Source: Patescibacteria group bacterium (GTDB lineage: Bacteria; Patescibacteriota; Microgenomatia; UBA12405). Taken from it: DNA of 54,348 bases. The notes under the pieces were generated by a model. The model was not told the origin of the DNA and searched no databases. It saw nothing but the letters and a program-made list of their open reading frames with translations. The stretch is taken from NCBI GenBank assembly GCA_038062455.1, contig JBBTXE010000001.1, forward strand, positions 316,371 through 370,718. The letters are read 5' to 3'. This document shows, piece by piece, positions 1-54,348 of this stretch (position 1 is the first letter of the stretch; every line of letters starts with the position of its first letter). The position numbers and the translations under genes were made by a program.

Positions 1-903
1 ATTCATACCAGTTTCATTAACAGCTCCTCACCCCTCCTCTCGCCTTTTTATGATCTGGCAGTCGAAAACTTTAATTTTGCCAAATTCGATTTGGTTATCA
101 GTACCACCACTAATGTCGGCCATTCTCTGTTAACCCCGCCCCAAAGTCTTTTTATCTGCTATTACCACAATCTCAACCGTCATCTCTACCAAAATCAAAA
201 CATTCTCCTGTCTCCTCTCCTTAAATTTTACCAAAAAATTGACTATATTTACGCCCGCCGTCCCGACTACTCAATCTGTAATTCTCAAACAGTCAAAAAA
301 CGTTTAGCCAAAATTCTAAAAATTTCGGCCAAAGTAATTCACCCCGGCATTGATACCCAATTTTTCACCCCGGGGTCTTTAAAACCGCAAAACTATTTTT
401 TAATTGTCAACCGTTTAGTTCCTCACAAAAAAATCGACTATGCCATCAGAACCTTTCAAAAAATGCCTTTCACCTTAAAAATTGTCGGCGCCGGCCGCGA
501 TCTCCCCCGGCTAAAAAACATTGCCTCCTCCTCTAATAACATTGAATTTTTGGGTCAGGTTTCAGAGAAAAAACTCCGTCAGCTCTACCAAGACTGCCTG
601 GCTCTAATTTCTCCTCAACTTGAGGATTTTGGACTTGCCTCTTTGGAAGTTCAAGCCTGCGGTCGACCGGTTATTGGGTATAAAAAAGGTGGAAATTCCG
701 AAACAATCATCGACCATAAAAGCGGCATTCTCTACCCCTATCAAAATCCTTCCTCCTTAACCGAAGCTATTAAACGGTTTTATAACTCAAAGTTAAATCC
801 CGCCAATTGTCGTCAAAATTCAGAAAATTTTAGTCGTCAATCATTTATGCTAAACTTTAAAAAAGAGATTTTATCCCTATGTCAAACGAAAAAAATCATC
901 TGA
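1..903 (+). CDS. Glycosyltransferase family 4 (GT-B), 5'-partial
   Basis: Frame 1 is open from base 1 (IHTSFINS...DLVIS). GT4 motifs include VNRLVPHKKID and EDFGLASLEVQACGRPVIG. Confidence 0.9.
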   Translation: MHTSFINSSSPLLSPFYDLAVENFNFAKFDLVISTTTNVGHSLLTPPQSLFICYYHNLNRHLYQNQNILLSPLLKFYQKIDYIYARRPDYSICNSQTVKKRLAKILKISAKVIHPGIDTQFFTPGSLKPQNYFLIVNRLVPHKKIDYAIRTFQKMPFTLKIVGAGRDLPRLKNIASSSNNIEFLGQVSEKKLRQLYQDCLALISPQLEDFGLASLEVQACGRPVIGYKKGGNSETIIDHKSGILYPYQNPSSLTEAIKRFYNSKLNPANCRQNSENFSRQSFMLNFKKEILSLCQTKKII

Positions 904-1979
904 TTGTTATCCTCTGCGGCGGCACCGGACCAAGGCTTTGGCCACTATCACGGGCCAATTACCCCAAACAATTTCTTAAGATATTTTCGGATAATTCTAT
1001 CCTTAAAGAAACAGTTCTCCGTGCCCGCAAAATTGTTAATCCTAATCAGGTATTTTTAATCAGTAATCAAAAATACCTGCCCCTCATCAAAAAAGATTTA
1101 GACAATTTAATCGATTCAAAAAATATTTTTCTTGAGCCGGACAAAAAAAACACTACCGCCGCCATTATTTTTACTTTAGCCAAACTCTGGTCAAAACACC
1201 CGGAGGCCATTGTTAGCTTTCTTCCATCAGATCACTTCATTCCCACCCTGTCAAAATTTTCATCTGATATAAACAAATGTTTTTCAATTGCTTCTGATTC
1301 TGACAACCTGGTAGCCATCGGAATCAAAGCTACCAGTCCCAACCCATCCTACGGTTACCTGCTTCCTCAAAAAAAAATAAATCACTTTTATTCAGTCCGT
1401 AAGTTTATCGAAAAACCAAATAGTTCCAACGCCTTAAAGTTAATCATCCATGGAGCCAAGTGGAACTCGGGTATTTATACTGCCAAGATCATTACCTTTA
1501 TCAACGAAATCAAAACCCATCAACCCGGTTTTTACCAACTTTTTATAAAACTTATAAGTGACCCGGACAACTCTGCTAATATAAAAAAGCTTTACCAAAA
1601 CGCCCCCGCCCTTCCTTTTGATCGGGCTATTTCCGAAAAAACTAAAAAACTCATTTATCTTCCCGCCTCCTTTGTTTGGATTGACATTGGCGAGTGGAAA
1701 TCTATCTATTCGAAGCTCCCGAAACTTAACAAAAACTTTGCTGTTCTCAAAAAAAATACCCAATTTTTAGAAGTCAATTCCGGTTCTTGTCTTATTTCCG
1801 GACCGGAAAACAAACTCATTGGTCTTGTCGGCGTTAAAAATTTGGCTATTATTGACACCCCTGATGCCTTACTAATCTGCAATCTTACCCACAATGATTG
1901 TTTTAATGTTCGGGATTTGGTAAAAAAAATTACTTCAAACCCCCATCTTATAAAATATTTTTCTTCTGATGAATCGTAA
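879..1979 (+). CDS. manC: Mannose-1-phosphate guanylyltransferase, without a C-terminal cupin domain
   Basis: ILCGGTGPRLWPLSRANYPKQF, EPDKKNTTAAI, PSDH, FIEKP, WNSGIY, WIDIGEW motifs. Confidence 0.9.
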   Translation: MSNEKNHLIVILCGGTGPRLWPLSRANYPKQFLKIFSDNSILKETVLRARKIVNPNQVFLISNQKYLPLIKKDLDNLIDSKNIFLEPDKKNTTAAIIFTLAKLWSKHPEAIVSFLPSDHFIPTLSKFSSDINKCFSIASDSDNLVAIGIKATSPNPSYGYLLPQKKINHFYSVRKFIEKPNSSNALKLIIHGAKWNSGIYTAKIITFINEIKTHQPGFYQLFIKLISDPDNSANIKKLYQNAPALPFDRAISEKTKKLIYLPASFVWIDIGEWKSIYSKLPKLNKNFAVLKKNTQFLEVNSGSCLISGPENKLIGLVGVKNLAIIDTPDALLICNLTHNDCFNVRDLVKKITSNPHLIKYFSSDES

Positions 1980-2634
1980 ACTTTCTTTTTATCCTCCGAT
2001 TCACCTATTTATTTTTAACCTGACTAAACGTTTTATCGATTTCTTTGGATCGCTTTTCTTGATAATCATTTTTTCCCCACTAATGCTTATCACCACCGTT
2101 CTGATTAAAATATCCTCTCCGGGTCCAATCATCTTTCTTCAAAAAAGAGTTGGCCGAAACAAGGAATTTTATATGTATAAATTCCGTTCAATGTATGTTG
2201 GCGACATGGATAAATTTCTAAAAGATAAATACCCGTATCTTTGGAAAAAGTACAAAAAAAGCGACTGGAAACTACCGGCCGGTGAAGATCCCCGGATTAC
2301 TCCCATTGGTAAAATTATCCGAGCCACTTCAATTGATGAAATGCCCCAATTTTTAAATGTTCTTAAAGGCGAAATGAGCTTGGTTGGCCCCCGGGCTTAC
2401 CGCGATGAAGAGTTAAAAGAATATGCCCAAAAATACCCCAATACCTTCAAATATATCCGTGATATCCGGTCGGTCAAGCCGGGGATTACCGGCCCTTGGC
2501 AAGTTTCCGGCCGAAACGACCTGCCCTTTGAAAAAAGGGCCCGTCTTGATTCCGATTACATCCGTCATCGCTCTCTTTTTAAAGAAATTGTCATTATTAT
2601 AAAAACACCGCTTGCCATGCTCTCCGGCTGGTGA
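1969..2634 (+). CDS. Priming sugar transferase (WbaP/WcaJ C-terminal type)
   Basis: KRFIDF, QKRVG, FYMYKFRSM, DPRITPIGKIIRATSIDEMPQFLNVLKGEMSLVGPR, KPGITGPWQVSGR. Confidence 0.92.
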   Translation: MNRKLSFYPPIHLFIFNLTKRFIDFFGSLFLIIIFSPLMLITTVLIKISSPGPIIFLQKRVGRNKEFYMYKFRSMYVGDMDKFLKDKYPYLWKKYKKSDWKLPAGEDPRITPIGKIIRATSIDEMPQFLNVLKGEMSLVGPRAYRDEELKEYAQKYPNTFKYIRDIRSVKPGITGPWQVSGRNDLPFEKRARLDSDYIRHRSLFKEIVIIIKTPLAMLSGW

Positions 2635-2651
2635 ATATGCTAGACTAAATT

Positions 2652-4559
2652 ATGGAACTGCCACCTTCAATCTCCCCTCATCCAACACCTCCAGCGCCCC
2701 AAAAAACACCCCTCATCTTACTACTTTCTCTTATCATCTGTTTTCTCTTCGGCTTTTTTCTTATCTATCTTCCCGGAAAAAACCTTTTGGCACTAGCGTT
2801 AACTACTAAAATAGAAACCGAAAAACTAAAGACCTCTATTGCCGACAAAGATATTGCCCAGGCTCAAACCATTATTAACAATCTGAAAGGTCAACTCTCG
2901 GTAATTGATGCCAAATTCAAAAAACTGTCCTACCTCAAACCCCTGCCCTACTTTAAAAACTATTATCATGATGGCGGGCAACTAATTTCCATAGCCCGTG
3001 ACAGTTTGGATACAGGAACTATCGTTATTGAAGCCATCAAACCTTATCAGGATTTTCTTGGTTTAAAAGGAGCCGCCACCAGCAGTGCCAAAACCACCGA
3101 GGACCGGATTGCCTTTCTCACCCAATCAATTGAAGGTTTACTGCCCCATCTTGATCTGATTGAAAAGAAAATATCAAACATTGATGATTCGCTCAATAGT
3201 ATTGATATCAACCGCTATCCGGAAAAATTCAAAGATTTCCCCCTTCATCAAACTTTTAATCAGGGCCGGGAACTAACCAACGGGATCAAAAAATTGGTCA
3301 CCGACGGCAAACCGATTTTATCTAAAACTTCCTGGCTGCTTGGTAAAGATAAACCCCGAAACTATCTGGTTATCTTTCAAAACGACGGCGAACTTAGACC
3401 CAGTGGCGGTTTTTGGACTGCCTATACTACCGTTAAAATTGATAACGGAAAAGTAATTCCTGGTTCTGCCAGCAATATCTACGACCTAGACGACAAACTC
3501 CAAAGCACAACTCCAGCCCCCCGCCTAATTAAGTCTTACCATATCAATGTTCCTTATCTCAATCTTCGTGACAGCAATCTATCTCCCGATTTCCCCGTCG
3601 ATGCTCAAATTTTTCTTGACGCCTACTATAAAGCCATGGGAAAAAGTACTAAATTTGATGCCGTTGTGGCTCTCGACACCAACGTCTTAGTTGATCTTGT
3701 TTCGGTTCTGGGAAAACTTGACACTAGAGTCGGCACCTTTACTACCGACCCCGACAAACGTTGTGACGGCTGTCCTAAAATAATTTATGATCTGGAATGG
3801 ATTTCCGGCCGTCCCCGCAACTTTATTGAAAAAAACCGAAAAGACTTTATGGGACCGGTTATGCAAGCCCTTTTGGCCAACGCCATGGGTTCGGAAAAAA
3901 ACAAAATCCCTCTATTGGCCGAAGCTTTTATTAATAATGTCTTTCAAAAACACATTCTCTTCTTCTTCCCTGATTCCGAAATGCAGACAGCCGCCGTATT
4001 GGCCAATATCGCCGGAAATATAGTCCAAACCGATTCCAACACTGATTATCTTCATCTCAACGATGCCAACTTTGCCAGTGCTAAAAGTAACATTTTTATC
4101 CGTCAAAAAATTAAGCACGAAATATCCGTCAAAAATAATCAAGTTGAGCATAAAATTTCAATTACTTACACCAATCCCAGTCCGGCTTCAAACTGTAATC
4201 TGGAAAAAGGCGACCTCTGTCTCAACGCCCCCAAATACCGTGATCTTTTCCGCTTCTATGTTCCGCTAGGTAGTCAATTAATTAAAATGACCGGATCTGA
4301 AATTGAAACCTTATCTTATGAAGAATTGGGCAAACAAGTCTTTGAGGGTTTTTACGGCGACAAATATCCTCTCTATGCCAAATCCAGTTCCAAAGTTACT
4401 CTTCAATATTTAAGCAATGTCAAAGCCTCCAAAAACTATACTCTTTATCTCCAAAAACAACCGGGTACTAAAGGAATTGAATACGAACTCTACCTCAATG
4501 GAAAAATTGCCGAATCCTTTGAATGGTTAACCGACAAAACCATCAAATTATCTCTGTGA
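2652..4559 (+). CDS. DUF4012-like membrane-anchored protein
   Basis: N-terminal TM helix and helical region, then YLVIFQNDGELRPSGGF, RDSNLSPDFP and QKQPG motifs typical of DUF4012 proteins beside glycan loci. Confidence 0.75.
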   Translation: MELPPSISPHPTPPAPQKTPLILLLSLIICFLFGFFLIYLPGKNLLALALTTKIETEKLKTSIADKDIAQAQTIINNLKGQLSVIDAKFKKLSYLKPLPYFKNYYHDGGQLISIARDSLDTGTIVIEAIKPYQDFLGLKGAATSSAKTTEDRIAFLTQSIEGLLPHLDLIEKKISNIDDSLNSIDINRYPEKFKDFPLHQTFNQGRELTNGIKKLVTDGKPILSKTSWLLGKDKPRNYLVIFQNDGELRPSGGFWTAYTTVKIDNGKVIPGSASNIYDLDDKLQSTTPAPRLIKSYHINVPYLNLRDSNLSPDFPVDAQIFLDAYYKAMGKSTKFDAVVALDTNVLVDLVSVLGKLDTRVGTFTTDPDKRCDGCPKIIYDLEWISGRPRNFIEKNRKDFMGPVMQALLANAMGSEKNKIPLLAEAFINNVFQKHILFFFPDSEMQTAAVLANIAGNIVQTDSNTDYLHLNDANFASAKSNIFIRQKIKHEISVKNNQVEHKISITYTNPSPASNCNLEKGDLCLNAPKYRDLFRFYVPLGSQLIKMTGSEIETLSYEELGKQVFEGFYGDKYPLYAKSSSKVTLQYLSNVKASKNYTLYLQKQPGTKGIEYELYLNGKIAESFEWLTDKTIKLSL

Positions 4560-5128
4560 TGTCCCCATCTTTCACCACCGAAGCCATTGTCGTCAATCTC
4601 CAAAATCGGGGTGAAAAAGATATTCTGGTCACTCTTTTAACCCCAAATCACGGCAAAATCTTTGTTAAAGCCGCCGGAGTTAAATCTATCAAAAGTTCCC
4701 GCGGAGCCAATCTCCAGCTAGGAAATATCGCCAAAATAAGTCTTCGCCAAAACAACGGCATATATTGGCTATCCGAATGTTTGGCCACCGATTCCTTTCT
4801 TTTCCATAAAAAAAAACTAATTCAATTAAATCTACTGTTTTATTTCCTGGAAATTGTCAAAAACTTTACTCCCGAAAATGAAAGTTCACCTAAAATCTTT
4901 TTTCTAGCCAAAGAAATAATTACCAACCTCTCTTCCGACCACCTGGTTCCTTTTATTTCCCGTCAAATCGATTTTTTAGAAGCCCTCGGTTTTGGTATTC
5001 CCGACAACATTAGACAAAATCTCACTCTCAAAAAATATCATCTGGTTCAAAAGGACCTGATCTCTTATTTTGAGAATATTTTGGAAAAACCTCTTCAAAG
5101 TAAACGGCTTCTGGCTGATAATATATAA
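4559..5128 (+). CDS. recO: DNA repair protein RecO (short form)
   Basis: TEAIVV...GEKDILVTLLTPNHGKI...AAGVKSIKSSRG OB-fold N-terminus. ATG at 4559 overlaps the upstream TGA; located before glyQS. Confidence 0.8.
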   Translation: MSPSFTTEAIVVNLQNRGEKDILVTLLTPNHGKIFVKAAGVKSIKSSRGANLQLGNIAKISLRQNNGIYWLSECLATDSFLFHKKKLIQLNLLFYFLEIVKNFTPENESSPKIFFLAKEIITNLSSDHLVPFISRQIDFLEALGFGIPDNIRQNLTLKKYHLVQKDLISYFENILEKPLQSKRLLADNI

Positions 5129-5134
5129 TTACCT

Positions 5135-6454
5135 ATGGCTATTGATTCCGACAACGATTTAACCGCCAAAATTGTTTCCCTTTGCAAACGTCGGGGGATA
5201 ATTTATCAAAATAGTGAGATCTACGGCGGCATCCAGGGTTTCTACGACTATGGTCCAATTGGATCTCTAATGAAAAATAATTGGAAAAACCTCTGGATCC
5301 GCGACAATGTTACCCGCCGCGACGATGTGGTTTTAATCGACGGATCAATTATTACTCACCCGAAAGTTTGGGAGGCATCGGGACATGTTAAAAATTTCGC
5401 TGATGCTCTGGTTGAATGCAAATCATGTCACCAACGGTTCCGGCCGGATTTAATTAATAACGCTAAAAAGTGCCCCGAATGTAACGGTGTTCTTACTAAA
5501 GCCCGCCAATATAACCTCCTTTTCCAAACCGAAATCGGAGTGATTGAAGGCGAAAAAATCCCGGCCTATCTTCGGGGTGAAGCCTGTCAAACCATTTATC
5601 TTGATTTTAAAAACATCATTGACTCCACCCGAGTCAAAATCCCCTTTGGTGTTGCCCAAATTGGCAAAGCCTTTCGAAATGAAATTACTCCCAAAAACTT
5701 TATTTATCGTACCCGCGAATTTGAACAATGGGATATCCAGTTCTTTGTCCATCCCGATGATATGGATAAATGGTATGAATACTGGAAAAAACAAAGATTT
5801 TCCTGGTATCAACAACTTTTTAACCAAAAGAAAAATCTTCGGCTCCGTCAACACCAACAAAATGAATTGGTTTTTTACACCCAAAAAGCCTATGATATTG
5901 AATTCAATTCCCCCTGGGGTTGGGCCGAAATGGAGGGAATTCATTGGCGGGGAGATTATGACCTAACCCAACACTCTAAATTCAGCGGCCAGAATCTTTC
6001 CTACACTGATCCTCAAACTCACAAAAAATATCTCCCCTATATTACTGAAACCTCCGGCGGTGTCGACCGTTCCTTTTTCTTTTTACTTCTTGATGCCTAT
6101 CAGGAAGATAAAACCGACCAGGGTGAAATCAGGATTTGGCTAAAAATTAATCCTCAAATTTCTGCCTACAAAATGGCTATATTTCCTCTCGCCAGCAACA
6201 AACCAGAGTTAGTTAACAAGGCCCGATCGATTTATAAAAAACTTCAAAACAAATATTCGGTTGATTTCGACGATAGCAGCAATATTGGTAAAAAATATCG
6301 TCGCCATGACGAAATTGGTACCCCCTGGTGTCTGGTGGTTGACTATCAAAGTCTGGTGGATAATACCGTTACTATTCGCGACCGGGACTCCATGACCCAA
6401 ATCCGTCTGGATATCAAAAAAATTGACTCTTGGTTGCGAAAAAAGTTAAACTAA
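5135..6454 (+). CDS. glyQS: Glycine--tRNA ligase, alpha2 type
   Basis: KIVSLCKRRG, YDYGPIG, YLRGEACQ, AQIGKAFRNEITP, RTREFEQ, ETSGGVDR, IGKKYRRHDEIGTP. Confidence 0.95.
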   Translation: MAIDSDNDLTAKIVSLCKRRGIIYQNSEIYGGIQGFYDYGPIGSLMKNNWKNLWIRDNVTRRDDVVLIDGSIITHPKVWEASGHVKNFADALVECKSCHQRFRPDLINNAKKCPECNGVLTKARQYNLLFQTEIGVIEGEKIPAYLRGEACQTIYLDFKNIIDSTRVKIPFGVAQIGKAFRNEITPKNFIYRTREFEQWDIQFFVHPDDMDKWYEYWKKQRFSWYQQLFNQKKNLRLRQHQQNELVFYTQKAYDIEFNSPWGWAEMEGIHWRGDYDLTQHSKFSGQNLSYTDPQTHKKYLPYITETSGGVDRSFFFLLLDAYQEDKTDQGEIRIWLKINPQISAYKMAIFPLASNKPELVNKARSIYKKLQNKYSVDFDDSSNIGKKYRRHDEIGTPWCLVVDYQSLVDNTVTIRDRDSMTQIRLDIKKIDSWLRKKLN

Positions 6455-6457
6455 CCG

Positions 6458-6955
6458 ATGAAAAAAATATTCACTCTGATTTTATTACCCTCCCTATTTC
6501 TTTCTGCTTGCGGTAAAACTCAAACTTTACCGGAACCTACCCCAACTCCGGTGCCCCGGGAATACGTCTTAACTGAAACAGATAAACCTCAAGCTAGCCT
6601 CATTCCCCGTAGCGATGGTCACGAACTTACTCTCAAAATCACCGGAATAAAGCCTGTTTTTGCCAAAATCGAATACGAACTTGTTTACACCGCCAGTGAT
6701 CAGGGTCTGGAAATCGAAAAAGGGGTTAGCGGCATTGCCGAATCTAAAGACATTGTCGCTGGAAAATTTGAACGAAAAATACTTCTAGGCACCGAAAGCT
6801 GTACTAATGGTTGTAAATATAAATATGATACCGGTGTTAATGGCGGCACTCTTAATTTGACTCTGATAACCCCAGACCATCAGGTAGCCTCAATGGCCTT
6901 GCCTTTTACCCTTAGCCTGGTCAAATCCAAGGGCTACACTATCACCTGGAAATAA
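6458..6955 (+). CDS. Putative lipoprotein
   Basis: Signal peptide MKKIFTLILLPSLFLSAC with an LSAC lipobox, followed by a PTPTP linker. Confidence 0.65.
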   Translation: MKKIFTLILLPSLFLSACGKTQTLPEPTPTPVPREYVLTETDKPQASLIPRSDGHELTLKITGIKPVFAKIEYELVYTASDQGLEIEKGVSGIAESKDIVAGKFERKILLGTESCTNGCKYKYDTGVNGGTLNLTLITPDHQVASMALPFTLSLVKSKGYTITWK

Positions 6956-7821
6956 TGATCTTTCACCAACCTGTCCTTCTCAATGAAGTTGTTAAACTTT
7001 TAAATCCCCGAAAAGGTGATATTTTTTTTGACGCCACTCTTGGTCATGGCGGCCACACAATTTCCCTTCTTCGGCATGAAGCCACAGTTTTCGGCCTCGA
7101 CGCTGATAAAAATAACCTAACTTTTGCCACCCAAAGAATTGCCAAACTTAATTTATCTGCCACTTTTCACCCCCTTTGGGGAAATTTTTCCCATCTAAAA
7201 AATATTTGGAAAAAACATATTAATACCCCCCTTGACGGGCTCCTCCTCGATTTGGGTCTTAGTTCTTCTCAACAAAAATCCCTAAACCGGGGCTTTTCTT
7301 TTAATGATCGACTATCTTTGGACATGAGACTGGATACTTCCCACCAAAAAATCACCGCCGCCAAAATCGTCAACACCGCTCCCGAAGAAGAACTCTTTAC
7401 CATTTTTTCCAAAATTTCCCAGGAAAAATACAGTCGACCCCTGGCTCAACGGATTATCCGTCAGCGTCAGCGACAGCCTATTAAATCCAGCTACGATCTA
7501 GCTCAAATTATCCGCTCTTTTTATGATGCCAGGAAAATCAAAAGCCACCATGATCCAGCCACCAAAATATTTATGGCCCTGCGAATTGCTGTCAACAATG
7601 AATTTGCCAACCTCAATAAGGCCCTTCAGGCTTCCCTTGACACCATCAAAACCAATGGTCGGGTCGTTGTTATTACCTTTCATTCCGGGGAAGACCGTTT
7701 GGTGAAGAATTTCATCAGAAATTCCCATCTTAAATCCTTAAAACTATCTCCTTCCAGAAACGAAATAAAAAGCAACCCTCTTTCCCGCTCGGCCATCTTA
7801 AGGTCTTATACTATTAGCTAA
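6955..7821 (+). CDS. rsmH: 16S rRNA m4C1402 methyltransferase
   Basis: HQPVLLNEV, DATLGHGGH, DLGLSS, LDMRLD, ALRIAVNNE, VITFHSGEDRLVK, NPLSRSAILR. Confidence 0.95.
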   Translation: MIFHQPVLLNEVVKLLNPRKGDIFFDATLGHGGHTISLLRHEATVFGLDADKNNLTFATQRIAKLNLSATFHPLWGNFSHLKNIWKKHINTPLDGLLLDLGLSSSQQKSLNRGFSFNDRLSLDMRLDTSHQKITAAKIVNTAPEEELFTIFSKISQEKYSRPLAQRIIRQRQRQPIKSSYDLAQIIRSFYDARKIKSHHDPATKIFMALRIAVNNEFANLNKALQASLDTIKTNGRVVVITFHSGEDRLVKNFIRNSHLKSLKLSPSRNEIKSNPLSRSAILRSYTIS

Positions 7822-8018
7822 TGCCTACCCGACTGCTTCTATCTGCCACTGTTGGTTTAATCGTTTTTCAACTATTATTTTCCTTTTTTTACTCCAGCCA
7901 AATTGTTAAATTCAACCGGGATTTCTCCCTTCTCCAAAAAAAATACCGTGATTTTCTGGATCAAAACCAATCTCTGGAACAAAAATACGTCCAAAAATTT
8001 AGTCTCAACCATGAATGA
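7821..8018 (+). CDS. FtsL-like bitopic cell-division protein
   Basis: 65 aa with a single TM helix and coiled coil, located between rsmH and the PBP gene (the ftsL position). Confidence 0.6.
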   Translation: MPTRLLLSATVGLIVFQLLFSFFYSSQIVKFNRDFSLLQKKYRDFLDQNQSLEQKYVQKFSLNHE

Positions 8019-9576
8019 TGACCGGATAAAAATACTTCAACTTACTATCATTGTTTCATTTTTTGTAGTCATCTTCCGTCTTTTTTACTGGCAAATCTTT
8101 CAGGGACAAACTATTCGAAACCGCCACCAAAATCAAATTTACCAACAAACAAAGGTTCTTCCAAAGCTCGGTCATTTATTAACATCAGATTCTTTTCCTA
8201 TCAGTCTTGATTCCCGTTTTTATCTTTTATCGCTCTATAAACCCAATCTCACTACCCAACTCGATAAGGTTCTGGTTTCTATAGAAAAAATAAAACCTGG
8301 GTTTACTTCAGAATCAGCTAAACAAATTGAGTTTTTCCTCAAACCACATATCAAATGGGTTACTCTGCCTACCAAATTCACTAGTGCTGAAATAAAAAAA
8401 ATCGATCTGCCTGGTATCAGCTTTGAGGAACAAATTACCCGATACTATCCGGAAGGGGATTTGGCCAAGGATTTAATTTTAAATCTTGAATACTATTACA
8501 AACGCAGTCTTTCGGGAAAAATAGGCTTTATTACTTCCCCGATAGACGCTACCGGCCAACCGATATTAAGCCGAAAAAACTGGCACAAAAGTGAAATCGA
8601 CGGGAAAACTATTTCCCTAAGTCTTAACCGTCAAATCCAAACGATTCTGGTTGCTTCTCTCGAAGATGGAATAAAACGTTTCCGGGCTGAAAATGCTACT
8701 GGAATAATTATCAGACCTCAAAGCGGCGAAATCATGGCTATGGCGACTGTTCCTCTGGTGGCCACTCAAAGTATGCCGCTCCGTCCCATTTCTTACCTTT
8801 TTGAACCCGGATCAATTTTCAAACCACTGGTTTTAGCCATGGCCCTAAATGAGGGCAGTGTCGGCCTTGATTTCGTCTGCCCGATCTGCGATAAACCGCG
8901 TATTTACGGCCAATATACTATTAATAACTGGGACGAAAAAACCCACCCCGATTCCACCCTTAAAGATGTCATCAGGAATTCAGACAACATCGCCATGAGC
9001 TATATTATCGAGAAACTGGGACTGGCCACCTTTCAAAAATATTTCCATCAACTTGGTCTTGATCAAAAAACCGGCGTTGACTTGGTGGGGGAATCAATTT
9101 CATTATTAAAAAAATACTGGTCTGATATTGATTTGGCCACCGCTTCATTTGGCCAGGGTTTCGCCGTCAATGAACTCCAAATGCTTCGGGCCTTTAACAC
9201 TCTGGCCAACCTTGGCCAGCTTTCCTCACCTCATCTCAACACCGCCATTCCTTTAAAAGAAAGTCCGGTTTTTTCCACCAATACAGTCGATAGCGTCGTC
9301 GACATTCTCAAATATGCCACCGAATTTGGCGCCGTTGGCAGTTTAAAACCAAAAAATCTTGAAGTCTGCGCCAAAAGCGGCACTGCTCAAGTAGCCATTA
9401 GCGGTCAATATACTGATACCGACGCAGTTGCTTCCTATATCGGTTTTTCTCCCTGCACTAACCCCAAATTCACCATGATAATTACCTTTGATAAACCAAA
9501 AACCTCTTCCTGGGGCTCATCTACCGCCGCCCCGATTTGGTTTGAAATCGCCGCTAAAATCTCCCCTTTGTTATAA
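8011..9576 (+). CDS. ftsI: Class B penicillin-binding protein (FtsI-like)
   Basis: TM anchor, EPGSIFK (SxxK), SDN (SxN), KSGTAQ (KTG). Start taken at ATG 8011. Confidence 0.88.
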   Translation: MNDDRIKILQLTIIVSFFVVIFRLFYWQIFQGQTIRNRHQNQIYQQTKVLPKLGHLLTSDSFPISLDSRFYLLSLYKPNLTTQLDKVLVSIEKIKPGFTSESAKQIEFFLKPHIKWVTLPTKFTSAEIKKIDLPGISFEEQITRYYPEGDLAKDLILNLEYYYKRSLSGKIGFITSPIDATGQPILSRKNWHKSEIDGKTISLSLNRQIQTILVASLEDGIKRFRAENATGIIIRPQSGEIMAMATVPLVATQSMPLRPISYLFEPGSIFKPLVLAMALNEGSVGLDFVCPICDKPRIYGQYTINNWDEKTHPDSTLKDVIRNSDNIAMSYIIEKLGLATFQKYFHQLGLDQKTGVDLVGESISLLKKYWSDIDLATASFGQGFAVNELQMLRAFNTLANLGQLSSPHLNTAIPLKESPVFSTNTVDSVVDILKYATEFGAVGSLKPKNLEVCAKSGTAQVAISGQYTDTDAVASYIGFSPCTNPKFTMIITFDKPKTSSWGSSTAAPIWFEIAAKISPLL

Positions 9577-9577
9577 T
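9569..9577 (+). promoter_or_regulatory. Extended -10 promoter (TGTTATAAT) for murE
   Basis: TGnTATAAT ends 12 nt before ATG 9590. Confidence 0.55.
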
Positions 9578-9589
9578 AAATCACGCCCT

Positions 9590-10816
9590 ATGTTCCAAAA
9601 ACTTAAAAACTATCTCTGGCACCTGCCCAGAACGCTTTTTTGGCAAACTTTCTACCTTTTCCCTCAAAAGTCATTGGTGTTAATCGGAGTTACTGGAACC
9701 GACGGCAAGACCAGTACCTGCAACCTTATCCACCAAATCTTATCCAACGCCAACATCAACGTTAAATCAATCACCACCATCAACAGCCCCGGACTTCACA
9801 CCACCAGCAATTTTAGCTCTAAAACTTTCTTTCAACTGTTAAAACAATATCAAAAAGACGGAGTTACTCATGTTATCTGTGAAGCCACTTCCCACGCCCT
9901 GGACCAATTTCGATACTTTGGCTGCCATTTCACCGCCAGTGTCATCACCAATCTCTCCCATGAACACCTTGACTATCACCGAAATATGGGAAACTATTTA
10001 AAAGCTAAATCACGTCTTTTTTGTCAATCAAAATATAAAATCCTCAACGCTGACGATCCTTATTTTCCGCAGCTAAAAAAACTACTCAAAAAAAACATTT
10101 TTACCTACTCAATCAAAAATCCATCAAACTTTCAGGCCAAAAAAATAAACATTTCCCCTGAATCTGTTTCTTTCGTCCTTGATAAGCAAATATATATTTC
10201 CGATTCACCCTATAAATACCAAATATACAATCTGCTGGCTGGTATCTCTCTAACCCAAAAACTCAAAATAAATAAAAAAATAATTATTGCCTCTATCCGC
10301 CACTTTCCTGAAACCAAAGGTCGACGGGAAATTGTCAAAAACAATTTCAAAATAAATTGTATTGTCGACTTTGCCCATACCCCCAACGCCTTATTTGAAA
10401 CTTTAACCGCACTTAAAATAATTTACCCGAATGGCAAACTTATCTGCCTCTTTGGCGCCACCGGTGGTCGTGACCAAAGCAAACGTCCTTTAATGGGAAA
10501 AATAGTTTCAGAAATCGCCGACGTTGCCATTATCACCGCTGACGACACTAGAAACGAACCAATCGATTCTATCAACCAGCAAATTATTTCCGGAATTAAT
10601 CCCAAAAAAATTAAGCAAAAAAAATTTCAGTATCACAATATCTTTAACCGTCAGGATGCCTTCAACTTTGCCGTCAAAATTGCTAACCCCGGCGATACTA
10701 TCATCGCCTGCGGCAAAGGCCATGAACTAAGCATCCTTCATAGTAAAACCGAATACCCTTGGTCGGAAACCGAAGCTTTTAAAACCGCTTTTAGAAATCG
10801 GGACCAAAATGTTTAA
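9590..10816 (+). CDS. murE: MurE-family Mur ligase
   Basis: IGVTGTDGKTST, EATSHALDQ, TNLSHEHLDYH, VDFAHTPNAL, FGATGGRD, GKGHE. Start taken at ATG 9590. Confidence 0.9.
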   Translation: MFQKLKNYLWHLPRTLFWQTFYLFPQKSLVLIGVTGTDGKTSTCNLIHQILSNANINVKSITTINSPGLHTTSNFSSKTFFQLLKQYQKDGVTHVICEATSHALDQFRYFGCHFTASVITNLSHEHLDYHRNMGNYLKAKSRLFCQSKYKILNADDPYFPQLKKLLKKNIFTYSIKNPSNFQAKKINISPESVSFVLDKQIYISDSPYKYQIYNLLAGISLTQKLKINKKIIIASIRHFPETKGRREIVKNNFKINCIVDFAHTPNALFETLTALKIIYPNGKLICLFGATGGRDQSKRPLMGKIVSEIADVAIITADDTRNEPIDSINQQIISGINPKKIKQKKFQYHNIFNRQDAFNFAVKIANPGDTIIACGKGHELSILHSKTEYPWSETEAFKTAFRNRDQNV

Positions 10817-11402
10817 CTTAAAAAATAACTTCTCTGTCGAAGAAAATTACCAAAACGGCTTCCTGCCGCAACGGAATTCCCGGAGTCTTTTTTACCAACA
10901 GACTAGCTGCCGATCCAATCTATCTTTATTTAACCTAAGTTCGGAAAATCGACGAATTCTTAACAAAACCGCCGCCTTTGCCTTTGAAGTTTCGCTTCTA
11001 TCTGATTTTTCATTTTCCTTAGCTACCCAAAAAACCATCTTTAAATGGGTAAAAAAACTCAACTGGGATTTCCCCATGTCCTCAATCAAAAATATCTTTA
11101 CCAATCATATCTTCAACCGACTTTATATTTGGAAAGACTCACCGGAAAGTATTATTGCCTATTCCCTTTGTTATTTCTCAAATACTCTTTCCCATATTGC
11201 TTACGTTTTTTACAATCCTGAGTTTTCCCATACCAATCTTCCCATCCGCCTTACCCTTCAGACTATTATCGATAGTCACCAAAATAAATTAGCTTTCTGC
11301 TACCTTGGCCGCTTTGACCCCAAACCGGAAGGCGTTGGCTACTACAAAAGAAACATGCCCGGATTTGAATACTTTTCTCAAAACCGGTGGAGACAATTAT
11401 GA
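10809..11402 (+). CDS. ATE1/Bpt-like aminoacyl-tRNA-dependent transferase (divergent, short)
   Basis: N-terminal Y..GF...R...F.LSSENRRIL and C-terminal HIAYVFYNPEF...CYLG...YYKR resemble the ATE_N and ATE_C consensus (VYTFYDPD...YYYLG...YK). Recognised by eye only. Confidence 0.6.
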   Translation: MFNLKNNFSVEENYQNGFLPQRNSRSLFYQQTSCRSNLSLFNLSSENRRILNKTAAFAFEVSLLSDFSFSLATQKTIFKWVKKLNWDFPMSSIKNIFTNHIFNRLYIWKDSPESIIAYSLCYFSNTLSHIAYVFYNPEFSHTNLPIRLTLQTIIDSHQNKLAFCYLGRFDPKPEGVGYYKRNMPGFEYFSQNRWRQL

Positions 11403-12712
11403 AAATTCATATTTTAGCGATTGGTGGCACCATGACTACTCCTTTGGCCCTAGCCTTAAAAAACGATGGCCACACCGTTACCGGCAGTGATCAAAAATAT
11501 ATTTATCCTCCTTTTAGCCAAAATCTTTACCATGCCCATATACCAATTAACCCCAAACTCAATTCTTTTTCTCCTGACTTAGTTATCGTCGGTTCTGCTT
11601 TTAAAAAATTTAGCCATACTCAAACCGAATTTGAATTTTTCAAAAATAAAAAAACTCCTTATATCTCCGCCACCAAATACATTGCTGACAATTTAATAAA
11701 AAGTAATAGTATTTTAGTTGCCGGAAGCTACGGTAAAACCACCATAACTGCGGCGCTTTCTTGGATCCTGACCAAAATCGGCTTTAATCCTTCTTATTTC
11801 TTCGGCGGCCAAAGTAAAAACCGTTTCCCGTCACTTAGGTTTTCCTCATCCGATTGGTCAGTAGTCGAAGCTGACGAATCTAAAAACGGTCTCGATACTC
11901 AGGCTAAGTTTTTATACTATCCGGTAAAATATTTGATTTTAACTTCATCCCGTTGGGAACATCACGATTCCTACAAAAGTAAAACCGAAAATCAAGAAAG
12001 TTTTATCAAACTAATTAAGCGGCTTCCCCCTGATGGCCTTTTGGTTTATAACGCCCAAGATCCGTCAACCAAGTCTCTTATCAAATACGCCCAATGTAAA
12101 AGTATCGACTATTCCCTATATACCTCAAAACATCCTTTTCTTTTCGGCCAACACAATCAAAACAATCTGGCGGCCTGCGTTATCCTCTGCCTTAATCTAG
12201 GAATAAGTCCTCAAAAAACTGATTTTTATCTTCAAAAATTTAAAGGCATTAAACGCCGGCTGGAATTAATATCAACTATAAAAAATACCTATTTTTACGA
12301 CGACTTTGGCCAAAATCCGATCCGTATCGATGCCTGTCTTTCGGCACTTGCCGATAAATTTCCCAATCAAAGAATTTTGGTTATTTTAGAACCACATGCT
12401 TCTTTTCTCCAATACCCAAACTCCCTCAAAGGCCTCGGTTCGGCTCTCAAAAAAGCCTCTAAAGTTTTTTTGGGTAAAATTCAATATTCTCAAAATAAAA
12501 ATACCCGAACCTCCTTTTCTGATTATCAAAAGCTTTTAGGTGATAAACTTATCTATCTGCCCCTTTACCCCGATCTCCAAAATTCGGTTTTGTCTTCCCT
12601 TAACCCAGGCGATGTTTTAGTTCACTTTAGTTCCGGAGGTCTGTCCGGCCTAAAAACCTTCAAACAAATTATTAATAAATTCAAATATCAAGCTTTAGAA
12701 ATTAGAAATTAG
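11399..12712 (+). CDS. MurC/Mpl-family ligase, N-terminus Mpl-like
   Basis: MKIHILAIGG...GHTVTGSDQKYIYPPFS, VAGSYGKTT, VEADES, KGIKRRLE, DDFGQNP, ILEPH. Confidence 0.85.
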   Translation: MKIHILAIGGTMTTPLALALKNDGHTVTGSDQKYIYPPFSQNLYHAHIPINPKLNSFSPDLVIVGSAFKKFSHTQTEFEFFKNKKTPYISATKYIADNLIKSNSILVAGSYGKTTITAALSWILTKIGFNPSYFFGGQSKNRFPSLRFSSSDWSVVEADESKNGLDTQAKFLYYPVKYLILTSSRWEHHDSYKSKTENQESFIKLIKRLPPDGLLVYNAQDPSTKSLIKYAQCKSIDYSLYTSKHPFLFGQHNQNNLAACVILCLNLGISPQKTDFYLQKFKGIKRRLELISTIKNTYFYDDFGQNPIRIDACLSALADKFPNQRILVILEPHASFLQYPNSLKGLGSALKKASKVFLGKIQYSQNKNTRTSFSDYQKLLGDKLIYLPLYPDLQNSVLSSLNPGDVLVHFSSGGLSGLKTFKQIINKFKYQALEIRN

Positions 12713-12715
12713 AAA
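12695..12715. repeat. Heptamer tandem repeat (TTAGAAA)x3
   Basis: Read directly; spans the stop codon of the murC/mpl-like gene. Confidence 0.85.
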
Positions 12716-12723
12716 TTAACCAT

Positions 12724-14052
12724 ATGTCACGCTATATAATTACCGGCGGCAAAACCCTAACCGGTGAAGTCTCTATCCGTGGGGCTAAAAATGCCAGTTT
12801 CAAACAAATTATTGCCTCGCTTTTAAGTGACCAAACTACTCATCTATCCAACATCCCTCAAATTTCGGATGTCAGAATTACCCAAAGTATCGCCGAAAGT
12901 CTTGGCAGCCAGATTAACTCAATCGGAGAGCATAGTCTAGAAATTACTACCAAAAATATTACTTCTTCCGTAGTTCCTCATGGAACCGGTGAAAAATCCC
13001 GAACTTCATTTATGTTCGCTGCCCCTCTGCTTCTTCGCACCGGTCAGGCCATTATACCCACTCCCGGTGGCGACAAGCTTGGGGCCCGACCCCTCGACCG
13101 TCTCTTTGAATGTTTTGACAAAATGGGAATTACTACCGAAGTAACCAACGATACTATTCGTTTTTCCACCCTAAAAATCAAACCAACTACTTTTTGTTTT
13201 CCCAAACCATCCCATACTGTCACTGAAGTTTTATTAATGGTCTCCGCTTTAATAACCGGTCAAACAATTTTAGAAAACTCTTCCCTGGAACCGGAAATTG
13301 ACGATCTTTTAATTATGCTCAATTCCATGGGGGCAAAAATTCATCGTGATCCCGCCAACCCCAAAACCATTATCATTGACGGTGTCAACAGTCTTTCCGG
13401 TACTTCTCACCAAGTTATTGCCGACCGTAACGAAACCGTCACCTTTGCCTGCGCCGCCCTGGCCACTAAGGGCTCAATTAATATCCTCAACACCGATCCA
13501 AAAATTGTGGCTACCTTTTTAAAAACCATTCAAAAAATGGGGGCTAAAATTTTCTCCGGTAAGGACGAAATTACTGTCTCTTGGAATAAACCCTTAAAGG
13601 CAATTGATATCGAAACCGGACCGGAACCTCTCTTTATGACTGATTGGCAGGCTATCTTTTCCGTCCTTTTAACCCAAACTATCGGGGTTAGTTCCATCAT
13701 TGAACGGGTTTACCCTAATCGTTTCCAACACATTTCTAATTTAGAAAAGATGGGAGCAAAGGCCAAATATTTTAACCCGAAAGTTAAAAACCCGGAAAAT
13801 TTTTACGAATTTAATCCCCAAAGCGACCAACCCCAATATTTTCACGGTGTCAAAATATATGGACCAGTAAAACTTAAACCCGCTGATTTCAAAATTAACG
13901 ATCTTCGGGCCGGCGCTTCAATCACCCTGGCCGCTTTGACTGCCGCCGGTACCTCCACTATTGACAACGTCGAGTACATTGAACGTGGCTACGAAAAACT
14001 AGCCGAACGTCTCAAATCACTTGGCGCCTTAATAGAGTATATTAAAACTTAA
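12724..14052 (+). CDS. murA: UDP-N-acetylglucosamine 1-carboxyvinyltransferase
   Basis: GAKNA, PGGDKLGARP, EPEI, IADRNE, TDWQA, IERVYPNRF, DLRAGA, IERGYE. Confidence 0.93.
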   Translation: MSRYIITGGKTLTGEVSIRGAKNASFKQIIASLLSDQTTHLSNIPQISDVRITQSIAESLGSQINSIGEHSLEITTKNITSSVVPHGTGEKSRTSFMFAAPLLLRTGQAIIPTPGGDKLGARPLDRLFECFDKMGITTEVTNDTIRFSTLKIKPTTFCFPKPSHTVTEVLLMVSALITGQTILENSSLEPEIDDLLIMLNSMGAKIHRDPANPKTIIIDGVNSLSGTSHQVIADRNETVTFACAALATKGSINILNTDPKIVATFLKTIQKMGAKIFSGKDEITVSWNKPLKAIDIETGPEPLFMTDWQAIFSVLLTQTIGVSSIIERVYPNRFQHISNLEKMGAKAKYFNPKVKNPENFYEFNPQSDQPQYFHGVKIYGPVKLKPADFKINDLRAGASITLAALTAAGTSTIDNVEYIERGYEKLAERLKSLGALIEYIKT

Positions 14053-14057
14053 AGTCT

Positions 14058-15092
14058 ATGATTCATCTCTACCTAGGTCTTCTTTTGTTTTCCTTTTTTA
14101 CCACCAGCATATTAGTTGTCCCCTTTATTAACATTCTCTATCGTCTTAAATTTCAGCGGCAGCGCCAAAAAACTCTCGATTTTCAAAATCGCCGGACGCC
14201 AATTTTTGATAAGTTTCACCGGGAAAAATCAGGTACTCCCGTTGGCGGCGGGCTATTAATTATCCTGTCAGTAACGATTCTCTTTTCCTTCCTTTTCCCG
14301 ATTCTTAAATTCTCCCAAATATTTATTTCCAGTAATTTCCGGCTCAATCATGAAATTGAAGTCATCTTTTTTACCTTTATTAGTTTTGGGCTTTTAGGTC
14401 TCTACGATGATATATCCAAATTTTTTGGAATCAAAAAATCCGGTTTCTTTGGTCTTAGGCTGAAACACAAACTTCTTCTTCAACTAATTTTAGCCGCTAT
14501 TGCCTCCTCCTTAATTTTTTTCCGTTTAGGAATTAATTTTATTTATCTACCCTTCCTTGGCGCCATTAATCTAGGTCTATTTTTTATTCCCATTTCTACT
14601 GTCATTATTGCGTCTTTCACTAATTTCTTTAACATTACCGACGGTCTTGATGGCTTATCCTGCGGCATCTTAACCATTTCCCTTTTTGCTTTCTGGATCC
14701 TGGCCGGCTCTTCCTTCGACACCCCTATTTCTCTTTTTATTTCCCTCTGGATTGGGGCTCTAATCGCCTTTCTCTACTTTAACGTCTTCCCCGCCCGAAT
14801 TTGGCTGGGCGATGTCGGTTCTCTTTCTTTTGGAGCTACTTTTGCCGTAATTGCTCTGCTCTTAGGGAAAATAGTTCCCTTAATTATTGTCGGCGCTCCT
14901 TTTATCATCGAAGGGCTAAGCAGCGCCATTCAAATAGTTTCCAAAACTTATTTTAAGAAAAAAGTCTTTCCGGCCGCCCCAATCCATCTGACCCTTCAAA
15001 AAATCGGTTGGGAAGAACCTAAAATTGTTTTACGTGCCTGGCTGGCAACCATTATTCTGGCTATCTTTGGCTTATGGCTGGGTCTAAACTAG
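14058..15092 (+). CDS. mraY: Phospho-N-acetylmuramoyl-pentapeptide transferase
   Basis: KSGTPVGGG, GLYDD, NFFNITDGLDGL, GDVGS, APIHLTLQKIGWEEPKIV; multi-TM. Confidence 0.93.
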   Translation: MIHLYLGLLLFSFFTTSILVVPFINILYRLKFQRQRQKTLDFQNRRTPIFDKFHREKSGTPVGGGLLIILSVTILFSFLFPILKFSQIFISSNFRLNHEIEVIFFTFISFGLLGLYDDISKFFGIKKSGFFGLRLKHKLLLQLILAAIASSLIFFRLGINFIYLPFLGAINLGLFFIPISTVIIASFTNFFNITDGLDGLSCGILTISLFAFWILAGSSFDTPISLFISLWIGALIAFLYFNVFPARIWLGDVGSLSFGATFAVIALLLGKIVPLIIVGAPFIIEGLSSAIQIVSKTYFKKKVFPAAPIHLTLQKIGWEEPKIVLRAWLATIILAIFGLWLGLN

Positions 15093-15649
15093 ATCTTCTC
15101 TACCTTGAAACTCAAAAATACCTTGGCTTACCCTACTTTTCTAATCTAGGTCGACACCAAACCTCATCTTCAAACAACGCTGATGTCGGAAAAGGCAGTG
15201 CCAAAGAAATTGCTCTCAGAACAATTGAGATCGCGAACCTTGAAAATATTAAATTAGTTAATCTGTCCCCAATCCAAATTTACAACTTTCAAAAAAAGCA
15301 CCGTCTCGGCATCGATTGTTCCGGTCTCGTTTGTCATCTTTTAAATTTTTATTTCTCACTTTCACTGAATCCCCGAAAAACCTCTGCCAATAAATTGACT
15401 TCCTTACCTCTCTCTACCACTATCAAACTCGGCGATATTCGCACCGGGGATCTTATCCGTCAAAAAAACGGTCGCCATGTTCTCTTCGTCATCAACCGTT
15501 TAGGCGACACCGTCAGCTACACCGACAGCCGTAAAGACAGCCGTGGAGTCAAAACTGACTCCTTTTCCCTGTCAAAACCGGATATTGAAATCGGGGGAGT
15601 ATTTCGGCTTACTTCTCTTCTATCAATACCTGATATTTCCACGGATTAA
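15074..15649 (+). CDS. NlpC/P60-like cysteine hydrolase
   Basis: GLPY...GIDCSGLV (catalytic Cys) and GDLI...GRHV (catalytic His). Confidence 0.7.
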   Translation: MAGSKLDLLYLETQKYLGLPYFSNLGRHQTSSSNNADVGKGSAKEIALRTIEIANLENIKLVNLSPIQIYNFQKKHRLGIDCSGLVCHLLNFYFSLSLNPRKTSANKLTSLPLSTTIKLGDIRTGDLIRQKNGRHVLFVINRLGDTVSYTDSRKDSRGVKTDSFSLSKPDIEIGGVFRLTSLLSIPDISTD

Positions 15650-15767
15650 GCGACACCATCTCTACTTCGGTCCCACACTCGCTACATTCTAAAATATCAC
15701 CTATCATTGTTTTATCACTATTTTTTATTTCCGCCTGACAATCAGGACAAATTACTTTTCCCATCAT
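15609..15767 (-). CDS. LysW/ArgW-like amino-group carrier protein (52 aa, absent from the ORF track)
   Basis: Hand translation: MMGKVICPDCQAEIKNSDKTMIGDILECSECGTEVEMVSLNPWKYQVLIEEK*. Two CxxC knuckles and the G[D/E]xxxCxxCGxExEVxSL[D/N]P pattern of LysW. Confidence 0.8.
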   Translation of the reverse strand: MMGKVICPDCQAEIKNSDKTMIGDILECSECGTEVEMVSLNPWKYQVLIEEK

Positions 15768-15795
15768 AATATATTAAAATGTAATAGCCTATTAT

Positions 15796-16596
15796 ATGAC
15801 ACCTTTAATCAAAATTGACTCAATCTTTCTAAAAAGGGAAGATCAAAACCCCACCGGCTCCGCCAAAGACAGAGCCCTTTTGCCTCAAGTCCAAAATCTA
15901 AAATCTAAAGGTTTTTCAAAAGCTGTCATTTCCTCAACCGGTAATGCCGCCATATCCGCTCAATTTTATTGCCGAAAGTTTCAAATTCCCTTAACTATTT
16001 TTCTTCCTCCGGCCGCTTCTCCTGAAAAACTCAAATTACTTGGCAAATTCACTATCTCCCCCAGACCAATCAGTGACGCCATTAAATTTGCCAAAGCCAA
16101 TCACGCCTATCTTCTCCGGCAATCTACCGATCCGGTTGCCCTCGAGGGTTACCAACAAATCGGTCAGGAGCTCATCTTTCAACTTCCCCAAATCAGCAGC
16201 CTTTTTGTTCCGGTTGGCAGCGGCACTACTCTGTTGGGTATCTCCCAAAGCCTACCTCAACCTGTCAAAATTTTTGCTGTTCAACCGGCCTCCCATTGCC
16301 CGATATCTTCATTATTTGACAAAAATTATTCTTCTGAAACCAGTTCACTAACCGACTCTCTCGGCGCTAAATATTTACCCCTAAAAAACAATATTTTAAA
16401 GGCTATTAGAGAAAGCGGGGGCGGGGGAGTTGTAGTTCAAAATCGAAATATTGAAATTGCCCAATCTTTCCTCATAAATAACAAAATCATTACTTCATCT
16501 GAAGGCGCATTGGCCCTAGCCGGATACCGAAAAATAAAAGAGGTTTACAATGTTGGCAACTATCCGGTTATTTTATTAACAGGGGCCAAAAGATGA
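15796..16596 (+). CDS. PLP-dependent enzyme, fold type II (threonine-synthase-like)
   Basis: LKREDQNPTGSAKDR (PLP lysine), SSTGNAA, EGYQQIGQEL, VPVGSGTT, SSEGALALAG. Confidence 0.85.
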   Translation: MTPLIKIDSIFLKREDQNPTGSAKDRALLPQVQNLKSKGFSKAVISSTGNAAISAQFYCRKFQIPLTIFLPPAASPEKLKLLGKFTISPRPISDAIKFAKANHAYLLRQSTDPVALEGYQQIGQELIFQLPQISSLFVPVGSGTTLLGISQSLPQPVKIFAVQPASHCPISSLFDKNYSSETSSLTDSLGAKYLPLKNNILKAIRESGGGGVVVQNRNIEIAQSFLINNKIITSSEGALALAGYRKIKEVYNVGNYPVILLTGAKR

Positions 16597-17705
16597 ATCT
16601 AGAAAACATTCTTGCCCATTTGCCGGTAGACTTTTTCTTTTTAGTAGTTGATAAGTTTTTAGATATTAACCTGCCCCGTCTTCCCAATTTCTATCCTATT
16701 TATCACCCCCATCTTTCCGTCAAAAACAGTGGTTATCTTTTATCGCAACCCGAAACTTTTGACTTTATCCAAAAAACAATCTCTTATTCCGGGCACAAAG
16801 TGGCCATTATTCCTTTCAAACCTTCAGCTAAAATCGATTTTATTTGTAAAAAAAATAATTGGATTTGTGTCGGCAACCCTCCTTCTTTAAATCGATTTTT
16901 TGAGAACAAAATAAATTTTCCCCAAATTATTACCAACTCCCATCTTCCCCAAATTCCCCATATTTCCGGCCCCTTAAATTCTAAACTATTATCCATTGCT
17001 GAAAAAAAATTCAATCTGCCCCTTGTTATCCAAACTCACTCCGGTTGGGCCGGCAACAGCACTCATTTAATTAAAGATTTAAAAAAAATATTTCAAATAA
17101 TTCCCCATGACACTCCAACAAAAATTTCTCCCTATCTTATCGGTTACACCCTCCTTAATAATTGCTGTCTAACTAGCCGCGGACTTCTCCAAAGTCCTCC
17201 CGCTCTCCAATATACCGGCATCCCCACGTTAACTTCAAACCCCTTTTCTACCGTTGGCCGCCAATGGCCCTCCCTGGCTCCTCCTAAAATTATTGCCAAA
17301 ATCCAAAAACTCACCACCAATTTTTCCGAAACTCTAAAAAAATATAAATACCGCGGTTTCTTTGGCCTGGATTTTCTGGTTTCTAAAAATATAGTTTATC
17401 TTTTAGAGTGCAACCCCCGCCTGACTGCCTCTTTTGCCTTTTATACCGACATCGAACTAAAAAATAAGCTAAACCCGCTTTTTTATTTTCACCTATTAGA
17501 GTTTTGCGCCCCGGATCAAATCAAAGATCTGACAAACGAAAACCGTTTTGACAACAAAAATATTATTGGCTCGGAAATTACCCTAAAAAACAAGCTCTCT
17601 GTAACCATTAATAAATATCACGATTACAAAATATTTTGCCATCATCTAAATCCGCAGCATATTGATCTGTCAATTTTAAAAAATCTCCAGAATGAAAAAA
17701 ACTAA
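16593..17705 (+). CDS. ATP-grasp ligase
   Basis: FENKINF, PLVIQTHSGWAGNST loop, YRGFFGLDFLV...YLLECNPRLTAS (ExN motif). ATGA overlap with the PLP gene. Confidence 0.85.
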   Translation: MNLENILAHLPVDFFFLVVDKFLDINLPRLPNFYPIYHPHLSVKNSGYLLSQPETFDFIQKTISYSGHKVAIIPFKPSAKIDFICKKNNWICVGNPPSLNRFFENKINFPQIITNSHLPQIPHISGPLNSKLLSIAEKKFNLPLVIQTHSGWAGNSTHLIKDLKKIFQIIPHDTPTKISPYLIGYTLLNNCCLTSRGLLQSPPALQYTGIPTLTSNPFSTVGRQWPSLAPPKIIAKIQKLTTNFSETLKKYKYRGFFGLDFLVSKNIVYLLECNPRLTASFAFYTDIELKNKLNPLFYFHLLEFCAPDQIKDLTNENRFDNKNIIGSEITLKNKLSVTINKYHDYKIFCHHLNPQHIDLSILKNLQNEKN

Positions 17706-18834
17706 GTTTCACTCCCCGCTTTTAATCTACATCTTCAGTCTGGTGACTATTGGTTTTTTATTTATCTCAGTATCCTCGCTTTTTGAGGCCCAAAGCAGTC
17801 AGGGTGATCCTTTTTTCTTTCTTCGAAAACAGGCCGTCTGGATTGGCAGTGGCTTTCTCCTGTTGTTAATTTCTTCGGCGTTTAATCTCGAATTTATTCG
17901 TAAATATTCTTTCTACCTCTATCTTTTTTCGATTGCCCTATTGGTTGCCGTTCTTATCCCCGGGTTAGGAGTAAAGGTTCTTGGCGCCAGACGCTGGTTT
18001 GATCTTGGGCCCATAAATATTCAGCCTTCGGAAATTTTTAAACTAGTCTCCGTTATTTTTTTCTCAGCCCTTTTTGCCGACCCGAATCAATCAACTTTTA
18101 AAAACCTCTTTTTCTTCCTCATCCCCGCCTTTGCCTTAATCGTCTTCGAACCAAACCTAAGTACCGCTCTTCTCTGTGCCGCTATTGTTTTTTCTATCTA
18201 TTACCTATCCGGTGGTCCCAACCTTCCTCTTTTTACCACTTTTCTCATTTTCATCGCTCTGGGAATTTTCCTGGTAGTTTCTTCTCCCTACCGTTTAGCC
18301 AGATTTAAAACTCTCTTAAATCAGGAAGGAAACCCTGACCAAAACTATCATAGTCAGCAAATAATAATTTCTCTGGCCTCCGGCGGCTGGTCAGGGAAGG
18401 GAATTGCCAACTCTGATCAAAAATATAGATTTTTACCTAAAATCAGCACTGATTCTATTTTAGCCATTATCGGTGAAGAAACTGGATTTATCGGATTAAG
18501 TGGTCTTTTATATCTATTCGTCTCTCTCGTTAATTATCTTTTCAAACTATCCAAACTCGTCAAGGAGCCTTTTGAAAAACTATTAGTCTCCGGTCTGGCC
18601 TGCTGGCTGTCATATCAGGCATTAATTAATTTTTCGGCCATTGTTTCCCTAATCCCTTTAACCGGAATTCCTTTCCCCTTTATCTCCTACGGCGGTTCCT
18701 CTCTTCTGACTCTTTTTATTGCCACCGGACTGGTTAGAAACATAGAAAAGCGACATCTTCCCTTGCTATACTCTCTTAATGCCAAGATCAAAAAAAATCG
18801 TCATCACCGGCACTCACCTCACTCCCGCCCTTGA
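17692..18834 (+). CDS. ftsW: SEDS protein FtsW
   Basis: GARRWFDLG, QPSEIFK, EPNLST, SGGWSGKG, TDSILAIIGEE, TGIPFPFISYGGSS; adjacent to murG. Confidence 0.9.
   Translation: MKKTKFHSPLLIYIFSLVTIGFLFISVSSLFEAQSSQGDPFFFLRKQAVWIGSGFLLLLISSAFNLEFIRKYSFYLYLFSIALLVAVLIPGLGVKVLGARRWFDLGPINIQPSEIFKLVSVIFFSALFADPNQSTFKNLFFFLIPAFALIVFEPNLSTALLCAAIVFSIYYLSGGPNLPLFTTFLIFIALGIFLVVSSPYRLARFKTLLNQEGNPDQNYHSQQIIISLASGGWSGKGIANSDQKYRFLPKISTDSILAIIGEETGFIGLSGLLYLFVSLVNYLFKLSKLVKEPFEKLLVSGLACWLSYQALINFSAIVSLIPLTGIPFPFISYGGSSLLTLFIATGLVRNIEKRHLPLLYSLNAKIKKNRHHRHSPHSRP
18764..18772 (+). promoter_or_regulatory. Extended -10 promoter (TGCTATACT) for murG
   Basis: Ends 6 nt before ATG 18779, implying a leaderless transcript. 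Confidence 0.45.
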
Positions 18835-19840
18835 ATTTATCCGTCAGCTTCAAAACGACCCTGACATCAACTGGGAAATTTATTACATCGGCCGGATTCA
18901 CAATTCCGGTGTCAACTCCACCCCCGCCATTGAGTCAAAATTAATTTCCAAAATTAAAATTAAATATTTTGGAATTGACTGCGGCAAATTCGACCGACGT
19001 TGGTTTCCCAACACTTTAAGCGGAATACCTCAAACATTTTCAGCTTTTTTTAAAGCTTTCCGAATCCTGGAACTTATTGAACCCCATCTGGTCTTATCGT
19101 TTGGTGGATACCTTTCCGTACCGGTAGTTTTCGCCGCCGCTATCAAAGGCATTCCTTCCGTCACCCACGAACAAACACCCACCCTAAGCCTTTCTACCCG
19201 CCTCAACAGTCTTTTTTCCAAATATGTCGCCTTATCATTTCCGCCGTCATCCCCGCGCAAGCGGGGACCTAAATACATCGTCACCGGTAATCTACTTCGA
19301 CAAGCAATATTTTCCCAAAAAAGCCCGATCTTCACTAAACTAAAGATTGACAAACCTATTATCTATGTCACCGGTGGTAACCAGGGATCTCTGTCTATAA
19401 ACAATCTCCTAAAAAAATCTCTACCTTTACTTACTAAAAATTATTTTATTATTCACCAGTACGGTCAAAAATCCAAGCCCAAAACTTCCCAAAACTATTT
19501 GCCCCTTGCCTATATTAACAGTCAAAATATTGGTTGGGTATTAAACCGCGCCTCCCTAATAATCAGTCGGGCCGGCGCCAATACCTGTCAGGAAATTGTG
19601 GCGCTTAAAATCAAATCAATTCTGATACCTTTGTTAACCAGTCAACAGGACGAACAGTTAAAAAACGCTGATTATGTTAAATCTCTTCAGCCGGACATCA
19701 CTATTATTATTCCTGAAAAAAATTTAAATCCCAAAATATTACAAGAAAGCATTGCCAAACTATTAATTATTAATTCTCCCAAAAGCTCTCCGGTAGCCCA
19801 AGAAAATCTCAAACTACTCAAACTCATTAAAACCATCTAA
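18779..19840 (+). CDS. murG: Lipid II GlcNAc transferase
   Basis: ITGTH, SFGGYLSVP, HEQT, VTGN, YVTGGNQGS, ISRAGANT, EQLKNA. Confidence 0.92.
   Translation: MPRSKKIVITGTHLTPALEFIRQLQNDPDINWEIYYIGRIHNSGVNSTPAIESKLISKIKIKYFGIDCGKFDRRWFPNTLSGIPQTFSAFFKAFRILELIEPHLVLSFGGYLSVPVVFAAAIKGIPSVTHEQTPTLSLSTRLNSLFSKYVALSFPPSSPRKRGPKYIVTGNLLRQAIFSQKSPIFTKLKIDKPIIYVTGGNQGSLSINNLLKKSLPLLTKNYFIIHQYGQKSKPKTSQNYLPLAYINSQNIGWVLNRASLIISRAGANTCQEIVALKIKSILIPLLTSQQDEQLKNADYVKSLQPDITIIIPEKNLNPKILQESIAKLLIINSPKSSPVAQENLKLLKLIKTI
19246..19270. repeat. REP-like palindrome, in frame inside murG
   Basis: GTCA-TCCCCGC-GCAA-GCGGGGA-CCT; same family as the copies at 52602, 53888, 53952 and 54327. Confidence 0.75.
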
Positions 19841-19849
19841 AATCAATCT

Positions 19850-21094
19850 ATGCAACGCTCTCGTCTTTTTACTTCAATCGACATCGGCACCTTCAAAATA
19901 ACTACTTTAATTGGCCAGTATTTTGACACCGGTCAAAAACTTAATATTATCGGTGCCGCCTCCGTTCCCGCCTCCGGCTTTAAAAAAGGCCAAATCATCA
20001 ACCTTGAACAGGCCTCTCATACCATCACCGAATCAATCGAATCCGCCGAAAGAATGGCCGGGGTTGAAATTAATTCCGCCTTTATCTCCCTGACAGCTCC
20101 CCATTTTGAATCTCTAAATTCCCACGGGGTGACTGCTGTCGGCAACCAAAACGGTGAAATCTCCACCGAAGATATCACCCGTGCCGTCGAAGCGGCCAAA
20201 GCCATTGCTCTCCCTGGCAACAAAGAGATAGTTCACATTATTCCTCGGGTCTTTAATGTCGACGGTCAGGAGGGAATTATCGACCCAATTGGCATGAACG
20301 GGGTTCGTCTCGAAGTTGAAGCTCATTTGATTTTGGCCTCCACCCCGGCCTTAAAGAACCTAAACAAGTGTCTCGAAGATATCGGCATTAAAACTATTTC
20401 CCTGGCCTACTCCGGTTTAACTGCCGCTAAGGCCTGCCTCTCGGAGACCGAAACCGAATTGGGAGTAGCCCTGGTTGATATCGGAGGCAGTAACACCACC
20501 ATCACCCTTTTTTCCGAAAACTCACCCCTGTTTTCCTCTTGTTTGCCCATTGGCGCCAACAATATTACTGCCGATCTGGCCATTGGGCTTCGCCTGCCTT
20601 TAGTCGATGCCGAAAAAATCAAAATTCGTCTGAATCATTTCTCCGAAAAGAAAGGTTTTGAAGATGAAATCGACCTCCAGCAATTTGGAGTAATTGGGGA
20701 CAATAACAAAATTTCTTTTTCTACCACCCTAAACGGAATAATCAAACCCCGCTTAAATGAAATCATCGGTCTGGTTTGGAACGAAATATGCTCTCATGGA
20801 TATCAAAGCTCAATTCCCGCCGGCTTGGTTCTCACTGGTGGGGGAGCCGAAACTCTGGAAATCAAAAATGTGGCTTCAGAAATTATTCCTTTGCCGGTTC
20901 GTATCGGAGAACCCCCCAAAGTTGGTGGAATTGTCGATGATATAACCAACCCCTCTTACAGCAGCGCCATCGGCGCCCTTCTCTTTTTTGCCAACTCCAA
21001 ACTGGCTTCCAAAAGTTCATCCCGCCAGATTAATTTTCCTTTAAGCGGAATTCTGGGAAAAATTAAAACTTTTCTTGAACCACTTTTACCCTAA
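19850..21094 (+). CDS. ftsA: Cell division protein FtsA
   Basis: IDIGTFKI, IESAERMAG, GVRLEVEAH, LVDIGG, AEKIK, VLTGGGA, PVRIG. Confidence 0.95.
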   Translation: MQRSRLFTSIDIGTFKITTLIGQYFDTGQKLNIIGAASVPASGFKKGQIINLEQASHTITESIESAERMAGVEINSAFISLTAPHFESLNSHGVTAVGNQNGEISTEDITRAVEAAKAIALPGNKEIVHIIPRVFNVDGQEGIIDPIGMNGVRLEVEAHLILASTPALKNLNKCLEDIGIKTISLAYSGLTAAKACLSETETELGVALVDIGGSNTTITLFSENSPLFSSCLPIGANNITADLAIGLRLPLVDAEKIKIRLNHFSEKKGFEDEIDLQQFGVIGDNNKISFSTTLNGIIKPRLNEIIGLVWNEICSHGYQSSIPAGLVLTGGGAETLEIKNVASEIIPLPVRIGEPPKVGGIVDDITNPSYSSAIGALLFFANSKLASKSSSRQINFPLSGILGKIKTFLEPLLP

Positions 21095-21097
21095 TCT

Positions 21098-22231
21098 ATG
21101 GGACTAGTTAAAACACTAACCGGCCAGTTTGCCAAAATAAAAGTCTTGGGTATCGGTGGCGGCGGCAACAACGCCATCAATTCCATGATCGCCGAAGACA
21201 ATATCAAAGGAGTCGACTTTATTGCCGTCAACACTGACTCTCAGGCCCTCCTCAACTCCAAAGCCCCGATTAAAATCCAAATTGGAGAAAAACTTACCAA
21301 AGGTTTAGGAGCCGGCGGTGATCCTCAAATTGGTCAACAGGCCGCTGAAGAGTCCCGGCAACGGTTAAAAGAAGTCATTGAAGACACCGACATGCTTTTT
21401 ATTACCGGCGGCATGGGTGGAGGCACCTGCACCGGCGCCGCTCCGATTATTGCCGAAATTGCCAAAAAAGAACTGGGGATTTTAACCATTGCCGTAGTTA
21501 CCAAACCCTTCCTCTTCGAAGGTACCCGCCGGATGAGCCGGGCCGAAGAAGGCGTTGCCCGGCTTCGTCAATTTGTCGATACCTTGATTGTGATCCCTAA
21601 TCAAAAAGTTATGGAGGTGGTCAATTCAGAGGCTACCCTGCTTGAAGCCTTTAGAACTGCCGATTCTGTTCTTAATAAAGGTACCAAAGCCATTGCTGAT
21701 CTGATTACCGTTCCCGGCCTCATCAATCTCGATTTTGCCGACATCAAATCAGTTATGAGCAATGCCGGCTCAGCTCTGATGGGAGTTGGTGAAGCAGAGG
21801 GGGTCGGCAAAGCCAAAAAAGCGGTTGAAGCTGCTATTGCTTCACCCTTAGTTGAGGTCGATATTAACGGTGCTCGTGGCGTTCTGATCAATATCACCGG
21901 CGGTCCCGATATCACTATGGCTGAAATCGAAGAAGCCGCTAAAATCATCACTTCTCATGTTGCCCCTGATGCTAATATTATCTTTGGCGCCTCGATCGAC
22001 GAAAACCTGACCGGTAAAATAAAAATCTCGGTAATTGCCACCGGCTTTGATTCGTCTAAATCAGCTTATCAAAACTATAAAAAAACTACAATTTCAACCG
22101 ATCTTTTGGATGAAAAACCAAAGCCCCTGTCGCCAGAATTTCAAAACCTTCTTAAAGACCAAACCATTCCCGAAGGTGTTGATATCGAAGACGAGTTCGA
22201 CATCCCCGCCTTTTTGCGCAAAAATCAATAG
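21098..22231 (+). CDS. ftsZ: Cell division protein FtsZ
   Basis: GIGGGGNNA, GGMGGGTCTG tubulin motif, NLDFAD, C-terminal DIPAFLRK. Confidence 0.97.
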   Translation: MGLVKTLTGQFAKIKVLGIGGGGNNAINSMIAEDNIKGVDFIAVNTDSQALLNSKAPIKIQIGEKLTKGLGAGGDPQIGQQAAEESRQRLKEVIEDTDMLFITGGMGGGTCTGAAPIIAEIAKKELGILTIAVVTKPFLFEGTRRMSRAEEGVARLRQFVDTLIVIPNQKVMEVVNSEATLLEAFRTADSVLNKGTKAIADLITVPGLINLDFADIKSVMSNAGSALMGVGEAEGVGKAKKAVEAAIASPLVEVDINGARGVLINITGGPDITMAEIEEAAKIITSHVAPDANIIFGASIDENLTGKIKISVIATGFDSSKSAYQNYKKTTISTDLLDEKPKPLSPEFQNLLKDQTIPEGVDIEDEFDIPAFLRKNQ

Positions 22232-22252
22232 TTATGTTAAAATAATCCCAAT

Positions 22253-22435
22253 ATGTCAATTGAAGAAAAACCCAAACAAACCCCTACCTTAACCAAAGCA
22301 TCAACAAGACTTGCCGCAGGAATTAATGAAATTTTTAAAGCATATGAAAATTCTCTTCCTAAAAGTTCAACCCCAAAACCAGGCAAAGTATCTGATGTAA
22401 CAGAACAACAATCAGCCCAAATATCTAAACCATAA
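22253..22435 (+). CDS. Small hypothetical protein (60 aa)
   Basis: Fills the gap after ftsZ; preceded by TGTTAAAAT at about 22235. No recognisable motif. Confidence 0.4.
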   Translation: MSIEEKPKQTPTLTKASTRLAAGINEIFKAYENSLPKSSTPKPGKVSDVTEQQSAQISKP

Positions 22436-22504
22436 TTATGCAAAATAATATCAATTCTCAAAATTTAATTATTCTTTAGCTCCGGATTTTTTCCGGAGCC
22501 ATTC

Positions 22505-22528
22505 AATCCCGCACCAGCGGGATTTTTT
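22505..22528 (+). terminator. Intrinsic terminator-like hairpin
   Basis: AATCCCGC-ACCA-GCGGGATT followed by a T tract, downstream of the ftsZ operon. Confidence 0.6.
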
Positions 22529-22595
22529 GATTCGACGTACATTATACGAATCAATCCGCCTCTGGCGGATAATTACAAATAAATTATAATAAACT

Positions 22596-25379
22596 ATGGC
22601 TTACTTTAAGGAATTACCATCAAATCCCAATTTTCCTGAAATGGAAAGAGAAATTCTTTCCTGGTGGCAGGAAAACGACATTGTCAACAAATATCTTCAT
22701 AAAAACGATGATTCCTCCAAAATCTTTTCATTTATTGACGGTCCCATCACCGCCAATGCCCCCATGGGGGTTCACCATGCCCGCGGCCGAACCATTAAAG
22801 ATGTCTTCCAAAGATACAAAAATTTAGCCGGATTCCAGCAACGTTTTCAAAACGGTTTTGATTGTCAGGGGTTGTGGGTTGAGGTGGAAGTCGAAAAAGA
22901 TGCCGGATTTAACTCCAAAAAAGACATTATTAATTTTGGCCTCGAAAAATTTACCAATGCTTGCCTTGATCGCGTCTCTAAATATTCCCAACTTCAAACC
23001 GAACAATCTAAGCGTCTTGGTTACTTCATGGATTGGGACAATAGTTATTACACCAACTCCAAAGAAAATAACCTTTATATCTGGCACTTTTTTAAATTAA
23101 TTTCGGAAAAGGGGTGGTTAGTTAAAAGAAAAAGCGCCGCCACCTGGTGCCCCCGCTGTGAAACCGGTCTCTCCCAACATGAACAAGCTGATGGTTACAA
23201 AAATATTACCGATACTTCCGTCTATTTGAAATTCAAACTTAAGAACAAAGATAATGAATATGTCTTGGCCTGGACCACTACTCCCTGGACCTTATCAGCC
23301 AATGTTCTTTTAGCCATCAACACCAAATTTGAATATGTCAAAGCCAAATATGAAGGTTCCGTTCTTTATCTGGCCCGCCTCGCCGCTGATCGGCTTAAAT
23401 TAACTGACTACGAATCCATCGATGCCCAAAAACTTGTCGGACTTGAGTATGAACCCCTTTACGATATTCCCGCCCAAAATAATATTAAACACCATATTAC
23501 TAACTGGAAATTAGTCGATCCGACAGAGGGTACCGGCATTGTTCATATTGCTCCCGGCTGCGGTCAGGAAGATTTCGAACTTGGAAAAGTTTTAAAAGCC
23601 CCCATGCCCTCACCCCTTGACGAAACCGGCCATTTTACTTCCGATTACGGGGATCTTTCCGGCCTTTACGCCCATGATGTTGCCCCGTTAGTTTTTGAAT
23701 ATCTAAAACGACAGAATTTATTATTTAAAACCGAACTGGTTACTCATCGCTATCCTCACTGTTGGCGCTGCCATACCAAATGTCTTTTCCGTCTCGAAGA
23801 CAGCTGGTATATCGACACCAATCAAATCCGGCCGCTTATGAAAAAAGCTGCCGCCACCGTCAATTGGCATCCCAAATTTGTCGGCCGGCGGATGCAAAAC
23901 TGGCTTGATTCCATGGAAGATTGGATGATTAGCCGTAAACGTTTTTATGGCTTAAGCCTGCCTTTTTATGAATGTGACTGTGGTCAACTCACTGTTGTCG
24001 GCAGTTTAGAAGAATTGGAAAAACTGGCAATTGACCCCAAACCGATCAAAAACCTCATCTCTCTTCATCGACCTTGGATTGATGAAATAAAAATCAAGTG
24101 CTCCAAATGCGGTCAAAGTGTCAACCGGGTTCCCGATGTCGGTGATTGTTGGCTCGACGCCGGTATCATTCCTTTTTCTACCCTCAAATATTTAAGCGAT
24201 AAAAACTATTGGCGGAAATGGTTTCCGGCCGAATTAGTTACTGAAATGACCGAACAAGTCCGTCTCTGGTTTTATTCCCTGCTCTTCTTTAGTGTCACCT
24301 TTGAAAACACCACTTCTTATCAAAATGTGGTTACCTATGCCGAAGTCCGCGACGAACATGGAGAGCGAATGAGCAAAACCAAAAAAAATGGCCTTCCTTT
24401 TGATGACGCTGTTGCCAAGATGTCAGCCGATGCCATGCGCTGGCTCTATTGTCTCCAAAAATCCAGCTCAAATGTCAATTTTGGATATCGAATTGCTGAC
24501 AGTGTCAAACGTGAATTTATCCTTATTTTATGGAACTCCTATCGTTTTTTCACTCAACACGCCAATTTGGAAAATTGGCATCCTAATTCAGACGTCATTG
24601 CGAGCGTAACGAAGCAATCTAATATCCTCGACCTCTGGCTTCTCTCCCGACTCAATAGTACGATAAATCAAGTCACTAAAAGCTTAGATAAATATTCCAC
24701 CGCTAAGGCTACTAAAAACCTTCAATCTTTTGTTACCGATCTTTCCACCTGGTACATCCGTCGCTCCCGTACCCGATCTGATAATTTAAATCTTCTTTAT
24801 TACGTTTTTAGAAAAATCTCAACCTTGATTTCCCCTTTTATACCCTTTTTAAGCGAAACAATTCACCGTAATTTATCCACTCCCGTTCTTTCTGTCCACC
24901 TTGAAAACTGGCCCAAAGCTGAAACCAAACAAATTGATTCCGCCCTGGAAACCCAAATAAATCTTGCCCGAAAAATCTGCCAATTAATTCACGCCGAACG
25001 TCAAAGTGCCGTTATCAAAATCCGTCAACCGCTCTCTTCGGCCGCGGTCACTTGTCCCCAAAGTCTCTCCCCGGATTTAATCGACATCATTAAAGAAGAA
25101 ACTAATGTTAAAAAAATTATCATTTCCGCCTCTGACAAACTCAAGGCCACCCTGGATACCACTCTCACTCCCGAACTTTTAGCCGAAGGTGAATACCGCG
25201 ACTTCGTCAGAGAGATTCAAGTCATGCGGAAAAATGCCGGCCTTCTTATTACCGACCAAATCTCTATCAGTGCCCCTTCCTGGCCTAATACTTTCGAAAG
25301 AGAAATTCTTGCTAAAACTCTAGCCGTTTCCGTTACCAAAAGTAATACCCTGTCTATTAAAAAAGTCAATGCTTCTTAA
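22596..25379 (+). CDS. ileS: Isoleucine--tRNA ligase, type 2
   Basis: DGPITANAPMGVHH, GFDCQGL, WTTTPWTL, GTGIVHIAPG, DWMISRKR, RMSKT, WYIRRSR. Confidence 0.95.
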   Translation: MAYFKELPSNPNFPEMEREILSWWQENDIVNKYLHKNDDSSKIFSFIDGPITANAPMGVHHARGRTIKDVFQRYKNLAGFQQRFQNGFDCQGLWVEVEVEKDAGFNSKKDIINFGLEKFTNACLDRVSKYSQLQTEQSKRLGYFMDWDNSYYTNSKENNLYIWHFFKLISEKGWLVKRKSAATWCPRCETGLSQHEQADGYKNITDTSVYLKFKLKNKDNEYVLAWTTTPWTLSANVLLAINTKFEYVKAKYEGSVLYLARLAADRLKLTDYESIDAQKLVGLEYEPLYDIPAQNNIKHHITNWKLVDPTEGTGIVHIAPGCGQEDFELGKVLKAPMPSPLDETGHFTSDYGDLSGLYAHDVAPLVFEYLKRQNLLFKTELVTHRYPHCWRCHTKCLFRLEDSWYIDTNQIRPLMKKAAATVNWHPKFVGRRMQNWLDSMEDWMISRKRFYGLSLPFYECDCGQLTVVGSLEELEKLAIDPKPIKNLISLHRPWIDEIKIKCSKCGQSVNRVPDVGDCWLDAGIIPFSTLKYLSDKNYWRKWFPAELVTEMTEQVRLWFYSLLFFSVTFENTTSYQNVVTYAEVRDEHGERMSKTKKNGLPFDDAVAKMSADAMRWLYCLQKSSSNVNFGYRIADSVKREFILILWNSYRFFTQHANLENWHPNSDVIASVTKQSNILDLWLLSRLNSTINQVTKSLDKYSTAKATKNLQSFVTDLSTWYIRRSRTRSDNLNLLYYVFRKISTLISPFIPFLSETIHRNLSTPVLSVHLENWPKAETKQIDSALETQINLARKICQLIHAERQSAVIKIRQPLSSAAVTCPQSLSPDLIDIIKEETNVKKIIISASDKLKATLDTTLTPELLAEGEYRDFVREIQVMRKNAGLLITDQISISAPSWPNTFEREILAKTLAVSVTKSNTLSIKKVNAS

Positions 25380-26370
25380 AAACCGCTTTTTTCCTTTAAG
25401 TATTTCTCTTCTCATCTTTTTAACCATCAACCTTTTAATGGTCAGCTCTCTTGCCCCTCAAGTGTTATTAAAACAATCACTCGCCTGGATGGTCGGTATT
25501 TTCTTGTTCTTTATCGGCACCCAAATTAACCCTAAGCAAATTTCCGGCAACCGTTGGCCTATTTTTATAATTTCCTGCATTCTTCTTTTGCTTCCCCTAA
25601 TTCTGGGGAATATCACTAGAGGATCCCGCCGCTGGATCGATATCGGCCAAATCTCTCTTCAACCTAGTGAAATTGTCAAACCCGGACTGATGTTATTTTT
25701 GGCTTCAGGAAAATACTCTCTCCTTCATCTGCTCCCGGTGGCCATCATCATAGCTCAACCAGATTTAGGCAGTGCCCTTACCGTTTTGGTACTACTTATT
25801 CCTGTTGTCCTCTATACCCCAAAACTCCTGAAACTGTCATTACTTTTAGCCTTATTTGGCCTAATACTCTCCCCCATTACTTGGCGCTTTTTGCTTCACA
25901 ACTATCAAAAAAACCGGATCGAAACATTTTTAAACCCAACCCATGATCCTCTCGGCCAAGGTTACAATCTGATTCAATCACAAATTGCTGTCGGTTCAGG
26001 CGGCTTTTTTGGTAAAGGCTATCGGCAGGGGACTCAAGGACAACTTCTTTTTCTCCCTGAAAAACACACTGATTTTATTTTTGCCGCCACCTCTGAAGAA
26101 CTTGGCCTCGTTTCAATTCTACTTATATTCCTGGCTTACTTCCTCCTTCTTCGGACTCTCCTCAATAAAGCTTTTAACACCCTTAATAATCGCCCCCTTT
26201 TTCTTTTTACTCTCGGCATCACCCTCGAAATTTGGATTCAAATGGTAGTCAATGTCGGCATGAACATCGGCCTTCTGCCAATTACCGGCATTCCTCTGCC
26301 CTTTCTCTCGGTCGGCGGTTCCTCACTTTTAGCCCTTCTTTTTTCCCTGGGAATTATTTATTCCTCCTGA
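25369..26370 (+). CDS. rodA: SEDS protein RodA
   Basis: GSRRWI, QPSEIVK, QPDLGSA, YQKNRIETFLNP, QSQIAVGSGG, LPEKHTDFIF, ITGIPLPFLSVGGSS. Confidence 0.88.
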   Translation: MLLKNRFFPLSISLLIFLTINLLMVSSLAPQVLLKQSLAWMVGIFLFFIGTQINPKQISGNRWPIFIISCILLLLPLILGNITRGSRRWIDIGQISLQPSEIVKPGLMLFLASGKYSLLHLLPVAIIIAQPDLGSALTVLVLLIPVVLYTPKLLKLSLLLALFGLILSPITWRFLLHNYQKNRIETFLNPTHDPLGQGYNLIQSQIAVGSGGFFGKGYRQGTQGQLLFLPEKHTDFIFAATSEELGLVSILLIFLAYFLLLRTLLNKAFNTLNNRPLFLFTLGITLEIWIQMVVNVGMNIGLLPITGIPLPFLSVGGSSLLALLFSLGIIYSS

Positions 26371-26372
26371 TT

Positions 26373-26414
26373 ATACTTAATACTTAATACGTAATACCTG
26401 ATACTTGTTACTGA
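26373..26414. repeat. Degenerate heptamer array (ATACTTA-type, 5-6 units)
   Basis: ATACTTA ATACTTA ATACGTA ATACCTG ATACTTG between rodA and rplU. Confidence 0.7.
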
Positions 26415-26416
26415 TA

Positions 26417-26425
26417 TGTTATAAT
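26417..26425 (+). promoter_or_regulatory. Extended -10 promoter (TGTTATAAT) for rplU
   Basis: Ends 8 nt before ATG 26434. Confidence 0.6.
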
Positions 26426-26433
26426 CTCCAGGT

Positions 26434-26742
26434 ATGAAATACGCCATAATCGGAATTTCCGGTTGCCAATATAAAGTTGAAGAGAACCAAACAATTACCG
26501 TTGACAAACTTGATCCCTCACTCAAATCAACTACCGAAGTTTATCTGGTTGTTGATGATAAAAAGATAGAAGTTGGCCAGCCAACGGTTAAAAACTCTAG
26601 TGTTGATTTTGAATTAGTCAAAAATTTTCAGGGACCAAAACTTGACGTTAACAAATTCCGGGCCAAATCCCGTTACCGAAAACACATCGGTTTTCGCCCT
26701 CAATTAACTGATATTAAAATATTAAAGATTAATAATTCGTAA
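26434..26742 (+). CDS. rplU: 50S ribosomal protein L21
   Basis: MKYAII...GCQYKVEE, KSRYRKHIGFRPQLT; upstream of rpmA. Confidence 0.93.
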   Translation: MKYAIIGISGCQYKVEENQTITVDKLDPSLKSTTEVYLVVDDKKIEVGQPTVKNSSVDFELVKNFQGPKLDVNKFRAKSRYRKHIGFRPQLTDIKILKINNS

Positions 26743-26796
26743 TTTTGAGTTTTACGAAATCCTGTGGACATAATTTATAATTCGTAATTAATTTAC

Positions 26797-27048
26797 ATGG
26801 CTCACACCAAATCCCAAGGTAAAACCCGTCAAAAATCAAATCGTCCCGGCCAGCGTCTGGGGGTCAAAAAATCCGGTGGCCAAAAAGTGGCTGTTGGGCA
26901 AATAATTGTCCGCCAGGTTGGTTCCAAATTCCATATCGGTCCGGGCACCAAAGCCGGCAAAGATTTTACCATCTACGCCATCCGTCCAGGGATTGTCAAA
27001 TTTCTCAATAAATTCGGCAAAAAACTCGTCTCCGTCATCAAGGCTTAG
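26797..27048 (+). CDS. rpmA: 50S ribosomal protein L27
   Basis: MAHTK, RLGVK, GQIIVRQ, GKDFTIYA. Confidence 0.95.
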   Translation: MAHTKSQGKTRQKSNRPGQRLGVKKSGGQKVAVGQIIVRQVGSKFHIGPGTKAGKDFTIYAIRPGIVKFLNKFGKKLVSVIKA

Positions 27049-27259
27049 ATAATAGTGGAACTCTATGAACTAACGTCTTTTTACTATTAACCGTTAGTCT
27101 ATCCCAAAGCCCGTCCAGTGCCGGAAAATTATAGTCCAAACCATAACCGTTTCTTATGTCCTTTCTCTCTCCGGTGCAAACGAAATGTATTGACAAATTT
27201 TTAATTCTTACCACGGTCCCCAGTGGCACTTTTTCGACTTTCTCCCACTCCTCCGACAT
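27038..27259 (-). CDS. Small hypothetical protein (73 aa)
   Basis: Occupies the rpmA-parB gap; TATAAT (27267-27272, minus strand) lies 7 nt before the ATG. Confidence 0.55.
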   Translation of the reverse strand: MSEEWEKVEKVPLGTVVRIKNLSIHFVCTGERKDIRNGYGLDYNFPALDGLWDRLTVNSKKTLVHRVPLLSKP

Positions 27260-27364
27260 ATATCACATTATACTACTAAAGAAATTATCGGGGTTTTGTT
27301 CTCACCACCATTGATCCATTTGATCTCTCTTTTTTCACGATCTTTTTCATGATAGTCTTTTAAC

Positions 27365-28216
27365 ATGAAAGACATCGCCCAAATCCCAACTAACCAACTT
27401 GAACCCAATCCTCTTCAGCCCCGGGGAATCATTAGCCAGGAATCAATCTCCGAGTTGGTCGAATCAATTAGGGAACACGGCATTTTAGAACCTCTCATTA
27501 TCGCTCAAACCCCGGCCGGTTATCAAATCATCGCCGGTGAACGCCGCTGGCGGGCCGCCCGCACTCTCAAGCTTCCTTATGTCCCGGCCATCATCAAAAA
27601 AACCACCCCCCAGCAAATGTTAGAAATGGCTATTGTCGAAAATGTTCAACGCAAAGACCTCAACCCAATTGAACGGGCTAAAGCCTTCCAGCGCCTCAAG
27701 GAGGAATTTTCTCTTGATAATCCGACCATCGCCCGTAAAGTCAGCAAAAGTATTCCCTACGTCATTAATTGCCTTAAACTTTTAACTCTCCCTGACGCCA
27801 TCAAAGACGGTTTATTGTCGGGACTTATTACTGAAGGCCACGCCCGGGCTCTGGGCGGAATCGGGGACACCCGCCTGATGATTGAGGCCTACAAAATTGT
27901 TTTGAAAGAAAAAGCCTCTGTCCGCCGGGCCGAAGAAATCGCCCGCCGGATGCGCCAAAAAATTGAAGAAGGTCTGGTACCGATTACCAAAGAAAACATC
28001 CCCCAATTTCTCCGTTCCCGTCTGGACAATATTAGTTCTGATTTTGAGTCAAGTTTTGAAGACCGGACAGCCAAAGTTAAAATTTCCCAAACCAATATCT
28101 TCACCCGGGTTATTTTTCAATTTCGGGGACCAATCGACAAACGCTTTGATCAGCTTCGTGATCTCTACCAACAAGTTTGCCACAAAGAGTTAACCCCTAT
28201 TGATACCGAAAACTAA
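27365..28216 (+). CDS. parB: ParB/Spo0J family partition protein
   Basis: NPLQPR, SIREHGILEP, IIAGERRWRAA, ENVQRKDLNPIE, EGHARAL. Confidence 0.92.
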   Translation: MKDIAQIPTNQLEPNPLQPRGIISQESISELVESIREHGILEPLIIAQTPAGYQIIAGERRWRAARTLKLPYVPAIIKKTTPQQMLEMAIVENVQRKDLNPIERAKAFQRLKEEFSLDNPTIARKVSKSIPYVINCLKLLTLPDAIKDGLLSGLITEGHARALGGIGDTRLMIEAYKIVLKEKASVRRAEEIARRMRQKIEEGLVPITKENIPQFLRSRLDNISSDFESSFEDRTAKVKISQTNIFTRVIFQFRGPIDKRFDQLRDLYQQVCHKELTPIDTEN

Positions 28217-28803
28217 AACCTGATCGTTGGTATTAATCCAACCGCCGATACCGGCCAATATTTTAAAAAGGCTCGACCCACTATTAAATCTTTTTTTATC
28301 GGCCCAAATTCCCTCCCATCGCGGGAATGGGAACGGTTGTCACCAAAGGGCAAATACATTCCTTCCGGTATACTTACCTCTTCTCCTTCCTGGCAAAATT
28401 CCCCAGCTTCGGTGACAAAATCATCCGGCAGAAATTTTTCGTCAAGTAAATTACCGTTTAAATATACCTTCCCGCCTTCTACCTTAACCCTATCCCCGGG
28501 AACCCCCATAATTCTTTTGACATATTCACATTCATCTTCAGCGCAAGGTTCTGAGGGCGGCGCCTTAAACACCACCACATCCCCCCTCTTTGGTTCAGAA
28601 AATTGATAAGTTAATTTATCCGTCAACAGATATTCAGCGTTAACAAAGTTGGGCAACATTGAATTTCCCTTAACTTCGTTTGGTTGAGCTACAAAGAGGT
28701 AAATTAGCACAAACACCGACAACGCCAATACAATTGACTGAACAAATTCCAGAATAAAATTCCCAAAAGAAAAGCCTGCCTGATTTTTTAATCTTTGTTT
28801 CAT
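28213..28803 (-). CDS. lepB: Signal peptidase I
   Basis: GNSMLPNF (Ser), YVKRIMG (Lys), GDNRSHSRDGR. Start taken at ATG 28803. Confidence 0.92.
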   Translation of the reverse strand: MKQRLKNQAGFSFGNFILEFVQSIVLALSVFVLIYLFVAQPNEVKGNSMLPNFVNAEYLLTDKLTYQFSEPKRGDVVVFKAPPSEPCAEDECEYVKRIMGVPGDRVKVEGGKVYLNGNLLDEKFLPDDFVTEAGEFCQEGEEVSIPEGMYLPFGDNRSHSRDGREFGPIKKDLIVGRAFLKYWPVSAVGLIPTIRF

Positions 28804-28844
28804 AGACTCCAGTTTATATTTTCCCCATTGTATAATCAACCAGC

Positions 28845-28921
28845 GGTTGTTTAGCTCAGTTGGTTAGAGCGTTCCGTTCACATCGGAAAGGTCGCAGGTT
28901 CAAGTCCTGCAACAACCACCA
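28845..28921 (+). tRNA. tRNA-Val(CAC)
   Basis: Acceptor GGTTGTT/AACAACC, anticodon arm TTCCG-ttCACat-CGGAA, T-loop TTCAAGT, encoded CCA. Confidence 0.95.
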
Positions 28922-28925
28922 TCCT

Positions 28926-31235
28926 CTACTTCCAGACTATTTCAAAAATTTTTCCGGCTAAAAAATACCGGGCATAGCTCGGGTTATTTAACAGACCTTC
29001 TGCTTGACTATAATTTAAAGATTGCCAATTTGTCGGATTGATCCGTCTCCGTTGCAGTAATAGCGCTGTTCTGTCAGCCAAAGACTTAAAAGATAACGCA
29101 TTAATACGAGCTTTTTCCAGTTCATTACCGTTTACACCAGCCTTTTCAATCCCCAATATTTTTTCCAAATAATTAACCGTTCCCAGAGTAATCTTAGTCT
29201 CTTTTTTTTCTTTGCGGAAAGCAATATAAGCGTCCAAAAGTTGATTTAAGTTTTTCCCTTCTACTGCCGTTTTCATTATTAACAAATTCTTATTACCGCC
29301 AAACTGACCTAAAAGTTCATTTGTTTCTCTTAATACTTGGTCATACCAAAAGTTCTTGTCGACAATTGATATATTTTTGGTTTCTCCCACCCCAATTTCT
29401 CCTTCCGAATACTGCCAACTTGAGCCATCGCTACTATTTCCCATGACCAAATGATATGTTCCGCTTCCGGTTCCTAATAATCCAACCTGACAATCGGCAA
29501 TGTTTTTATTGGCCATTGTTACCCAACCTTCCGCATCAGTCACACCCACCCCACCGTTACAATTAACCGTCATTTTTGCCGGAGAACCCAAATAAAAAAC
29601 TGCCATTGGATCATTTTGCACCGCTATCTCCACTATGGTTTTACCAAGTCCCAGTTCTGACAAAACAAAATTAACCGACCTGTCCGATATCGTCCCATGC
29701 TCACTCGCTTTTTCAACATAAATATCGCCTTCAAATTTAGCGCTCTTCTTCAACACCGTTCCATCACCTTCTCCGTATAAAAAACTCACCGGCTTTCCCT
29801 GTTCCCACAACCCCAAAATCTTGTCAAAAATACTCCTTTCTCCCAAGTTTATCCACTCTTTTGTTTGTTCACCTCTCCCCACCACCGCCGTAAACTTTTC
29901 AAAAATATTTGACACTGTCGTGTTTTTACCACTCAAATACAAATTTTCCGGAGGTATTTTTATCTTTCCGTTTACTTTTAAGTAATTAAAGGTCGGTAGT
30001 AAATCCTTTAATATCTTGGCATAATTTCTGACTGTGTCCACTAAATTTTGATTATTTCTCTTTTGCAGTTGTAAAAACACATTTAAAGCAATTGATTGGG
30101 CATCAAATTTGTCTCCCACTGACGCCCCATTCCAAGCCTCATATGCCTTGACTGCTCCGGCGTGAGGACTTCCCAAGGTTAAAACCTTTCCGACTTTATC
30201 CGGATTTTCCTGCGTCCAAATCCGGGCCACCAACCCACCCAAGCTATGACCCACCAAATCTATCTGATCACCGCTACTAATTCCCAAACCGGATATAAAA
30301 ACATTGAAGTCGGTTACGATGTCGGCCAGCGGTTTTCGCCAGTCGTAGCTCCAAACAAAATAATCACTACCTTTGACTAGACCATTTTGTTCCAACGCTC
30401 CAACCAAGCTGTCGTAGTTACGAACAAATAGCGTCATTTTCCACTCATTGGCCGCCACTATCTGATTAAACACCATCGCCTTTTCATTCCAACTCGCCCC
30501 CAACCCCGGCAGAACAATGATTTTGTTTCTTTCCGGCAATTCATATGTACCATCATGAATCCTCACATAATCAACATTTAAACTTGTCCAAGTTGATGAA
30601 CCGCCCTCCAACGGGTTCCCTAAAAACACAACCTCGGGAATACATTGATTATCCGCAGAGGAAAATATCGGAACATCGTTAATGTCCTTATCAATGTAAA
30701 CCTTATACTTCTTCGCTGTCTTCTCTATCCTCAACACATGCCACTCTCCATCCCTAATTTCCAAGGGGGTTATTCCACGTCCATATAAGCCGTCTCGTGA
30801 GTTTGCTACGTTACAGTAGTTATAGAAAGAGTTATTAAAATCATTGTGAATAAAAATAGTATTGTCGTTTATCCCATTCCAAACAGCAAACTGATAAAGC
30901 GGATATCCGCTCGAATTAGTAAACCCGACACCAATTCCATCACCCATATAATTTCTATCTGTAAACATAAACTTGGCCTCAAACACCAGATTTTCTTGAA
31001 ATTTAAACAAACCATTATTCAACGAATACACAATAGGGAAAGACGGTGTGCTGCTTTTCAACTCAAGATAACCGCCGCTAAACCCTATCGAACCAGTTTT
31101 TTGTACATAATTCCATTTGCTATCATCCTTGTAATTAAAAGAATCATCAAAAAACGTAATCGCATTAGCAGATCTACACGACAATAAAATGAAACACAAG
31201 AAAAAAATTTTCAGTGCAACAAATCTTACAGACAT
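28926..31235 (-). CDS. Secreted multidomain alpha/beta-hydrolase (lipase/acyltransferase-like) with a lectin/LamG-like N-terminal domain
   Basis: Signal peptide, beta-rich domain with WHVLRIEK, then VLPGLGAS, YDWRK, GHSLGG (GxSxG), GSPHAG, GDGTV, EH. Confidence 0.75.
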   Translation of the reverse strand: MSVRFVALKIFFLCFILLSCRSANAITFFDDSFNYKDDSKWNYVQKTGSIGFSGGYLELKSSTPSFPIVYSLNNGLFKFQENLVFEAKFMFTDRNYMGDGIGVGFTNSSGYPLYQFAVWNGINDNTIFIHNDFNNSFYNYCNVANSRDGLYGRGITPLEIRDGEWHVLRIEKTAKKYKVYIDKDINDVPIFSSADNQCIPEVVFLGNPLEGGSSTWTSLNVDYVRIHDGTYELPERNKIIVLPGLGASWNEKAMVFNQIVAANEWKMTLFVRNYDSLVGALEQNGLVKGSDYFVWSYDWRKPLADIVTDFNVFISGLGISSGDQIDLVGHSLGGLVARIWTQENPDKVGKVLTLGSPHAGAVKAYEAWNGASVGDKFDAQSIALNVFLQLQKRNNQNLVDTVRNYAKILKDLLPTFNYLKVNGKIKIPPENLYLSGKNTTVSNIFEKFTAVVGRGEQTKEWINLGERSIFDKILGLWEQGKPVSFLYGEGDGTVLKKSAKFEGDIYVEKASEHGTISDRSVNFVLSELGLGKTIVEIAVQNDPMAVFYLGSPAKMTVNCNGGVGVTDAEGWVTMANKNIADCQVGLLGTGSGTYHLVMGNSSDGSSWQYSEGEIGVGETKNISIVDKNFWYDQVLRETNELLGQFGGNKNLLIMKTAVEGKNLNQLLDAYIAFRKEKKETKITLGTVNYLEKILGIEKAGVNGNELEKARINALSFKSLADRTALLLQRRRINPTNWQSLNYSQAEGLLNNPSYARYFLAGKIFEIVWK

Positions 31236-31257
31236 TAAAACATACTAAAGTAGCTGT

Positions 31258-32316
31258 ATGAAAATTGCAATATTCCACAATTTAAAACCAGGGGGAGGCC
31301 TAAACTTAATAAACTCCCTAACTAATTCATTTAAGAAGAAAGGATACAAAATTGACATTTTTTCACACCAGAAAGTCAAATTAAAAAACTCAAAAAACCA
31401 TTTTCCCTTCCCAATAGACGAACCAGCAAGCTCATTCGATCACTTGATAAAAGCCACATTTACACTTAAAAAATCTCAAAGAAATATTTCAAAACTTATA
31501 ATCCAAAAAAAATACGACTACATATTTATTTTTCCATGCAATGTCACACAAGCTCCACACATACTACGGTTTTTACCAAAAGAAAAAACATTCTATTTTT
31601 TTCTAGAACCAAAACGAGAATTCTACGAAAAAACATCTTTTGACTACTACACTCCAAAAAGATTTTTGTCTCGTCTAATAAGATATCTAGAAAAAATAAT
31701 TGACCAAATCAACTGTAAAGCATGTACTCATATCATCTCAAGCTCGATATTCTCGCAAACAAACTTAAATAAAATATATAAAAAAAATTCTGTTGTTATT
31801 TACCCAGGAATGAAACCAATAAAACCTAAACAAATCACTGTAAAAAATAATCACAAATTCCTCTCCTTTGGTCTACTGACTATGTTAAAAGGTCATCATA
31901 TTTCCGCCCAAATAATACCAAAGATCAGTATATATGGACAAAAATCTCATGAAAATATTCAAAGATACCTTCCAAGAAACATAACGATAAAAACCGATGT
32001 TAAAGAAAAAGACATAAAAAATATATACAAAAAACATACTTTCTTCTTAGCCAATCAAATAAACGAACCATTTGGCCTCACCACTTTAGAGGCTACATCA
32101 AATAATTGCTACGTATTTGGCAAAAACGAAGGAGGAACTCCAGAGATTATAAAGGACGGTTTTAATGGAACACTCATTTCAACCGACAATATACCAAAGG
32201 CACAAAAAATAATTGAAAAATTTAATAAAAAAAAGACCATTACATTCAAAAAAACTTGTATAATTGACTGGGATTACACAGTTGACCAAATTCTTCAGTA
32301 CATAAACAATGTCTAA
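31258..32316 (+). CDS. Glycosyltransferase family 4 (AT-rich)
   Basis: MKIAIFHNL..GGG, VIYPG, EPFGLTTLEA, GGTPEII. Confidence 0.85.
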   Translation: MKIAIFHNLKPGGGLNLINSLTNSFKKKGYKIDIFSHQKVKLKNSKNHFPFPIDEPASSFDHLIKATFTLKKSQRNISKLIIQKKYDYIFIFPCNVTQAPHILRFLPKEKTFYFFLEPKREFYEKTSFDYYTPKRFLSRLIRYLEKIIDQINCKACTHIISSSIFSQTNLNKIYKKNSVVIYPGMKPIKPKQITVKNNHKFLSFGLLTMLKGHHISAQIIPKISIYGQKSHENIQRYLPRNITIKTDVKEKDIKNIYKKHTFFLANQINEPFGLTTLEATSNNCYVFGKNEGGTPEIIKDGFNGTLISTDNIPKAQKIIEKFNKKKTITFKKTCIIDWDYTVDQILQYINNV

Positions 32317-33073
32317 CATCTCCCTCCTCCTCATAATCAAAAACGAATCGGAAAATTTAAAGAGGTGGTCAAAATGGTTGAAAAAACTCACCCGAGTCGA
32401 TGAAATTGTGGCCATCGACGACAATTCCATCGACGATACCAAAGAAATCCTCAAAAGCCTGGAAACCAAAAAAATCAAAGTTAACATCTTCAGTAGGGGA
32501 TTGGAGGGTAACTTTTCCACCCAACGAAACTTTGCCGTCTCCAAAGCCAAAAACGATTGGATCCTATTCATCGACGCCGACGAAGAACCGTCCGACAAAC
32601 TAATCCGCTTTCTTAACACCGAAAAACTTAACCCCCGTATCTGTTACGCCTTCAAACGAAACCTGATTTATATCGACCAAGTTATCGCCCACGGTCAAGC
32701 CCAAAACGACTATCCTGTCCGTCTTTTTACCAAAAATTCAGGTAAATTTACCAACCTTATTCATGAAATCTGGAACACTGAAAATTGTGTTGTCAAAATA
32801 CGTCACCCTCTTCTTCACTACTCCGCCCCTAATCTGAAAGTATTTATTAGTAAACTCAACATTTATTCAACCCTTCGCGCCCGGGAACTTTACGAAAAAC
32901 ACACCCCCGTTAATTTATTCCAAATTATTTTTTATCCTCTGACCAAATTTCTCCAAACATATCTTTTCCAGCTTGGATTTCTCGACGCCATCCCCGGAAT
33001 CATCATCTGCACCGGTCTTAGTTTCTATAGCTTCCTTGTCCGCTCAAAACTATGGCGACTTTATCACGCCTGA
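32309..33073 (+). CDS. Glycosyltransferase family 2
   Basis: KNESENL, IDDNSIDDT, FSTQRNFA, WILFIDADE. Confidence 0.9.
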   Translation: MSNISLLLIIKNESENLKRWSKWLKKLTRVDEIVAIDDNSIDDTKEILKSLETKKIKVNIFSRGLEGNFSTQRNFAVSKAKNDWILFIDADEEPSDKLIRFLNTEKLNPRICYAFKRNLIYIDQVIAHGQAQNDYPVRLFTKNSGKFTNLIHEIWNTENCVVKIRHPLLHYSAPNLKVFISKLNIYSTLRARELYEKHTPVNLFQIIFYPLTKFLQTYLFQLGFLDAIPGIIICTGLSFYSFLVRSKLWRLYHA

Positions 33074-34137
33074 TCATTATTATTATCTACCCTGCCCTCT
33101 TTTTCTTCTTCCTGGGGCAACTAGGACGCCTAAACTTTGGTCAATTTAGTTTTCCTATCCTCGATATCTGCATTGTAGTTCTTTCCCTGACTAATTTTCT
33201 GGTTCAAAGAAAAACCGTTAAGCCAAACAAATTTCTTCTCATCTTTTTAGCAATTGCCATCATCTCCAACCTAATTCACCTCTCTCCATACCCTTTTCCT
33301 CCTTTCCAATCCTGGTTTTACCTTCTAAGGCTTATCTCTCTTACCCTGCTTATTATTTATCCCCCTAAACTTACCCGGAAAGAAAATTACCTTATCGAAA
33401 TTATTCTCATCTCCACCCTTGTTTTCGGATTTATTCAATACCTTTTCTGGCCGAATTTTACCTACTTTAAGGCCTTTAATTGGGATCCTCATCTCTATCG
33501 TCTTGTCGGCGCCTTCTTCGACCCGACCTTCACCGGACTTATTTTATTATTTTTCCTCATTCGTCTCTATTTTTCTGACTATCGTTATCGTTTACCTTTT
33601 ATTATTTTATCCTACCTCGGCCTCGCCCTCACCTACAGCCGCGCTTCTCTACTTTGCTTTCTTTTAGCCTTCACTTTTATTGCCGTCAGAAAAAAAACTC
33701 AAAAAATATTTTTTACCGCCTTTTTTTGCGTTCTATTAACTATAGTTCTTCTCCCCCGGACCCCCGGGGAGGGGACTAAACTCGAACGGACCAGTTCCAT
33801 TTTTGCCAAAATAAAAAATTATCAGGAAGGGATCAGTCTCTTTGTCACTACTCCGATTACCGGAGTTGGCTATAACAATCTACCTTACCTTCGCCTTAAT
33901 CCTACCTCTCATGCCAATTCCGGCTTCGACGGTAGCCTGCTAACCATTGCCGTCACCACCGGCATATTTGGTTTAATTTTTTTATGTCTCGGCCTCTACC
34001 GTGAATTTATCAACGGATCCTTTCTCTATCAAACACTACTACTGATCCTTTTAGTTCACTCCCTATTTTCCAATTCTCTTTTTTATCCCTGGGCTACTCT
34101 TTTACTGGCTTTATCCAAACTTAAAAATCATAGGTAA
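33052..34137 (+). CDS. O-antigen ligase/Wzy-like polytopic membrane protein
   Basis: RLVGAFFDP, LTYSRAS, PITGVG, HSLFSN; multiple TM helices. Confidence 0.8.
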   Translation: MATLSRLIIIIIYPALFFFFLGQLGRLNFGQFSFPILDICIVVLSLTNFLVQRKTVKPNKFLLIFLAIAIISNLIHLSPYPFPPFQSWFYLLRLISLTLLIIYPPKLTRKENYLIEIILISTLVFGFIQYLFWPNFTYFKAFNWDPHLYRLVGAFFDPTFTGLILLFFLIRLYFSDYRYRLPFIILSYLGLALTYSRASLLCFLLAFTFIAVRKKTQKIFFTAFFCVLLTIVLLPRTPGEGTKLERTSSIFAKIKNYQEGISLFVTTPITGVGYNNLPYLRLNPTSHANSGFDGSLLTIAVTTGIFGLIFLCLGLYREFINGSFLYQTLLLILLVHSLFSNSLFYPWATLLLALSKLKNHR

Positions 34138-34840
34138 TAACAATTTTTTTCCGGGTCTCATTTCCCGCTAAATCTGAAACTATAATCTCTATGTCATTTT
34201 TCCCGGCATTAAGCTGAAAACGGATTTTAAATTGTCCTGAATCATCAACCATTGCCAAACGGTTGTTCACCGTCACACTTACTCCTTTTTCACTTTTACC
34301 AACTACATTAAATTCGGCCGCATCAACTTTGGAAGCTTCCTCCGCCGGATTTATCATTAATAACTCCGGTGCCACATTGTCATAAACCACATTAACGAGT
34401 CTTGATAACTCACTGCTCCCGCCATTTTCCTTCGATACCAGTGCCACAAAAACATTATCACCATTTTCTAATATCACCTGAAGAAAGGTAAATTCGCCCT
34501 TACCATCAACTTCTGCCTTACCCACAGATACATCGTTTTTCAAAAGCTCCACCGTTGTCTCCGGCTCAGCCACTCCGCCGACTCTGATAACACTGCTATT
34601 AGTTGCTTCAAAAGGAATTAACAATCGCGGCGGTAGTGGCGGCAATATTTTTTCCACCTGATCTTTAACACCACGGTTCTTCGCCTCCCCTAAAAGCACC
34701 GAAAACTTAACTAAAAACGGTAAACCAAAAACTAATAAAAACAAAAAAGTGGCTATCGTCACTAGTCCTAAAAATACCGTCTTTTTGGTAATTTCTTCAT
34801 CCCGCTTTCTCTCCAACCTTGATTGATAAAATTCTGCCAT
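34121..34840 (-). CDS. Membrane-anchored Ig-like repeat protein
   Basis: One TM helix, then two Ig-like units (GVAEP...L.NGDN; G.SE.G.SVTVN...G.N.I.I...DLAGN). TATAAT lies 9 nt before the ATG. Confidence 0.7.
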   Translation of the reverse strand: MAEFYQSRLERKRDEEITKKTVFLGLVTIATFLFLLVFGLPFLVKFSVLLGEAKNRGVKDQVEKILPPLPPRLLIPFEATNSSVIRVGGVAEPETTVELLKNDVSVGKAEVDGKGEFTFLQVILENGDNVFVALVSKENGGSSELSRLVNVVYDNVAPELLMINPAEEASKVDAAEFNVVGKSEKGVSVTVNNRLAMVDDSGQFKIRFQLNAGKNDIEIIVSDLAGNETRKKIVITYDF

Positions 34841-34861
34841 AACTTTCTCATTATACTACGG

Positions 34862-34932
34862 AGCCGATAGGTAGAATTGGACTACCATCGACGGTTTACG
34901 AAACCGCTGCTCTACCGTTGAGCTATATCGGC
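34862..34932 (-). tRNA. tRNA-Thr(CGT)
   Basis: Acceptor GCCGATA/TATCGGC, anticodon loop ttCGTaa, T-arm GGTAG-TCCAATT-CTACC. Confidence 0.9.
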
Positions 34933-34938
34933 CAGATA

Positions 34939-34955
34939 CCCGCGTTTAACGCGGG
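34939..34955. repeat. Perfect palindromic hairpin at the 3' end of tRNA-Gly
   Basis: CCCGCGTT-T-AACGCGGG; related to the CGCGTTTGACGCG copies at 42336-42447. Confidence 0.8.
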
Positions 34956-35026
34956 AGCGGCTAGAGGGAATCGGACCCTCGACTAATCCTTGGGAAGGAC
35001 TCGTTTTACCACTAAACCATAGCCGC
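34956..35026 (-). tRNA. tRNA-Gly(CCC)
   Basis: Acceptor GCGGCTA/TAGCCGC, anticodon loop ttCCCaa, T-arm GAGGG-TCCGATT-CCCTC. Confidence 0.9.
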
Positions 35027-35101
35027 AACGTAATGCCGAAAAATCGGCAAACGTTGCAGAGACGTTTAAATTACTTGGTAATTTATTACGTCTCGCCAAC
35101 T

Positions 35102-35620
35102 TCATTTCAATTTTATCATCATCCCAATCTCGAGCTTATCCGGATCTCTTAATACACCTCTATTCAATTCCCATATTTTCGTCCATTGAAAACCATCGGC
35201 ATAATAAATCGTGGCAATCTTCCATAAACTTTCACCTCTAAGTACTTTGTGTCCACTGGGTATTTCCGCCACTTCCTTCTGTGCCGGAGTCAGTGTCGGC
35301 ACAATTAGCTTTTGGCCAACCTCTATTTGATCAGGATCCGAAAGATTATTTTCCTTGGCAATCAACTGCCATTTATATCCGTCGCCGTACACACTACTGG
35401 CAATTTTCCATAAACTATCACCTTTCTTTACATCATACTTACCAGAGTCTTCCTTCACTTTTTCTGCTTCATTTTTTTGGCTAATACCCGGCAAACTAAT
35501 GTTTCCCTTTCTCCTTTGGATAAAATTAAAAATTAGAAAAACTACTATTGCCACCACCGTTAAACCCAACAACATACTAATTGTTTCTTCTCTTTTATCG
35601 CCAAGCGAAATTTTACTCAT
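35102..35620 (-). CDS. Membrane-anchored double-LysM protein
   Basis: TM helix, then YDVKKGDSLWKIA...NNLSDPDQIEVGQKL and HKVLRGESLWKIA...DPDKLEIG. Confidence 0.9.
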   Translation of the reverse strand: MSKISLGDKREETISMLLGLTVVAIVVFLIFNFIQRRKGNISLPGISQKNEAEKVKEDSGKYDVKKGDSLWKIASSVYGDGYKWQLIAKENNLSDPDQIEVGQKLIVPTLTPAQKEVAEIPSGHKVLRGESLWKIATIYYADGFQWTKIWELNRGVLRDPDKLEIGMMIKLK

Positions 35621-35668
35621 AACTTAACATAGCGATTCGGTGACCTATAGTCAACCCCAAACATCCTA

Positions 35669-35965
35669 TTATCTCCGAACAATAATCTCATCACCATAAT
35701 CTTGTCCCAATTCTTTTAAAAACCTATTTAATTCTTTTACAAAAACTTTCATCGAATTACTATTTATCTTATATATTCTTTTTTTACCACAAATTTCAAA
35801 TTCAACTAATCTCTTATCTCTCAACTCCTTCAAAATCATTGACACCTGCGGTTGAGAAATATTAATTTCCTTTACAATTTCCCCCACCTCCAATTCCTTT
35901 TTAGACAACAGCCCCAAAATTTCTCTTCTCTTATTACTCCTTATCACATTAAATATATTATCCAT
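35669..35965 (-). CDS. ArsR/SmtB-family winged-helix regulator
   Basis: KRREILGLL...VGEI...ISQPQVSMILKELRDKRLV...GKKRIY. Start taken at MDNIF. Confidence 0.85.
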   Translation of the reverse strand: MDNIFNVIRSNKRREILGLLSKKELEVGEIVKEINISQPQVSMILKELRDKRLVEFEICGKKRIYKINSNSMKVFVKELNRFLKELGQDYGDEIIVRR

Positions 35966-36063
35966 ATTTAGATTATATATTAAAATACTAATATATATAT
36001 ATGTATTTAACAGTTGCAAAAATATTCCTTTCCCGCCACCATACTTTCAATAAGTCTTTTTTC

Positions 36064-36072
36064 TGCTATAAT
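36064..36072 (+). promoter_or_regulatory. Extended -10 promoter (TGCTATAAT) for the CarD-like gene
   Basis: Perfect TGnTATAAT 29 nt before ATG 36102. Confidence 0.55.
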
Positions 36073-36101
36073 AGTCCCATCTACCCCAATTTCTATTACC
36101 T

Positions 36102-36653
36102 ATGACAAACGATTTCACTGTTGGCGACTACATTGTTGATTTTGAAAATATCTATCAAATTTACGCCGCCAAATCTCAAAAAGACCTTAAAGGGGTCTAC
36201 CACCAATGTTTTTTCTATCGGCCAACTCAATCGAGCGAACGGGACAAATCAGTTACTGCCTCAGTTCCGGTTGAAAATGTAGCCAAAAGTGGTCTTAGAC
36301 ATCTTATTTCTAAAGACGAAGTAAAAGAATTTTTTAAGCTTTTATCAAAACCTCTGGATACCACACTTTTATTTGAACCAAAACTCACCAAAGAAGCCCT
36401 CTACCTCAATGACCCCATTAAAACAGTACCCATTCTCAAACTTCTTTTTCAAAATAAAATCCAAACTGCGGAAAAATTTGCCCGAACCAATAGTGAGGTC
36501 ATGGAAGGAATCGTTAAACATCTATCAGACGAAATCGCCTTTGTCTCCAAAAAATCATTCAAATCAGTCCACGATCAAATTCTTGCCACTCTCAAAAAAT
36601 CCTCCGCCTGTTCACCGCCTTTGTCGACTGGACCAAAGCAATCCATTTCTTGA
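36102..36653 (+). CDS. CarD-like RNA polymerase-binding protein
   Basis: FTVGDYIV N-terminus and VPVENV..SGLRHLIS pattern of CarD/TRCF-RID. Confidence 0.7.
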   Translation: MTNDFTVGDYIVDFENIYQIYAAKSQKDLKGVYHQCFFYRPTQSSERDKSVTASVPVENVAKSGLRHLISKDEVKEFFKLLSKPLDTTLLFEPKLTKEALYLNDPIKTVPILKLLFQNKIQTAEKFARTNSEVMEGIVKHLSDEIAFVSKKSFKSVHDQILATLKKSSACSPPLSTGPKQSIS

Positions 36654-36673
36654 CAGTGAGATTCTACACCTAA

Positions 36674-36717
36674 GCGGGCTTGCCCGCCGAAGTCCGCCTA
36701 GGCGGACGAAGGCGGGC
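36674..36717. repeat. Nested palindrome at the 3' end of tRNA-Asp
   Basis: GCGGGC-TT-GCCCGC and GTCCGCC-TA-GGCGGAC stems; GCCCGCC can also pair with GGCGGGC, which overlaps the acceptor stem. Confidence 0.8.
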
Positions 36718-36786
36718 CCGATGGGATTTGAACCCACGATCTTCCGCGTGACAGGCGGATGTGCTGGACCGCTGCACCACGAGCCC
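36713..36786 (-). tRNA. tRNA-Asp(GTC)
   Basis: Acceptor GGGCTCG/CGGGCCC, anticodon arm TCCGC-ctGTCac-GCGGA, T-loop TTCAAAT. Confidence 0.95.
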
Positions 36787-36871
36787 TGGTCTTGCCTTGC
36801 TACTATACCAAAGATTACTCAAACGCACAATAAAAAGGTGTTATAATTTTCTATTAACAATTAATTACGCT

Positions 36872-37453
36872 ATGTGGATTATTCTTACCGTCCTGGTTGT
36901 TTTGGTTCTTTATATCGTTGGCTTTTTTAACAGTCTTAAAACCCTTCAGGTCAGAATCACCGCTTCTATCCAAGAAATTGGTAATCAATTAAAACGCCAA
37001 TCAAACTTAATTCCCAACCTGATTGAATCAGTCAAGGGATACCTGAAACAGGAAAAAGGTATATTCGAAGATTTAACTTCAGCCCGAAAAAGTATTGATT
37101 CAGCTATGGAAAACCAATCCGGTGCCAAAATTGATGAGGCTCAAAAATTAATTTCTAAAGTTCTTGGCTCCATTAAAGTTATCATGGAAAGTAACCCGGA
37201 AATAAAATCAGCCGGACTGGTTGGGAATCTCATGGACGAACTTCGGGATACTTCCGACAAAGTTATGTACGCCCGCCGAACCCTCATTGATTTGTCGGCC
37301 GACTTCAACACCAAGATATCCACCATCCCCGGTATCTGGATTGCTCCACCAATGGGCTTTACCGCTCAAAAAGGTTTAGACACCCCTATTTCCGGAGAAT
37401 TTCTTGAAGTTTCGTCAACCGAAACCAAAAATCCTGAAGTAAAACTCAACTAA
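36872..37453 (+). CDS. lemA: LemA family protein
   Basis: TM N-terminus, IGNQLKRQSNLIPNLIESVKGY, ESNPEIKS, ARR..FN. Start ATG 36872; TGTTATAAT at 36839. Confidence 0.88.
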   Translation: MWIILTVLVVLVLYIVGFFNSLKTLQVRITASIQEIGNQLKRQSNLIPNLIESVKGYLKQEKGIFEDLTSARKSIDSAMENQSGAKIDEAQKLISKVLGSIKVIMESNPEIKSAGLVGNLMDELRDTSDKVMYARRTLIDLSADFNTKISTIPGIWIAPPMGFTAQKGLDTPISGEFLEVSSTETKNPEVKLN

Positions 37454-37459
37454 ATAGTC

Positions 37460-38332
37460 ATGAACATTTATCAACAGATATCTTCTAATAAAAGAAGATC
37501 ACTTTTAATTATCTGTTTATTCATCGGCTTTATTACTGGAGCCGTTTATCTTATTGCCCAAAGCTATTCTTCCCCCGAATTGATTCCCTTGGCCATTATT
37601 TTTTCCACCGGATCGGCTCTGGTGGGCTATTTTGCCGGTGACCAAATTGCCCTTAAACTTAACCATGCCAAAATCGCTACCCGAAAAGAATATTTTGACT
37701 TTTATACTGTCACCGAAAATCTGGCTCTAGCTGCCAATATTCCCCCTCCTAAAATCTTTGTCATCGATTCGGCCGCCATGAATGCCTTTGCCACCGGTCG
37801 TGACCCCACCCACGCTTCTGTCTGTGCCACCACCGGCCTTCTTTCCAAACTTAATCGCACTGAACTTGAAGGGGTCATTGCCCACGAATTGTCTCATGTT
37901 AAAAACTACGACACCAGGCTGATGACTCTGGTTTCCGTCTTAATCGGCACCCTATCTATCCTGACTAACCTAAGTACCCGCCGCCATTTTTTCAACTCCG
38001 GCGATGACCGTAAAAACGGTGGTATCTTTGTAATTATTGGTCTTATTTTAATTATCTTCGCCCCCATCATCGCTCAACTAATTCAACTGGCTATTTCCCG
38101 CCGTCGTGAATTTTTTGCCGATGCCAGTGCCGTCATGATTACCCGTCAACCCAGCGGTCTTATTGAAGCCCTTAAAAAAATATCCACCGACCCCAATCCT
38201 TTAAAAAGCGCCTCCACCGCCACCGCTTCTCTTTACATAAATAACCCGTTTAAGGGAAATAAACTCGCCTCTCTCTTTTCCACTCACCCTCCCATCGCCG
38301 CCCGCATCAAAGCCCTTGAAGAGATGATGTAA
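37460..38332 (+). CDS. htpX: M48 zinc metalloprotease HtpX
   Basis: NAFATG, GVIAHELSH (HExxH), SRRREFFADA, FSTHPP; forms the known lemA-htpX pair. Confidence 0.92.
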   Translation: MNIYQQISSNKRRSLLIICLFIGFITGAVYLIAQSYSSPELIPLAIIFSTGSALVGYFAGDQIALKLNHAKIATRKEYFDFYTVTENLALAANIPPPKIFVIDSAAMNAFATGRDPTHASVCATTGLLSKLNRTELEGVIAHELSHVKNYDTRLMTLVSVLIGTLSILTNLSTRRHFFNSGDDRKNGGIFVIIGLILIIFAPIIAQLIQLAISRRREFFADASAVMITRQPSGLIEALKKISTDPNPLKSASTATASLYINNPFKGNKLASLFSTHPPIAARIKALEEMM

Positions 38333-38376
38333 TTACAGCATTTTGTCCGTACGGTTCGTATTTGACCCATTCTGCT

Positions 38377-38410
38377 TTATTGATAATTGATAATTGAAAA
38401 TTGATAATTA
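38377..38410. repeat. Heptamer array (TAATTGA-type)
   Basis: TTATTGA TAATTGA TAATTGA AAATTGA TAATTA immediately before dnaE. Confidence 0.75.
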
Positions 38411-38416
38411 TTTTTG

Positions 38417-41400
38417 ATGTCCGACTTTGTTCATCTTCATCTTCACACCGAATACTCACTCCTCGACGGTCTGACCAAAATCAAAAAACTGGCCGCTACC
38501 CTTAAAGACTTCAACATGAAAGCCTGTGCTATCACTGATCATGGCAACTTATACGGGGCCATTGAGTTTTACAAAACCATGGTTAAAAATGATATTAAGC
38601 CCATCATTGGCTGTGAAATCTACACCTGTCTTGGAGACCGTCACAACAAAACCAGCCAAAACCGCAAAAGCTACCATCTAATCCTTTTGGCCAAAGATCG
38701 TCAGGGTTACCAAAACTTAATCAAAATTGTCTCGCTCGGTTACTTTGAAGGCTTTTATTACAAACCCCGAATTGATTGGGAAATATTAGAAAAATATCAT
38801 CAGGGTCTTATTTGTACCAGTGCTTGTCCGCAGGGAGAAATTGGATCATTAATCCTAAACAATCAATACGACCAAGGCCGCGATAGCGCCGCCAAGTTTC
38901 AACAGCTCTTTGGCTCCGATTACTATTTAGAAATTCAGCGCCACCCTGGCGTCAAAGACATGGAAAAATTCGGGGAGGGAATTATTAAAATCAGCCGGGA
39001 ATTAGGCATTCCTCTAGTAGCCACCAATGATTCTCACTATCTTAAAAAAGAAGAGGCTTTTGCCCAAGATGTCCTGGTAATGATCAACACCCAAACTACC
39101 ACCAGCACCCCAAATCGAATGTCCATGGTCGATTTCCCTGATTTTTATGTCAAAAACCAGGATGAAATGGTTTCCCTCTATCCGGATCTTCCTGATGCCA
39201 TCAAAAACACCAACAAAATTGCGGAAATGTGTAATCTGGAAATTGAAATTGGCAAATGGTTTTTTCCCAAATTTAAACTTCCCCCCAAGACCACCGCCGA
39301 AAAATATCTAAAAAAGATTACCTACAAACAGGCCAAAGAGCATTTCGGCCAGTTGACTCCGGCCGTAAAAAATCGTCTCGATTACGAACTGTCAGTTATC
39401 TGCCCCAAAGGCTATTCTCCTTACTTTTTAATTATGAAAGATTTTATAGAGTGGTGCGAGCAAAACGATACCCCCACCAACACCCGGGGTTCAGCTTCCG
39501 GCTCACTCGTCTCTTTTGTTCTGGGTATTACTTCAGTTGATCCCCTTGTTTATCAACTACCCTTTGAACGCTTTTTAAATAAAGACCGACCATCCCCCCC
39601 GGATATTGATCTCGATGTTGCCGACGATCAACGCCAGGCAATGCTTTATCACATTAGCGAAAAATACGGCCAAGACGCTGTTGCCCAAATCTGCACCTTT
39701 GGCCGAATGATGGCCCGCGGTGCCGTTCGGGATACCGCCCGGGTATTGGGTTATGAATATGCCATCGGCGACAGGATCAGTAAACTAATTCCCCTGGGAA
39801 GCCAGGGTTTCCCTATGTCTATTGACAAAGCCCTCAACACTACCCCTGAACTCCAGATGATGTTTGACACCGACCCCGATGCTCAAAAAATTCTCTCTAC
39901 TGCCAAACAAATTGAAGGCTGCGCCCGCCATATTTCCGTCCACGCCTGCGGTTTAGTTATTTCTCCCACTACTATTAACGATTTTTGTCCGACCCAAACC
40001 GAAACCGGTGGTGATAAACCTATTACTCAATACGAGTTTCACGCCTGCGAAGATGTTGGTCTAATTAAATACGACATCTTGGGAATTAGAAACCTTTCCT
40101 TTCTTCGTCAGGCGGTTATTAATGTCCGAAAGACCAAAAACATTGACATTAACCTTCGAAAAATTCCCCTTGATGATAAAAAAACTTTTGAAATGCTTTC
40201 CCGGGGCAATACCATGGGCGTTTTCCAACTCGGCGGGGAAGGAATAACCAAATGGCTTCGGGAACTAAAACCCAATCGGGTCGAAGATCTCATGGCCATG
40301 GTCGCTCTCTACCGACCCGGTCCTATGTCCATAATTCCCGAATATATCGCCCGCAAAAACGACCCTAAAAAAATTTCCTACTTCGACCCTAAAATGAAAA
40401 AATTTTTAAACAAATCCTACGGGCTTTTGGTTTATCAGGATGACTGTCTTTACACCGCCATTGAACTGGCCGGTTACGATTGGGTTACGGTTGATAAGTT
40501 TCGAAAAGCTATCGGTAAAAAAATCCCCGAAGAAATGAATGCCCAAAAAGAAAAATTTATCGGGGGTTGTGTCAAAAACGGTTATACCAAAGAAAAGGCC
40601 GAAGAAATTTTTGGCTTCATCGAACCCTTTACCTCCTATGGCTTTAACAAAGCCCACGCCGCTTCCTACGGCATGCTGGCTTACCGTACCGCTTATATGA
40701 AAGCCAACTTCCCGGTTGAATACATGTGCGCTCTTTTATCCGCCGAAGCTAACGACTCGGAAAAAGTCAGTGCCGGAATCGAAGAATGCCGCAATATGAG
40801 CATTATCGTTTCCCCTCCCGATATCAATCTTTCCCAAAAAGGTTTTGAAATGGAGGATAACCCCGACTCATTGGAAAAAATGTCTATTCGCATCGGACTT
40901 TCAGCTATAAAAAATGTTGGCGATGTCGCCATTGATCTTATTCTAAAGGAACGGAATACTAAAGGAATTTTTAAAAATTTTTCCGACTTTTGTCTTCGCG
41001 TCAGCGGCCAAAAAGTTAACAAAAAAGTTTTGGAAAGTTTAATTAAAGTCGGCGCCTTTGACATCTTTGCTGAAAGAAATGCCATTTTAGCCGGACTGGA
41101 AATTATTCGAAACAATTGTGACCGAATTACCTCCAAAAGAAGTAACGGCCAATTTGGACTTTTTGACGGCGGCGAAGAAAAAGGGGAACAAACCATGGTT
41201 GATAAGTTTCCTATTGTTTCCCCCATGACCGAAAAAGACAGACTGGACCAGGAAAAACAACTTCTGGGAATTTATGTTACGGAAAATCCAATCTCCAAAA
41301 TCCTATTGCCTTTCCTCCAAGCCTCACTCCCTAAAATTAGCGAAATAATAAACCGTGAAGATAATCTTACCGTCAAATTTGTCGGAGTTGTCACCCGTTT

Positions 41401-41836
41401 TAAGACTATCCGTACCAAAAAAGATAATTCGTCCATGGCTTTTATCACTATTAGCGATGGAACTGGGGAAGTTGAGGGGGTAGTTTTCCCCAAAGCTTAC
41501 CAAAATCATCAAGAACTGTTAAAAGAAAACCAAGCTGTCTACGTTGAAGGTAAAACTAATTCCCGAAATGACACTAAATCAATACTAATCGATCTTTTAG
41601 CGGAAAAGCTTCCCGACACTGTTAAGAAATTTGATTTCGTCATTGAAGTACCCGAAGGTTCCAGCCAAAGCCAGCTAATGGAATTAAACCATCTTTTAAA
41701 GGACAACCCCAACGGCCATCGCGGCCTGATTGTTCTTCCCAACGGCAAACAAATACCACTTTCCTATGGTGTTAAATATTCCCCCTCTCTCCAAAAACAA
41801 ATCGATTCTATCCTAAATACGCAAAACATTGATTAG
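38417..41836 (+). CDS. dnaE: DNA polymerase III alpha subunit
   Basis: FVHLHLHTEYSLLDG, TDHGNLYG, RGSASGS, PPDIDLD, KYDILG, YGFNKAH, OB fold. No intein-sized insert. Confidence 0.97.
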   Translation: MSDFVHLHLHTEYSLLDGLTKIKKLAATLKDFNMKACAITDHGNLYGAIEFYKTMVKNDIKPIIGCEIYTCLGDRHNKTSQNRKSYHLILLAKDRQGYQNLIKIVSLGYFEGFYYKPRIDWEILEKYHQGLICTSACPQGEIGSLILNNQYDQGRDSAAKFQQLFGSDYYLEIQRHPGVKDMEKFGEGIIKISRELGIPLVATNDSHYLKKEEAFAQDVLVMINTQTTTSTPNRMSMVDFPDFYVKNQDEMVSLYPDLPDAIKNTNKIAEMCNLEIEIGKWFFPKFKLPPKTTAEKYLKKITYKQAKEHFGQLTPAVKNRLDYELSVICPKGYSPYFLIMKDFIEWCEQNDTPTNTRGSASGSLVSFVLGITSVDPLVYQLPFERFLNKDRPSPPDIDLDVADDQRQAMLYHISEKYGQDAVAQICTFGRMMARGAVRDTARVLGYEYAIGDRISKLIPLGSQGFPMSIDKALNTTPELQMMFDTDPDAQKILSTAKQIEGCARHISVHACGLVISPTTINDFCPTQTETGGDKPITQYEFHACEDVGLIKYDILGIRNLSFLRQAVINVRKTKNIDINLRKIPLDDKKTFEMLSRGNTMGVFQLGGEGITKWLRELKPNRVEDLMAMVALYRPGPMSIIPEYIARKNDPKKISYFDPKMKKFLNKSYGLLVYQDDCLYTAIELAGYDWVTVDKFRKAIGKKIPEEMNAQKEKFIGGCVKNGYTKEKAEEIFGFIEPFTSYGFNKAHAASYGMLAYRTAYMKANFPVEYMCALLSAEANDSEKVSAGIEECRNMSIIVSPPDINLSQKGFEMEDNPDSLEKMSIRIGLSAIKNVGDVAIDLILKERNTKGIFKNFSDFCLRVSGQKVNKKVLESLIKVGAFDIFAERNAILAGLEIIRNNCDRITSKRSNGQFGLFDGGEEKGEQTMVDKFPIVSPMTEKDRLDQEKQLLGIYVTENPISKILLPFLQASLPKISEIINREDNLTVKFVGVVTRFKTIRTKKDNSSMAFITISDGTGEVEGVVFPKAYQNHQELLKENQAVYVEGKTNSRNDTKSILIDLLAEKLPDTVKKFDFVIEVPEGSSQSQLMELNHLLKDNPNGHRGLIVLPNGKQIPLSYGVKYSPSLQKQIDSILNTQNID

Positions 41837-41870
41837 CCGGAAGCTTTAATATAAAATACCCCGTACCACT

Positions 41871-42182
41871 ATGGCGCTTAAATTTACCCACCAAGATTTA
41901 GAATTCAGCGTTGGCGATACCGTCAAGGTCAATTACAAAATCAAAGAAAAGGATAAAGAAAGGATTCAGGCCTTTGATGGAATAATCCTGGCCATCCGAG
42001 GGGCAGGTGACAGTAAATCCTTTTTAGTTGCTAAAAATGCTGCCGATGGAGTTCGGGTTGAACGTATCTTTCCGATTAATTCTCCCTGGATTGATTCAAT
42101 CAAGAAAATCCGCTCTCCTAAAACCAAAATCCGTCGGGCCAAGCTCTATTTCCTGCGCAAACCACACGCCAGAGCTATCTAA
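41871..42182 (+). CDS. rplS: 50S ribosomal protein L19
   Basis: FSVGDTVKV, KERIQAFDG, GVRVERIFP, RRAKLYFLR. Confidence 0.95.
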   Translation: MALKFTHQDLEFSVGDTVKVNYKIKEKDKERIQAFDGIILAIRGAGDSKSFLVAKNAADGVRVERIFPINSPWIDSIKKIRSPKTKIRRAKLYFLRKPHARAI

Positions 42183-42222
42183 TTATCTCTATTTGTCATC
42201 TATCAACCTCTTCATTTCTAAT

Positions 42223-42257
42223 TAATTGATAATTGATAATTGATAATTGATAATTGA
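42223..42257. repeat. Perfect heptamer array (TAATTGA)x5
   Basis: Five exact units ending 6 nt before tRNA-Lys. Confidence 0.9.
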
Positions 42258-42263
42258 CTCATC

Positions 42264-42335
42264 GGGTCCTTAGCTCAGCGGTAGAGCAGCTGCCTTTTAA
42301 GCAGTTGGTCGCGAGTCCGATCCTCGCAGGGCCCA
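42264..42335 (+). tRNA. tRNA-Lys(TTT)
   Basis: Acceptor GGGTCCT/AGGGCCC, anticodon loop ctTTTaa, T-arm GCGAG-TCCGATC-CTCGC. Confidence 0.92.
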
Positions 42336-42369
42336 CCGCGTCAAACGCGGCTTCGCCAGAAGACGAATT

Positions 42370-42472
42370 TGACCGAGTCGCGTTTGACGCGACCGAAATG
42401 AAACAAACTCAATATTATTTCTGACCGAGTCGCGTTTGACGCGACCGAAATGAAACAAACTCAATATTATTT
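42370..42472 (+). repeat. Tandem duplication of 51 bp (period 52) containing a hairpin and the GIY-YIG start codon
   Basis: TGACCGAGTCGCGTTTGACGCGACCGAAATGAAACAAACTCAATATTATTT at 42370-42420 and 42422-42472. Confidence 0.92.
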
Positions 42473-42737
42473 CGTGTACATTCTTTTTTGCTATGGAAAT
42501 GGTCATTTATACATCGGATTCTCATCAAACTACAAACAAAGATTGCTTAAACACCAACAGGGGAAAGTGACCTCAACTAGAAAAAGTTTACCTGTAGAAT
42601 TAATTTATCTCGAGGTGTTTAAAAATATTAAAGACGCTAAAAGTCGTGAGGTGTATTTAAAAAGCGGTAATGGCCGAAAACAACTAAAAGAAATGTTGAA
42701 GAACACTTTAATTGAAAAAAACTATAAATATTTATGA
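42450..42737 (+). CDS. Stand-alone GIY-YIG nuclease
   Basis: YFVYIL...HLYIGFS...RLLKHQQG...ELIYLE...AKSREVYLKSG. Confidence 0.9.
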   Translation: MKQTQYYFVYILFCYGNGHLYIGFSSNYKQRLLKHQQGKVTSTRKSLPVELIYLEVFKNIKDAKSREVYLKSGNGRKQLKEMLKNTLIEKNYKYL

Positions 42738-43342
42738 GTTTTTATGGTTTCATTATCGGCCTTTCCGTTTCCTTAGGTATCTATCTTTTTGAAAAAAGCA
42801 ACACTCTTATCCCCAAAAAACTGGTTAACTTTTTTGTTTTTGGCTTTTTAATTTCCCTTCTTATTGGCGCCCGCCTCTATCATGTCTTTGATCAGTGGAA
42901 TTATTATTCCCAAAACCTCCTCCAAATTCTCAACACTCGGGGCGGGGGATTAGGAATCTATGGCGCCCTGATAGCCGGATTTATGTTTCTCCTATTTTTT
43001 GCCAAAATATATAAAATTCCCTTTCTAAAAATAACTGATCTGTTGACCCCCATCCTACCGCTTTGCCAATCTATCGGCCGTTTTGGCAATTTTTTCAATC
43101 ACGAAATTCCCACTTGGTGGCTGGAAGCTTCCCTAAATTTACTTCTCTTTTTTCTTCTCAAAAAATCCAAAAACCCCACTGCTCATTATTTAATTGCTTA
43201 TGGCTTAATTCGCTTTTTTATTGAATTCTTTCGAAATGACACTTGGACCATCAATCACCTCAAAATCGCCCAACTGATCAGTTTTATCTGTATTTTTTTT
43301 GGTTTATTCCTTTTGCAAAAGCCTCGTCGAATAGGGGATTAG
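42734..43342 (+). CDS. lgt: Prolipoprotein diacylglyceryl transferase (short)
   Basis: FYG, IGARLYHV, GGLGIYGA, QSIGRFGNFFNHE, RFFIEFFR. Confidence 0.88.
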   Translation: MSFYGFIIGLSVSLGIYLFEKSNTLIPKKLVNFFVFGFLISLLIGARLYHVFDQWNYYSQNLLQILNTRGGGLGIYGALIAGFMFLLFFAKIYKIPFLKITDLLTPILPLCQSIGRFGNFFNHEIPTWWLEASLNLLLFFLLKKSKNPTAHYLIAYGLIRFFIEFFRNDTWTINHLKIAQLISFICIFFGLFLLQKPRRIGD

Positions 43343-44395
43343 CCTTTCATAAACACCTGCTGATTTTGCCTTATTTACGGTAATTAGGTTGCAAATATTT
43401 TTCAATTCTTGATTACTCAAACCCACACTTTTTAATTCCTCCTCTGAGGCTTTTAATGGCATTTTCGGCCCTCCCAAAAATGTCCCCGTCCAATTACAGC
43501 GAATACAAACCTTATTCAATTTATCTCCAAAAAATTTTCTAATAAAACGATGTAATTCCTCGTCTACCACCTGATTTTTATTCGCCGTCGGGTAAGGGGA
43601 ATAATATCGCAAAGGTTTGGTACTTTCCAAAAGAGCACTGCAACAACCACCCACAAACTTAATTCCCATTTCTTGACAAGCCAAACTAATCACCCTCATC
43701 CCAAAAGCGGTGGCCATTGGGGCAATTGTCACTACCGTCTTGGGAACACAACCAATATTTAACAGTTCCTCCAACATTTTAACATGCTGCATCCCTGAAG
43801 CTACCGGATCACTAATATATAAAACTTCCAAATTTATTAAATTGAAACCTTCCAAATTAGGCTTAACCGACAATTGCGATTCTCGGGTATAGATATTCCC
43901 TGCCGCCTTGTGACTCATCGCCACAATTGTTGAGGGAATATTTTTCTTTTCATCCACCAAATAAACTGCCCTTTGCCAATTAGTTAAATGACCCTCCCTA
44001 GCAAAATAAATTATTCCCGAATTATCAGCATTCGACTTTTCAATTAGCTCTCTCATCTTCGGACTATTGGCCAACTGATACATAGCTACTTCCATATCTA
44101 ATTGTGCCAACGGTCCAAAGTGATACCTTGGTAAAACAAATTTATTATCATGATCAAAACCTCCCGCACCGCTAATAATTTCCATTTCCGGACTGGAAAC
44201 TGCCACTACTCCCATTGCTTCCATAAAAGCAAACTCGCTTTTTTCCCCCAAAACAGACAAATAAATCCGGTGATTTTTTATTCGGTATTTACCCCTTACC
44301 CCAATTCCAACTATTTCACTTAATTGTTCTTCTTCGACCTGCGCCGCAATTTTAAAAAAAATACTTTGTTTATTTCCAGGTTGATTATCTGTCAT
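43304..44395 (-). CDS. Divergent type I phosphoribosyltransferase (UPRT-like)
   Basis: YFAREG and LYISDPVASG...PKTVVTIAPMAT resemble the UPRT ILRAG and VDPMLATG motifs. Confidence 0.5.
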   Translation of the reverse strand: MTDNQPGNKQSIFFKIAAQVEEEQLSEIVGIGVRGKYRIKNHRIYLSVLGEKSEFAFMEAMGVVAVSSPEMEIISGAGGFDHDNKFVLPRYHFGPLAQLDMEVAMYQLANSPKMRELIEKSNADNSGIIYFAREGHLTNWQRAVYLVDEKKNIPSTIVAMSHKAAGNIYTRESQLSVKPNLEGFNLINLEVLYISDPVASGMQHVKMLEELLNIGCVPKTVVTIAPMATAFGMRVISLACQEMGIKFVGGCCSALLESTKPLRYYSPYPTANKNQVVDEELHRFIRKFFGDKLNKVCIRCNWTGTFLGGPKMPLKASEEELKSVGLSNQELKNICNLITVNKAKSAGVYERLIPYSTRLLQKE

Positions 44396-44445
44396 CCTGA
44401 AATTCCATTTTAACAGAATTTATATCCCACCACAATCAAATAATT

Positions 44446-44454
44446 TGATAAAAT
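44446..44454 (+). promoter_or_regulatory. Extended -10 promoter (TGATAAAAT), probably the original tRNA-Glu promoter
   Basis: Ends 9 nt before the first tRNA 5'-like fragment at 44464. Confidence 0.5.
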
Positions 44455-44463
44455 ATCAGCCAC

Positions 44464-44824
44464 GGCTCCACCGTTGCCGACCTGGCTCCATCGTTGCCGG
44501 TTGCAGCAAAGCTGCACCGAGCATTCTCGGTCCGGCTAAAGCCGAGACCGGAACTAGTGGCTTAAGCAACATGCATTGCTGTTACATTCTTAAATCCTTC
44601 ACTGATAATTCGTATTATGTGGGGTCTACCAACAACTTAACCAATCGTCTCAATTTTTACAACCGGGGAAAATCCCGATATACCAAAAGAAAAATACCTT
44701 GGGTTTTGATATACTCAGAATGCTTTTCAACCCTATCTTTGGCAAGAAAAAGGGAATATCAATTAAAGTCTTGGAAGAATAGGGATTCATTGGAAAGATT
44801 AATCAAAAAATCTGGCTCCATCGT
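44464..44824 (+). mobile_element. Putative GIY-YIG cassette inserted in the 5' end of tRNA-Glu
   Basis: CTGGCTCCATCGT at 44482-44494 is identical to 44812-44824 (tRNA 5' end); hairpin cluster and nuclease gene lie between them. Confidence 0.6.
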
Positions 44825-44828
44825 CTAG
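44571..44828 (+). CDS. Stand-alone GIY-YIG nuclease
   Basis: CYILKS..DNSYYVGSTNNLTNRL...RYTK...WVLIYSE...ARKREYQLKSWK. Start ATG 44571; stop lies inside tRNA-Glu. Confidence 0.88.
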   Translation: MHCCYILKSFTDNSYYVGSTNNLTNRLNFYNRGKSRYTKRKIPWVLIYSECFSTLSLARKREYQLKSWKNRDSLERLIKKSGSIV

Positions 44829-44887
44829 TGGCCTAGGACACCTGGCTTTCATCCAGGTAATCGGGGGTTCGACTCCCCCTGGAGTCA
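44814..44887 (+). tRNA. tRNA-Glu(TTC)
   Basis: Acceptor GGCTCCA/TGGAGTC, anticodon arm CCTGG-ctTTCat-CCAGG, T-loop TTCGACT. Confidence 0.95.
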
Positions 44888-45012
44888 CACAGAGGGAATT
44901 CGCGTCAGGACAGGGTACGCGACGCCGCGTGAGTACGGCCGCGCGAAGCGTCGCAAACGGCTTTTTTAAATCGTCCTTCAAAAAAAATGAAAACGAAAAA
45001 TTTGAGTAACAT

Positions 45013-46371
45013 ATGAAAAAATTTATTATATATTGTAGAAAATCCACAGATGAGAAAGACAAGCAGGTTTTGTCGATCGAAGCCCAGATTACCGAACTTA
45101 CCGAATATGCCAAACGAGAACGACTCGAAATAGTTGAAGTCATCAACGAAGCCAAAACCGCCAAAGTCCCCGGCCGAGAAATATTTAACCAAGTCTTGTC
45201 CAAAATCGAATCAGGTCAGGCCAACGCCATTTTATCGTGGCATCCCGACCGATTGGCTCGTAATAGTATCGATGGTGGAAAAATTATCTACCTACTTGAT
45301 ACTGGCCATCTTGTCGACCTTAAATTTCCCTCTTTTTGGTTTGAAAATACACCACAAGGCAAATTTATGCTCTCGATAGCCTTTGGCCAGTCCAAATATT
45401 ATGTCGATAATTTATCCGAGAATGTTAAACGAGGCAATCGACAAAAAATCCGAAATGGCGTTTGGCCCAACAAAGCTCCCATTGGCTACGACAATGACAG
45501 GCTAACCAAAACTATCCACATCAATCCAGAAAAAGCTAAAGCTGTCAAAAAAGCCTTCGAAATGTTTATCGCTGGTCAAACATTTACCCAACTATCCCTA
45601 TTTATGGCCAAATACGGCATTACTCGAGGTAACGGTAAACCAAAGGCCATAAACCAAGTTCGCAGAATGTTGTGTAAAAAGTTTTACATCGGCATTCTTG
45701 ATTATGGCGGTGAGAAATCAAAAGGGATTCATAAATGTTTTATTGATCGAAAGCTTTTTGACAAGGCCCAAGAACGACTCGAATATTTAAATCATCCTCG
45801 ACCTCATGGCCATTATTTTGCTTTTTCTGGATTGATGAAATGTGGGGAGTGTGGTGCTTCGATAACTGCCGAGACAAAAACCAAACATTATCTTCGCACC
45901 AATCGCGACGCTACCTACACCTATTATCGCTGTACCAAAAAACTAAAACCTTGCTCCCAGCACTATATTAACGAGTCAAAGTTAGTTGACCAGGTGGCGC
46001 AGCAAGTTAGTCTCGCCTCACTCCCCACATCGTGGGTAAAACAATGGCAGCAATGGCTAGAACGAGACAGAGTAGCCGAGGAGCAATCTGGGCAACAAAA
46101 CCTGTTGTCTTTGGACAATGATATTCAAACAATTGATCTGAAAATGGGCAAACTACTTGACGCTTACCTTGACGACACCATTGAAGAAAGCATTTACAAG
46201 AACAAAAAGAATCAATTGTTTGAAGAAAAATTAAAAATGGAAGAGAAAAAAGCCAAAACAGAGGGTTGCGGTTCGAGTTGGCTCGAACCTTTTTCTGAAT
46301 TTATTATTGGCGCACAGAATGCGCCAAATCGCGCGCGCAAAAAAGAAAATTCCGCGAAGGCGGAATTATAG
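45013..46371 (+). CDS. Large serine recombinase, C-terminus probably disrupted
   Basis: YCRKS (catalytic Ser), DRLARN, recombinase domain (APIGY), Zn ribbon CGECG...YYRC...PC, coiled coil. Confidence 0.88.
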   Translation: MKKFIIYCRKSTDEKDKQVLSIEAQITELTEYAKRERLEIVEVINEAKTAKVPGREIFNQVLSKIESGQANAILSWHPDRLARNSIDGGKIIYLLDTGHLVDLKFPSFWFENTPQGKFMLSIAFGQSKYYVDNLSENVKRGNRQKIRNGVWPNKAPIGYDNDRLTKTIHINPEKAKAVKKAFEMFIAGQTFTQLSLFMAKYGITRGNGKPKAINQVRRMLCKKFYIGILDYGGEKSKGIHKCFIDRKLFDKAQERLEYLNHPRPHGHYFAFSGLMKCGECGASITAETKTKHYLRTNRDATYTYYRCTKKLKPCSQHYINESKLVDQVAQQVSLASLPTSWVKQWQQWLERDRVAEEQSGQQNLLSLDNDIQTIDLKMGKLLDAYLDDTIEESIYKNKKNQLFEEKLKMEEKKAKTEGCGSSWLEPFSEFIIGAQNAPNRARKKENSAKAEL

Positions 46372-46571
46372 ATAACGCGAACAGCTAGGCCCACCGGTGC
46401 GGGCGGCGGGCCGACGCTGTGAGCTCAATATTTAAAAGTTATTTTTAAAAAACGTTCGAATTTCGTTATAACAGCTCACCAAAAAGGAAATCGAGTCGGA
46501 AGTGGGGGCAGCGCTGGCTGCGCCCCCCTCCGCAGACAGCGCTGCCCCTTCCACTTTTGCGATTTCCAAAA

Positions 46572-46680
46572 TGGTGAACGTTTTTGAACAAATTCGAACG
46601 CATTTCAAAGATTCGTGCTAGCTCGCCTCGCCCTGCTCGGCTCGCACTCCAGCGCGGCGCCCCCACCCGACGCGCCTCCG
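46572..46680 (+). repeat. 109-bp inverted repeat, left arm
   Basis: Reverse complement of 47654-47762 with 2 mismatches by manual comparison. Confidence 0.92.
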
Positions 46681-46907
46681 AAAAAGTCGGCTCGAACATT
46701 CCGCTGAAAGCGGAACAAAGAAAAACGCAAAAATTTTAAAGAGCTTTTATCAACTTAAATGGCGCAACCGGTGGTATCAGCAAGAATTGCGTCTCACTGT
46801 CCGATTGCGCCATTAAAAAAAGCAATTTCAATAATAACTGAGTCCAATATAACTATACTAAAAATGAACAAAAAAAGAAAGAATTTAATACTTGATTTCT
46901 AAAAAAG

Positions 46908-46916
46908 TGATATAAT
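46908..46916 (+). promoter_or_regulatory. Extended -10 promoter (TGATATAAT) for the cargo gene
   Basis: Ends 9 nt before ATG 46926. Confidence 0.6.
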
Positions 46917-46925
46917 AAACTCTAT

Positions 46926-47585
46926 ATGGAATCATTTCTTTTTGTTTTGGGAGCCTTATTCGTTGTAACGTTCGTAATACTGTATTTTTGGAGCGTTGTT
47001 TGGAGCTATAAGGATGCTTCAATTAGAGGTAAGAACGGTTTCGCGGTAGCGACTTTGGTTGCGCTGTTCGCATGGCCATTTGGTTTATTGTTTTGGACCA
47101 TCATTCGTCCTGAAAATGTTAAGCTAAAAGATAGCCCCTCGGCTATTAAAAAAAATACCCAACCTAACAAGTACATATCTGATTTTAAAGAAATGCCTTT
47201 TTTGTTAAAAATCCTTTTTCTAATTAGTGTATATTCATTCGTCACCACACTATTGAATTTTATTCAGATGAAACCTGTTGTCTTTGAGTATTTTAATACA
47301 GGATTTCCAAAAAACTTTCCTCTAATCTGGTATTCATACTACCTACTATTTAACATTTTTACGATAATAGTATATTTCAAACGATCTTATTCCGTTTTGA
47401 AAAAATATCTGTATGTAACTCTAGGCGTTTTAGTCGTTGCTTTACTTAACTCAATTTACTTCGTAATTAATCTTCCTGTAGAACAAAGATTTGCTACCAC
47501 CTTAGTGTATCTATTTACCTATATCTTTGGTGGTTTAATCTTCATATACCAACTCAAGCAAAAGAAGTATTTTAATCAAGCTTAA
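46926..47585 (+). CDS. Hypothetical polytopic membrane protein (cargo between the inverted repeats)
   Basis: About 6 hydrophobic segments; N-terminal W.YKDA..RG..G motif; own promoter and a 3' hairpin at 47612-47630. Confidence 0.75.
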   Translation: MESFLFVLGALFVVTFVILYFWSVVWSYKDASIRGKNGFAVATLVALFAWPFGLLFWTIIRPENVKLKDSPSAIKKNTQPNKYISDFKEMPFLLKILFLISVYSFVTTLLNFIQMKPVVFEYFNTGFPKNFPLIWYSYYLLFNIFTIIVYFKRSYSVLKKYLYVTLGVLVVALLNSIYFVINLPVEQRFATTLVYLFTYIFGGLIFIYQLKQKKYFNQA

Positions 47586-47653
47586 ATCTTTTTTGGACTT
47601 ATATTATTTCATTGTTTGCTTCGCAAACAAAAATCGCGCGCGCAAAAAATGAG

Positions 47654-47762
47654 CGGAGGCGCGGCGGGTGGGGGCGCCGCGCTGGAGTGCGAGCCGAGCA
47701 GGGCGAAGCGAGCTAGCACGAATCTTTGAAATGCGTTCGAATTTGTTCAAAAACGTTCACCA
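47654..47762 (-). repeat. 109-bp inverted repeat, right arm
   Basis: Reverse complement of 46572-46680. Confidence 0.92.
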
Positions 47763-47788
47763 ACTATATCCATCTGCGGTATCATTAA

Positions 47789-49570
47789 TTGATGGCAAAC
47801 GATTCTAAGTCCCTAAAAACCATTTTTAAAAACACCGCCTGGTGCCTTAGGTTAATCTATCGGAGCAATAAGGTATTATTCACTGGCGTTTTTATTTTCG
47901 GCATCTTTGTTTCCGTCGTCCCCTTTTTCCAAAACCGAGTTTTTTCCCAACTCATCGATAGTTTAGTTTATGGCCAAACTTACTGGATAACCACCTTCTT
48001 TTTGTTTATTGGTATCATGGCCCTAAACTCAACCTTTTTTTATCTTCAAAGTCAGCTAAACCGGGTTCTCGATATCCAACTTCAAGCCCATCTCCGCAAA
48101 CTATTCATCGGCAAAGTCACCACTCTTGACTATCAACACCTAGAAGGTAAGGACACTAGTAATTTAATCTCCAAAGTGGACGAAGAATTTGGCTGGCGAA
48201 TCCGCCAGACCCTTTCCGACGCCAACAGCATCTTTACCAGTCTTCTAAGCCTTCTGACTGTTTCTATAATTCTTCTACCGAAATTCCCCTTTCTTTGGTT
48301 AATTATTTTTTTAAGTCAAGTTCCTCAATACTTTTTTCAAAAACATTGGGTCCAAAAAGACTGGCAAATCCATGAGAAAAACAGCGATAAAACCAAATTA
48401 ATGTGGGATCTTAACTATCAGCTTCGCCAAAAGTTCTACATTTCTGAACTAAGAATTAACAACGCTATTAAATATCTATTCAAAAAATTTTCTGATAACT
48501 TTGATTTTTTTGCCATTTCCCGAACTACCCTTCGGATCCAACAAACCCCCACCGAATTCGGCCTGATCACCTTTTCCACCTTAATTAACGCCTTTTGTCT
48601 CTATACTCTAATTTCCAGCACCCATTCAGGTCTAATCACCATTGGCCTCTTCACCTTTTACTTCCAATCAATTACCCAAACCGGCAATTTCTTCCGGGGC
48701 CTTGTTTTTAGCTCTGTCAGTGTTACTGAAAATAGTTATCATATCGGCAACTTTAAAAAAGTACTTAATTTAAAAAATTTAATTAAAAGCGGATCCAAAC
48801 TTGTTCCTCGTCCCCACCCCCCCAAAATTGAATTTATTAACGTTAGTTTTAAATATCCCAATTCCAGCCACTATGTCTATCGCCACCTCAATCTAACCAT
48901 CAACCCTCAAGAGGAAATTGCCATTGTCGGTCAAAATGGGGCCGGTAAAAGTACTCTTATCAAACTCTTGTGTCATTTTTATGAACCCAGCTCCGGAAAA
49001 ATCCTTATCAATGGCATCGATTTAAGACAATTAAAACTCGAAAACTGGTATCACCAACTTTCCTTTTTGGCTCAAGAATTTAACAGTTTCTACAACTTAA
49101 CCCTCCGCGAAAATATATTTTTGGGCCGGCCCCAAAAAATCAACAATCAAAAAATTATGGCAGCCTTAAAACAAGCCGATGCCACCTTTATCAAAAGATA
49201 CCCCCGGAACTTAGATACTCCCATGAGCCAGCGTTATGGCGGCGAAGAACCCTCCTGGGGACAAGCCCAAAAAATTGCCATCGCCCGGGTTTTTTATCGT
49301 AATAGCCCAATAATTGTCTTAGATGAACCCACTGCTTCTATCGACGCTATTTCTGAAAGTAAAATTTTTAGCCGGCTTTATAAAACTATTAAAAACAAAA
49401 CCTTAATTATCGTCTCTCACCGTTTTTCAACTGTCAGAAACGCCCAACGGATTATCGTTATCAATCATGGTCAAATCATTGAACAGGGGACTCATCGGCA
49501 ACTTCTAGCCCTCAAAGGTCTCTACGCCCGCTCTTTTCATCTCCAAGCCAAAGGTTATACTCAAGAATAA
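47789..49570 (+). CDS. ABC exporter (fused TMD-NBD)
   Basis: TM domain, Walker A GQNGAGKST, Q-loop LAQE, variant signature PSWGQ, Walker B IIVLDEPT, H-loop VSHR. Confidence 0.92.
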   Translation: MMANDSKSLKTIFKNTAWCLRLIYRSNKVLFTGVFIFGIFVSVVPFFQNRVFSQLIDSLVYGQTYWITTFFLFIGIMALNSTFFYLQSQLNRVLDIQLQAHLRKLFIGKVTTLDYQHLEGKDTSNLISKVDEEFGWRIRQTLSDANSIFTSLLSLLTVSIILLPKFPFLWLIIFLSQVPQYFFQKHWVQKDWQIHEKNSDKTKLMWDLNYQLRQKFYISELRINNAIKYLFKKFSDNFDFFAISRTTLRIQQTPTEFGLITFSTLINAFCLYTLISSTHSGLITIGLFTFYFQSITQTGNFFRGLVFSSVSVTENSYHIGNFKKVLNLKNLIKSGSKLVPRPHPPKIEFINVSFKYPNSSHYVYRHLNLTINPQEEIAIVGQNGAGKSTLIKLLCHFYEPSSGKILINGIDLRQLKLENWYHQLSFLAQEFNSFYNLTLRENIFLGRPQKINNQKIMAALKQADATFIKRYPRNLDTPMSQRYGGEEPSWGQAQKIAIARVFYRNSPIIVLDEPTASIDAISESKIFSRLYKTIKNKTLIIVSHRFSTVRNAQRIIVINHGQIIEQGTHRQLLALKGLYARSFHLQAKGYTQE

Positions 49571-50559
49571 TGCCAAATACTTTTCAAAGTTCAATTCCTA
49601 ATAAAATTCAACAATATCTTTCAGACCAACTCCAAAGTCTGAAAAAATCTTCCAATATTAACCCTGGTTCCCAAGATCTTTCCTCTTTCATTTATCAAGC
49701 CCTAACTACTACTAAGTATCGCCGCCACTCCATTTCCCTTGAATATCAGACCCACATAAAAAACGTTATTGGTTTCTCAATAAAAAACAATCGACCTATC
49801 CCTTTAGTTTGGGTCTTTGGTTGTTACAAACTTTGGCGACTTCCAGAATCGCCTTATGTCGATTGGGCTGAGCTTTTCTTTTTAATCCATAAGGTCAATT
49901 GGCTTAGGCCTGTCCTGGAGGTATATAAACCCGGAATTTGGTTTGATTTTTTTGCCGACGGCATTGTTGTCCCACTACTAAATCATATTCCCGAATCAGA
50001 TATGGATACCTATCAAGAGAGTTTTAAAGACTTGCTGACAATTTTTGAAAAATATATACCCAAAAATTTAAAATTCACCCTACACACTCTCGAAAAACTT
50101 TATAGTTCAAAAAAAGATTTTCAAAAAGAATTTAAGACAAATTACGATATTGTTGTCCAACAAGATAAAACAAATCCTTTTATTTTATCTGACCAGCAGA
50201 AATCAGTTATCAAAATGAACGTCAAATCAGACAAAGAACTAAGTGAGGCCAAATTACATCAATCCCAATTAATTTTCGAAGCCTTTGTTTTAAGCTCTAA
50301 ACGCCGGCCATATTATCGAACCCCTGATAAAATTTTTTTGGACAGTTTTCCCATAAAAAATTGCCTTCCCATTGGCACCACCCGAACCTCCTCTGTCAGG
50401 TTTTGGGTAGGCAAGGGGGTGTTAGAAAAACACCAAGACTCATTTATAGAAACCATTCTATCTGTCAATCAAGTCCAAAACTCCCGATTCTCAAGTTGCT
50501 CTGTTAATCTCCCTGATTTTGACAACCCAAATTATAAATCGATCAGTATTTTAAAATAA
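49570..50559 (+). CDS. Divergent PvcA/Dit1 (isonitrile synthase)-like protein
   Basis: PIPLVWVFGCYK...VDWAE...VYKPG...FADG...MDTYQ parallels PvcA PIxFVLPAFPxK...PDMAE...FYAPG...CSDG...AYQ. Start overlaps the ABC stop. Confidence 0.5.
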   Translation: MPNTFQSSIPNKIQQYLSDQLQSLKKSSNINPGSQDLSSFIYQALTTTKYRRHSISLEYQTHIKNVIGFSIKNNRPIPLVWVFGCYKLWRLPESPYVDWAELFFLIHKVNWLRPVLEVYKPGIWFDFFADGIVVPLLNHIPESDMDTYQESFKDLLTIFEKYIPKNLKFTLHTLEKLYSSKKDFQKEFKTNYDIVVQQDKTNPFILSDQQKSVIKMNVKSDKELSEAKLHQSQLIFEAFVLSSKRRPYYRTPDKIFLDSFPIKNCLPIGTTRTSSVRFWVGKGVLEKHQDSFIETILSVNQVQNSRFSSCSVNLPDFDNPNYKSISILK

Positions 50560-51179
50560 TGCTTTACATTTTTCATGGCGATGATCTATACCACAGCCGG
50601 GAAGCCCACCAAAATTTTCTTGATCAATTTAAAGACAAAGAAATTCTGCGCCAGGAATACAAAGACTTTGATTTTGAATTACTAAACCTTTTTGTCAACT
50701 CTCCCTCCCTTTTCCAAAACACGCGGATTCTCGCCCTCTACTCTCCCTTTTCTCTTCTAAAAAACCAATTAGAAACGCTGTCTTCCCTTATAAAAGAAAA
50801 TCAGTACACTGACACCGTTATCTGGCAGGACCGGCCTCTTCGTCAAAACGAAGTTTCTTTTTTTGGCCCAGCCAAGCTTCAAAAGTTTCCCTTAGACAAA
50901 CAGCTTTTTTTCTGTCTGAATTCCCTAAAACCTCGAAATCACCGTCTCTTTACCCAAATATTTTTAAAAGTCATCAAACAGGAACCATTTGAACTGGTCT
51001 TTTTTTGGTTTAAAAACCGTCTCCGCCAAAATTTGTCATCTTTTTCCCCTTTTCCGCCAGAAAAGCTCAAATCAAGCTATCTAGCCCTGATTGACCTTGA
51101 TTATCAAATTAAAACCGGCGCTCTTTCGGAGCCCAAAGAAAACGCCCTCCTCAATCTCCTTTTTAATCTAATGTCTTAG
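50559..51179 (+). CDS. holA: DNA polymerase III delta subunit-like
   Basis: MLYIFHGDD, SPSLF, C-terminal LIDLDYQIKTG. Confidence 0.7.
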   Translation: MLYIFHGDDLYHSREAHQNFLDQFKDKEILRQEYKDFDFELLNLFVNSPSLFQNTRILALYSPFSLLKNQLETLSSLIKENQYTDTVIWQDRPLRQNEVSFFGPAKLQKFPLDKQLFFCLNSLKPRNHRLFTQIFLKVIKQEPFELVFFWFKNRLRQNLSSFSPFPPEKLKSSYLALIDLDYQIKTGALSEPKENALLNLLFNLMS

Positions 51180-51211
51180 TATCGCCTCTTTTTTTCTGGT
51201 ATCATTTTTTA

Positions 51212-51613
51212 ATGTCCCCAAAAATTATCAAACCCTGGGGGTTTGAAATTCTGACTACTCCAAAAGATCTCCCTTATTCCGGCAAAATTTCTTTTACTCA
51301 AGCCGGCCATCGTTGGTCACTCCAATATCACGACCAAAAAATTGAAACTCTGGTTCTCCTTTCCGGCCAAGCCAATCTAAGCCTCGGTCCAGACCCCAAT
51401 TCTCTCGTCACCCTCCCCATGGAAATAAATCAAGAATACACCATTAAACCCCCAACTATCCACCGTTTTCAAGCAATTACCAATTGTGTCACTGTTGAAT
51501 TTTCCACTCCGGAAACCGGTACCACCATCCGCCTGGAAGACGACGATTCCCGTCCCAATGAAACAGACGCCACCAGATTATTACCCAACCGTGGTTGGCA
51601 ACCGCCAAAATAA
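51212..51613 (+). CDS. Cupin (mannose-6-phosphate isomerase C-terminal-like)
   Basis: KPWGFE, WSLQYHDQKIET, IKPPTIHR, VEFSTPE. Confidence 0.75.
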   Translation: MSPKIIKPWGFEILTTPKDLPYSGKISFTQAGHRWSLQYHDQKIETLVLLSGQANLSLGPDPNSLVTLPMEINQEYTIKPPTIHRFQAITNCVTVEFSTPETGTTIRLEDDDSRPNETDATRLLPNRGWQPPK

Positions 51614-51614
51614 T

Positions 51615-53918
51615 ATGAAAACCCCTGCCCTTATTTGGTTTAAAGATATTAAATTCGCAGATGTCGCTGTTGTCGGCGGCAAAGGTGCTAATTTAGGAGA
51701 AATGTATAGTCTCGGTATCCCCGTCCCCAACGGTTTTGTCGTCACCGCCAAAACCTACTTTGACTTTATCGACACTAATAGTCTAAAACCTCAAATAAAA
51801 AACATTTTAGACTCGGCTAATGTTGACCATCCCGACGAATTACTGACTGCCTCCAAAAAAATCAAAACCATTATCAAAAAAGCCCCGATTCTCGATAGTG
51901 TCGCCATTGAAATTATGACTGCCTACAAAAAGTTGGGGGGCTTTGGCGGTCTGAAAGATTTACCGGTGGCGGTCAGATCATCGGCTACCGCCGAAGACAG
52001 TGCCGATGCCTCTTTTGCCGGCCAACAGGAAACCTTTCTCAATGTTATCGGCGAAACTAATGTCCTAAATCGGGTTCGTGATTGCTGGGCCTCGCTTTTT
52101 ACCCCCCGGTCAATTTTTTACCGGGTCAAAAAAAATTTTGATCACTTCAAAGTTGGTGTAGCCGTTCCGGTTCAAAAAATGGTTCAAAGTGACATTTCCG
52201 GAATTATGTTCACTGTCAATCCGGTCTCCAACACCAAAAATGAAATTGTGATTGAAACCGTCTGGGGTCTTGGTGAATATATAGTTCAGGGAATTATCAC
52301 CCCTGACCAACACATTATCAACAAATCAACCTGGGAAATCCAATCCAAAAATTCGACTTTTCAGGACCGGCAGTTAGTCAAATCCGAAAACGAAACCCAC
52401 GAAGCCAAAGTTCCTAAATACAAACAAAATAAATTCAAAATCGATGATCGGACCGCCGTTAAGATAGCTAAGATTGGCCAAAAACTCCATAACCACTACG
52501 GCAAAGCCCAGGACATTGAATTTGCCATCGAAAAGGGTAAATTATTTATTGTTCAAACCCGACCCATTACTACCTTAAACAATGTCAATCTCGCTAACAC
52601 TGTCATCCCCGCGGACGCGGGGACCCCATTCTTAATTGGAGAGGCTGCCAGCCCCGGATTTGCCTCAGGACCGGTAATCCTTATTGATAGTCCCAAAGAA
52701 ATTAACCGTGTAGTTTCCGGCCAAATTATGGTCATCAGCATGACCACCCCCGATTTTGTTCCCGCCATGAAAAAAGTTTCCGGAATAATTACCGACAAAG
52801 GCGGCCAAACCTCTCACGCCGCCATCGTTTCCCGGGAATTAGGAGTTCCCTGTGTTGTCGGCACTAAAACCGCTACCAAAGAATTAAAGGAAGGGGATAT
52901 CGTCACTCTAGACGGTGCCAGTGGCCGAATTTGGAAAGGAGATCTAACCGAAAGTAACCCTCAAATTCCCAAAGATCTAGAGCTCCATAGCTCTAAAGCT
53001 CTACTAAAAACTGCCACTAAGCTTTATGTTAATTTAGGTGAACCGGAACTGGCCAAAGATATCAGTAAAAAAAATGTTGACGGGGTCGGGCTTCTGCGGG
53101 CTGAATTCATGATGGCCAACATCGGCATCCACCCCAAGCGGATGATCTCTGAAGGTAGAGAAAAAGAATATATTGAAACTCTGGCTAAGGGGATTCTCGA
53201 ATTTTGCAAAAATTTTAATCCCCGGCCGGTTCTTTATCGAACTACTGACTTTAAAACTAATGAATACCGCTTTCTCCGCTACGGTAAACTCTACGAACCG
53301 GAAGAACCCAATCCTCTTTTAGGTTTTCGCGGCGCTATCCGCTATATTAATTCCCCTGAAGTCTTTCAAATGGAACTGGAGGCCGTCAAGGTAGTCCGAA
53401 ACCGCTTTAGTCTAAAAAATCTCTGGCTGATGATTCCTTTTTGCCGTACTCCCGGGGAACTTTTCGAAGTTAAAAAAATAATCGCCGCCGCCGGACTGCT
53501 CCGCAGCCCCAGTTTCAAACTTTTCATGATGGCCGAAATCCCCAGCAATGTCATTCTTCTTGATAAATTTATTGACGTCGGCATCGACGGTATTTCTATT
53601 GGCAGCAACGATTTAACTATGTTGACTCTGGGTCTTGACCGCGACAATTCTGAAGTCGCCAAAGGTTTCAGTGAAATGGATCCGGCCATACTTTGGAGCT
53701 TAAAAAGATTAATTACTAAAGCCAAAAAACGGGGCATTTTAGTCTCTATCTGCGGCCAGGCGCCAAGTAATTATCCTGAACTCGTCGAAAAATTAGTTAA
53801 GTGGGGAGTTAGTAGTATCTCCGTTTCCCCTGATGCGATTGACCGCACCCGCGAAATTATCTCCTGGGCCGAAAAAAGAAAAATTCTATCCCCGCGAAAG
53901 CGGGGATCCACACTCTGA
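51615..53918 (+). CDS. ppsA: Phosphoenolpyruvate synthase (pyruvate, water dikinase)
   Basis: VGGKGANLGEM, VAVRSSATAED, QDIEFA, VQTRPIT, GGQTSHAAIVSRELG (phospho-His), GVGLLRAEF, SIGSNDLT. Start ATG 51615. Confidence 0.95.
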   Translation: MKTPALIWFKDIKFADVAVVGGKGANLGEMYSLGIPVPNGFVVTAKTYFDFIDTNSLKPQIKNILDSANVDHPDELLTASKKIKTIIKKAPILDSVAIEIMTAYKKLGGFGGLKDLPVAVRSSATAEDSADASFAGQQETFLNVIGETNVLNRVRDCWASLFTPRSIFYRVKKNFDHFKVGVAVPVQKMVQSDISGIMFTVNPVSNTKNEIVIETVWGLGEYIVQGIITPDQHIINKSTWEIQSKNSTFQDRQLVKSENETHEAKVPKYKQNKFKIDDRTAVKIAKIGQKLHNHYGKAQDIEFAIEKGKLFIVQTRPITTLNNVNLANTVIPADAGTPFLIGEAASPGFASGPVILIDSPKEINRVVSGQIMVISMTTPDFVPAMKKVSGIITDKGGQTSHAAIVSRELGVPCVVGTKTATKELKEGDIVTLDGASGRIWKGDLTESNPQIPKDLELHSSKALLKTATKLYVNLGEPELAKDISKKNVDGVGLLRAEFMMANIGIHPKRMISEGREKEYIETLAKGILEFCKNFNPRPVLYRTTDFKTNEYRFLRYGKLYEPEEPNPLLGFRGAIRYINSPEVFQMELEAVKVVRNRFSLKNLWLMIPFCRTPGELFEVKKIIAAAGLLRSPSFKLFMMAEIPSNVILLDKFIDVGIDGISIGSNDLTMLTLGLDRDNSEVAKGFSEMDPAILWSLKRLITKAKKRGILVSICGQAPSNYPELVEKLVKWGVSSISVSPDAIDRTREIISWAEKRKILSPRKRGSTL
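52602..52628. repeat. REP-like palindrome, in frame inside ppsA
   Basis: GTCA-TCCCCGC-GGAC-GCGGGGA-CCCCA, encoding VIPADAGTP. Confidence 0.75.
53888..53910. repeat. REP-like palindrome forming the ppsA C-terminus
   Basis: ATCCCCGC-GAAA-GCGGGGAT-CCA, encoding SPRKRGS. Confidence 0.8.
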
Positions 53919-53951
53919 AATTTGCACCACTACCTGTTAGCAACGAGCTTC

Positions 53952-53997
53952 GTCATTCCCGCGAAAACGGATGTCACCCTCGCGTATGCGGGGGCCT
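53952..53997. repeat. Two degenerate REP-like copies
   Basis: GTCATTCCCGCGAAAACGG and GTCACCCTCGCGTATGCGGGGGCCT. Confidence 0.75.
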
Positions 53998-54001
53998 ATA
54001 T

Positions 54002-54292
54002 CTACATCAATATTTTTTCATACAAATCATTCCAATCTTTATTTTGCTTCTCAATCAACTCAATTTTCCAAATTCTTCTCCATTTTTTCAATTGTTTTTC
54101 TCTTTTAATTGCTTGATTTATATTGTTATGTTCTTCAAAGTAAACCAACCCATGAACACCATACTCTTTTGTAAATCCATCGATAATTTCATTTCTATGT
54201 TCAAATACTCTTCTTTTTAGGTCAGATGTCACTCCAATATACAATGTCCCATTTTTTCTACTTGCCATCATATATACAAAACAATTTTTCAT
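54002..54292 (-). CDS. Stand-alone GIY-YIG nuclease (REP-flanked type)
   Basis: FVYMMASRKNGTLYIGVTSDLKRRVFEH...GFTKEYGV..LVYFE...AIKREKQLKKWRR.WKIELIE..N..WNDLY. Confidence 0.93.
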   Translation of the reverse strand: MKNCFVYMMASRKNGTLYIGVTSDLKRRVFEHRNEIIDGFTKEYGVHGLVYFEEHNNINQAIKREKQLKKWRRIWKIELIEKQNKDWNDLYEKILM

Positions 54293-54326
54293 TATTTAAA
54301 AATTAGCATACTTTAGCAACACGCCT

Positions 54327-54348
54327 GTCATTCCCGCGAACGCGGGAA
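54327..54348. repeat. REP-like palindrome at the window end
   Basis: GTCA-TTCCCGC-GAAC-GCGGGAA, cut by the window edge. Confidence 0.85.

Follow-up and report, generated by a model that had tools for sequence, protein, structure and literature searches.

The dcw cluster of a member of Candidatus Shapirobacteria (Patescibacteria, class Microgenomatia), an ultra-small, uncultured bacterium of the CPR with a genome of 665 kb (assembly 86% complete), raises the question of how the stem peptide of peptidoglycan is made in this lineage: murD, murF, ddl and murB are all absent from the window (the entire analyzed stretch of DNA, 54,348 nucleotides), and six additional genes sit between the standard ones. 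The canonical pathway consists of MurC, MurD, MurE and MurF, together with MurI, Alr and Ddl. Here we show that MurD is lost across the lineage and that the additional genes are kept in place, which makes a non-canonical route for the early stem-peptide steps likely and in part supports an earlier, sequence-only reading, in which the lineage may build a non-standard stem peptide, or salvage one, with the interleaved enzymes.

Organization of the cluster

The frame of the cluster, from rsmH to ftsZ, is canonical according to the open reading frames and family scans. The front consists of rsmH (6955-7821), an ftsL-like gene (7821-8018) and ftsI (approximately 8011-9576), in an order kept in relatives, followed by murE (ORF 9488-10816, likely start ATG at 9590; TIGR01085, 311.7 bits with a cut-off of 257); murA (12724-14052; TIGR01072, 399 bits) and mraY (14058-15092; MraY identity in relatives 57-90%) come next among the standard genes, and ftsW (17692-18834), murG (18779-19840), ftsA (19850-21094) and ftsZ (21098-22231) form the canonical tail. 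The six interleaved genes form two sub-modules. The pair, between murE and murA, encodes an ATE/Bpt-like aminoacyl-tRNA transferase (ATEl; 10809-11402, 197 aa) and a MurC/Mpl-like Mur ligase (MurCl; 11387/11399-12712, 437-441 aa). The quartet, between mraY and ftsW, encodes an NlpC/P60-like cysteine peptidase (P60l; 15074-15649, 191 aa), a LysW-like zinc-ribbon carrier (LysWl; 15609-15767, 52 aa), a fold-type II PLP enzyme (PALP; 15796-16596, 266 aa) and an ATP-grasp ligase (ATPg; 16593-17705, 370 aa). All these genes are on the plus strand except that for LysWl, which is on the minus strand; this is the sole correction to the order given in the sequence-only reading, where the carrier gene was listed in series with the others. 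The junctions, described there as mostly overlapping or a few nucleotides apart, indeed range from a 56-nt overlap to an 11-nt gap: the ATEl gene overlaps murE by 8 nt and the MurCl gene by 16 nt, and murG and ftsA are 9 nt apart. The LysWl gene converges with the P60l gene (41-nt overlap) and diverges from the PALP gene, with 28 nt separating the start codons.

This gene order, with the small gene again antisense, is found at 20 or more loci in other genera and families (30-75% protein identity), so the arrangement is not a chance event. Synteny extends over no fewer than 12 families and two or more classes, the interleaved genes staying at the same position, and the carrier gene is antisense to its neighbors in every locus examined.

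Loss of MurD and distribution of the module

A genome-wide search located murF and ddl as a convergent pair on contig C5 and murB on the same contig (C5:12418-12705), outside the window; MurD, Alr and a MurI-type racemase were not found in the genome, and the nearest relatives do carry Alr. The claim that the canonical ligases are missing thus holds for the window and, in the case of MurD, for the whole genome, but not for MurF and Ddl, nor for MurB; with these genes intact elsewhere, the unusual part of the pathway is limited to MurC and MurD (and MurI). The Mur ligase genes of the genome number three (MurE, MurCl and MurF), and a tblastn search of the genome with four MurD or MurD-like queries yielded only weak matches to them. 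MurF and Ddl point to a normal D-Ala-D-Ala end of the stem. MurE lacks the N-terminal domain 1 (the TIGR01085 match begins at model position 75/94) and carries the motif DDTR; this motif, (E/D)D(P/T)R, does not differ between lineages that have the module and those that lack it, and no evidence points to a non-standard stem peptide as such.

Among the 41 genomes of the order, TIGR01087 (MurD) is matched above the cut-off in three, all of family f2; MurD is absent from the remaining 38, including relatives rated 100% complete, so the absence is lineage-wide and not an assembly gap. The genome therefore does not combine an intact murD, murF and ddl elsewhere with unconserved extra genes: MurD is absent and the genes are conserved. 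A PF01177 (MurI-type) match was detected in only three of 30 ATEl-positive genomes, and MurI-type genes often adjoin MurD in MurD-positive genomes. Family f2 has MurD without a PF01177 match, which implies that D-Glu can come from another source and that the loss of MurI is not specific to the module.

ATEl is present in 35 of the 41 genomes of the order and, together with the ATP-grasp enzyme, in every family save f2. In a survey of 251 genomes of the class, ATEl was found in 30, canonical MurD (E<=1e-40) in 187, and both in none (Fisher p=3e-21, uncorrected for phylogeny); the ATP-grasp enzyme is encoded in all 30 ATEl-positive genomes and in family f42. In family f9, one genome (G254) has the module (loci L032 and L045) and in a relative (G078) the dcw cluster (L039) encodes canonical MurC and MurD, which suggests a second, independent swap. 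The quartet accompanies the pair or, in f42, a divergent MurD-like ligase: in this family, which lacks ATEl and in which MurC is nearer by BLAST to the canonical MurC of the class than to MurCl, the quartet is in an operon with the only MurD-like ligase of the genome (190 bits, cut-off 212). In three distant lineages (L125, L126 and L131), the full module adjoins a divergent MurD-like ligase (131-133 bits), so ATEl and a MurD-like enzyme are not strictly exclusive and another role of ATEl is possible. The complementarity pattern stems from few independent evolutionary events.

Module proteins and the predicted route

MurCl falls short of both relevant models (murC, 197 bits, cut-off 335; mpl, 188 bits, cut-off 389), whereas the canonical MurCs of the class reach 345-358 bits, above the MurC cut-off. 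Its best PDB profile match is 3hn7 which, like 3eag, is a structure of Mpl, the ligase that joins L-Ala-gamma-D-Glu-meso-DAP to UDP-MurNAc. MurCl shares with Mpl the three Mur ligase domains and the N-terminal GSDxxIYPP motif (here GSDQKYIYPP), lacks the Arg of the MurC (Y/F)xRT motif and has lost the HHP motif; unlike Mpl, it is encoded in a biosynthetic cluster and not in a recycling locus. It thus falls between MurC and Mpl, and, given that the MurC model scores slightly higher than the Mpl model in most lineages, may simply add L-Ala. In all genomes and loci examined, MurCl is accompanied by ATEl, and the two are fused in 645-aa proteins (G030 and P0242).

The ATEl of the window matches Pfam ATE_C below the cut-off (19.9 bits, cut-off 25), and 12 of 15 homologs match this family. 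The top Foldseek matches of its AF2 model (pLDDT 92) are human, yeast and K. lactis ATE1 (TMq 0.65-0.75), followed by FemX and MprF, all of which are aminoacyl-tRNA transferases; ATEl shares with them a GNAT-type fold. The nearest functional precedent is the Fem-like PacB, which uses Ala-tRNA to attach Ala to a peptide bound to a carrier. Invariant in ATEl are YKR, Arg22 and Arg35; the former may be the counterpart of Tyr303/Lys304, the catalytic residues in ATE1 of K. lactis (PMC9351520), and the two arginines are candidates for an acidic-acceptor pocket. In contrast to ATE1, ATEl proteins are short (197-260 aa), lack the Cys4 zinc finger of ATE_N, are encoded between Mur ligases (fused in one lineage), and have Ala-tRNA as the predicted donor and tethered or free Glu as the predicted acceptor.

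Like LysW/ArgW systems, the quartet has a small carrier of the zinc-ribbon type, whose acidic tail is flexible, together with an ATP-grasp loader, a modifying enzyme and a releasing hydrolase, but its setting is a cell-wall cluster and each component differs. LysWl matches PF21344 (47.5 bits, cut-off 27) and only subthreshold TIGR01206 (35.9 bits, cut-off 53.2); it ends in LIEEK. Of the 120 best clusters, 119 share the EEK ending, and a distant class has DEGK; the terminal Lys is invariant across these clusters, compared with an EDWGE tail in LysW. ATPg (PF02655, 25.6 bits; AF2 pLDDT 94.6) is BC/Pur-like rather than LysX/RimK-like: its Foldseek neighbors are biotin carboxylase, PurK, PurT and PurD (TM 0.52-0.61), and LysX/RimK is absent among the 50 listed. 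The modifier, PALP (PF00291, 148 bits), carries a GSAKDR lysine motif and matches no equivalog model above its cut-off in the family scan; PDB profiles of ThrC, Ser dehydratase, Ser racemase and Asp racemase match at 65-94 bits, and, the protein being as similar to the beta-replacement enzymes CysK, SbnA and ThrC as to racemases, sequence comparison cannot class it as a racemase. The hydrolase is of the NlpC/P60 type (NLPC_P60, 21.4 bits, cut-off 23) instead of an M20 peptidase; all 18 homologs share Cys82 of GxDCSG, His135 and a GKG motif, none has a visible signal peptide, and a cytoplasmic location appears likely. In a 690-aa protein of Magasanikbacteria, P60l is fused to the ATP-grasp enzyme; it is missing from the clusters covered in families f5 and f6, which keep MurCl and ATEl.

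It is well supported that the six genes replace MurC and MurD, and the glutamate racemase (MurI) step is probably taken over as well. With gene content, conservation, fusions, folds and phyletic complementarity established as above, we infer all substrates and the order of the steps as follows, and assign a probability of about one half to the complete scheme, that is, replacement by the module through chemistry on tethered Glu. ATPg would activate L-Glu at a carboxylate, in all likelihood that in the gamma position, and couple this group to the epsilon-amine of the terminal Lys of the carrier, an inverted LysW in which the cargo is held by its carboxyl group and the alpha-amine is left free. 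PALP, which requires a free alpha-amine, would then invert the alpha-carbon to yield tethered D-Glu. Enzymes of the ATE family acylate acidic residues of proteins (Asp or Glu) at their free alpha-amine; ATEl is predicted to use Ala-tRNA to add L-Ala to the tethered Glu, which would create the L-Ala-Glu linkage otherwise formed by MurD. P60l would release L-Ala-D-Glu, the NlpC/P60 family being known to cut gamma-D-glutamyl amide bonds, and MurCl, like Mpl with its tripeptide, would attach this ready-made dipeptide to UDP-MurNAc; given that MurE is retained, a dipeptide is the expected substrate. MurE, then MurF with Ddl from the other contig, MraY and MurG would complete lipid II as usual. The pathway would share with the canonical one MurA, MurB, MurE, MurF, Ddl, MraY, MurG, FtsW, FtsI and the rsmH to ftsZ frame, and differ in that the genome lacks MurD and a racemase of the MurI type, in that the first ligase is no MurC equivalog and in that six genes are interleaved. 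No description of such a six-gene route was found in the literature open to search; if the reading is true, this route for the MurC and MurD steps is undescribed.

Alternative explanations

A possible, albeit rather unlikely, alternative is direct non-orthologous displacement, with MurCl being a divergent MurC that adds L-Ala, ATEl a Fem-like branch or bridge enzyme, and the carrier an accessory factor. ATP-grasp enzymes do form amide bonds via acyl-phosphates, as Ddl does, and the scores of MurCl, at least as high with the MurC model as with the Mpl model in most lineages, as well as the presence of FemX among the structures that resemble ATEl, are compatible with such a scheme. However, family f42 and the L125-type lineages retain the ATP-grasp enzyme along with a MurD-like ligase, so this enzyme is no plain substitute for MurD; the fusion and strict pairing with MurCl link ATEl to the first ligase and not to late branching; and the invariant Lys of the carrier and the ATP-grasp-P60l fusion are left unexplained. 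Salvage is unlikely: here, an epibiont would import muropeptides of its host, P60l would trim them to L-Ala-D-Glu, and the Mpl-like MurCl would re-attach the dipeptide to UDP-MurNAc, bypassing MurC, MurD and MurI, with the remaining genes engaged in unrelated amino-acid modification. The motifs of MurCl, the apparent cytoplasmic location of P60l, and the reduced genome with MurI and Alr not found all fit, but the conservation and fusion of four of the six genes (ATEl, carrier, PALP and ATPg) with MurCl and P60l, the quartet operon with a MurD-like ligase in f42, and the f5 and f6 clusters that hold MurCl and ATEl without P60l do not.

The resemblance of PALP to beta-replacement enzymes, and the fact that LysW systems assemble amino acids on a carrier, raise the prospect that the product of the quartet is an unusual amino acid, such as a diamino acid or DAP analog formed by beta-replacement on the carrier, destined for position 3 or a cross-bridge, with MurD lost separately; this seems improbable given that MurE and its specificity motif are alike with and without the module, that the quartet is linked to MurD-like or ATEl and MurCl genes and not to MurE, and that MurD would have no replacement. 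That MurD merely escaped an 86% complete assembly and that the extra genes are passengers, such as a remnant of LysW-type lysine synthesis, is highly improbable. The genome is indeed incomplete and the small gene is labeled "lysine biosynthesis protein LysW" in public records; this explanation is nevertheless largely refuted by the absence of MurD in 38 of 41 relatives, some rated 100% complete, the mutual exclusion of ATEl and canonical MurD among the genomes surveyed, and the synteny conserved across classes, and the cluster contains none of the LysX/Z/Y/J/K-type partners, nor does the carrier have the EDWGE tail.

The proposed tethered-Glu route has a parallel in Xanthomonas, where MurD2, a close MurD homolog, acts on UDP-MurNAc-L-Ala and MurL epimerizes the product with ATP (PMC8788868). 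Both would place D-Glu at position 2 without a glutamate racemase, but the module described here includes no MurD homolog and draws on other protein families.

Gene complement of the dcw cluster and of the genome

The window corresponds to C1:316371-370718 of a genome (665 kb in 8 contigs, rated 86% complete) that is assigned to Candidatus Shapirobacteria (Patescibacteria/Microgenomatia) by the names given to close homologues. The dcw cluster occupies positions 6955-22231 and displays the collinear arrangement rsmH-ftsL-ftsI-mur genes-mraY-ftsW-murG-ftsA-ftsZ. The ORF listing, combined with Pfam and NCBIfam scans, confirms the gene order proposed in the sequence-only reading, namely, rsmH, an ftsL-like gene, ftsI, murE, a gene for a 197-aa ATE_C-like protein, a MurC/Mpl-like gene, murA, mraY, an NlpC/P60-like gene, PALP, an ATP-grasp gene, ftsW, murG, ftsA and ftsZ, all on the plus strand. 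The exception is the LysW-like gene (15609-15767, 52 aa), which lies on the minus strand, correcting the earlier arrangement; it shares 41 nt with the 3' end of the P60-like gene, and 28 nt separate its start from that of the PLP enzyme gene. Neighboring genes within the cluster overlap by up to 56 nt or are separated by up to 11 nt. A promoter scan for the antisense carrier gene gave no informative signal (2 matches vs 1.1 expected). The cluster is flanked by genes for GlyRS and a small lipoprotein-like ORF (5135-6454) and for IleRS (22596-25379), and these GlyRS/IleRS flanks recur in relatives from several families (loci L008, L018-L021, L024, L033, L034 and L037). The plus strand codes for nearly all genes of the window and is unusually rich in C over G, with a strongly negative GC skew over the entire length (1-54348; -0.09 to -0.37).

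The murE product (9488-10816) matches the MurE models only from position ~75-94, and the N-terminal UDP-binding domain 1 seems to be absent, judging from these alignments; short MurE proteins (400-450 aa) are found in most relatives, with or without the module described below. The DDTR motif of MurE was considered as a sign of an unusual, module-linked third residue and rejected, given that (E/D)D(P/T)R is also present in MurD-positive relatives.

The genome encodes three Mur ligases: MurE, the MurC/Mpl-like protein and, on contig C5, MurF. Absence of murF, ddl and murB from the genome was considered and rejected: all three reside on C5 and are, therefore, merely outside the window. In this contig, ddl adjoins murF in convergent orientation and murB is located at C5:12418-12705; in the murF-ddl stretch (fetched locus L002, 497-3320), murF lies downstream of an alpha/beta-hydrolase-like ORF. 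The absence of MurD, by contrast, is borne out for the whole genome. Under the curated TIGR01087 cut-off of 211.95 bits, the top-scoring protein is MurE, with 81.5 bits, and tblastn searches of the source genome with two MurDs and two divergent MurD-like proteins from relatives yielded weak matches to MurE and the MurC/Mpl-like gene alone. Only 3 of the 41 genomes of the order, all from family f2, pass this cut-off; because the remaining 38 fall below it, among them several with a completeness rating of 100%, an assembly gap was rejected as the cause.

A MurI-type racemase was detected neither in the source genome nor in 34 of the 41 relatives; family f2 lacks it as well, so that the absence of MurI is only partly a module-specific correlate. 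Alr was not found in the source genome either, and this may be a gap because 19 of the 41 relatives, the nearest ones included, carry Alr. Complementarity between Alr and the PLP enzyme of the cluster was considered, and no pattern emerged, Alr being patchy among the module-positive genomes; in the nearest relative (G019), Alr is encoded ~1 kb from a murF-like gene on contig C17. In one f2 genome (G025, 97% complete), the sole match to the MurD model is MurE, and no ATE-like or ATP-grasp protein was found; this bacterium may have neither MurC/MurD nor the module, or its ligases may be very divergent.

Distribution of the six-gene module and its relationship with MurD

The six non-canonical genes, hereinafter the module, encode the ATE-like transferase (ATEl), the MurC/Mpl-intermediate ligase (MurCl), the LysW-like protein (LysWl), the PLP enzyme (PALP), the ATP-grasp protein (ATPg) and the NlpC/P60-like protein (P60l). 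Loci of relatives were fetched and annotated by BLAST and HMM, and the synteny of those from families f1, f3, f5, f6 and f7 shows that the extra genes noticed in the sequence-only reading are kept in place. The common order is rsmH-(ftsL)-ftsI-murE-ATEl-MurCl-murA-(murF)-mraY-(P60l)-LysWl-PALP-ATPg-ftsW-murG-ftsA-ftsZ, with LysWl in antisense orientation; the cluster loci of f5 and f6 lack P60l. In a genome of the same genus (G013), a LytR_cpsA_psr gene (L027, 9802-10854) is located between P60l and LysWl. ATEl and ATPg are present in every family of the order except f2, the few misses all being in fragmented genomes. Family f2 is the only one with canonical MurD, and its clusters contain MurC and MurD along with none of the six module genes.

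Among 251 genomes sampled from the class, ATEl was detected in 30 and MurD (E<=1e-40) in 187; the two never occur together, and both are absent from 34 genomes. The naive Fisher p value of 2.7e-21 for this exclusion reflects few independent events because the genomes are related. An independent swap appears likely in family f9, where one genome (G254) has the arrangement MurE-x-x-ATEl-MurCl-P60l-LysWl-PALP, with ATPg ~6 kb downstream (L032, L045), whereas in its relative (G078), the dcw cluster (L039) encodes canonical MurC and MurD as well as Ddl and a MurF-like ligase.

Searching the class with the ATP-grasp profile recovered all 30 ATEl-positive genomes plus family f42, which has no ATEl. 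In f42, a compact operon away from the dcw cluster comprises P60l, a divergent MurD-like ligase, LysWl (on the opposite strand), PALP and ATPg. The MurD-like protein is the only MurD candidate of these genomes (190 bits, below the cut-off, with the model matched only from position 82). In the f42 genome that was studied in detail (G076), the dcw cluster has the order MurE-PgeF/YfiH-MurC-MurB-MurA, and BLAST places its MurC closer to the canonical MurC of the class than to MurCl. The PgeF/YfiH (Cu-oxidase_4) gene of this genome (L049, 4453-5169) sits between murE and murC, which is the ATEl position in the module lineages; PgeF edits UDP-MurNAc-aminoacyl products. The quartet of LysWl, PALP, ATPg and P60l is accompanied either by a divergent MurD or by the ATEl-MurCl pair, which links it to the step at residue 2.

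When all GTDB species genomes were scanned, ATEl proteins of ~30% identity were found in metagenome-assembled genomes (MAGs) labelled Magasanikbacteria, Nomurabacteria and 'Saccharibacteria', where the arrangement is ATPg-P60l-MraY-ATEl-MurCl-LysWl-PALP, with LysWl again on the opposite strand. In three of these loci, all with the full module (L125, L126 and L131), a divergent MurD-like gene (131-133 bits) adjoins PALP. Strict exclusion of any MurD-like ligase by ATEl is accordingly rejected, and the exclusion is valid for canonical MurD only. In L131, an ORF encoding a reverse transcriptase (RVT_1; 6733-7761, minus strand) is inserted between ATEl and MurCl and may belong to a group II intron or a retron-like element.

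Gene fusions are found within both sub-modules. Two 645-aa proteins (one in G030, the other P0242) combine ATEl with a complete MurCl of three domains, the two parts being joined by a Pro/Ser linker, and a 690-aa protein from Magasanikbacteria unites ATPg with P60l; both kinds of fusion support a functional coupling inside the pair and inside the quartet. A second, different fusion partner of the ATE-like transferase family is seen in an 809-aa protein (P0286), in which an ATE-like domain (residues 27-218) is combined with a PPDK_N ATP-binding domain and a PEP-utilizer mobile domain.

Sequence and structural features of the module proteins

ATEl scores 19.9 bits against the ATE_C family (PF04377), below the gathering threshold of 25, and 12 of 15 homologues match this family, with a best E-value of 9.5e-6. 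Comparison of the ATEl sequence profile with the PDB returned nothing useful, and only the fold search was informative. The AF2 model (pLDDT 92) retrieved human, yeast and K. lactis ATE1 as the top Foldseek matches (8tzv, 8e3s, 7tif and 7wfx; TMq 0.65-0.75), followed by FemX and the MprF aminoacyl-PG synthases. ATE1, FemX and MprF are all aminoacyl-tRNA transferases. The invariant residues of ATEl include Y179-K180-R181, R22 and R35; in K. lactis ATE1, Tyr303 and Lys304 serve in catalysis, and the acidic acceptor residue is accommodated by a pocket that Arg80 forms (PMC9351520). The YKR motif together with Arg22 and Arg35 is compatible with an aminoacyl-tRNA donor and an N-terminal Asp/Glu acceptor, as far as conserved residues can suggest. 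Unlike the ATE/Bpt enzymes, in which ATE_N harbors a Cys4 zinc finger (PMC9351520), ATEl has no ATE_N match and lacks this finger; a single, partly conserved Cys (SCRS) is present in the ATEl alignment (A1).

MurCl is intermediate between MurC and Mpl. It scores 197 bits against the MurC model TIGR01082 (211-293 in relatives; cut-off 335.1) and 188 bits against the Mpl model TIGR01081 (153-249 in relatives; cut-off 388.7), reaching neither cut-off and scoring slightly higher on MurC in most lineages; the canonical MurCs of the class score 345-358 and 172-187 bits, respectively. The best PDB match of the MurCl profile is 3hn7 (Psychrobacter Mpl), and the N-terminal Mpl fragment 3eag scores 221 bits vs 172 for MurC fragments of equal length. 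The GSDQKYIYPP segment of the MurCl from the window corresponds to the Mpl-type GSDxNIYPPMS motif, as in 3hn7; in the alignment, GSDxx(I/V/F)(Y/F)PP is present in 12 of 12 MurCl proteins and in 0 of 4 canonical MurCs. Compared with the canonical MurCs of the class, MurCl lacks the second His of HHP; the Arg of the MurC (Y/F)xRT motif is missing as well in Microgenomatia. Mpl ligates a preformed peptide to UDP-MurNAc, and the same activity is predicted for MurCl.

LysWl passes the cut-off of the LysW zinc-ribbon family PF21344 (47.5 vs 27 bits) and fails that of the LysW equivalog TIGR01206 (35.9 vs 53.2 bits). Canonical LysW ends in EDWGE, the terminal Glu being the attachment site, whereas LysWl carries a terminal Lys. 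The protein from the window ends in ...LIEEK; the tail is ...[ILV]xEEK in 23 of 23 Microgenomatia loci, EDK in family f44 and ...DEGK in the Magasanik-type proteins, the EEK tail is present in 119 of the best 120 database clusters, and the terminal Lys is invariant throughout. A 103-aa protein (P0391) contains two tandem LysW-like zinc-ribbon domains and still ends in ...IEEEK. LysW systems include a LysX/RimK-type ATP-grasp enzyme and LysZ/Y/J/K; in contrast, no kinase, reductase, aminotransferase or M20 gene was found within any module cluster examined. A relationship of ATPg with LysX/RimK is unsupported by sequence profile and by fold: the ATPg model (pLDDT 94.6) has only a generic resemblance to biotin carboxylase, PurK, PurT and PurD (TM 0.52-0.61), and none of the listed fold neighbors is a LysX/RimK entry.

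The PALP domain is readily recognized (148 bits), and the PLP lysine motif GS(A/V)KDR is conserved. The scores against equivalog models all stay far from the cut-offs (ThrC PRK08329 does best, 99.6 vs 358), and the protein is about equidistant from ThrC, serine dehydratase, serine racemase, aspartate racemase, CysK and SbnA. Assignment as a racemase, synthase or dehydratase was attempted, and ThrC, serine dehydratase and the serine and aspartate racemases all score 65-94 bits, giving no resolution; the SS(T/S)GN motif fits several enzyme types. P60l falls just under the gathering threshold of NLPC_P60 (21.4 vs 23 bits), and the Cys of GxDCSG and His135 are invariant in 18 homologues. The protein carries an additional invariant motif, GKG, and no signal peptide was seen.

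A putative route to the first two residues of the stem peptide

Together, these observations suggest that the module replaces the MurC and MurD steps, a reading to which we assign a probability of about 0.5. The same bond, L-Ala-CO-NH-Glu, can be formed by MurD, through activation of UDP-MurNAc-L-Ala, and by an ATE-type transferase; members of the ATE family acylate acidic residues on proteins at the free alpha-amine. A specific scheme, with all substrates assigned by inference, is considerably more tentative and, taken as a whole, rather unlikely: L-Ala-D-Glu would be assembled off the sugar, on a carboxyl-group carrier and fed by tRNA, and then ligated to UDP-MurNAc. LysWl would be this 'carboxyl-group carrier protein', its invariant terminal Lys holding Glu via the side-chain carboxylate; such attachment is suggested because the critical residue of the carrier is changed from Glu, a carboxylate, to Lys, an amine. 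ATPg would attach the cargo by its carboxylate, leaving the alpha-amine free for PLP chemistry and acylation. The carrier-bound Glu would be presented to PALP acting as an epimerase, ATEl would add L-Ala with Ala-tRNA as the donor, and a cytoplasmic P60l would cut the finished L-Ala-D-Glu off the carrier. P60l would be a natural release enzyme because NlpC/P60 enzymes are known to cut gamma-D-glutamyl amide bonds. Finally, MurCl would join the dipeptide to UDP-MurNAc, an Mpl-like ligase being the type needed to load a preformed peptide. The first two residues would thus be made off the nucleotide sugar, in reverse order, using the translation machinery.

This scheme employs all six genes and is consistent with both kinds of fusion, with the operon of f42 and with the missing MurC, MurD and MurI; the absence of P60l from the f5 and f6 clusters, the co-occurrence with MurD-like genes in some lineages, the slightly more MurC-like than Mpl-like scores of MurCl in most lineages and the lack of specificity of the MurI loss are its weak points. 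There are three main rivals. ATPg might be a direct substitute for MurD, peptides of a host might be salvaged through P60l and MurCl, or a special amino acid might be built on the carrier; each of these readings leaves several observations unexplained. The only known MurD/MurI alternative found in our literature search is the MurD2/MurL pathway (PMC8788868), which relies on proteins different from those of the module, namely, a MurD homologue and the epimerase MurL, whereas the source genome has no MurD homologue. Full-text searches covering MurD in Patescibacteria/CPR, LysW or amino-group carriers and peptidoglycan, and Shapirobacteria peptidoglycan yielded no description of the module.

MurC and MurD are regarded as near-universal and essential in wall-bearing bacteria and as antibiotic targets. 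Synthesis of lipid II without them in a large, widespread uncultured group that includes Shapirobacteria and lineages labelled Woesebacteria, Magasanikbacteria, Nomurabacteria and others would imply greater plasticity of the cytoplasmic Mur pathway than has been assumed. If the proposed route is correct, aminoacyl-tRNA gains a second role in wall synthesis, besides Fem-type branching; LysWl represents a new kind of LysW-like carrier, with the cargo held by the carboxyl rather than the amino group; and the label 'peptidoglycan pathway incomplete' in CPR metabolic reconstructions reads differently. Given that all six proteins are small and soluble, the hypothesis is directly testable in vitro. 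Public records list the carrier as 'lysine biosynthesis protein LysW' and ATEl as 'arginyltransferase' or hypothetical, and, under the proposed route, both functional names need correcting. Among the MAGs with this clearly CPR-type cluster, many bear the title 'uncultured Gammaproteobacteria bacterium' (binchicken/SRP co-assemblies), which looks like placeholder or wrong taxonomy.

Follow-up and report, generated by a model that had tools for sequence, protein, structure and literature searches.

Nearly all wall-bearing bacteria are taken to possess the cytoplasmic Mur pathway (MurC, MurD, MurE and MurF), a classic target of antibiotics. The stretch of DNA analysed here, a 54,348-nt window from a Patescibacteria group bacterium (GCA_038062455.1, contig JBBTXE010000001.1, positions 316,371 to 370,718 of the forward strand), comes from a genome in which this four-ligase set is incomplete. 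Three Mur-type ligases are encoded, namely MurE, an Mpl-like ligase and MurF, and between the genes of the first two lies a short gene resembling those of the ATE1/Bpt aminoacyl-tRNA transferases. The locus raises the question of what such an enzyme does among the Mur ligases, and how the first bond of the wall peptide is made in its presence.

The transferase gene (positions 10809..11402, plus strand) encodes 197 amino acids and is interlocked with both of its neighbours, as stated in the original prediction. Its ATG overlaps the murE stop codon by 8 nt (ATGTTTAA, 10809..10816, plus strand), which suggests translational coupling of the two genes, and its TGA overlaps the ATG of the downstream ligase gene by 4 nt (ATGA, 11399..11402, plus strand); if the ligase starts from the GTG at 11387, this second overlap is 16 nt. 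The motifs quoted in support of the ATE/Bpt likeness were all recovered, at residues 16–22 (NGFLPQR), 41–51 (FNLSSENRRIL), 131–139 (AYVFYNPEF), 164–167 (CYLG) and 178–181 (YYKR), as was the single cysteine (C34) in the N-terminal region, where ATE/Bpt proteins bear a Cys cluster. The ORF is confirmed as a real gene, far beyond chance, by 467 homologues at E ≤ 1e-3, which form 90 clusters at the 50% identity level, and by an AF2 model with a pLDDT of 96 and a pTM of 0.91. The upstream murE (9488..10816, plus strand, with the likely start at an ATG around 9590) scores 311.7 bits against TIGR01085 (cut-off 257), aligned from model position 75, and its product is without the N-terminal domain 1. 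This truncation was considered as a sign that the peptide is assembled off the nucleotide, and was rejected as such because MurD-containing relatives (G054 and G035) have an equally truncated MurE.

The resemblance to ATE/Bpt proved weak in sequence and clear in fold. Against Pfam ATE_C (PF04377), the window transferase reaches 19.9 bits compared with a cut-off of 25, which full-length relatives in the same family pass with 30–36 bits, and the NCBIfam Bpt equivalogs (PRK01305 arginyltransferase) give 18–24 bits (E about 1e-5) compared with cut-offs of 170–267. When the AF2 model was compared with the PDB by Foldseek, the ATE/Fem GNAT fold was matched, and the top matches were the ATE1 enzymes of human, yeast and K. 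lactis (8tzv, 8e3s, 7tif and 7wg4; probability 1.00, E 6e-8, query TM 0.70–0.75), followed by MprF, FemX (TM 0.57–0.62) and Sba18, all of which use aminoacyl-tRNA. The arrangement of a GNAT core facing a small mixed beta-sheet, as in the ATE/Bpt fold, is present in the model. A profile search of the PDB sequences returned marginal matches only, to GNAT proteins and ATE1 (E 0.008–1), so the link to ATE1 rests on the fold together with the Pfam and NCBIfam profiles. The assumption of a double GNAT fold did not hold, since the secondary structure of the model accommodates one GNAT core and a small N-terminal beta element in the 197 residues. ATE_N (PF04376) matched neither the window transferase nor 10 relatives, no conserved Cys column was found in 63 aligned transferase sequences, and Pfam FemAB (PF02388) gave no match to the transferase at E ≤ 1. 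The predicted structure supports the assignment of the protein to the aminoacyl-tRNA transferase superfamily, as a short ATE/Bpt-fold member lacking the Cys cluster.

The same 63-sequence alignment spans a very deep divergence (22–30% identity), across which R35, R49, Y165, Y179, K180 and W194 of the GNAT core are invariant and H129, E46 and N47 nearly so. Such conservation of polar and aromatic core residues over so large a distance is typical of an active site, and this argues against the idea that the protein is a non-catalytic, regulatory partner, which would bind (aminoacyl-)tRNA, tune the ligase and couple wall synthesis to tRNA charging, while a single ligase or another enzyme adds both residues. 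The loss of the ATE_N zinc/Fe-S element and the flexible Pro/Ser linker by which transferase and ligase are joined in a natural fusion (P0122) would suit a regulatory partner, but such a partner would not account for the missing peptide bond, and we regard such a role as very doubtful. In the SSENRRIL signature (residues 44–51; 10938..10961, plus strand), S45 and R48 are also nearly invariant, and the AF2 model places the signature on a helix (residues 45–53). Since ATE1, FemX and related enzymes use a basic helix to bind the acceptor arm (PMC10115844), we infer that this one is a putative basic helix contacting the tRNA acceptor stem.

Some relatives carry the JGI label arginyl-tRNA--protein arginylyltransferase, and the weak matches to Bpt and arginyltransferase models could be read in the same way, as those of a standard Bpt-type enzyme of the N-degron pathway, marking proteins for ClpS/ClpAP and located in the dcw cluster by chance. 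However, ClpS (PF02617) was absent over its cut-off from the window's genome and 40 relatives (n = 41), whereas control genomes were positive, so the transferase is not part of an N-degron system, in agreement with the proposed recruitment away from that pathway. A score of 24 bits against Bpt cut-offs of 170–267, the lack of an ATE_N domain or Cys cluster, the invariant operon position and the fusion to a Mur-family ligase all speak against this explanation, which would moreover leave the relationship with MurD (see below) unaccounted for, making it highly improbable.

The predicted linkage to cell-wall genes was upheld by a neighbourhood survey. The ligase gene lies directly downstream of the transferase gene in 80 of 80 GTDB loci and MurE lies upstream in 79 of 79. 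In other classes, six more families retain the transferase–ligase pair, including where MurE is not its neighbour. The two genes are joined into a single transferase::ligase fusion in two distinct clades (G030/P0122 and G439), and the trees of the two proteins are congruent. Synteny is also conserved for an upstream GlyRS gene, which was considered as a clue to the donor amino acid and rejected, since it is present in a transferase-less genus (g18) as well. A search for a dedicated non-proteinogenic or extra tRNA found none among 40 tRNAs, and no anticodon was duplicated except CAU.

The partner ligase (11399..12712, plus strand) falls below both equivalog cut-offs, with 197 bits for the MurC model (cut-off 335.1) and 188 bits for Mpl (TIGR01081; cut-off 388.7). 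Judged by its motifs, its position in the tree and its nearest solved structure, it is an Mpl-type UDP-MurNAc:peptide ligase and not a canonical MurC, an assignment that is new here. The closest PDB entry is the Mpl structure 3hn7 (PaMpl) at 134 bits, compared with 98 bits for the best MurC, and the protein carries Mpl-only motifs and an indel, namely GSD..YPPxS, a loop after EADE and a C-terminal SSGG. The partner ligases are monophyletic and separate from the canonical MurC of sister CPR genomes; E. coli Mpl is their sister (99/99), a placement that is based on one Mpl and one non-CPR MurC. The Mpl motifs EPRSNT and DDFAHHP (AHHP) are altered in the partner ligases and not conserved; at the position of the former, EPHASF, EPNTGN or E(I/A/M)FSSS is found, and the Arg is not conserved. 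At the phylum level the MurC model is not discriminating, with many CPR MurCs scoring low and Mpl-like ligases reaching about 300 bits; at the E-value level of the MurC cut-off, none of the transferase-positive genomes was recovered.

An Mpl-type partner could point to salvage, in which the transferase would re-cap scavenged host wall fragments, for example by placing L-Ala onto gamma-D-Glu-Lys/DAP, and the ligase would attach the rebuilt tripeptide as a true Mpl does in recycling. CPR bacteria lead an epibiotic, scavenging lifestyle, which is compatible with this, as is the lack of a detectable MurI. The same holds for a cytoplasmic NlpC/P60-like cysteine peptidase encoded in the cluster (15074..15649, plus strand; Pfam NLPC_P60 E = 2.5e-4), which one family carries as a fusion with the ligase (L102 and L104); this peptidase is also present in MurD-containing relatives. 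However, MurE is retained directly upstream in all 79 loci and would be needless beside a tripeptide-adding ligase, and the EPRSNT Arg, proposed to contact the peptide in Mpl (PMC3060825), is not conserved. Salvage editing is therefore quite unlikely.

Within the order, MurD was found in 0 of 107 transferase-positive genomes compared with 12 of 25 transferase-negative ones (p = 1.5e-10), and in a sample of the phylum in 0 of 19 compared with 316 of 382 (p = 2.8e-14), counts that are not phylogenetically independent, as the positive genomes of the phylum sample come from about 7 families. The transferase gene is strictly complementary to MurD, which is likewise new here. At least two switches have taken place within one order, in family f2 and in genus g18 inside family f1; in the latter, a MurD–MurC pair sits elsewhere in the genome and the dcw cluster is without the transferase. 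High-quality transferase-positive genomes usually encode exactly three Mur ligases, the same three as in the window's genome. Three genomes that are negative for both transferase and MurD, and positive for the ATP-grasp gene described below (G080, G088 and G033), were considered as exceptions to the pattern and rejected, as their contigs break inside the dcw cluster. None of the order's 132 genomes has MurI over its cut-off, whether or not it carries MurD, which makes this survey uninformative.

Within the order, the phyletic pattern of the transferase, anti-MurD, is shared by an ATP-grasp ligase gene (16593..17705, plus strand). In the loci examined, it is adjoined by the genes of a 52-aa LysW-like zinc-ribbon protein ending in ...EEK (15609..15767, minus strand; PF21344 47.5 bits), with a C-terminal Lys in all 73 genuine LysW-like homologues, and of a fold-type II PLP enzyme (PALP; threonine synthase/SbnA-like; 15796..16596, plus strand), which shares its locus with the transferase in 6 more families. 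Because of the pattern shared by the ATP-grasp gene, this module could be the true replacement of MurD, which would leave the transferase free for a Fem/MurM-like branching role, adding a side-chain residue from aminoacyl-tRNA to the epsilon-amine of residue 3 in UDP-MurNAc-peptide or lipid II. Membership of the same superfamily, the FemX matches (TM 0.57–0.62) and the place in the dcw cluster beside murE are in keeping with branching. Yet such a role, implied in the original prediction, was not borne out: it predicts no relation to MurD and so leaves the strict complementarity unexplained, and it gives no reason why the transferase is paired and fused exclusively with an Mpl-type ligase and not with MurE, MurF or MraY. 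Moreover, one 100% complete genome (G187) encodes the pair, MurE and MurF-Ddl, and neither MurD nor the module ATP-grasp, being the sole genome that separates the pair from the ATP-grasp gene, with its proteins on long branches. Considering also the one GNAT core, as opposed to two lobes in the Fem enzymes, and the lack of a FemAB match, branching appears unlikely.

The complementarity to MurD and the Mpl-type partner point instead to a role in the stem-peptide backbone (positions 1–2), and not in a side branch. To our knowledge, based on established enzymology, a tRNA-dependent transferase can acylate amines only; with MurE retained, the bond that it could make would be the one between residues 1 and 2, off the nucleotide. 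The reading that we favour, at a probability of about 0.5, is that the transferase joins residue 1 from aminoacyl-tRNA to the amine of Glu and that the Mpl-like ligase loads the resulting dipeptide onto UDP-MurNAc, so that the two proteins, the transferase being obligately paired with the ligase, would together stand in for MurC and MurD in these CPR lineages. In the first step, the alpha-amino group of glutamate would receive residue 1 of the stem peptide, giving the dipeptide Ala-Glu, the donor most likely being L-Ala from Ala-tRNA, with Gly or Ser also possible. The ready-made dipeptide would then be coupled to UDP-MurNAc by the ligase in an ATP-driven reaction, after which MurE and then MurF would complete the pentapeptide in the usual way. 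Points against this proposed route include the anti-MurD pattern that the ATP-grasp gene shares within the order, the lack in the transferase family of the ATE1 zinc finger, which helps to place the tRNA 3′ end (PMC10115844), and the source of D-Glu, which is left unexplained, there being no MurI in the order.

A possible origin of the D-Glu configuration is offered by a carrier pathway, fairly unlikely in its entirety, in which six accessory genes would build L-Ala-D-Glu without MurC, MurD or MurI. Here, the ATP-grasp ligase would tether the gamma-carboxyl of L-Glu to the Lys that invariably ends the LysW-like protein, and the PLP enzyme would epimerise the tethered Glu, its alpha-amine remaining free. 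The transferase would add L-Ala from Ala-tRNA to this amine, in line with an ancestry in modification of protein N-termini, and the NlpC/P60 peptidase, with a gamma-D-Glu-Lys specificity, would free L-Ala-D-Glu, which the Mpl-like ligase would then put on UDP-MurNAc; lineages such as that of G187 would use free Glu instead.

A large and deep set of CPR lineages, made up of most of one Microgenomates order (Shapirobacteria-type) and at least six families in other classes, is without MurD and canonical MurC and always has the transferase-like gene and the Mpl-type ligase. This suggests that the first wall-peptide bond is made by an undescribed tRNA-dependent route, and literature searches found no published account of the transferase/Mpl-like pair system. 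If true, the formation of a stem-peptide backbone bond from aminoacyl-tRNA would connect translation to wall synthesis in a new way, and a metabolic enzyme could plausibly be counted among the relatives of the N-degron enzymes ATE1 and Bpt, or even be their ancestor. It would also be necessary to revise verdicts of "incomplete peptidoglycan synthesis" that were reached for CPR genomes from their pathway content.

Among known systems, ATE1/Bpt give the best fold match, with the GNAT core and small beta element in common, a weak ATE_C match whose cut-off is passed by relatives, and the same kind of C-terminal motif (YLG ... YK ... F.G.E.F..W). Ancestrally, ATE1/Bpt acylate the alpha-amine of N-terminal Asp or Glu, which is the chemistry proposed for the transferase. 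In contrast to them, the transferase lacks ATE_N, the Cys cluster and the zinc finger, and does not reach half the size of ATE1, being also approximately 40 aa shorter than Bpt. Its genomes are without ClpS, its gene belongs to the dcw operon and occurs fused to that of an Mpl-type ligase, and its presumed acceptor would not be a protein N-terminus but a small molecule or a tethered Glu. FemX and the wider FemABX/MurM group, which share the GNAT-derived superfamily with the transferase and were also recovered in the fold comparison, likewise use aminoacyl-tRNA to make a cell-wall peptide bond. Fem enzymes, however, have about 335 aa folded into two GNAT-like lobes, and their acceptor is the epsilon-amine of residue 3, whereas the transferase has one core, no FemAB match and a phyletic tie to positions 1–2 (MurC/MurD), not to branching. 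Small-molecule acceptors have precedents in DhpH-C, PacB, VlmA and Sba18, which use aminoacyl-tRNA to acylate the amine of small molecules that resemble amino acids, and the last of these is also among the fold matches of the transferase. These enzymes differ in that they serve secondary metabolism and not an essential primary pathway, belong to other subfamilies and have no coupling to a Mur ligase.

The partner ligase resembles Mpl in its sister position (99/99), the shared Mpl-only indel and motifs and the nearest solved structure, and also in the proposed reaction, the joining of a preformed peptide to UDP-MurNAc; Mpl itself ligates L-Ala-D-Glu weakly (PMC3060825). It differs in staying below the Mpl cut-off (188 compared with 388.7 bits) and in its altered EPRSNT and DDFAHHP motifs. 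Since the genome has no other MurC/Mpl-type ligase, it would be a biosynthetic and not a recycling enzyme, and because MurE is retained its peptide substrate would be shorter than that of Mpl. The only described departure from the MurI and MurD route for position 2 is that of MurD2 and MurL in Xanthomonas, in which L-Glu is added and then epimerised (PMC5808125). This system provides a precedent for L-Glu being incorporated first and epimerised later, but it relies on a MurD-family ligase acting on the nucleotide, whereas the lineages described here encode a tRNA-dependent transferase and lack MurD-family enzymes altogether.

The transferase, a 197-aa ORF at 10809–11402 on the plus strand, lies in a dcw cluster. 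Its start ATG sits within the 3′ end of murE (ATGTTTAA), while its TGA stop shares an ATGA with the ligase start ATG at 11399. The gene order is GlyRS, hypothetical, mraW, ftsL-like, PBP, murE, transferase, ligase, murA and mraY, followed by an NlpC/P60-like gene, a LysW-like gene (minus strand), a PLP enzyme, an ATP-grasp gene, ftsW, murG, ftsA and ftsZ. The GlyRS (5135–6454, plus strand; 554 bits) is a class II synthetase lying two genes upstream from mraW; its synteny is retained in 63 of 80 loci, and genus g18, which has no transferase, retains it too. Outside the window, ARAGORN called a tRNA with the amber-reading anticodon CUA (labelled 'Pyl') within a tRNA cluster of genome G000 (C1:386510–386585), as well as a 97-nt 'tRNA-Asn(att)' at C1:18302–18398.

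The original prediction had listed ATE1/Bpt-like motifs and overlaps with both flanking genes, all of which were found in the sequence. At sequence level the likeness to ATE is marginal. The Pfam ATE_C model scored 19.9 bits, short of its cut-off of 25, and six NCBIfam Bpt/arginyltransferase models matched with E-values of 1e-5 to 1e-3, far under their cut-offs. The family comprises 467 proteins at E ≤ 1e-3 (90 clusters at the 50% identity level), mostly 60–90% identical, from Shapirobacteria and other Microgenomates. Distant full-length relatives exceed the ATE_C cut-off (30–36 bits), and none of those examined carries ATE_N. In one distant metagenomic member (P0195, 809 aa), the fusion partner is not a Mur ligase but PPDK_N and PEP-utilizer domains. 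In an alignment of 63 sequences, G17, R35, R49, Y165, G167, Y179, K180 and W194 are invariant and the SSENRR signature nearly so, with no conserved cysteine. The AlphaFold2 model built from this alignment (pLDDT 96.0, pTM 0.91) displays a small beta element followed by one GNAT core. Its best PDB matches in Foldseek were ATE1 of human, yeast and K. lactis (E 6e-8, probability 1.00, TM 0.70–0.75), with the aminoacyl-PG synthase MprF, FemX and the tRNA-dependent peptide synthase Sba18 next in the list; all of these, ATE1 included, use aminoacyl-tRNA. ATE1 positions the tRNA 3′ end with the help of an N-terminal zinc finger and contacts the acceptor stem through a basic helix (PMC10115844); the transferase lacks the zinc finger, but does carry an invariant helix of basic character, SENRRILNKT. 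The N-degron recognin ClpS was not detected over cut-off in the window's genome or 40 relatives, while control genomes were positive. From the weak profile scores, the fold matches and the lack of both zinc finger and ClpS, we conclude that the transferase truly belongs to the ATE/Bpt fold group, in a minimal form, and is not a canonical Bpt.

The ligase directly downstream (11399–12712, plus strand) is of the Mpl type. On the MurC model it reached 197 bits and on the Mpl model 188 bits, neither of which passes the cut-off; canonical MurCs of sister genomes reach 349–358 and only 133–172 bits, respectively. Among solved structures, the closest is the Mpl of P. arcticus (3hn7; 134 bits, best MurC 98 bits). 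Compared using the Mpl-specific residues from PMC3060825, it shares the Mpl-only GSD..YPPxS, the extra loop after EADE and a C-terminal SSGG that corresponds to SNGG in Mpl, but has altered EPRSNT and DDFAHHP motifs. A maximum-likelihood tree groups 25 transferase-coupled ligases, drawn from 8 families, in a single clade (support 95/92), sister to E. coli Mpl (99/99) and apart from both E. coli MurC and CPR MurCs. What Mpl enzymes attach are ready-made peptides, and PaMpl takes L-Ala-D-Glu weakly (PMC3060825).

The expected dcw linkage of transferase homologues held throughout the GTDB loci, with the ligase directly downstream in 80/80 and MurE directly upstream in 79/79. Six further families, which belong to other classes of the phylum, mostly display the order ATP-grasp, NlpC, mraY, transferase, ligase, LysW-like, PLP, and keep the transferase–ligase pair even when murE lies elsewhere. 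Moreover, the two are joined in one polypeptide in G030/P0122 (645 aa, with a Pro/Ser linker) and in G439 (688 aa), which belongs to a different clade; these fusions are of independent origin, since unfused neighbours surround each in the trees. As the transferase and ligase trees have their major clades in common, the two were inherited as a pair. In family f76, the ligase instead bears a C-terminal NlpC/P60-like domain (approximately 695 aa; L102 7385–9472, minus strand, and L104 3880–5973, plus strand), a second Rosetta-stone fusion of this enzyme.

In the window's genome, which measures 665 kb and is 86% complete, the Mur-type ligases number just three: MurE, the Mpl-like ligase and a MurF adjoining Ddl. 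Most genomes of the genus, some of them 93–100% complete, likewise have three. Within the order, 107 of 132 genomes have the transferase and just 12 have MurD, ten of these over cut-off (336–380 bits) and two as contig-end fragments; none of the 12 carries the transferase. They are made up of family f2 together with two genomes of g18, a three-genome genus within the window's own family. The g18 dcw cluster lacks the transferase, Mpl-like ligase, PLP enzyme and ATP-grasp gene, and a MurD–MurC pair lies elsewhere in the genome. When the phylum was sampled evenly (401 genomes), the transferase was found in 19 (7 families) and MurD in 316, never together. Fisher tests gave p = 2.8e-14 (phylum) and p = 1.5e-10 (order), uncorrected for phylogeny. 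Three genomes with the ATP-grasp gene but neither transferase nor MurD each have a contig break inside the cluster.

A serious rival to the transferase, or a partner of it, in filling the gap left by MurC and MurD is the module of LysW-like protein (15609–15767, minus strand; PF21344, 47.5 bits), PLP enzyme and ATP-grasp ligase, because the ATP-grasp gene tracks the transferase and the LysW-like protein always ends in Lys. Within the order, where 112 of 132 genomes carry it, the ATP-grasp gene follows the same pattern, being absent from all MurD-containing genomes and from every f2 or g18 genome, and it accompanies the transferase in 16 of 18 transferase-positive genomes outside the order. The fold-type II PLP enzyme and ATP-grasp ligase (15796–17705, plus strand) occur alongside the transferase–ligase pair in 7 families. 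Canonical LysW ends in Glu, and the terminal Lys of all 73 genuine homologues (...ELIEEK, ...VVDEGK, ...YLxxxK; deep lineages) suggests a different tethering chemistry. One genome, however, separates the pair from the ATP-grasp gene: G187 (100% complete, 8 contigs) has the transferase, Mpl-like ligase, MurE and MurF–Ddl, and neither MurD nor an ATP-grasp of the module type. The smallest set of genes that goes with the loss of MurC and MurD is therefore the transferase and the ligase.

The window's MurE (9488–10816, plus strand) lacks the N-terminal UDP-binding domain 1, its TIGR01085 alignment starting at position 75. This was rejected as a clue to the site of peptide assembly, since MurE is truncated alike in transferase-positive and MurD-containing genomes; the loss is a lineage trait unlinked to the transferase. 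Glutamate racemase (MurI, TIGR00067) was not found over cut-off in any of the 132 genomes of the order, including those with MurD. The MurD2/MurL route (PMC5808125) shows that Glu can be epimerised once it has been incorporated.

Full-text literature searches returned no description of the transferase–ligase system. New here are the complementarity with MurD in order and phylum, the Mpl clade placement, the G187 case, the absence of ClpS and the rejection of the argument from domain-1-less MurE.

It is very probable that the transferase is a tRNA-dependent enzyme that cooperates with the Mpl-like ligase to build the stem peptide in CPR lacking MurD. In the reaction of Mur ligases, the growing precursor is activated at its carboxylate, while tRNA-dependent transferases hand an activated aminoacyl group to an amine; because of this, the transferase cannot lengthen UDP-MurNAc-L-Ala C-terminally, but can couple residue 1 to residue 2 through the amine of the latter. 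Since MurE and MurF are kept and the single further ligase is of the Mpl type, which adds peptides, the simplest scheme is that the transferase makes a dipeptide which the ligase loads, a reading to which we assign a probability of roughly 0.5. The transferase would join Ala (or Gly/Ser) from aminoacyl-tRNA to Glu, the ligase would attach the dipeptide to UDP-MurNAc to give UDP-MurNAc-dipeptide, and MurE and MurF would take over from there. An extension in which the LysW-like protein tethers Glu, uniting all six genes in one pathway, appears unlikely. In the dipeptide scheme, the proposed acceptor, the alpha-amine of Glu, would be of the same type as the ancestral acceptor of ATE1 and Bpt.

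Follow-up and report, generated by a model that had tools for sequence, protein, structure and literature searches.

LysW and ArgW are carrier proteins of lysine and arginine synthesis in Thermus, Sulfolobus and Thermococcus, with AmCP as the Streptomyces representative; the associated ATP-grasp ligases are LysX and ArgX, and release is by LysK. A gene of this general type lies in the dcw cluster of a Patescibacteria genome, within a 54,348-nt stretch of DNA (the window), and the question is what such a protein might carry there. The original prediction, that it belongs to an amino-group-carrier system of the LysW/AmCP kind, is partly supported as a whole: the block is embedded in the dcw cluster and unrelated to Lys/Arg synthesis, a role in the cell wall is strongly indicated, and a carrier-type module is upheld, but the carrier tail, the ligase family, a score under the lysW cut-off and a PLP enzyme not specifically of threonine-synthase type all depart from the predicted pattern. 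Our preferred reading, tentative at a probability of about 0.45, is that the four genes are a conserved peptidoglycan-precursor module acting at residue 2 of the stem peptide, with the mini-protein carrying glutamate by a mechanism that we infer below.

Layout of the block

An ORF check of the window recovered all four predicted frames at their predicted positions: an NlpC/P60-like cysteine peptidase/amidase, apparently cytoplasmic (15074-15649, plus strand; 191 aa); a LysW-fold zinc-ribbon mini-protein, the proposed carrier (15609-15767, minus strand; 52 aa); a fold-type II PLP enzyme of a separate subfamily (15796-16596, plus strand; 266 aa); and a divergent ATP-grasp ligase (16593-17705, plus strand; 370 aa). 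They lie between mraY (14058-15092, plus strand; PF00953, 97.8 bits) and ftsW (17692-18834, plus strand; Pfam PF01098, 283.6 bits), the left and right borders of the murD slot. The mini-protein and PLP genes have divergent starts with 28 nt between them, and the ATP-grasp start overlaps the PLP stop by 4 nt, suggesting translational coupling. The 3′ ends of the mini-protein and NlpC/P60 genes overlap by 41 nt; this overlap is not kept in relatives, and is therefore taken as incidental. ORF coordinates and Pfam thus bear out the geometry originally described, including the coupled pair and the flanking genes.

Further upstream, all on the plus strand, are MurE (9488-10816; TIGR01085, 311.7 bits, cut-off 257.3), a putative ATE1/Bpt-like aminoacyl-tRNA-dependent transferase (10809-11402; 197 aa), and, following it, a Mur ligase intermediate between MurC and Mpl (11387-12712; 441 aa). 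Among the 29 window ORFs scanned with Pfam, there were no families of the lysX/argX, lysZ, lysY, lysJ or lysK type, as originally stated, nor any kinase, reductase or aminotransferase partners; by the window ORF list, the block has no gene for transport or export.

The four proteins

The 52-aa minus-strand frame, first described as a hidden LysW-like gene, proves genuine: it is conserved, evolves under purifying selection and encodes a LysW-type zinc ribbon (CxxC...CxxCG). It scores 47.5 bits against PF21344 (Zn_ribbon_LysW; cut-off 27), and its best PDB sequence matches are the LysW proteins of T. thermophilus (3wwl, E 1.3e-6) and T. kodakarensis (5k2m); against the lysW equivalog it reaches 35.9, under the cut-off of 53.2. 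It occurs in 49 of 61 related genomes, in open frames of 50-119 aa (most 54-71), with pN/pS of 0.16-0.27 against four congeners, and wherever found it is placed divergently to the PLP and ATP-grasp genes, as here. A classical LysW tail (EDWGE, with terminal Glu) was rejected, the tail here being ...EEK. This tail, with its terminal Lys, is present in all 37 copies recovered from 40 loci by a pattern that itself required a terminal K; it is also found at seven further loci in other families, where the search had no such requirement. Variants at the penultimate position are also seen (ETK, EQK, VQK, EGK), but the last residue is Lys throughout, even in a divergent carrier paralogue that ends in ...DEGK and adjoins a MurC-type ligase. 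The three-residue tail and the purifying selection together suggest that the small protein is a substrate or carrier.

The PLP enzyme had been called threonine-synthase-like. It belongs to PALP (148 bits, Pfam), with the PLP-lysine motif NPTGSAKDR, the SSTGN and GSGTT loops, and invariant residues K24, S46, S47, G49 and N50, but its family profile is as far from threonine synthase as from threonine dehydratase and from serine dehydratase and racemase, with Ser/Asp racemases matched to roughly the same degree as the other classes. Its PDB and NCBIfam matches include SbnA and cysteine synthases. Its gene adjoins the carrier gene in all relatives examined.

The ATP-grasp protein, whose gene is found in 50 of the 61 relatives, scores 25.6 bits against Pfam ATP-grasp_3 (cut-off 23.2); its best NCBIfam match is PRK06524 (E 1.2e-22), with MfnD as a weak one. 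An AF2 model (pLDDT 92.5) has the ATP-grasp fold, with generic enzymes (biotin carboxylase, PurD, PurK) as the nearest structures. With this best match and these structures, a LysX/ArgX/RimK-like identity was rejected. The invariant residues are E272-x-N274-x-R276, D260 and K106.

The NlpC/P60 assignment falls just short of its cut-off (PF00877, 21.4 bits against 23). The GxDCSG Cys82, His135 and an H/D/E at position 151 are kept in 15 homologues, the relatives share an additional N-terminal PYWxNK...GKG motif, and sequence similarity to solved members is marginal. No signal peptide was found on the protein.

Distribution of the block and of MurD

Distribution was followed in the 61 relatives and in 401 genomes of the class. 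The predicted co-occurrence holds, at least 12 families of the class having the four genes in synteny; the exception is the NlpC/P60 gene, which is in place in families f1, f3, f7, f9, f20, f26, f28, f42 and f44 and on contig L061, but absent from the locus in f5 and f6. All 20 examined relatives of the order, and four other families, have the module between mraY and ftsW, in the canonical murD slot.

Residue 2 of the stem peptide is normally D-Glu, added by MurD. The genome has a canonical Ddl and three Mur ligases only (MurE, the MurC/Mpl-like enzyme and a MurF-like one); MurD was not found in the assembly, which is 86% complete, so that a missing gene could lie in gaps, but relatives up to 98-100% complete repeat the pattern, and a near-complete relative in four contigs likewise has three Mur-ligase matches. 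Among the 61 relatives, MurD above cut-off is confined to f2, the family without the module. Across the class, MurD is present in 0 of 42 module-bearing genomes outside f42 and in 286 of 338 others (Fisher p = 6e-30, a value not corrected for phylogeny, which overstates the support). The phyletic pattern may represent few independent events, either one large clade plus genome G273, or transfer of the cluster; within family f9, G273 alone carries the module, and alone lacks MurD.

The ATE-like gene is found in exactly the 42 of 401 genomes that have the module and not MurD, and nowhere else; in G273 it is directly upstream of murC-like-NlpC-carrier-PLP. We propose it as the functional partner replacing MurD. 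Its product is under both Pfam and NCBIfam cut-offs (19.9 bits against ATE_C, with 7 of 10 relatives matching at E<=0.01), and the top PDB folds for its AF2 model (pLDDT 92.6) are ATE1 (TMq 0.59-0.73), FemX, MprF and Sba18. The murD slot, the absence of murD and the tracking of that absence by the ATE-like gene are three facts that the original prediction had left unconnected.

The neighboring MurC-type ligase reaches neither the MurC nor the Mpl cut-off (murC 197 bits, cut-off 335; mpl 188 bits), whereas MurC of the MurD-bearing f2 is above the murC cut-off (358-368; mpl 164-172): a canonical MurC goes with MurD, and a sub-threshold, Mpl-shifted one with the ATE-like gene. In family f42 and contigs L048 and L061 a divergent MurD (MurD*) adjoins the module, as its immediate neighbor in one family and on one metagenomic contig; the order in L061 is mraY...NlpC-MurD*-carrier-PLP-ATP-grasp-ftsW. 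Genome G031 is without the module and has a single Mur-ligase match; module and wall synthesis therefore appear to have been lost together. Since MurI (PF01177) is missing from the MurD-bearing f2 as well as from module-bearing families, its absence does not discriminate; a weak test detected no alanine racemase, and it is conceivable that the PLP enzyme has a role with D-Ala.

A possible role at stem residue 2

Under the preferred reading, the LysW-fold protein would be a carrier with a flexible tail ending in lysine. The ATP-grasp enzyme would activate a carboxyl of L-glutamate, most likely gamma, and join it to the epsilon-amine of the terminal Lys, leaving the alpha-amino-acid head free, and the PLP enzyme would invert the tethered residue to the D form. 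In some lineages the divergent MurD would acylate the free alpha-amine with UDP-MurNAc-L-Ala; in this genome the donor would be Ala-tRNA, whose L-Ala the ATE1/Bpt-like transferase would pass to the amine. The cytoplasmic NlpC/P60 enzyme would then cut the gamma-glutamyl-lysine link, recycling the carrier, the MurC/Mpl-intermediate ligase would join the resulting L-Ala-D-Glu unit to UDP-MurNAc, and MurE, Ddl and MurF (all present) would complete the pentapeptide. The cargo, tether atom and PLP reaction are all predictions. There are precedents for several steps: PylC and the graspetide lactam-forming ligases are ATP-grasp enzymes that acylate a Lys epsilon-amine, MfnD is a gamma-Glu-amine ligase of the same fold, Bpt and ATE1 acylate N-terminal Glu/Asp, YkfC-type NlpC/P60 enzymes cleave between D-Glu and Lys in L-Ala-gamma-D-Glu-Lys, and Mpl ligates preformed peptides to UDP-MurNAc. 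Against the scheme count the missing NlpC/P60 gene in f5 and f6, and G065, with neither PLP nor carrier gene seen within 16 kb of its ATP-grasp gene. So do two points on the PLP enzyme: just before its GN loop it has a Thr, like threonine synthase, where serine racemase has its Ser base, and no fold-II PLP epimerase is known to act on tethered Glu.

The module shares with the LysW/ArgW systems an approximately 50-aa zinc-ribbon protein homologous to LysW and the load-modify-release logic of ATP-grasp ligase, tailoring enzyme(s) and hydrolase. It could thus be a classical amino-group carrier, with the substrate alpha-amine forming an amide with the Glu50 or Glu51 gamma-carboxyl, the PLP enzyme tailoring the distal end (to yield, for example, a diamino acid destined for a bridge or for stem position 3), and the NlpC/P60 enzyme freeing a non-standard amino acid. 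The LysW globular domain, the two Glu of the tail, the cleavage of gamma-glutamyl bonds by NlpC/P60 enzymes and the carrier-bound PLP steps of the LysW pathway (e.g., LysJ) all agree with this, but we consider it unlikely: it is the Lys that is fixed in a tail some five residues shorter than that of LysW and the Glu that varies, the ligase is outside the RimK/LysX family, LysZ/Y/J/K homologues and the partners sought in the Pfam scan are lacking, and the setting is that of the dcw cluster and MurD step, with the genetic link to MurD and the ATE-like gene (position 2) rather than MurE. Both PLP chemistry and MurD- or ATE-type acylation need a free alpha-amine, which an amino-group carrier would block; tethering of a carboxyl through the terminal Lys, the reverse polarity of carrier amine and cargo carboxyl, therefore fits better. 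Alternatively, the ATP-grasp enzyme could itself do the work of MurD, adding D-Glu or a different residue to UDP-MurNAc-L-Ala, with the PLP enzyme as a racemase of free Glu or Ala and the zinc ribbon as no more than an accessory or regulatory subunit whose tail plugs an active site. Placement in the murD slot of a genome without MurD would be explained, ATP-grasp and Mur ligases share acyl-phosphate chemistry, and the missing PF01177 racemases, the undetected Alr and the racemase-like PLP matches are in keeping with it. This too is improbable: the same ATP-grasp family adjoins a MurD-type ligase in f42, L048 and L061, so that the two functions are not redundant; the one-to-one tracker of MurD loss is the ATE-like gene; and such a tail, on a protein under purifying selection, suggests a substrate or carrier.

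A quite unlikely reading is that the module decorates or supplies another part of the wall (a substituent on the D-Glu alpha-carboxyl, or a source of D-Ala or D-Ser), MurD loss having been compensated independently by the ATE-like and Mpl-like enzymes. One option here resembles CysO-CysM-Mec+, the protein-bound cysteine synthesis of Mycobacterium: the carrier tail would attack a PLP-aminoacrylate in an SbnA/CysM-type beta-replacement, and the ATP-grasp enzyme and peptidase would process the adduct. Beta-replacement is common among fold-II PLP enzymes, SbnA and cysteine synthases are among the matches, and f42 has module and MurD-type ligase together. In both systems a small carrier C-terminus would enter a fold-type II PLP enzyme, with ATP-dependent activation and release by a dedicated peptidase; however, CysO is ubiquitin-like with a thiocarboxylate, its activating enzyme is an adenylyltransferase and its peptidase a JAMM metalloenzyme, and the system has no cell-wall link. 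Such readings leave unexplained both the consistent association of the module with MurD* and the murD slot and the restriction of the ATE-like gene to module-bearing genomes. A RiPP- or graspetide-type precursor or peptide-tagging substrate, whose peptide product, secreted or regulatory, would have no part in precursor synthesis, is very improbable: ATP-grasp ligases do make Glu/Asp-Lys lactams, and a Glu-Glu-Lys tail could cyclise, but hundreds of reduced genomes have the gene inside their dcw operon, a housekeeping distribution; its product is a folded zinc ribbon rather than a leader/core peptide; nothing in the block would export a product; and the carrier is lost along with Mur ligases in G031.

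No comparable system was found in the literature searched, but parts of the preferred scheme, a stem-residue-2 module with carrier-bound glutamate, have known relatives. As in Mpl and YkfC recycling, a MurC-family ligase would attach a preformed peptide to UDP-MurNAc, and the NlpC/P60 enzyme is cytoplasmic, the known one being a gamma-D-Glu-diamino-acid endopeptidase; here the ligase is under both cut-offs, the NlpC/P60 enzyme has its own N-terminal motif and marginal similarity to solved members, and the substrate would be made de novo on a carrier, not recycled. Fem enzymes link aminoacyl-tRNA to peptidoglycan precursors. The modeled fold of the 197-aa protein is that of ATE1/Bpt and FemX/MurM, but ATE1 is about twice as large, and the bond made here would be the L-Ala-Glu bond of the stem rather than that of a side bridge or N-degron. 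Xanthomonas has an alternative D-Glu route in which MurD2 is a ligase of MurD type and the ATP-dependent MurL epimerises the UDP-MurNAc dipeptide (PMC8788868). Both routes would install D-Glu at stem position 2 without the standard racemase route, inverting the residue after its attachment; in place of a MurD, the parts here are a protein carrier, a PLP enzyme, an ATP-grasp ligase and a putative tRNA-dependent transferase.

The block between mraY and ftsW

The window is C1:316371-370718 of genome G000 (665 kb in 8 contigs, 86% complete), which the source names of near-identical proteins assign to Candidatus Shapirobacteria (CPR/Microgenomates). G000 has its dcw genes in the order mraW, ftsI, murE, an ATE1/Bpt-like gene ("ATE-like"), murC/mpl-like, murA, mraY, the block considered here, ftsW, murG, ftsA, ftsZ. 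All four ORFs assigned to the block in the original prediction were found, between mraY (14058-15092) and ftsW (17692-18834): an NlpC/P60-like gene (15074-15649, plus strand), a 52-aa LysW-like ORF (15609-15767, minus strand), a PLP enzyme of the PALP family (15796-16596, plus strand), and an ATP-grasp enzyme (16593-17705, plus strand). They occupy the canonical murD position in dcw clusters.

Among 61 related genomes, the genes for the small protein, the PLP enzyme, and the ATP-grasp enzyme are jointly present or absent, with their divergent layout kept, and the block lies between mraY and ftsW in 20 of 20 relatives from six families of the order; the same placement is seen in four more families of the class. 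Co-occurrence and synteny had been predicted for all four genes, and hold for these three; the NlpC/P60-like gene goes with the block in most families, though two (f5 and f6) lack it at this locus. The overlap of the small ORF's 3' end with the NlpC/P60-like gene is not kept in relatives, and was rejected as a feature. In one genome (G065), neither a PLP gene nor a carrier gene was seen in the 16 kb around the ATP-grasp gene, and the ATE-like gene is on a different contig from it.

Just downstream of the dcw cluster is a second FtsW/RodA-family gene (25369-26370), directly 3' of the gene for IleRS (22596-25379). Further along, a large serine recombinase (45013-46371), with Resolvase, Recombinase, and zinc-ribbon domains, suggests that the right part of the window holds an integrated element.

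Components of the module

The small ORF matches the Pfam family Zn_ribbon_LysW (PF21344) at 47.5 bits, against a cut-off of 27, and in the PDB matches the LysW proteins of T. thermophilus (3wwl, E = 1.3e-6) and T. kodakarensis (5k2m, E = 8e-5), bearing out the LysW-type zinc-ribbon domain first read from the sequence. It falls below the curated lysW scores (TIGR01206, 35.9 vs. 53.2 bits; NF041070, 30.5 vs. 75 bits), and its alignment to LysW ends at residue 47 of 54. Classical LysW has an acidic tail ending EDWGE, where the gamma-carboxyl of Glu binds the substrate amine; the tail here is LIEEK, ending in Lys. A pattern that itself demanded a terminal K recovered 37 copies, all of them ending in EEK; this ending was found at seven further loci, and every syntenic copy ends in EEK or EEEK. 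When 1.8 billion representative proteins were searched, the K-terminal sequences formed a subfamily distinct from the EDWGE class, with the last Lys constant and E, T, Q, or G in the penultimate position. The minigene is present in 49 of the 61 related genomes as an open frame of 50-119 aa (most 54-71), with pN/pS of 0.16-0.27 against four congeners; the conserved features are its four Cys, a G[DE] motif, ECxxCG, and the C-terminal three residues. Conservation of this ORF, on which the original prediction had been staked, is thus found, and by these sequence measures the minigene is a genuine gene under purifying selection. Its ATG is preceded, at a distance of 24 nt, by a perfect TATAAT (15792-15797, minus strand) that overlaps the PLP start codon; a scan for consensus promoters gave a signal not above chance. 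Since no more than 28 nt separate the two divergent starts, the promoters of the minigene and the PLP gene must overlap coding sequence.

A second, divergent carrier/PLP pair was noted on another contig (L066; G023:C16, 877-2065), where a zinc-ribbon paralogue ending VVDEGK, with the terminal Lys kept but not EEK, is back-to-back with a PALP paralogue and adjoins the C-terminal domain of a MurC-type ligase. Candidate fusions of a zinc ribbon to an ATP-grasp domain were rejected: in one genome (G002), the weak ribbon match in a 793-aa frame is the zinc ribbon of LeuRS itself (a similar weak match occurs in a frame from G025), and in another (G335), a 793-aa ATP-grasp protein has no ribbon. This last protein (L065; G335:C10, 1189-3570), with a PRK06524-like ATP-grasp domain and a long C-terminal extension, has another ATP-grasp-like gene next to it, in a genome with MurD, and belongs to a paralogous system.

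The ATP-grasp assignment stands: a marginal match to PF02655 (25.6 bits vs. 23.2) is accompanied by a confident AF2 model (pLDDT 92.5) that Foldseek relates to biotin carboxylase domains (E = 7e-17). The sequence search of the PDB was uninformative, and the fold search was used instead; the structural neighbors are generic ATP-grasp enzymes. K106, D260, E272, N274, and R276 are invariant, supplying the Lys, Asp, and E-x-N expected for Mg/ATP binding. LysW systems use a ligase of the RimK type (LysX/ArgX), whereas no RimK or LysX match was found for this enzyme in NCBIfam, the best being PRK06524. It is not a missing Ddl, because the genome has a canonical one (189 bits; C5:3525-4676, minus strand) beside a divergent MurF-like ligase (171 bits against a cut-off of 289); two more Ddl-like ATP-grasp paralogues are at C2:37653-38246 and C4:10096-10704.

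The PLP enzyme is a clear PALP member (PF00291, 148 bits), with the lysine motif NPTGSAKDR, an invariant K24 in GS.KDR, an SS.GN motif, and S142-G143 within a GSGTT loop. Its earlier description as threonine-synthase-like did not survive: the best threonine synthase model scores 99.6 bits against a cut-off of 358, the N-terminal ~60 residues of threonine synthase are missing, and the family profile is no closer to threonine synthase (66 bits) than to serine dehydratase (75), serine racemase (67.5), or threonine dehydratase (67).

For the NlpC/P60-like enzyme, the original call is upheld by the conserved catalytic residues but not by the Pfam gathering score, which is narrowly missed (21.4 bits vs. 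23); the profile has marginal PDB matches only (Spr/MepS, E = 0.04-0.07). The order Cys (in DCSG), His, polar residue is kept in 15 homologues as invariant C82 and H135, with H, D, or E at position 151. No signal peptide was found in any of the 15, so the enzyme is cytoplasmic.

The ATE-like gene (10809-11402; 197 aa) lies upstream of the block, between murE (9488-10816) and the MurC-type ligase (starting at 11387), overlapping the end of the one and the start of the other. Its product is below curated cut-offs (ATE_C, 19.9 bits vs. 25; NCBIfam Bpt models, 18-24 bits vs. 170-267), with ATE_C matched at E ≤ 0.01 by seven of ten relatives. A PDB sequence search with its profile was likewise uninformative. 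By fold search, the best 50 PDB matches to its AF2 model (pLDDT 92.6) are all ATE1, FemX, MprF/aa-PGS, or Sba18, those to ATE1 having TMq values of 0.59-0.73, as expected for an aminoacyl-tRNA-dependent GNAT-type transferase fold.

MurD and the Mur ligases

The MurC-MurD-MurE-MurF series, with a source of D-Glu, is the supposed invariant core of peptidoglycan precursor synthesis, and includes antibiotic targets; MurD and glutamate racemase have long been considered near-universal in wall-bearing bacteria. In G000, no gene reaches the MurD cut-off (TIGR01087), the best match (81.5 bits) being MurE. There are only three Mur_ligase_M genes: MurE, which is above cut-off; the MurF-like gene next to Ddl; and a gene intermediate between MurC and Mpl in the murC position (11387-12712), which reaches neither cut-off (murC, 197 bits vs. 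335; mpl, 188 bits vs. 389). In several module-bearing families (L024:3791-5053, and equivalents in f5, f6, f20, and f26), an additional MurF-like ligase is encoded in the interval from murA to mraY; G000 and the rest of its family (f1) lack it.

Among the 61 relatives, true MurD (336-380 bits) is found only in f2, the one family without the module. At the class level, 63 of 401 genomes have a member of the ATP-grasp family scoring at least 175 bits, and 299 have MurD (E ≤ 1e-45). Outside one family (f42), MurD is in none of 42 module-bearing genomes, vs. 286 of 338 others (Fisher p = 6e-30; the test makes no correction for phylogeny, and a single event, or a few, may lie behind most of the genomes with the module). 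The ATE-like gene is found in exactly 42 of the 401, those with the module and without MurD, and TIGR01087-level MurD is absent from all of them as well. In family f9, only G273 has the module, and it alone lacks MurD, which points to one or more independent transitions or transfers; its ATE-like gene is directly upstream of a murC-like-NlpC-carrier-PLP series. Another genome (G031) has neither the module nor more than a single Mur-ligase match, so the module appears to have been lost together with wall synthesis. Lack of glutamate racemase was rejected as a discriminator: across most of the order there is no MurI-type racemase (PF01177), whether in MurD-bearing f2 or in module-bearing relatives.

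Loci intermediate between MurD-only and MurD-less genomes were also found. In f42, which lacks the ATE-like gene, the module adjoins a divergent MurD (190 bits, matching only HMM positions 82-420). A metagenomic contig (L061) has the order mraY, PaaX-like, NlpC-like, divergent MurD, carrier, PLP, ATP-grasp, ftsW, murG, its MurD scoring 260.7 bits with a MurC-like N-terminal region; on a further contig (L048), a K-terminal carrier is paired with a MurD-like ligase. The loci can therefore be sorted into three states: (i) MurD by itself; (ii) the module next to a modified MurD; and (iii) the module with the ATE-like gene and no MurD. By profile scores, state iii also shows a measurable drift of MurC towards Mpl. 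MurC of MurD-bearing f2 passes its cut-off (358-368 bits; Mpl, 164-172), whereas state-iii ligases are under it (murC vs. mpl, 197 vs. 188 bits in G000 and 251 vs. 193 in f6); for a ligase fragment in G273, the Mpl score is above that for MurC.

A possible carboxyl-group carrier

The same ATP-grasp, PLP, and carrier families occur in states ii and iii, so the module's job is not MurD's own. We infer that MurD has been replaced by the ATE-like transferase, in which case the module must act upstream of, or with, the enzyme acylating the alpha-amine of residue 2. The original prediction of a carrier module for the wall fits these findings, as does its observation that Lys/Arg pathway genes are absent: none, including lysZ/Y/J/K types, was found among 29 window ORFs scanned with Pfam. 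Its LysW-type amino-group carrier does not fit, given the EEK tail and the non-LysX-like ligase. Both residue-2 acylation and PLP chemistry need a free alpha-amine, so it is hard to see cargo being attached by its amine, as it is in LysW; the terminal Lys, as the sole invariant amine on a flexible tail, suggests a tether through the cargo's carboxyl instead.

In such a model, for which we infer every chemical step, the ATP-grasp enzyme would tie Glu, via a carboxyl, to Lys52 of the carrier; the PLP enzyme would invert the bound Glu; the divergent MurD or the ATE-like enzyme would acylate it; the cytoplasmic NlpC/P60 enzyme would release the product; and in state iii, the Mpl-shifted ligase would join the released unit to UDP-MurNAc. 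There are precedents for the separate steps: PylC and graspetide ligases, for ATP-grasp acylation of Lys Nε; MfnD, a gamma-Glu-amine ligase (and a weak NCBIfam match of the module's ATP-grasp); Bpt/ATE1, specific for N-terminal Glu/Asp; YkfC, an L-Ala-gamma-D-Glu|Lys endopeptidase; Mpl, for the final ligation; and CysO-CysM-Mec+, for a triad of carrier, fold-II PLP enzyme, and peptidase. The PLP enzyme may instead have a D-Ala role: a weak test (an approximate E. coli Alr query plus a PLP-site motif) detected no alanine racemase in the 86% complete G000, even though that genome has Ddl.

The carboxyl-tether reading in full is a tentative one, to which we give about one chance in four. The LysW fold would have been re-tooled as the first "carboxyl-group carrier protein", with the side-chain carboxyl of L-Glu attached to the epsilon-amine of the terminal Lys by a new ATP-grasp family, inverted by a fold-II PLP enzyme while still protein-bound, and given L-Ala from Ala-tRNA by the ATE1/Bpt-like enzyme. 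Stem residues 1-2 would then be built off the nucleotide and passed by an Mpl-like ligase to UDP-MurNAc, making MurD and glutamate racemase dispensable in a large CPR clade. Should the module work as the genomic evidence indicates, bacteria would have a third way of filling the D-Glu position, besides MurI/MurD and MurD2/MurL, with new chemistry for the LysW carrier fold and a tRNA-dependent step within the stem peptide itself; a carboxyl carrier combined with a tRNA-dependent mechanism would be categorically new.

As observed, a large and widespread group of Microgenomatia-type CPR (42 of 401 sampled species-level genomes) is without MurD, and in its place has a co-inherited carrier, ATP-grasp enzyme, PLP enzyme, cysteine peptidase, tRNA-dependent transferase, and Mpl-shifted ligase. 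Metabolic reconstructions that score such genomes as "peptidoglycan pathway incomplete" would need correction, and for these unculturable organisms the module offers a directly testable in vitro system of small soluble proteins. No description of it was found in the full-text literature searched, where MurD2/MurL of Xanthomonas (PMC8788868) comes nearest as another solution for the D-Glu position.

In public databases, the homologues go by no names other than "ATP-grasp domain-containing protein", "PLP-dependent lyase/thiolase", "hypothetical protein", or "arginyltransferase". Some public proteins (P0241, 807 aa; P0247, 660 aa; P0242, P0252, and P0253) contain from 2 to 11 tandem LysW-like zinc ribbons; P0253 has two, and its C-terminus is EEEK.

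Follow-up and report, generated by a model that had tools for sequence, protein, structure and literature searches.

The 54,348-nucleotide stretch of Patescibacteria DNA analysed here (the window) encodes a 52-residue protein of LysW fold that carries an invariant lysine at its very C-terminus. The protein keeps a fixed gene partnership, the module to which it belongs is physically linked to MurD, and genomes that bear the module exclude the glutamate racemase MurI; these features, like the fold and the tail, are observed directly. Taken together with its gene context, the protein very probably represents a distinct, K-tailed subclass of carrier at work in a cell-wall module. With respect to its function, we put at about one in two the chance that it is a carrier for D-glutamate supply, with L-glutamate joined through the γ-carboxyl to the ε-amine of the terminal lysine, epimerised by a PLP enzyme and released by an NlpC/P60 peptidase.

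The reverse-strand ORF at 15609..15767 encodes MMGKVICPDCQAEIKNSDKTMIGDILECSECGTEVEMVSLNPWKYQVLIEEK, followed by a TAA stop at 15611..15609. The Pfam family Zn_ribbon_LysW (PF21344) matches this product with 47.5 bits (cut-off 27, E 1.4e-12). TIGR01206 lysW gives 35.9 bits, below the equivalog cut-off of 53.2, and NF041070 gives 30.5 bits, below the cut-off of 75. When the AF2 model of the carrier (pLDDT 86) is compared with the PDB using Foldseek, the top six matches are all LysW chains with TM values of 0.65-0.73; the top structures are 3WWL, 3WWN, 5EIO, 5K2M and 3VPB. A profile of carrier homologues matches 3WWL and 5K2M and retrieves the LysW proteins of T. thermophilus and T. kodakarensis from the PDB. 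Two CxxC knuckles, formed by Cys7, Cys10, Cys28 and Cys31 (15675..15749, reverse strand), line up with the cysteine ligands of these two proteins and are assigned as zinc-binding. Cys28 and Cys31 are invariant and Cys7 and Cys10 are kept in at least 90% of the homologue alignment. Several databases label such proteins as 'lysine biosynthesis protein LysW'. The K-tailed protein should not carry this label, since it lacks the terminal glutamate of EDWGE and a partner of the LysX type and scores under the curated cut-off.

The first-pass annotation had read the C-terminus as QVLIEEK-stop, with no EDWGE, and the ORF, its translation and four identical assemblies bear this out. Across 15500-15900 the contigs assembled from four runs, which belong to three studies, show no differences, and this identity rules out a sequencing error at the carrier stop codon. 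The sequence occurs in DNA runs only; no RNA run contains the locus. The gene is single-copy in the genome.

An unconserved C-terminus had been named in advance as a sign of a decayed gene or a plain zinc ribbon; the tail proves to be better conserved than the rest of the protein. All 60 database homologues, at 58-88% identity, end in (I/V)EEK. We assembled an orthologue set from 80 species-level genomes, almost all of them Candidatus Shapirobacteria, in which 79 ORFs are complete. The stop directly follows the lysine in these 79, and the tail reads EEK in 75, EQK in two and ETK in two. In terms of the three codons at 15612..15620 (reverse strand) Lys52 and Glu50 are invariant and position 51 is Glu, Gln or Thr. 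Codon usage in the tail is near-equal, with GAA/GAG counts of 41/38 and 38/37 for glutamate and AAA/AAG of 41/38 for lysine. In the AF2 model residues 49-52 (IEEK) alone are loose, with pLDDT about 66.

The lysine tail extends well beyond these close orthologues. The wider family was collected in two ways, with a profile run against 1.8 billion representatives and with a second homologue search. An EEK ending, typically (L/I/V)EEEK or FEEEEK, occurs in 41 of the best 150 matches and in 65 of 105 matches, and the canonical WGE ending in just eight of the best 150 and 21 of the 105. The K-terminal tail thus marks a large and far more divergent LysW-like clade. A generic LysW-pattern scan returned mostly canonical EDWGE proteins and five that are K-tailed; a scan seeded with the single protein gave three loci. 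Outside the close orthologues the tails of module-linked proteins include EEEK, FEEEEK, NEEK, DEEK, DEGK, YVQK, LVEK, MIEK and MIQK, and in all the module-linked homologues observed, from other Patescibacteria and candidate division CSSED10-310, the terminal lysine is the sole universal tail residue. In one variant all four cysteines are gone and the tail persists, as ...DYLLVEK.

These comparisons bear on the proposal, made from the single sequence, of a distinct carrier subclass with altered tail chemistry. The subclass is upheld by conservation and gene context, and the altered chemistry is a matter of interpretation to which we return. An internal glutamate had been suggested as the point of attachment, and this is disfavoured; position -1 can be Gln, Thr or Gly and position -2 Val, Ile, Asp or Glu. 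The terminal lysine had been the other suggestion and is the better candidate, through either its ε-amine or its α-carboxylate, with the context leaning to the ε-amine.

The carrier gene is antisense within the dcw cluster. The gene order in the window is ftsI, MurE-like ligase, ATE-like transferase, MurC/Mpl-like ligase, murA, mraY, NlpC/P60-like gene, carrier (opposite strand), ThrC-like PLP enzyme, ATP-grasp, ftsW, murG, ftsA and ftsZ. The module fills the slot normally held by murD, and is flanked upstream by mraY (14058..15092, forward strand; PF00953 in syntenic loci) and downstream by ftsW (17692..18834, forward strand; PF01098 in syntenic loci). The position of the carrier gene is unchanged in 80/80 species-level loci and the P60, carrier, PALP and ATP-grasp genes occur together in 80/80 Shapirobacteria-type loci. 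The whole block of mraY, P60, carrier, PALP, ATP-grasp and ftsW is found in 80/80 loci of related species, as far as the contigs extend, and in metagenome contigs too. Genes of the LysZ, LysY, LysJ or LysK type were sought in the window neighbourhood and in about 130 related loci and none was found. The link to peptidoglycan and D-glutamate is absent from the first-pass annotation.

The proposed unloading enzyme is the NlpC/P60-like cysteine peptidase at 15074..15649 (forward strand), for which the match to PF00877 is weak at 21.4 bits. The protein has no evident signal peptide, and the 3′ ends of its gene and the carrier gene overlap by 41 nt. The catalytic (D/E)CS(G/A) motif is present in 101/101 orthologues. 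Next to the carrier gene at every locus examined is that for a ThrC-like, fold-type-II PLP enzyme, in the window a protein of 266 residues (15796..16596, forward strand; PF00291 PALP, 148 bits) and the proposed epimerase. Every NCBIfam match to this enzyme falls far under its cut-off. The motifs NPTGSAKDR, with the PLP lysine, and SSTGN are recognisable, and S(S/T)GN is kept in 104 of 105 orthologues. By sequence the enzyme is nearest to the threonine synthase and cysteine synthase families and is not racemase-like; the role of epimerase is thus an assumption and we count this against the proposal.

The proposed loading enzyme is an ATP-grasp ligase of 370 residues (16593..17705, forward strand; PF02655, 25.6 bits). 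Its AF2 model has a pLDDT of 94 and most closely resembles biotin carboxylase, PurK, PurT and PurD, with TM about 0.6; the fold is not close to that of LysX/RimK. The GSWGR motif was sought in the sequence and is absent, and a PDB sequence search gave no meaningful match. The modelled fold suggests a distinct family. Loading of the LysX type was considered and rejected since the neighbouring ATP-grasp is outside the RimK/LysX family.

Is the module confined to the relatives of this organism? Divergent K-tailed carriers are always found with a PLP enzyme and an ATP-grasp homologous to those of the window; a cytoplasmic NlpC/P60 protein is usual and MurD is part of the set in many lineages. The ATP-grasp orthologues in CSSED10-310 and in other CPR modules share 29-34% identity with that of the window (E 2e-25 and 2e-43). 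In CSSED10-310, which has genomes of 2.8-5.1 Mb, a co-directional operon begins with the carrier and continues with a D-glutamate-cyclase-like gene (PF14336), NlpC/P60, MurD, PALP and ATP-grasp, with MurD scores of 243 and 221 bits against TIGR01087 (cut-off 212). Natural fusions occur, of the D-glutamate-cyclase-like (GLUCM-like) domain with P60 in one locus (L105) and of P60 with MurD in another (L107). Forty regions were fetched around ATP-grasp matches in 301 Patescibacteria. One CPR architecture runs mraY, P60, murD, carrier, PALP, ATP-grasp, ftsW, and many CPR loci have murD flanked by the module; in a second, to which the window belongs, murD is missing and an ATE-like and a MurC-like gene are present. 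Linkage to MurD is therefore found in CSSED10-310 and in many CPR loci and not in the window, where the genome is without MurD. The module works alongside MurD and is not a general replacement for it, an idea ruled out by the occurrence of MurD inside the module or fused to P60 in many lineages. In the MurD-less lineage of the window, it may be such a replacement.

The relationship with MurI is one of exclusion. Among 301 Patescibacteria, MurI (TIGR00067 over cut-off) is found in 0/26 genomes with a verified module and 95/275 of the others, with a Fisher p of 3.7e-5 that overstates independence because the module genomes come from only about 11 families. MurI is missing as well from 12 additional module genomes, five of them non-CPR and 2.8-5.1 Mb in size, for a total of 0/38. 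In one family (f50) the sole module-less genome, G142, carries MurI. Three genomes (G013, G133 and G292), candidates for module and MurI together, possess a solitary ATP-grasp paralogue that has neither a PLP enzyme nor a carrier in its vicinity, and were not counted. Module and MurI are complementary, albeit among related lineages and with many genomes that have neither; indeed over half of Patescibacteria are without both, so that MurI absence is not specific. The source genome (665 kb, 86% complete) has Ddl and three Mur ligases. Searches of this 86% complete assembly found no MurD above cut-off and no member of the Asp/Glu racemase family (MurI), alanine racemase or class-IV aminotransferase. 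The lack of MurD in the lineage of the window and a genome completeness of only 86% both count against the reading as D-glutamate supply. With these points set against the linkage to MurD and the pattern of MurI, the balance tilts modestly towards a module that supplies the D-glutamate of stem-peptide position 2, standing in for glutamate racemase.

How might the module achieve this? The working group of the carrier would be the invariant C-terminal lysine and not a C-terminal glutamate, and from the partner enzymes we infer a substrate, an attachment atom and an order of steps. The ATP-grasp would activate the γ-carboxyl of L-glutamate and couple it to the ε-amine of the terminal lysine, a mirror image of LysW chemistry. 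The PLP enzyme would then invert Cα of the tethered glutamate, the free α-amine being left available by the tether. The NlpC/P60 enzyme would free the D-form only, either as free D-glutamate for MurD or after MurD had used the tethered residue.

Fold-type-II PLP enzymes require a free α-amine. A LysW-style attachment through the amine would block the PLP enzyme, whereas placing a side-chain carboxyl on the lysine ε-amine leaves both α groups free, and this favours the ε-amine tether. The status of the terminal lysine as sole universal residue fits such a tether. The similarity of the ATP-grasp to biotin carboxylase, PurK, PurT and PurD, in which a small acid is activated and passed to an amine on a larger substrate, fits the proposed polarity. 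NlpC/P60 family members are γ-D-glutamyl-diamino-acid peptidases. To our knowledge those characterised cleave γ-D-glutamate on the α-amine of the diamino acid and not the ε-amine, a point that we count against the proposal. A swinging-arm role is less obvious, given that the flexible tail in the model is only about four residues and far shorter than that of LysW. The γ-glutamyl tether on the ε-amine is a tentative assignment. Equally tentative is the scheme in its most complete form, an ATP-driven, protein-templated deracemase in which the lysine ε-amine would be γ-glutamylated by a new ATP-grasp family, with inversion by a ThrC-derived enzyme and D-specific release by NlpC/P60. The LysW fold would have been turned into a carboxyl-group carrier and, in MurD-less lineages, tethered D-glutamate may enter a non-canonical, possibly tRNA-dependent, stem-peptide assembly directly.

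Several other explanations deserve consideration. The carrier might retain the polarity of LysW, with the ATP-grasp coupling a substrate, by its α-amino group, to one of the carboxylates in the tail (the α-carboxylate of the terminal lysine, a RimK-like extension, or the γ-carboxyl of Glu50) and the lysine only a recognition element. Homology is in favour of this, since in LysW the substrate amine is on the tail carboxylate (PMC10433800); in addition the majority of tails are acidic, Glu50 is invariant within Shapirobacteria, and an α-carboxylate exists regardless of side chains. However, the acidic positions are not constant beyond Shapirobacteria (YVQK, LVEK, DEGK) and lysine alone is universal. 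An N-acylated substrate would be unable to form the external aldimine and so the ever-present PLP partner would be idle. The ATP-grasp is outside the RimK/LysX clade and lacks GSWGR, and the two RimK-family genes of the genome are on another contig, unlinked, and score about 105 bits against a LysX cut-off of 275.6. We consider the canonical polarity unlikely. Similarly improbable is a non-covalent function for the zinc ribbon, that of a small subunit, structural or regulatory, whose tail docks into MurD, the ATP-grasp or the PLP enzyme and serves, for example, as an activator or gate. The characterised LysW-fold proteins are all covalent carriers (PMC10433800; PDB matches), an unchanging last residue, found in all lineages immediately before the stop codon, is typical of a chemical handle, the zinc-less variant retains the tail, and the ligase and peptidase that always co-occur make a natural pair for loading and unloading. 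These observations outweigh, in our view, the very short free tail in the AF2 model, the high conservation that spans all 52 residues and not the tail alone, and an antisense placement within the CPR operon that could suit regulation.

The kinship of the PLP enzyme with threonine and cysteine synthases, families that carry out replacements, raises the prospect of a β- or γ-replacement (compare SbnA and CysM) with the lysine ε-amine as nucleophile and another wall block, such as a diamino-dicarboxylic acid, as the product in place of D-glutamate. Product release would then use up the carrier's own lysine; moreover the recurrent physical link is with MurD, the D-glutamate ligase, and a D-glutamate-cyclase-like domain and not with MurE, and the exclusion is with MurI. 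This chemistry is quite unlikely. An ORF that runs antisense in a long co-directional operon, overlaps its neighbour by 41 nt and scores under the TIGR01206 cut-off could in principle be a decayed LysW gene or a chance product. The chance of that is negligible; the invariant tail, the free synonymous turnover, a dN/dS of about 0.12 over the last 33 carrier codons and the occurrence at 80/80 species loci lead us to reject it, as do the breadth of the family, with its many EEK endings, and the four identical assemblies. The preferred reading is a carrier that would bear glutamate on its terminal lysine.

Full-text searches of the published literature turned up no account of either a LysW-like protein with a lysine tail or the associated module. 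The synthesis of peptidoglycan precursors is textbook biochemistry and a leading target of antibiotics, and D-glutamate at position 2 of the stem peptide is taken to be universal. If the proposal is correct, then a sizeable part of the uncultivated bacteria, many CPR lineages and at least one other phylum, would obtain D-glutamate by undescribed carrier-protein chemistry. Besides MurI/Dat and MurD2/MurL, peptidoglycan D-glutamate would then have a third source, the unexplained absence of glutamate racemase from module genomes would be accounted for, and the LysW/AmCP concept would come to include a carrier of reversed polarity. The module is compact, with four or five genes and a carrier of 6 kDa, and is directly testable in E. 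coli and by mass spectrometry.

Comparisons with known systems inform on what is shared and what is new. The amino-group carrier proteins (AmCP) LysW and ArgW, here represented by those of Thermus, Sulfolobus, Thermococcus and haloarchaea together with the Streptomyces and Serratia AmCPs, end in EDWGE and bind the substrate amine through the γ-carboxyl of the terminal glutamate (PMC10433800). The ligases LysX and ArgX, of the RimK family, read EDWGE through a GSWGR motif (PMC10433800). The window protein shares with the AmCPs a zinc-ribbon fold of about 50 residues with four cysteines, evident from the PF21344 match and Foldseek, and is likewise small and acidic, with genes for an ATP-grasp ligase and a PLP enzyme as neighbours of its own. 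It differs in ending in lysine in place of the EDWGE glutamate, and in a free tail of about four residues against about 12 in LysW. The ATP-grasp partner resembles biotin carboxylase and PurT and, unlike LysX and ArgX, has no GSWGR. The other partners are a ThrC-like PLP enzyme, NlpC/P60 and MurD as opposed to LysZ, LysY, LysJ and LysK, and the context is the dcw cluster rather than lysine or arginine biosynthesis. In the proposed scheme the polarity of LysW is inverted, so that an amine of the carrier would bind a carboxyl of the substrate.

With respect to the supply of D-glutamate, the closest parallel is the MurD2/MurL route of Xanthomonas and some actinobacteria, in which L-glutamate is ligated with ATP and epimerised only once tethered, in a one-way L-to-D conversion (PMC8788868). 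The proposed module would similarly ligate L-glutamate first and epimerise it after tethering. The tether differs, being the precursor UDP-MurNAc-L-Ala in the MurD2/MurL route and a protein in the module. MurL is cofactor-independent and uses ATP, whereas the proposed epimerase depends on PLP, and there is no sequence relationship between the two systems.

A precedent for the coupling chemistry is Aslfm, the D-aspartate ligase of Enterococcus faecium (Bellais et al. 2006, among the references of PMC4155827); this ATP-grasp enzyme reportedly activates the side-chain carboxyl of an acidic amino acid and couples it to a lysine ε-amine in peptidoglycan precursor synthesis. By analogy it supports the polarity that we propose, side-chain carboxyl to lysine ε-amine. 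The acceptor for Aslfm is Lys3 of UDP-MurNAc-pentapeptide and the product a permanent cross-bridge, whereas for the module the acceptor would be a protein tail and the adduct a transient tether.

Two further systems present the C-terminus of a small protein to an enzyme. One is the CysO-CysM pair of Mycobacterium, together with related small carriers that serve fold-type-II PLP enzymes. As proposed for the module, the C-terminus of a small protein is offered to a PLP enzyme related to cysteine synthase or ThrC, at the active site, and a dedicated peptidase releases the product. CysO differs from the proposed carrier in its ubiquitin-like fold, its C-terminal thiocarboxylate and its sulfur-transfer chemistry. 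RimK, also an ATP-grasp enzyme, offers a similar case, since its substrate, ribosomal protein S6, is small and acidic-tailed and is modified at its very C-terminus. RimK adds more glutamate to a Glu-Glu end, and the ATP-grasp of the module lies outside the RimK family.

In every module that lacks murD, an ATE_C-like (aminoacyl-tRNA transferase-like) gene is present, followed by one for a MurC/Mpl-like ligase (10809-12712 in the window, and in the related loci L117, L118, L123, L124 and L136-L144). The pair is missing from modules that carry murD. From this distribution of genes, the layout with murD and the one with the ATE_C-like plus MurC/Mpl-like pair look like alternatives to each other. 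The genome itself has genes for Ddl and for a MurF-like ligase (C5). The assembly, which is 86% complete, contains none for alanine racemase, glutamate racemase, class-IV aminotransferase or MurD, and thus offers no evident source of D-Ala either.

The carrier and NlpC/P60 genes are convergent and overlap by 41 nt (15609-15649), and only 28 nt separate the carrier start from the divergent gene for the PLP enzyme. In all CPR loci the carrier lies on the strand opposite to the entire dcw operon, whereas in CSSED10-310, a candidate division outside the CPR, it is the first gene of a co-directional operon. Given the 28 nt spacing and the opposing strand, the carrier promoter must lie inside the PLP gene, a placement that may permit antisense regulation. 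The dcw cluster typical of Shapirobacteria is also carried by dozens of third-party (TPA) assemblies (among many others L019 and L022-L024) whose title, 'uncultured Gammaproteobacteria bacterium', is evidently a wrong organism label.

Judging by sequence, the tail of the LysW-like carrier is evidently under greater constraint than its metal site, because a module-linked LysW-like protein (L129:3913-4083, minus strand) without any of the four zinc-binding cysteines retains the conserved C-terminal ...DPFELDYLLVEK. A further orthologue (L084:5001-5240) has ...ELVEE followed by neither Lys nor a stop, and reads into nucleotidyltransferase-like sequence at the end of the contig; probably the contig is chimeric at this end or the locus has been rearranged.

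Some Patescibacteria possess a solitary paralogue of the module ATP-grasp ligase (L109, L114, L116, L121, L122, L126-L128, L130 and L131), and none of these copies has a gene for the PLP enzyme, the carrier or P60 in its neighbourhood; MurI is present in three of the genomes concerned. A separate cluster in the genome under study (contig C3:514-4755), not linked to the carrier gene, contains genes for two RimK-family alpha-L-glutamate ligases (300 and 332 aa), for a 480-aa alpha-L-glutamate-ligase-like protein that is extended at its C-terminus (TIGR02291, 248 bits) and for a multi-pass membrane protein.

Many LysW-like matches (P0203-P0218 and P0229-P0249) run to 120-180 aa and combine two copies of the zinc ribbon with long tails, either basic (K/R-rich) or acidic, that conform neither to the canonical EDWGE type nor to the Lys-ending type.

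Follow-up and report, generated by a model that had tools for sequence, protein, structure and literature searches.

The 54,348-nt stretch of DNA analysed here (the window) ends in a small GIY-YIG gene flanked by short palindromes, and palindromes of the same family are also found inside the coding sequences of murG and ppsA. What are these repeats, and how did they come to be read in frame in two housekeeping enzymes? We found five matches to the pattern YCCCGC-N4-GCGGGR in the window (at 19251, 22507, 52607, 53890 and 54332), compared to 0.01 expected by chance from shuffled sequence. Four of the five share non-palindromic flanks, GTCAT on the 5′ side and A(A/T)CC on the 3′ side; similarly, nearly all copies in the genome have GTCAT 5′ and A(A/T/C)C(C/T)A 3′, and the motif therefore has an orientation. 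Indeed, the motif is found where the preliminary description had placed it, at 19246 in murG, at 52602 and 53888 in ppsA and on both sides of the GIY-YIG gene. The match at 22507 was rejected as a family member: it lacks both flanks, is followed by a run of T, belongs to an intergenic cluster of hairpins and looks like a terminator.

The unit in this genome, one hairpin of 24–28 nt, is an oriented ∼28-nt DNA motif with the consensus GTCATTCCCGCGAAAGCGGGAACCYA; a search of the genome with the local consensus GTCATTCCCGCGAAAGCGGGAACC returned three copies with zero mismatches. The published NTS sequence is CGTCATTCCCGCGMAVGCGGGAATCYRG, and the NTS consensus contains the dRS3 palindrome (Chenal et al., Nat Commun 2025, PMC11893778). 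The local repeat matches the published consensus, oriented flanks included. The resemblance to dRS3 pointed out earlier is thus more than a likeness, and the palindromes in murG and ppsA are, judged by their sequence, NTS/SRM hairpin repeats. In Neisseria and Wolbachia, NTS/SRM are bound by Ssn nucleases, which cut alongside them, in single-stranded DNA only and on one strand only (PMC11893778). When the copies were folded as single strands, the stems were 6–8 bp with energies of −6.2 to −10.1 kcal/mol (7 bp and −9.3 kcal/mol for the murG copy). The loops are often GNRA-like (GAAA, GCAA). The published SRM pattern is a poor detector in this genome, with nine matches, of which four are unrelated, and with most true copies missed; in its strict form it is passed by five copies, three canonical and two of the variant type, and the rest are 1–6 positions off the consensus. 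Copies were detected by a consensus search allowing mismatches and by half-site searches. The features of the window are collected in Table 1.

Table 1. Host genes, repeat copies and the GIY-YIG gene, in window coordinates
Feature	Position	Strand	Remarks
murG	18779..19840	+	353 aa; glycosyltransferase family 28; N- and C-terminal domains intact
NTS/SRM copy in murG	19245..19272	+	In frame; CCGTCATCCCCGCGCAAGCGGGGACCT read as P-SSPRKRGP
ppsA (PEP synthase)	51486..53918	+	PPDK_N, mobile His domain and PEP-binding domain all intact
NTS/SRM copy in ppsA interdomain linker	52601..52628	+	In frame; VIPADAGTP
NTS/SRM copy at ppsA 3′ end	53885..53912	+	C-terminal tail LSPRKRGSTL; stop at 53916-53918
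Truncated NTS copy, downstream of ssn	53951..53970	+	CGTCATTCCCGCGAAAACGG
Variant hairpin copy	53972..53999	+	TGTCACCCTCGCGTATGCGGGGGCCTAT; lodged within the truncated NTS
ssn-type gene	54002..54292	-	96-aa single-domain GIY-YIG nuclease; PF01541, E = 3e-14
NTS copy upstream of ssn	54326..54348	+	34 nt upstream of ssn; cut by the scaffold gap (N gap at the window end)

In MurG, the conserved ALSFP strand and K-x-V-TGN enclose a variable loop, which the copy occupies entirely; in an AlphaFold model, SSPRKRGP is the loop between strands E149-152 and E166-168, with pLDDT down to 77. In PpsA, the true start of which is probably M44 at 51615, since most orthologues start there, the linker peptide is placed between the PPDK_N domain (residues 61–367) and the mobile domain (411–480), and the tail begins past the end of the PEP-utilizers_C domain (residue 793). 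The linker copy is unique to this genome among the related genomes compared; the closest PpsA orthologues (86–89% identical) have ASGDNQKSIEVSEAPFL at this site, a net difference of +6 nt. The C-terminal copy is shared with the related genome G019 and is not found in G006, in which PpsA ends in ...KRKITENN. The murG and ppsA regions are identical in contigs from three independent groundwater studies, and therefore assembly errors do not account for these copies.

MurG and PpsA orthologues from repeat-free genomes do not have the peptides, and alignments show that the corresponding peptides in RecG, an LTD protein, a GT39 enzyme, MtaB and TrmD are lineage-specific as well; prepilin leaders are short in repeat-free relatives (for example, MKKG followed by FTLVE). 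The copy in rny (RNase Y) was dropped as evidence of insertion, because the N-terminus is hypervariable and of low complexity and its alignment is uninformative. Copies replace variable loops, with net changes of −3 to +18 nt, and of +15 nt in four genes. The preliminary description had viewed the repeats as coding palindromic insertions that, by active spread, create new peptide segments in essential enzymes. The orthologue alignments support the new peptide segments; the copies are in frame and lineage-specific, but most are not plain insertions, a variable loop having been replaced. Spread is evident as lineage-specific gains on an evolutionary scale, but no presence/absence variants at the window copies were found in Logan contigs from four public runs, contigs from which rare variants are dropped.

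The same loops have been reached repeatedly and independently in different species: the MurG loop is occupied both here and in G003, with registers that differ, and the TrmD loop is occupied in this genome and in G023. The LSF codons are synonymously recoded in the G003 MurG. The ‘empty’ orthologous sites have letters resembling the flanks of the motif, and these sites could equally be old copies minus their 15-nt core.

The repeat extends well beyond murG and ppsA. This 665-kb genome, from an ultra-small bacterium of the Shapirobacteria type of CPR and ∼90% coding, carries 19 copies, 14 of which lie in frame within genes: rny, the LTD protein, trmD, the GT39 enzyme, murG, ppsA (twice), mtaB, recG and five prepilin leaders. 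The motif is open in five of the six reading frames (three sense, two antisense), and the in-frame copies use all three sense frames (3/3/2). Neither of the two findings that would have refuted the preliminary description, the same peptides in repeat-free orthologues or a lack of further copies in the genome, was obtained. Four frames of this one DNA motif yield the unrelated peptides VIPAxAGT, SFPRKRE, HSRESGNP and GSRFRGND; a full-text literature search for repeat-derived peptides (SFPRKRES, VIPAKAGIQ, DSRFRGND and others) gave no match. The pilin and trmD copies are antisense to transcription. Each of the five tandem pilin genes has one copy, located where the variable body begins, as is also the case in G019. 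A composite, in which an NTS carries a 21-nt second palindrome in its loop, occurs with identical sequence at two places 245 kb apart, one in trmD and the other in a pilin leader; the composite copy was itself copied.

We examined the GIY-YIG gene and its surroundings in this genome and in others. PF01541 spans residues 4–74 of the 96-aa protein, with no further domain. The truncated copy downstream of the gene matches the place of an intact copy in G019, and the variant hairpin lodged in it has a sister copy at C5:9596. At C1:370820, just past the scaffold gap, there is half of an NTS in inverted orientation, with the same sequence as the inverted copy beside ssn in G019; the relatives have an inverted NTS pair around ssn in G019 and a direct pair in G023. 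The protein has 7364 homologues with E ≤ 1e-10, each ∼95 aa. The same palindrome occurs within 1.5 kb in 43 of 80 homologue loci from many phyla; an oriented copy lies less than 200 nt upstream in 34 of the 80 and downstream in 28; 21 loci have one on each side, 16 of them as inverted pairs. This genome has nine GIY-YIG genes, and none of the eight others is flanked by NTS. From its domain content and its neighbouring repeats, we take the GIY-YIG gene that closes the window to be the ssn of this genome; its NTS-ssn-NTS layout is the one already published.

The repeat pattern is found in 5 of 41 related genomes (12, 11, 7, 15 and 1 copies), and two of the other four repeat-bearing genomes have a close ssn orthologue, G019 (89% identity) and G023 (61%, NTS-flanked). 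In G003, with seven NTS copies, no ssn was detected; the ppsA contig of this genome stops inside ppsA, and the expected place of ssn is not assembled. G006 has neither ssn nor an intact NTS and retains only remnants: its RecG and LTD-protein copies are degraded, and its MtaB shows a 15-nt gap. Thus, ssn is linked with NTS across relatives and across phyla.

The orientation of copies tracks the strand of the chromosome, not the direction of transcription. The NTS top strand is on the C-rich strand for 18 of 19 copies in this genome and 30 of 34 in relatives; over all five genomes, the C-rich strand corresponds in 48 of the 53 copies to the one cut by Ssn in Neisseria (binomial p = 8e-10 for 45 of 49 copies). 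Coding bases are 74% on the + strand. We rejected gene orientation as the cause of the bias, because coding strand and open frames together were calculated to give only ∼55:45, compared to the observed 18:1. No skew switch of the kind that marks a change in replication direction was found in 461 kb or on the 13-kb dnaA contig, and gene-strand bias and rRNA orientation disagree on the direction of replication. We infer that the strand bias reflects either the copying mechanism or selection against cutting of the cell's own exposed strand.

We consider it likely that these are NTS/SRM hairpins accompanied by their own ssn, and that their copies land mostly in genes because the genome is ∼90% coding. 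As five of the six motif frames are open, copies would survive wherever some nine extra or replaced residues are harmless, in surface loops, interdomain linkers, C-terminal tails and prepilin leaders that are cleaved off. New copies would arise from existing ones through an Ssn-dependent process that works on single strands and is tied to replication, and this process would swap a short patch at sites with a prior likeness to the flanks of the motif. We put forward a specific form of this process only tentatively: Ssn-dependent copying may be confined to one replication strand, with a single-stranded hairpin patch replacing sites that mimic the flanks (RTCA ... AATCC/CCTAT). If copying occurs by such patch replacement, the net change of +15 nt, the recoding of LSF in G003, the repeated hits on the same loops and the near-uniform polarity would all be explained; the polarity would also keep the Ssn-cuttable strand off DNA that is single-stranded during replication.

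The hairpins might instead be marks kept by the host rather than selfish elements, a reading we doubt, in which Ssn, as has been suggested in Neisseria, cuts incoming single-stranded DNA beside NTS and limits or shapes recombination, chiefly at the tandem pilin genes. The housekeeping-gene copies would then be a by-product of a genome with little non-coding DNA, made and removed by general recombination or hairpin slippage. CPR bacteria depend on pili and DNA uptake, and the presence of one copy in each of the tandem pilin genes, here as in G019, speaks for such marks. In Neisseria, moreover, DNA that carries NTS transforms less efficiently when Ssn is present, and NTS are concentrated around surface-protein genes (PMC11893778). 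However, nothing evident connects the copies in murG, ppsA, recG, trmD, mtaB and rny with the control of recombination, 19 copies in 665 kb are too sparse to police a genome, and the identical composite at two distant sites, together with the repeated independent hits on the same loops, points to copying.

It is improbable that some other enzyme spreads the hairpins and that Ssn only recognises them, the candidates being a RAYT (Y1, IS200/IS605-like) or one of the eight other GIY-YIG genes. REP/RAYT and IS200/IS605 systems use single-stranded hairpins and show replication-strand bias, and this genome has nine GIY-YIG genes. The analogy with REP/RAYT and IS200/IS605 is drawn in PMC11893778. Yet the gene that NTS flank is a GIY-YIG gene of the Ssn type, in this genome as in 21 of the 80 loci sampled from other phyla; NTS in relatives follow a close ssn orthologue, and the other GIY-YIG genes here are unflanked. 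We give almost no credence to the idea that the hairpins act in RNA, as attenuators or mRNA-stability elements, or that the peptides are selected protein motifs: the stems would form in RNA too, with their GNRA-like loops, but a single DNA motif gives unrelated peptides in four frames, its orientation follows the chromosome strand even where copies are antisense to transcription (pilin genes, trmD), SsnA does not bind RNA (PMC11893778), and orthologues do well without the peptides.

The reading that we prefer, of hairpins accompanied by their own ssn and tolerated in genes, describes a known element in an unusual lifestyle, in frame in gene loops, and not a new kind of system; the family has already been described. 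The likeness to NTS/SRM and SsnA is close (PMC11893778): the motif agrees nearly letter for letter, with TCA 5′ and a C after the palindrome, the partner is a ∼95-aa single-domain GIY-YIG protein, and both the NTS-ssn-NTS arrangement and the co-occurrence of repeat and gene are shared. In contrast, only 2% of the hundreds of NTS in N. meningitidis are inside genes, and the Ssn paper reports no class of coding copies, no replication-strand bias and no way of spreading (PMC11893778); here, 14 of the 19 copies are read in frame within genes, almost every copy in the genome lies on the same chromosome strand, and copies replace loop sequence at sites resembling the flanks.

The likeness to Rickettsia RPE and Coxiella QMITEs (PMC5896051), which the preliminary description had invoked in part, lies in selfish-looking palindromic DNA that is tolerated in frame in housekeeping genes and adds loop or C-terminal peptides not present in orthologues. 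Those elements are ∼100–150 bp or longer (PMC5896051), whereas the element here is a single short hairpin that falls outside the ∼100–150-bp, terminal-inverted-repeat form of RPE, and its partner nuclease is identified. REP/REPIN with RAYT, and IS200/IS605, share with it short GC-rich hairpins, an oriented flank, an enzyme gene between two repeats and a single-stranded DNA route in which one replication strand is favoured. They differ in that the flanked gene here encodes a hydrolytic GIY-YIG nuclease and not an HUH/Y1 transposase, and in that REPs are extragenic by definition, while the copies here are mostly intragenic.

The 2025 Ssn paper left two questions, the role of Ssn outside Neisseria and how the hairpins multiply, and this genome bears on both, since orthologous sites can be compared in the filled, empty and decayed state, the same loops were hit independently and a composite was copied. 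The location of 48 of 53 copies on one strand is in keeping with an enzyme whose cuts are limited to one strand of single-stranded DNA. VIPAxAGT, SFPRKRE, HSRESGNP and GSRFRGND in CPR proteins are derived from the repeat and are not functional motifs, and the long prepilin leaders of this clade are repeat-derived too. If Ssn-dependent copying is true, no self-propagating DNA units smaller than these hairpins would be known, a hydrolytic nuclease would stand in for the transposase, and the essential enzymes and pilin leaders of CPR bacteria would steadily gain new loop peptides from them.

The window holds five matches to YCCCGC-N4-GCGGGR, compared with 0.01 expected by chance, and four of them are flanked by GTCAT on the 5' side and A(A/T)CC on the 3' side, which confirms the REP-like palindromes that the preliminary description had placed in murG and twice in ppsA. 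The fifth match, at 22507, was rejected as a family member, as the flanks are absent and a T run follows; it is a terminator-like hairpin. The intergenic region in which it lies (22440-22580) contains three successive GC-rich hairpins (gctccggattttttccggagc, atcccgcaccagcgggat followed by the T run, and aatccgcctctggcggat); this cluster is terminator-like, and its middle hairpin is the one that fits the loose repeat pattern. The murG and ppsA regions are identical, with zero differences, in contigs from three independent groundwater studies, and the scaffold N gap that ends the window begins immediately past the 54326 copy. The ppsA reading frame as listed has a GTG start 43 codons upstream of M44 (51486-51614), but translation probably begins at the ATG at 51615, because most orthologues align only from residue 41-49 on.

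Judged by its sequence, the local consensus is the published Neisseria Transformation Sequence (NTS), CGTCATTCCCGCGMAVGCGGGAATCYRG, the oriented form of dRS3 (Chenal et al. 2025, PMC11893778); the resemblance to dRS3 suspected at the outset is thus borne out, and the element belongs to a family that was first presented in 2025. The nuclease SsnA (cd10448; 94 aa with a single GIY-YIG domain) binds the NTS and cuts a few nt upstream of it, and does so exclusively in single-stranded DNA and on the motif-carrying strand; motifs of this kind (SRM) flank ssn genes in many phyla (PMC11893778). The GIY-YIG gene at the window end has the size and the single domain expected for ssn, with NTS on both sides. 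In the closely related genome G019 the layout is the same, with copies that are intact and form an inverted pair immediately on either side of the gene; the inverted half-copy past the window's gap matches the G019 copy letter for letter. Among named homologues of the protein, the closest comes from Candidatus Shapirobacteria. Among 80 homologue loci with 54-70% identity (from Chloroflexota, Planctomycetota, Pseudomonadota, Bacteroidota, Saccharibacteria and others), the same palindrome lies within 1.5 kb in 43. An oriented copy at a distance of no more than 200 nt is present upstream in 34 of the loci and downstream in 28, and oriented copies are found on both sides in 21, of which 16 are inverted pairs.

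Two further small GIY-YIG genes are present in the window (42450-42737 and 44445-44828), of nine in the genome, and in front of the former another hairpin, GTCGCGTTTGACGCGAC, occurs twice with a spacing of 52 nt (42377-42446). On contig C8, a 36-nt direct repeat with the palindrome CCCCGCYGCTGCGGGG (C8:14887 and C8:15279) brackets a minus-strand GIY-YIG gene (C8:15052-15264) ~3 kb from the 16S rRNA gene.

Searches with the consensus and with half-sites found 19 copies of GTCATTCCCGCGAAAGCGGGAACC in the assembly (665 kb, 8 contigs, 41% G+C), of which the window is C1:316371-370718; 14 of the copies are in frame within open reading frames. The other five comprise four around the GIY-YIG gene and the variant copy at C5:9596. 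Since ~90% of contig C1 is covered by non-overlapping reading frames (150 codons or more), the in-gene share of copies shows neither avoidance of genes nor preference for them. In N. meningitidis, by contrast, only 2% of NTS lie within genes (PMC11893778). The motif is stop-free in five of six reading frames, and frame bias is absent, with 3, 3 and 2 sense copies across the three frames.

NTS copies in the genome and comparison with related genomes (G numbers; own, G000). Single positions and ranges are window coordinates; a caret marks the site in an empty orthologue.
Site	Position	Peptide or context	Copy in	Orthologues without the copy	Net change	Flank-like empty site
murG	19246	SSPRKRGP	own, G003	both peptides missing from 24; loop 18 to 33 nt	+3 to +9 nt (own); -3 nt (G003 vs G019)	
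ppsA, linker	52602	VIPADAGTP; between PPDK_N (residues 61-367) and mobile domain (411-480)	own only	G019, G006, G003 (86-89% identical): ASGDNQKSIEVSEAPFL	+6 nt	
ppsA, C-terminus	53888	SPRKRGS; supplies final residues (LSPRKRGSTL), runs into stop codon	own, G019	G006, G013, G007, G020	tail replaced	
Truncated copy	53951-53970	downstream of GIY-YIG gene				
Variant copy	53972-53999	inside truncated copy				
GIY-YIG gene (ssn-type)	54002-54292 (minus)	96 aa				
Upstream copy	54326	34 nt upstream of GIY-YIG gene				
RNase Y		AVPATAGTQ				
Lamin-tail domain (LTD) protein		VIPATAGTY	own, G019, G003; degraded in G006	G013, G020	+15 nt	GTTC^CCTAT (G020)
TrmD		DSRFPACRQARRGND (antisense)	own (composite); G023 (own copy elsewhere in loop)	five others	loop replaced	CGCAATGAC (G015, G020)
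GT39-type glycosyltransferase		SFPRKREPN	own only	others	+15 to +18 nt	
MtaB-like radical SAM enzyme		HSRESGNP	own, G019, G003, G021	G006, G015, G005	+15 nt	GATCA^AGAAAATCC (G015)
RecG		HSRESGNP	own; degraded in G006 (HSGNTGNL)	six others	+15 nt vs G019, G003, G020	AATCA^AAAAAATC (G019)
Five tandem type IV prepilins		leader ...IGSRFRGNDA/FSLIEL (antisense); leader type MKKEIKSNIGSRFRGNDA/FSLIEL	own, G019, G003	short leaders in repeat-free relatives (MKKG/FTLVE, MSKA/FTLIE)	~7 residues longer	

The pattern is restricted to 5 of 41 related genomes (strict matches: 12 in the own genome, 11 in G019, 7 in G003, 15 in G023 and 1 in G021), while a reversed control pattern had zero matches in every one of the 41. 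G019 and G023 have close ssn orthologues (89% and 61% identity, respectively), that of G023 lying between NTS copies; the G003 contig stops within ppsA, and the expected place of ssn is unassembled. Genomes whose Ssn-like genes are more distant (42-56% identity) do not have the pattern, and G006 is without ssn and without intact NTS, having degraded copies only.

Orthologues from repeat-free genomes lack the peptides, for MurG and PpsA as for other hosts, which supports the proposal that spread of the repeat makes new peptides. The preliminary description had proposed aligning orthologues to see whether these peptides are insertions. The alignments show that they are lineage-specific and repeat-derived, and that they mostly replace variable sequence rather than being simply added to it. 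In MurG of the own genome, the 27-nt unit is the entire loop between the conserved ALSFP and K-x-V-TGN; in a structure model (pLDDT 89) the peptide lies in a loop between two strands, with confidence lowered there. The MurG of G003 carries a separate copy, read in another register (SFPRKREPNS), where GTCATTCCC of the motif falls on the LSFP codons; compared with its near relative G019, 24 nt are replaced by 21 nt, and three codons left of the copy are synonymously changed to the motif flank (CTATCTTTC to TTGTCATTC). The degraded RecG copy of G006 (locus L067, TCATTCCGGTAATACCGGGAACC) is still nearly palindromic with both arms changed, and may be a different hairpin variant rather than the product of simple decay.

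The same loop has been hit independently in different species, both in MurG (own genome and G003) and in TrmD (own genome and G023). One 42-nt composite (TCATTCCCGCG-CCGTGCCTGCCGGCAGGCAGG-AAAGCGGGAA), in which the loop of an NTS holds a second palindrome, is found in identical form in trmD and, 245 kb away, in a pilin leader, and therefore copies are made from copies. A second palindrome family (CCTGCCGGCAGG, read ..PAGR../..ACRQA..) occurs at C1:178498, C1:423068, C4:30489, C1:448284 and C1:16296; two of these copies are lodged in an NTS loop, one is next to a tRNA-like sequence and one is 315 nt away from a further small GIY-YIG gene (C1:15784-15981). In pilin clusters (L138 and L144 in G013, L141 in G023, L140 in G005), leaders of relatives that lack this NTS contain other hairpin-derived stretches, such as MNRLPRFARNDVFKSG/FTLIE, ...LADRNDAQG/FSLVE and NPPAGDAGIKNCFTG/FTLIE, and thus several hairpin families have repeatedly landed in the cleaved leader.

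At four empty sites the orthologues carry flank-like letters, in short-flank alignments that are biased toward finding such similarity. This fits a process in which targets are picked by flank mimicry and undergo short-patch templated replacement. It equally fits old copies that have lost the 15-nt core through hairpin slippage; MtaB of G006 has a 15-nt gap although other members of its clade have the copy, so core loss of that kind happens.

In-frame palindromic repeats as such have precedents in Rickettsia RPEs and Coxiella QMITEs (PMC5896051). In the literature searched, we did not find the mostly intragenic distribution of the NTS copies, the loop-replacement mode, the recurrence of copies in the same loops and in prepilin leaders, or the strand polarity.

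The copies are strongly polar. The motif strand is the C-rich strand for 18 of the 19 own copies, the exception being the inverted half adjoining ssn, and the strand of the host gene makes no difference to this (plus for eight copies, minus for trmD and the pilins). In G019, G003, G023 and G021, the motif strand is on the C-rich strand, by local skew, for 30 of 34 copies. For 45 of 49 copies, a set fixed before the last copies were added, the binomial P value is 8e-10, and we calculate that gene orientation and frame tolerance would give ~55:45. Contig C1 (1-461178; 69% of the assembly) has no skew switch in 461 kb, with GC skew negative throughout (-0.07 to -0.43), nor is there a switch on the 13-kb contig C7 with dnaA. 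On C1 ~74% of the coding bases are on the C-rich strand, while the 16S rRNA gene (C8), like most C2 genes, is on the G-rich strand, so that gene strand and rRNA orientation disagree on the direction of replication. The leading strand is usually the G-rich one. If this rule holds here, the strand that Ssn can cut would be the leading-strand template, which is least exposed as single-stranded DNA, and such placement would fit selection against self-cutting.
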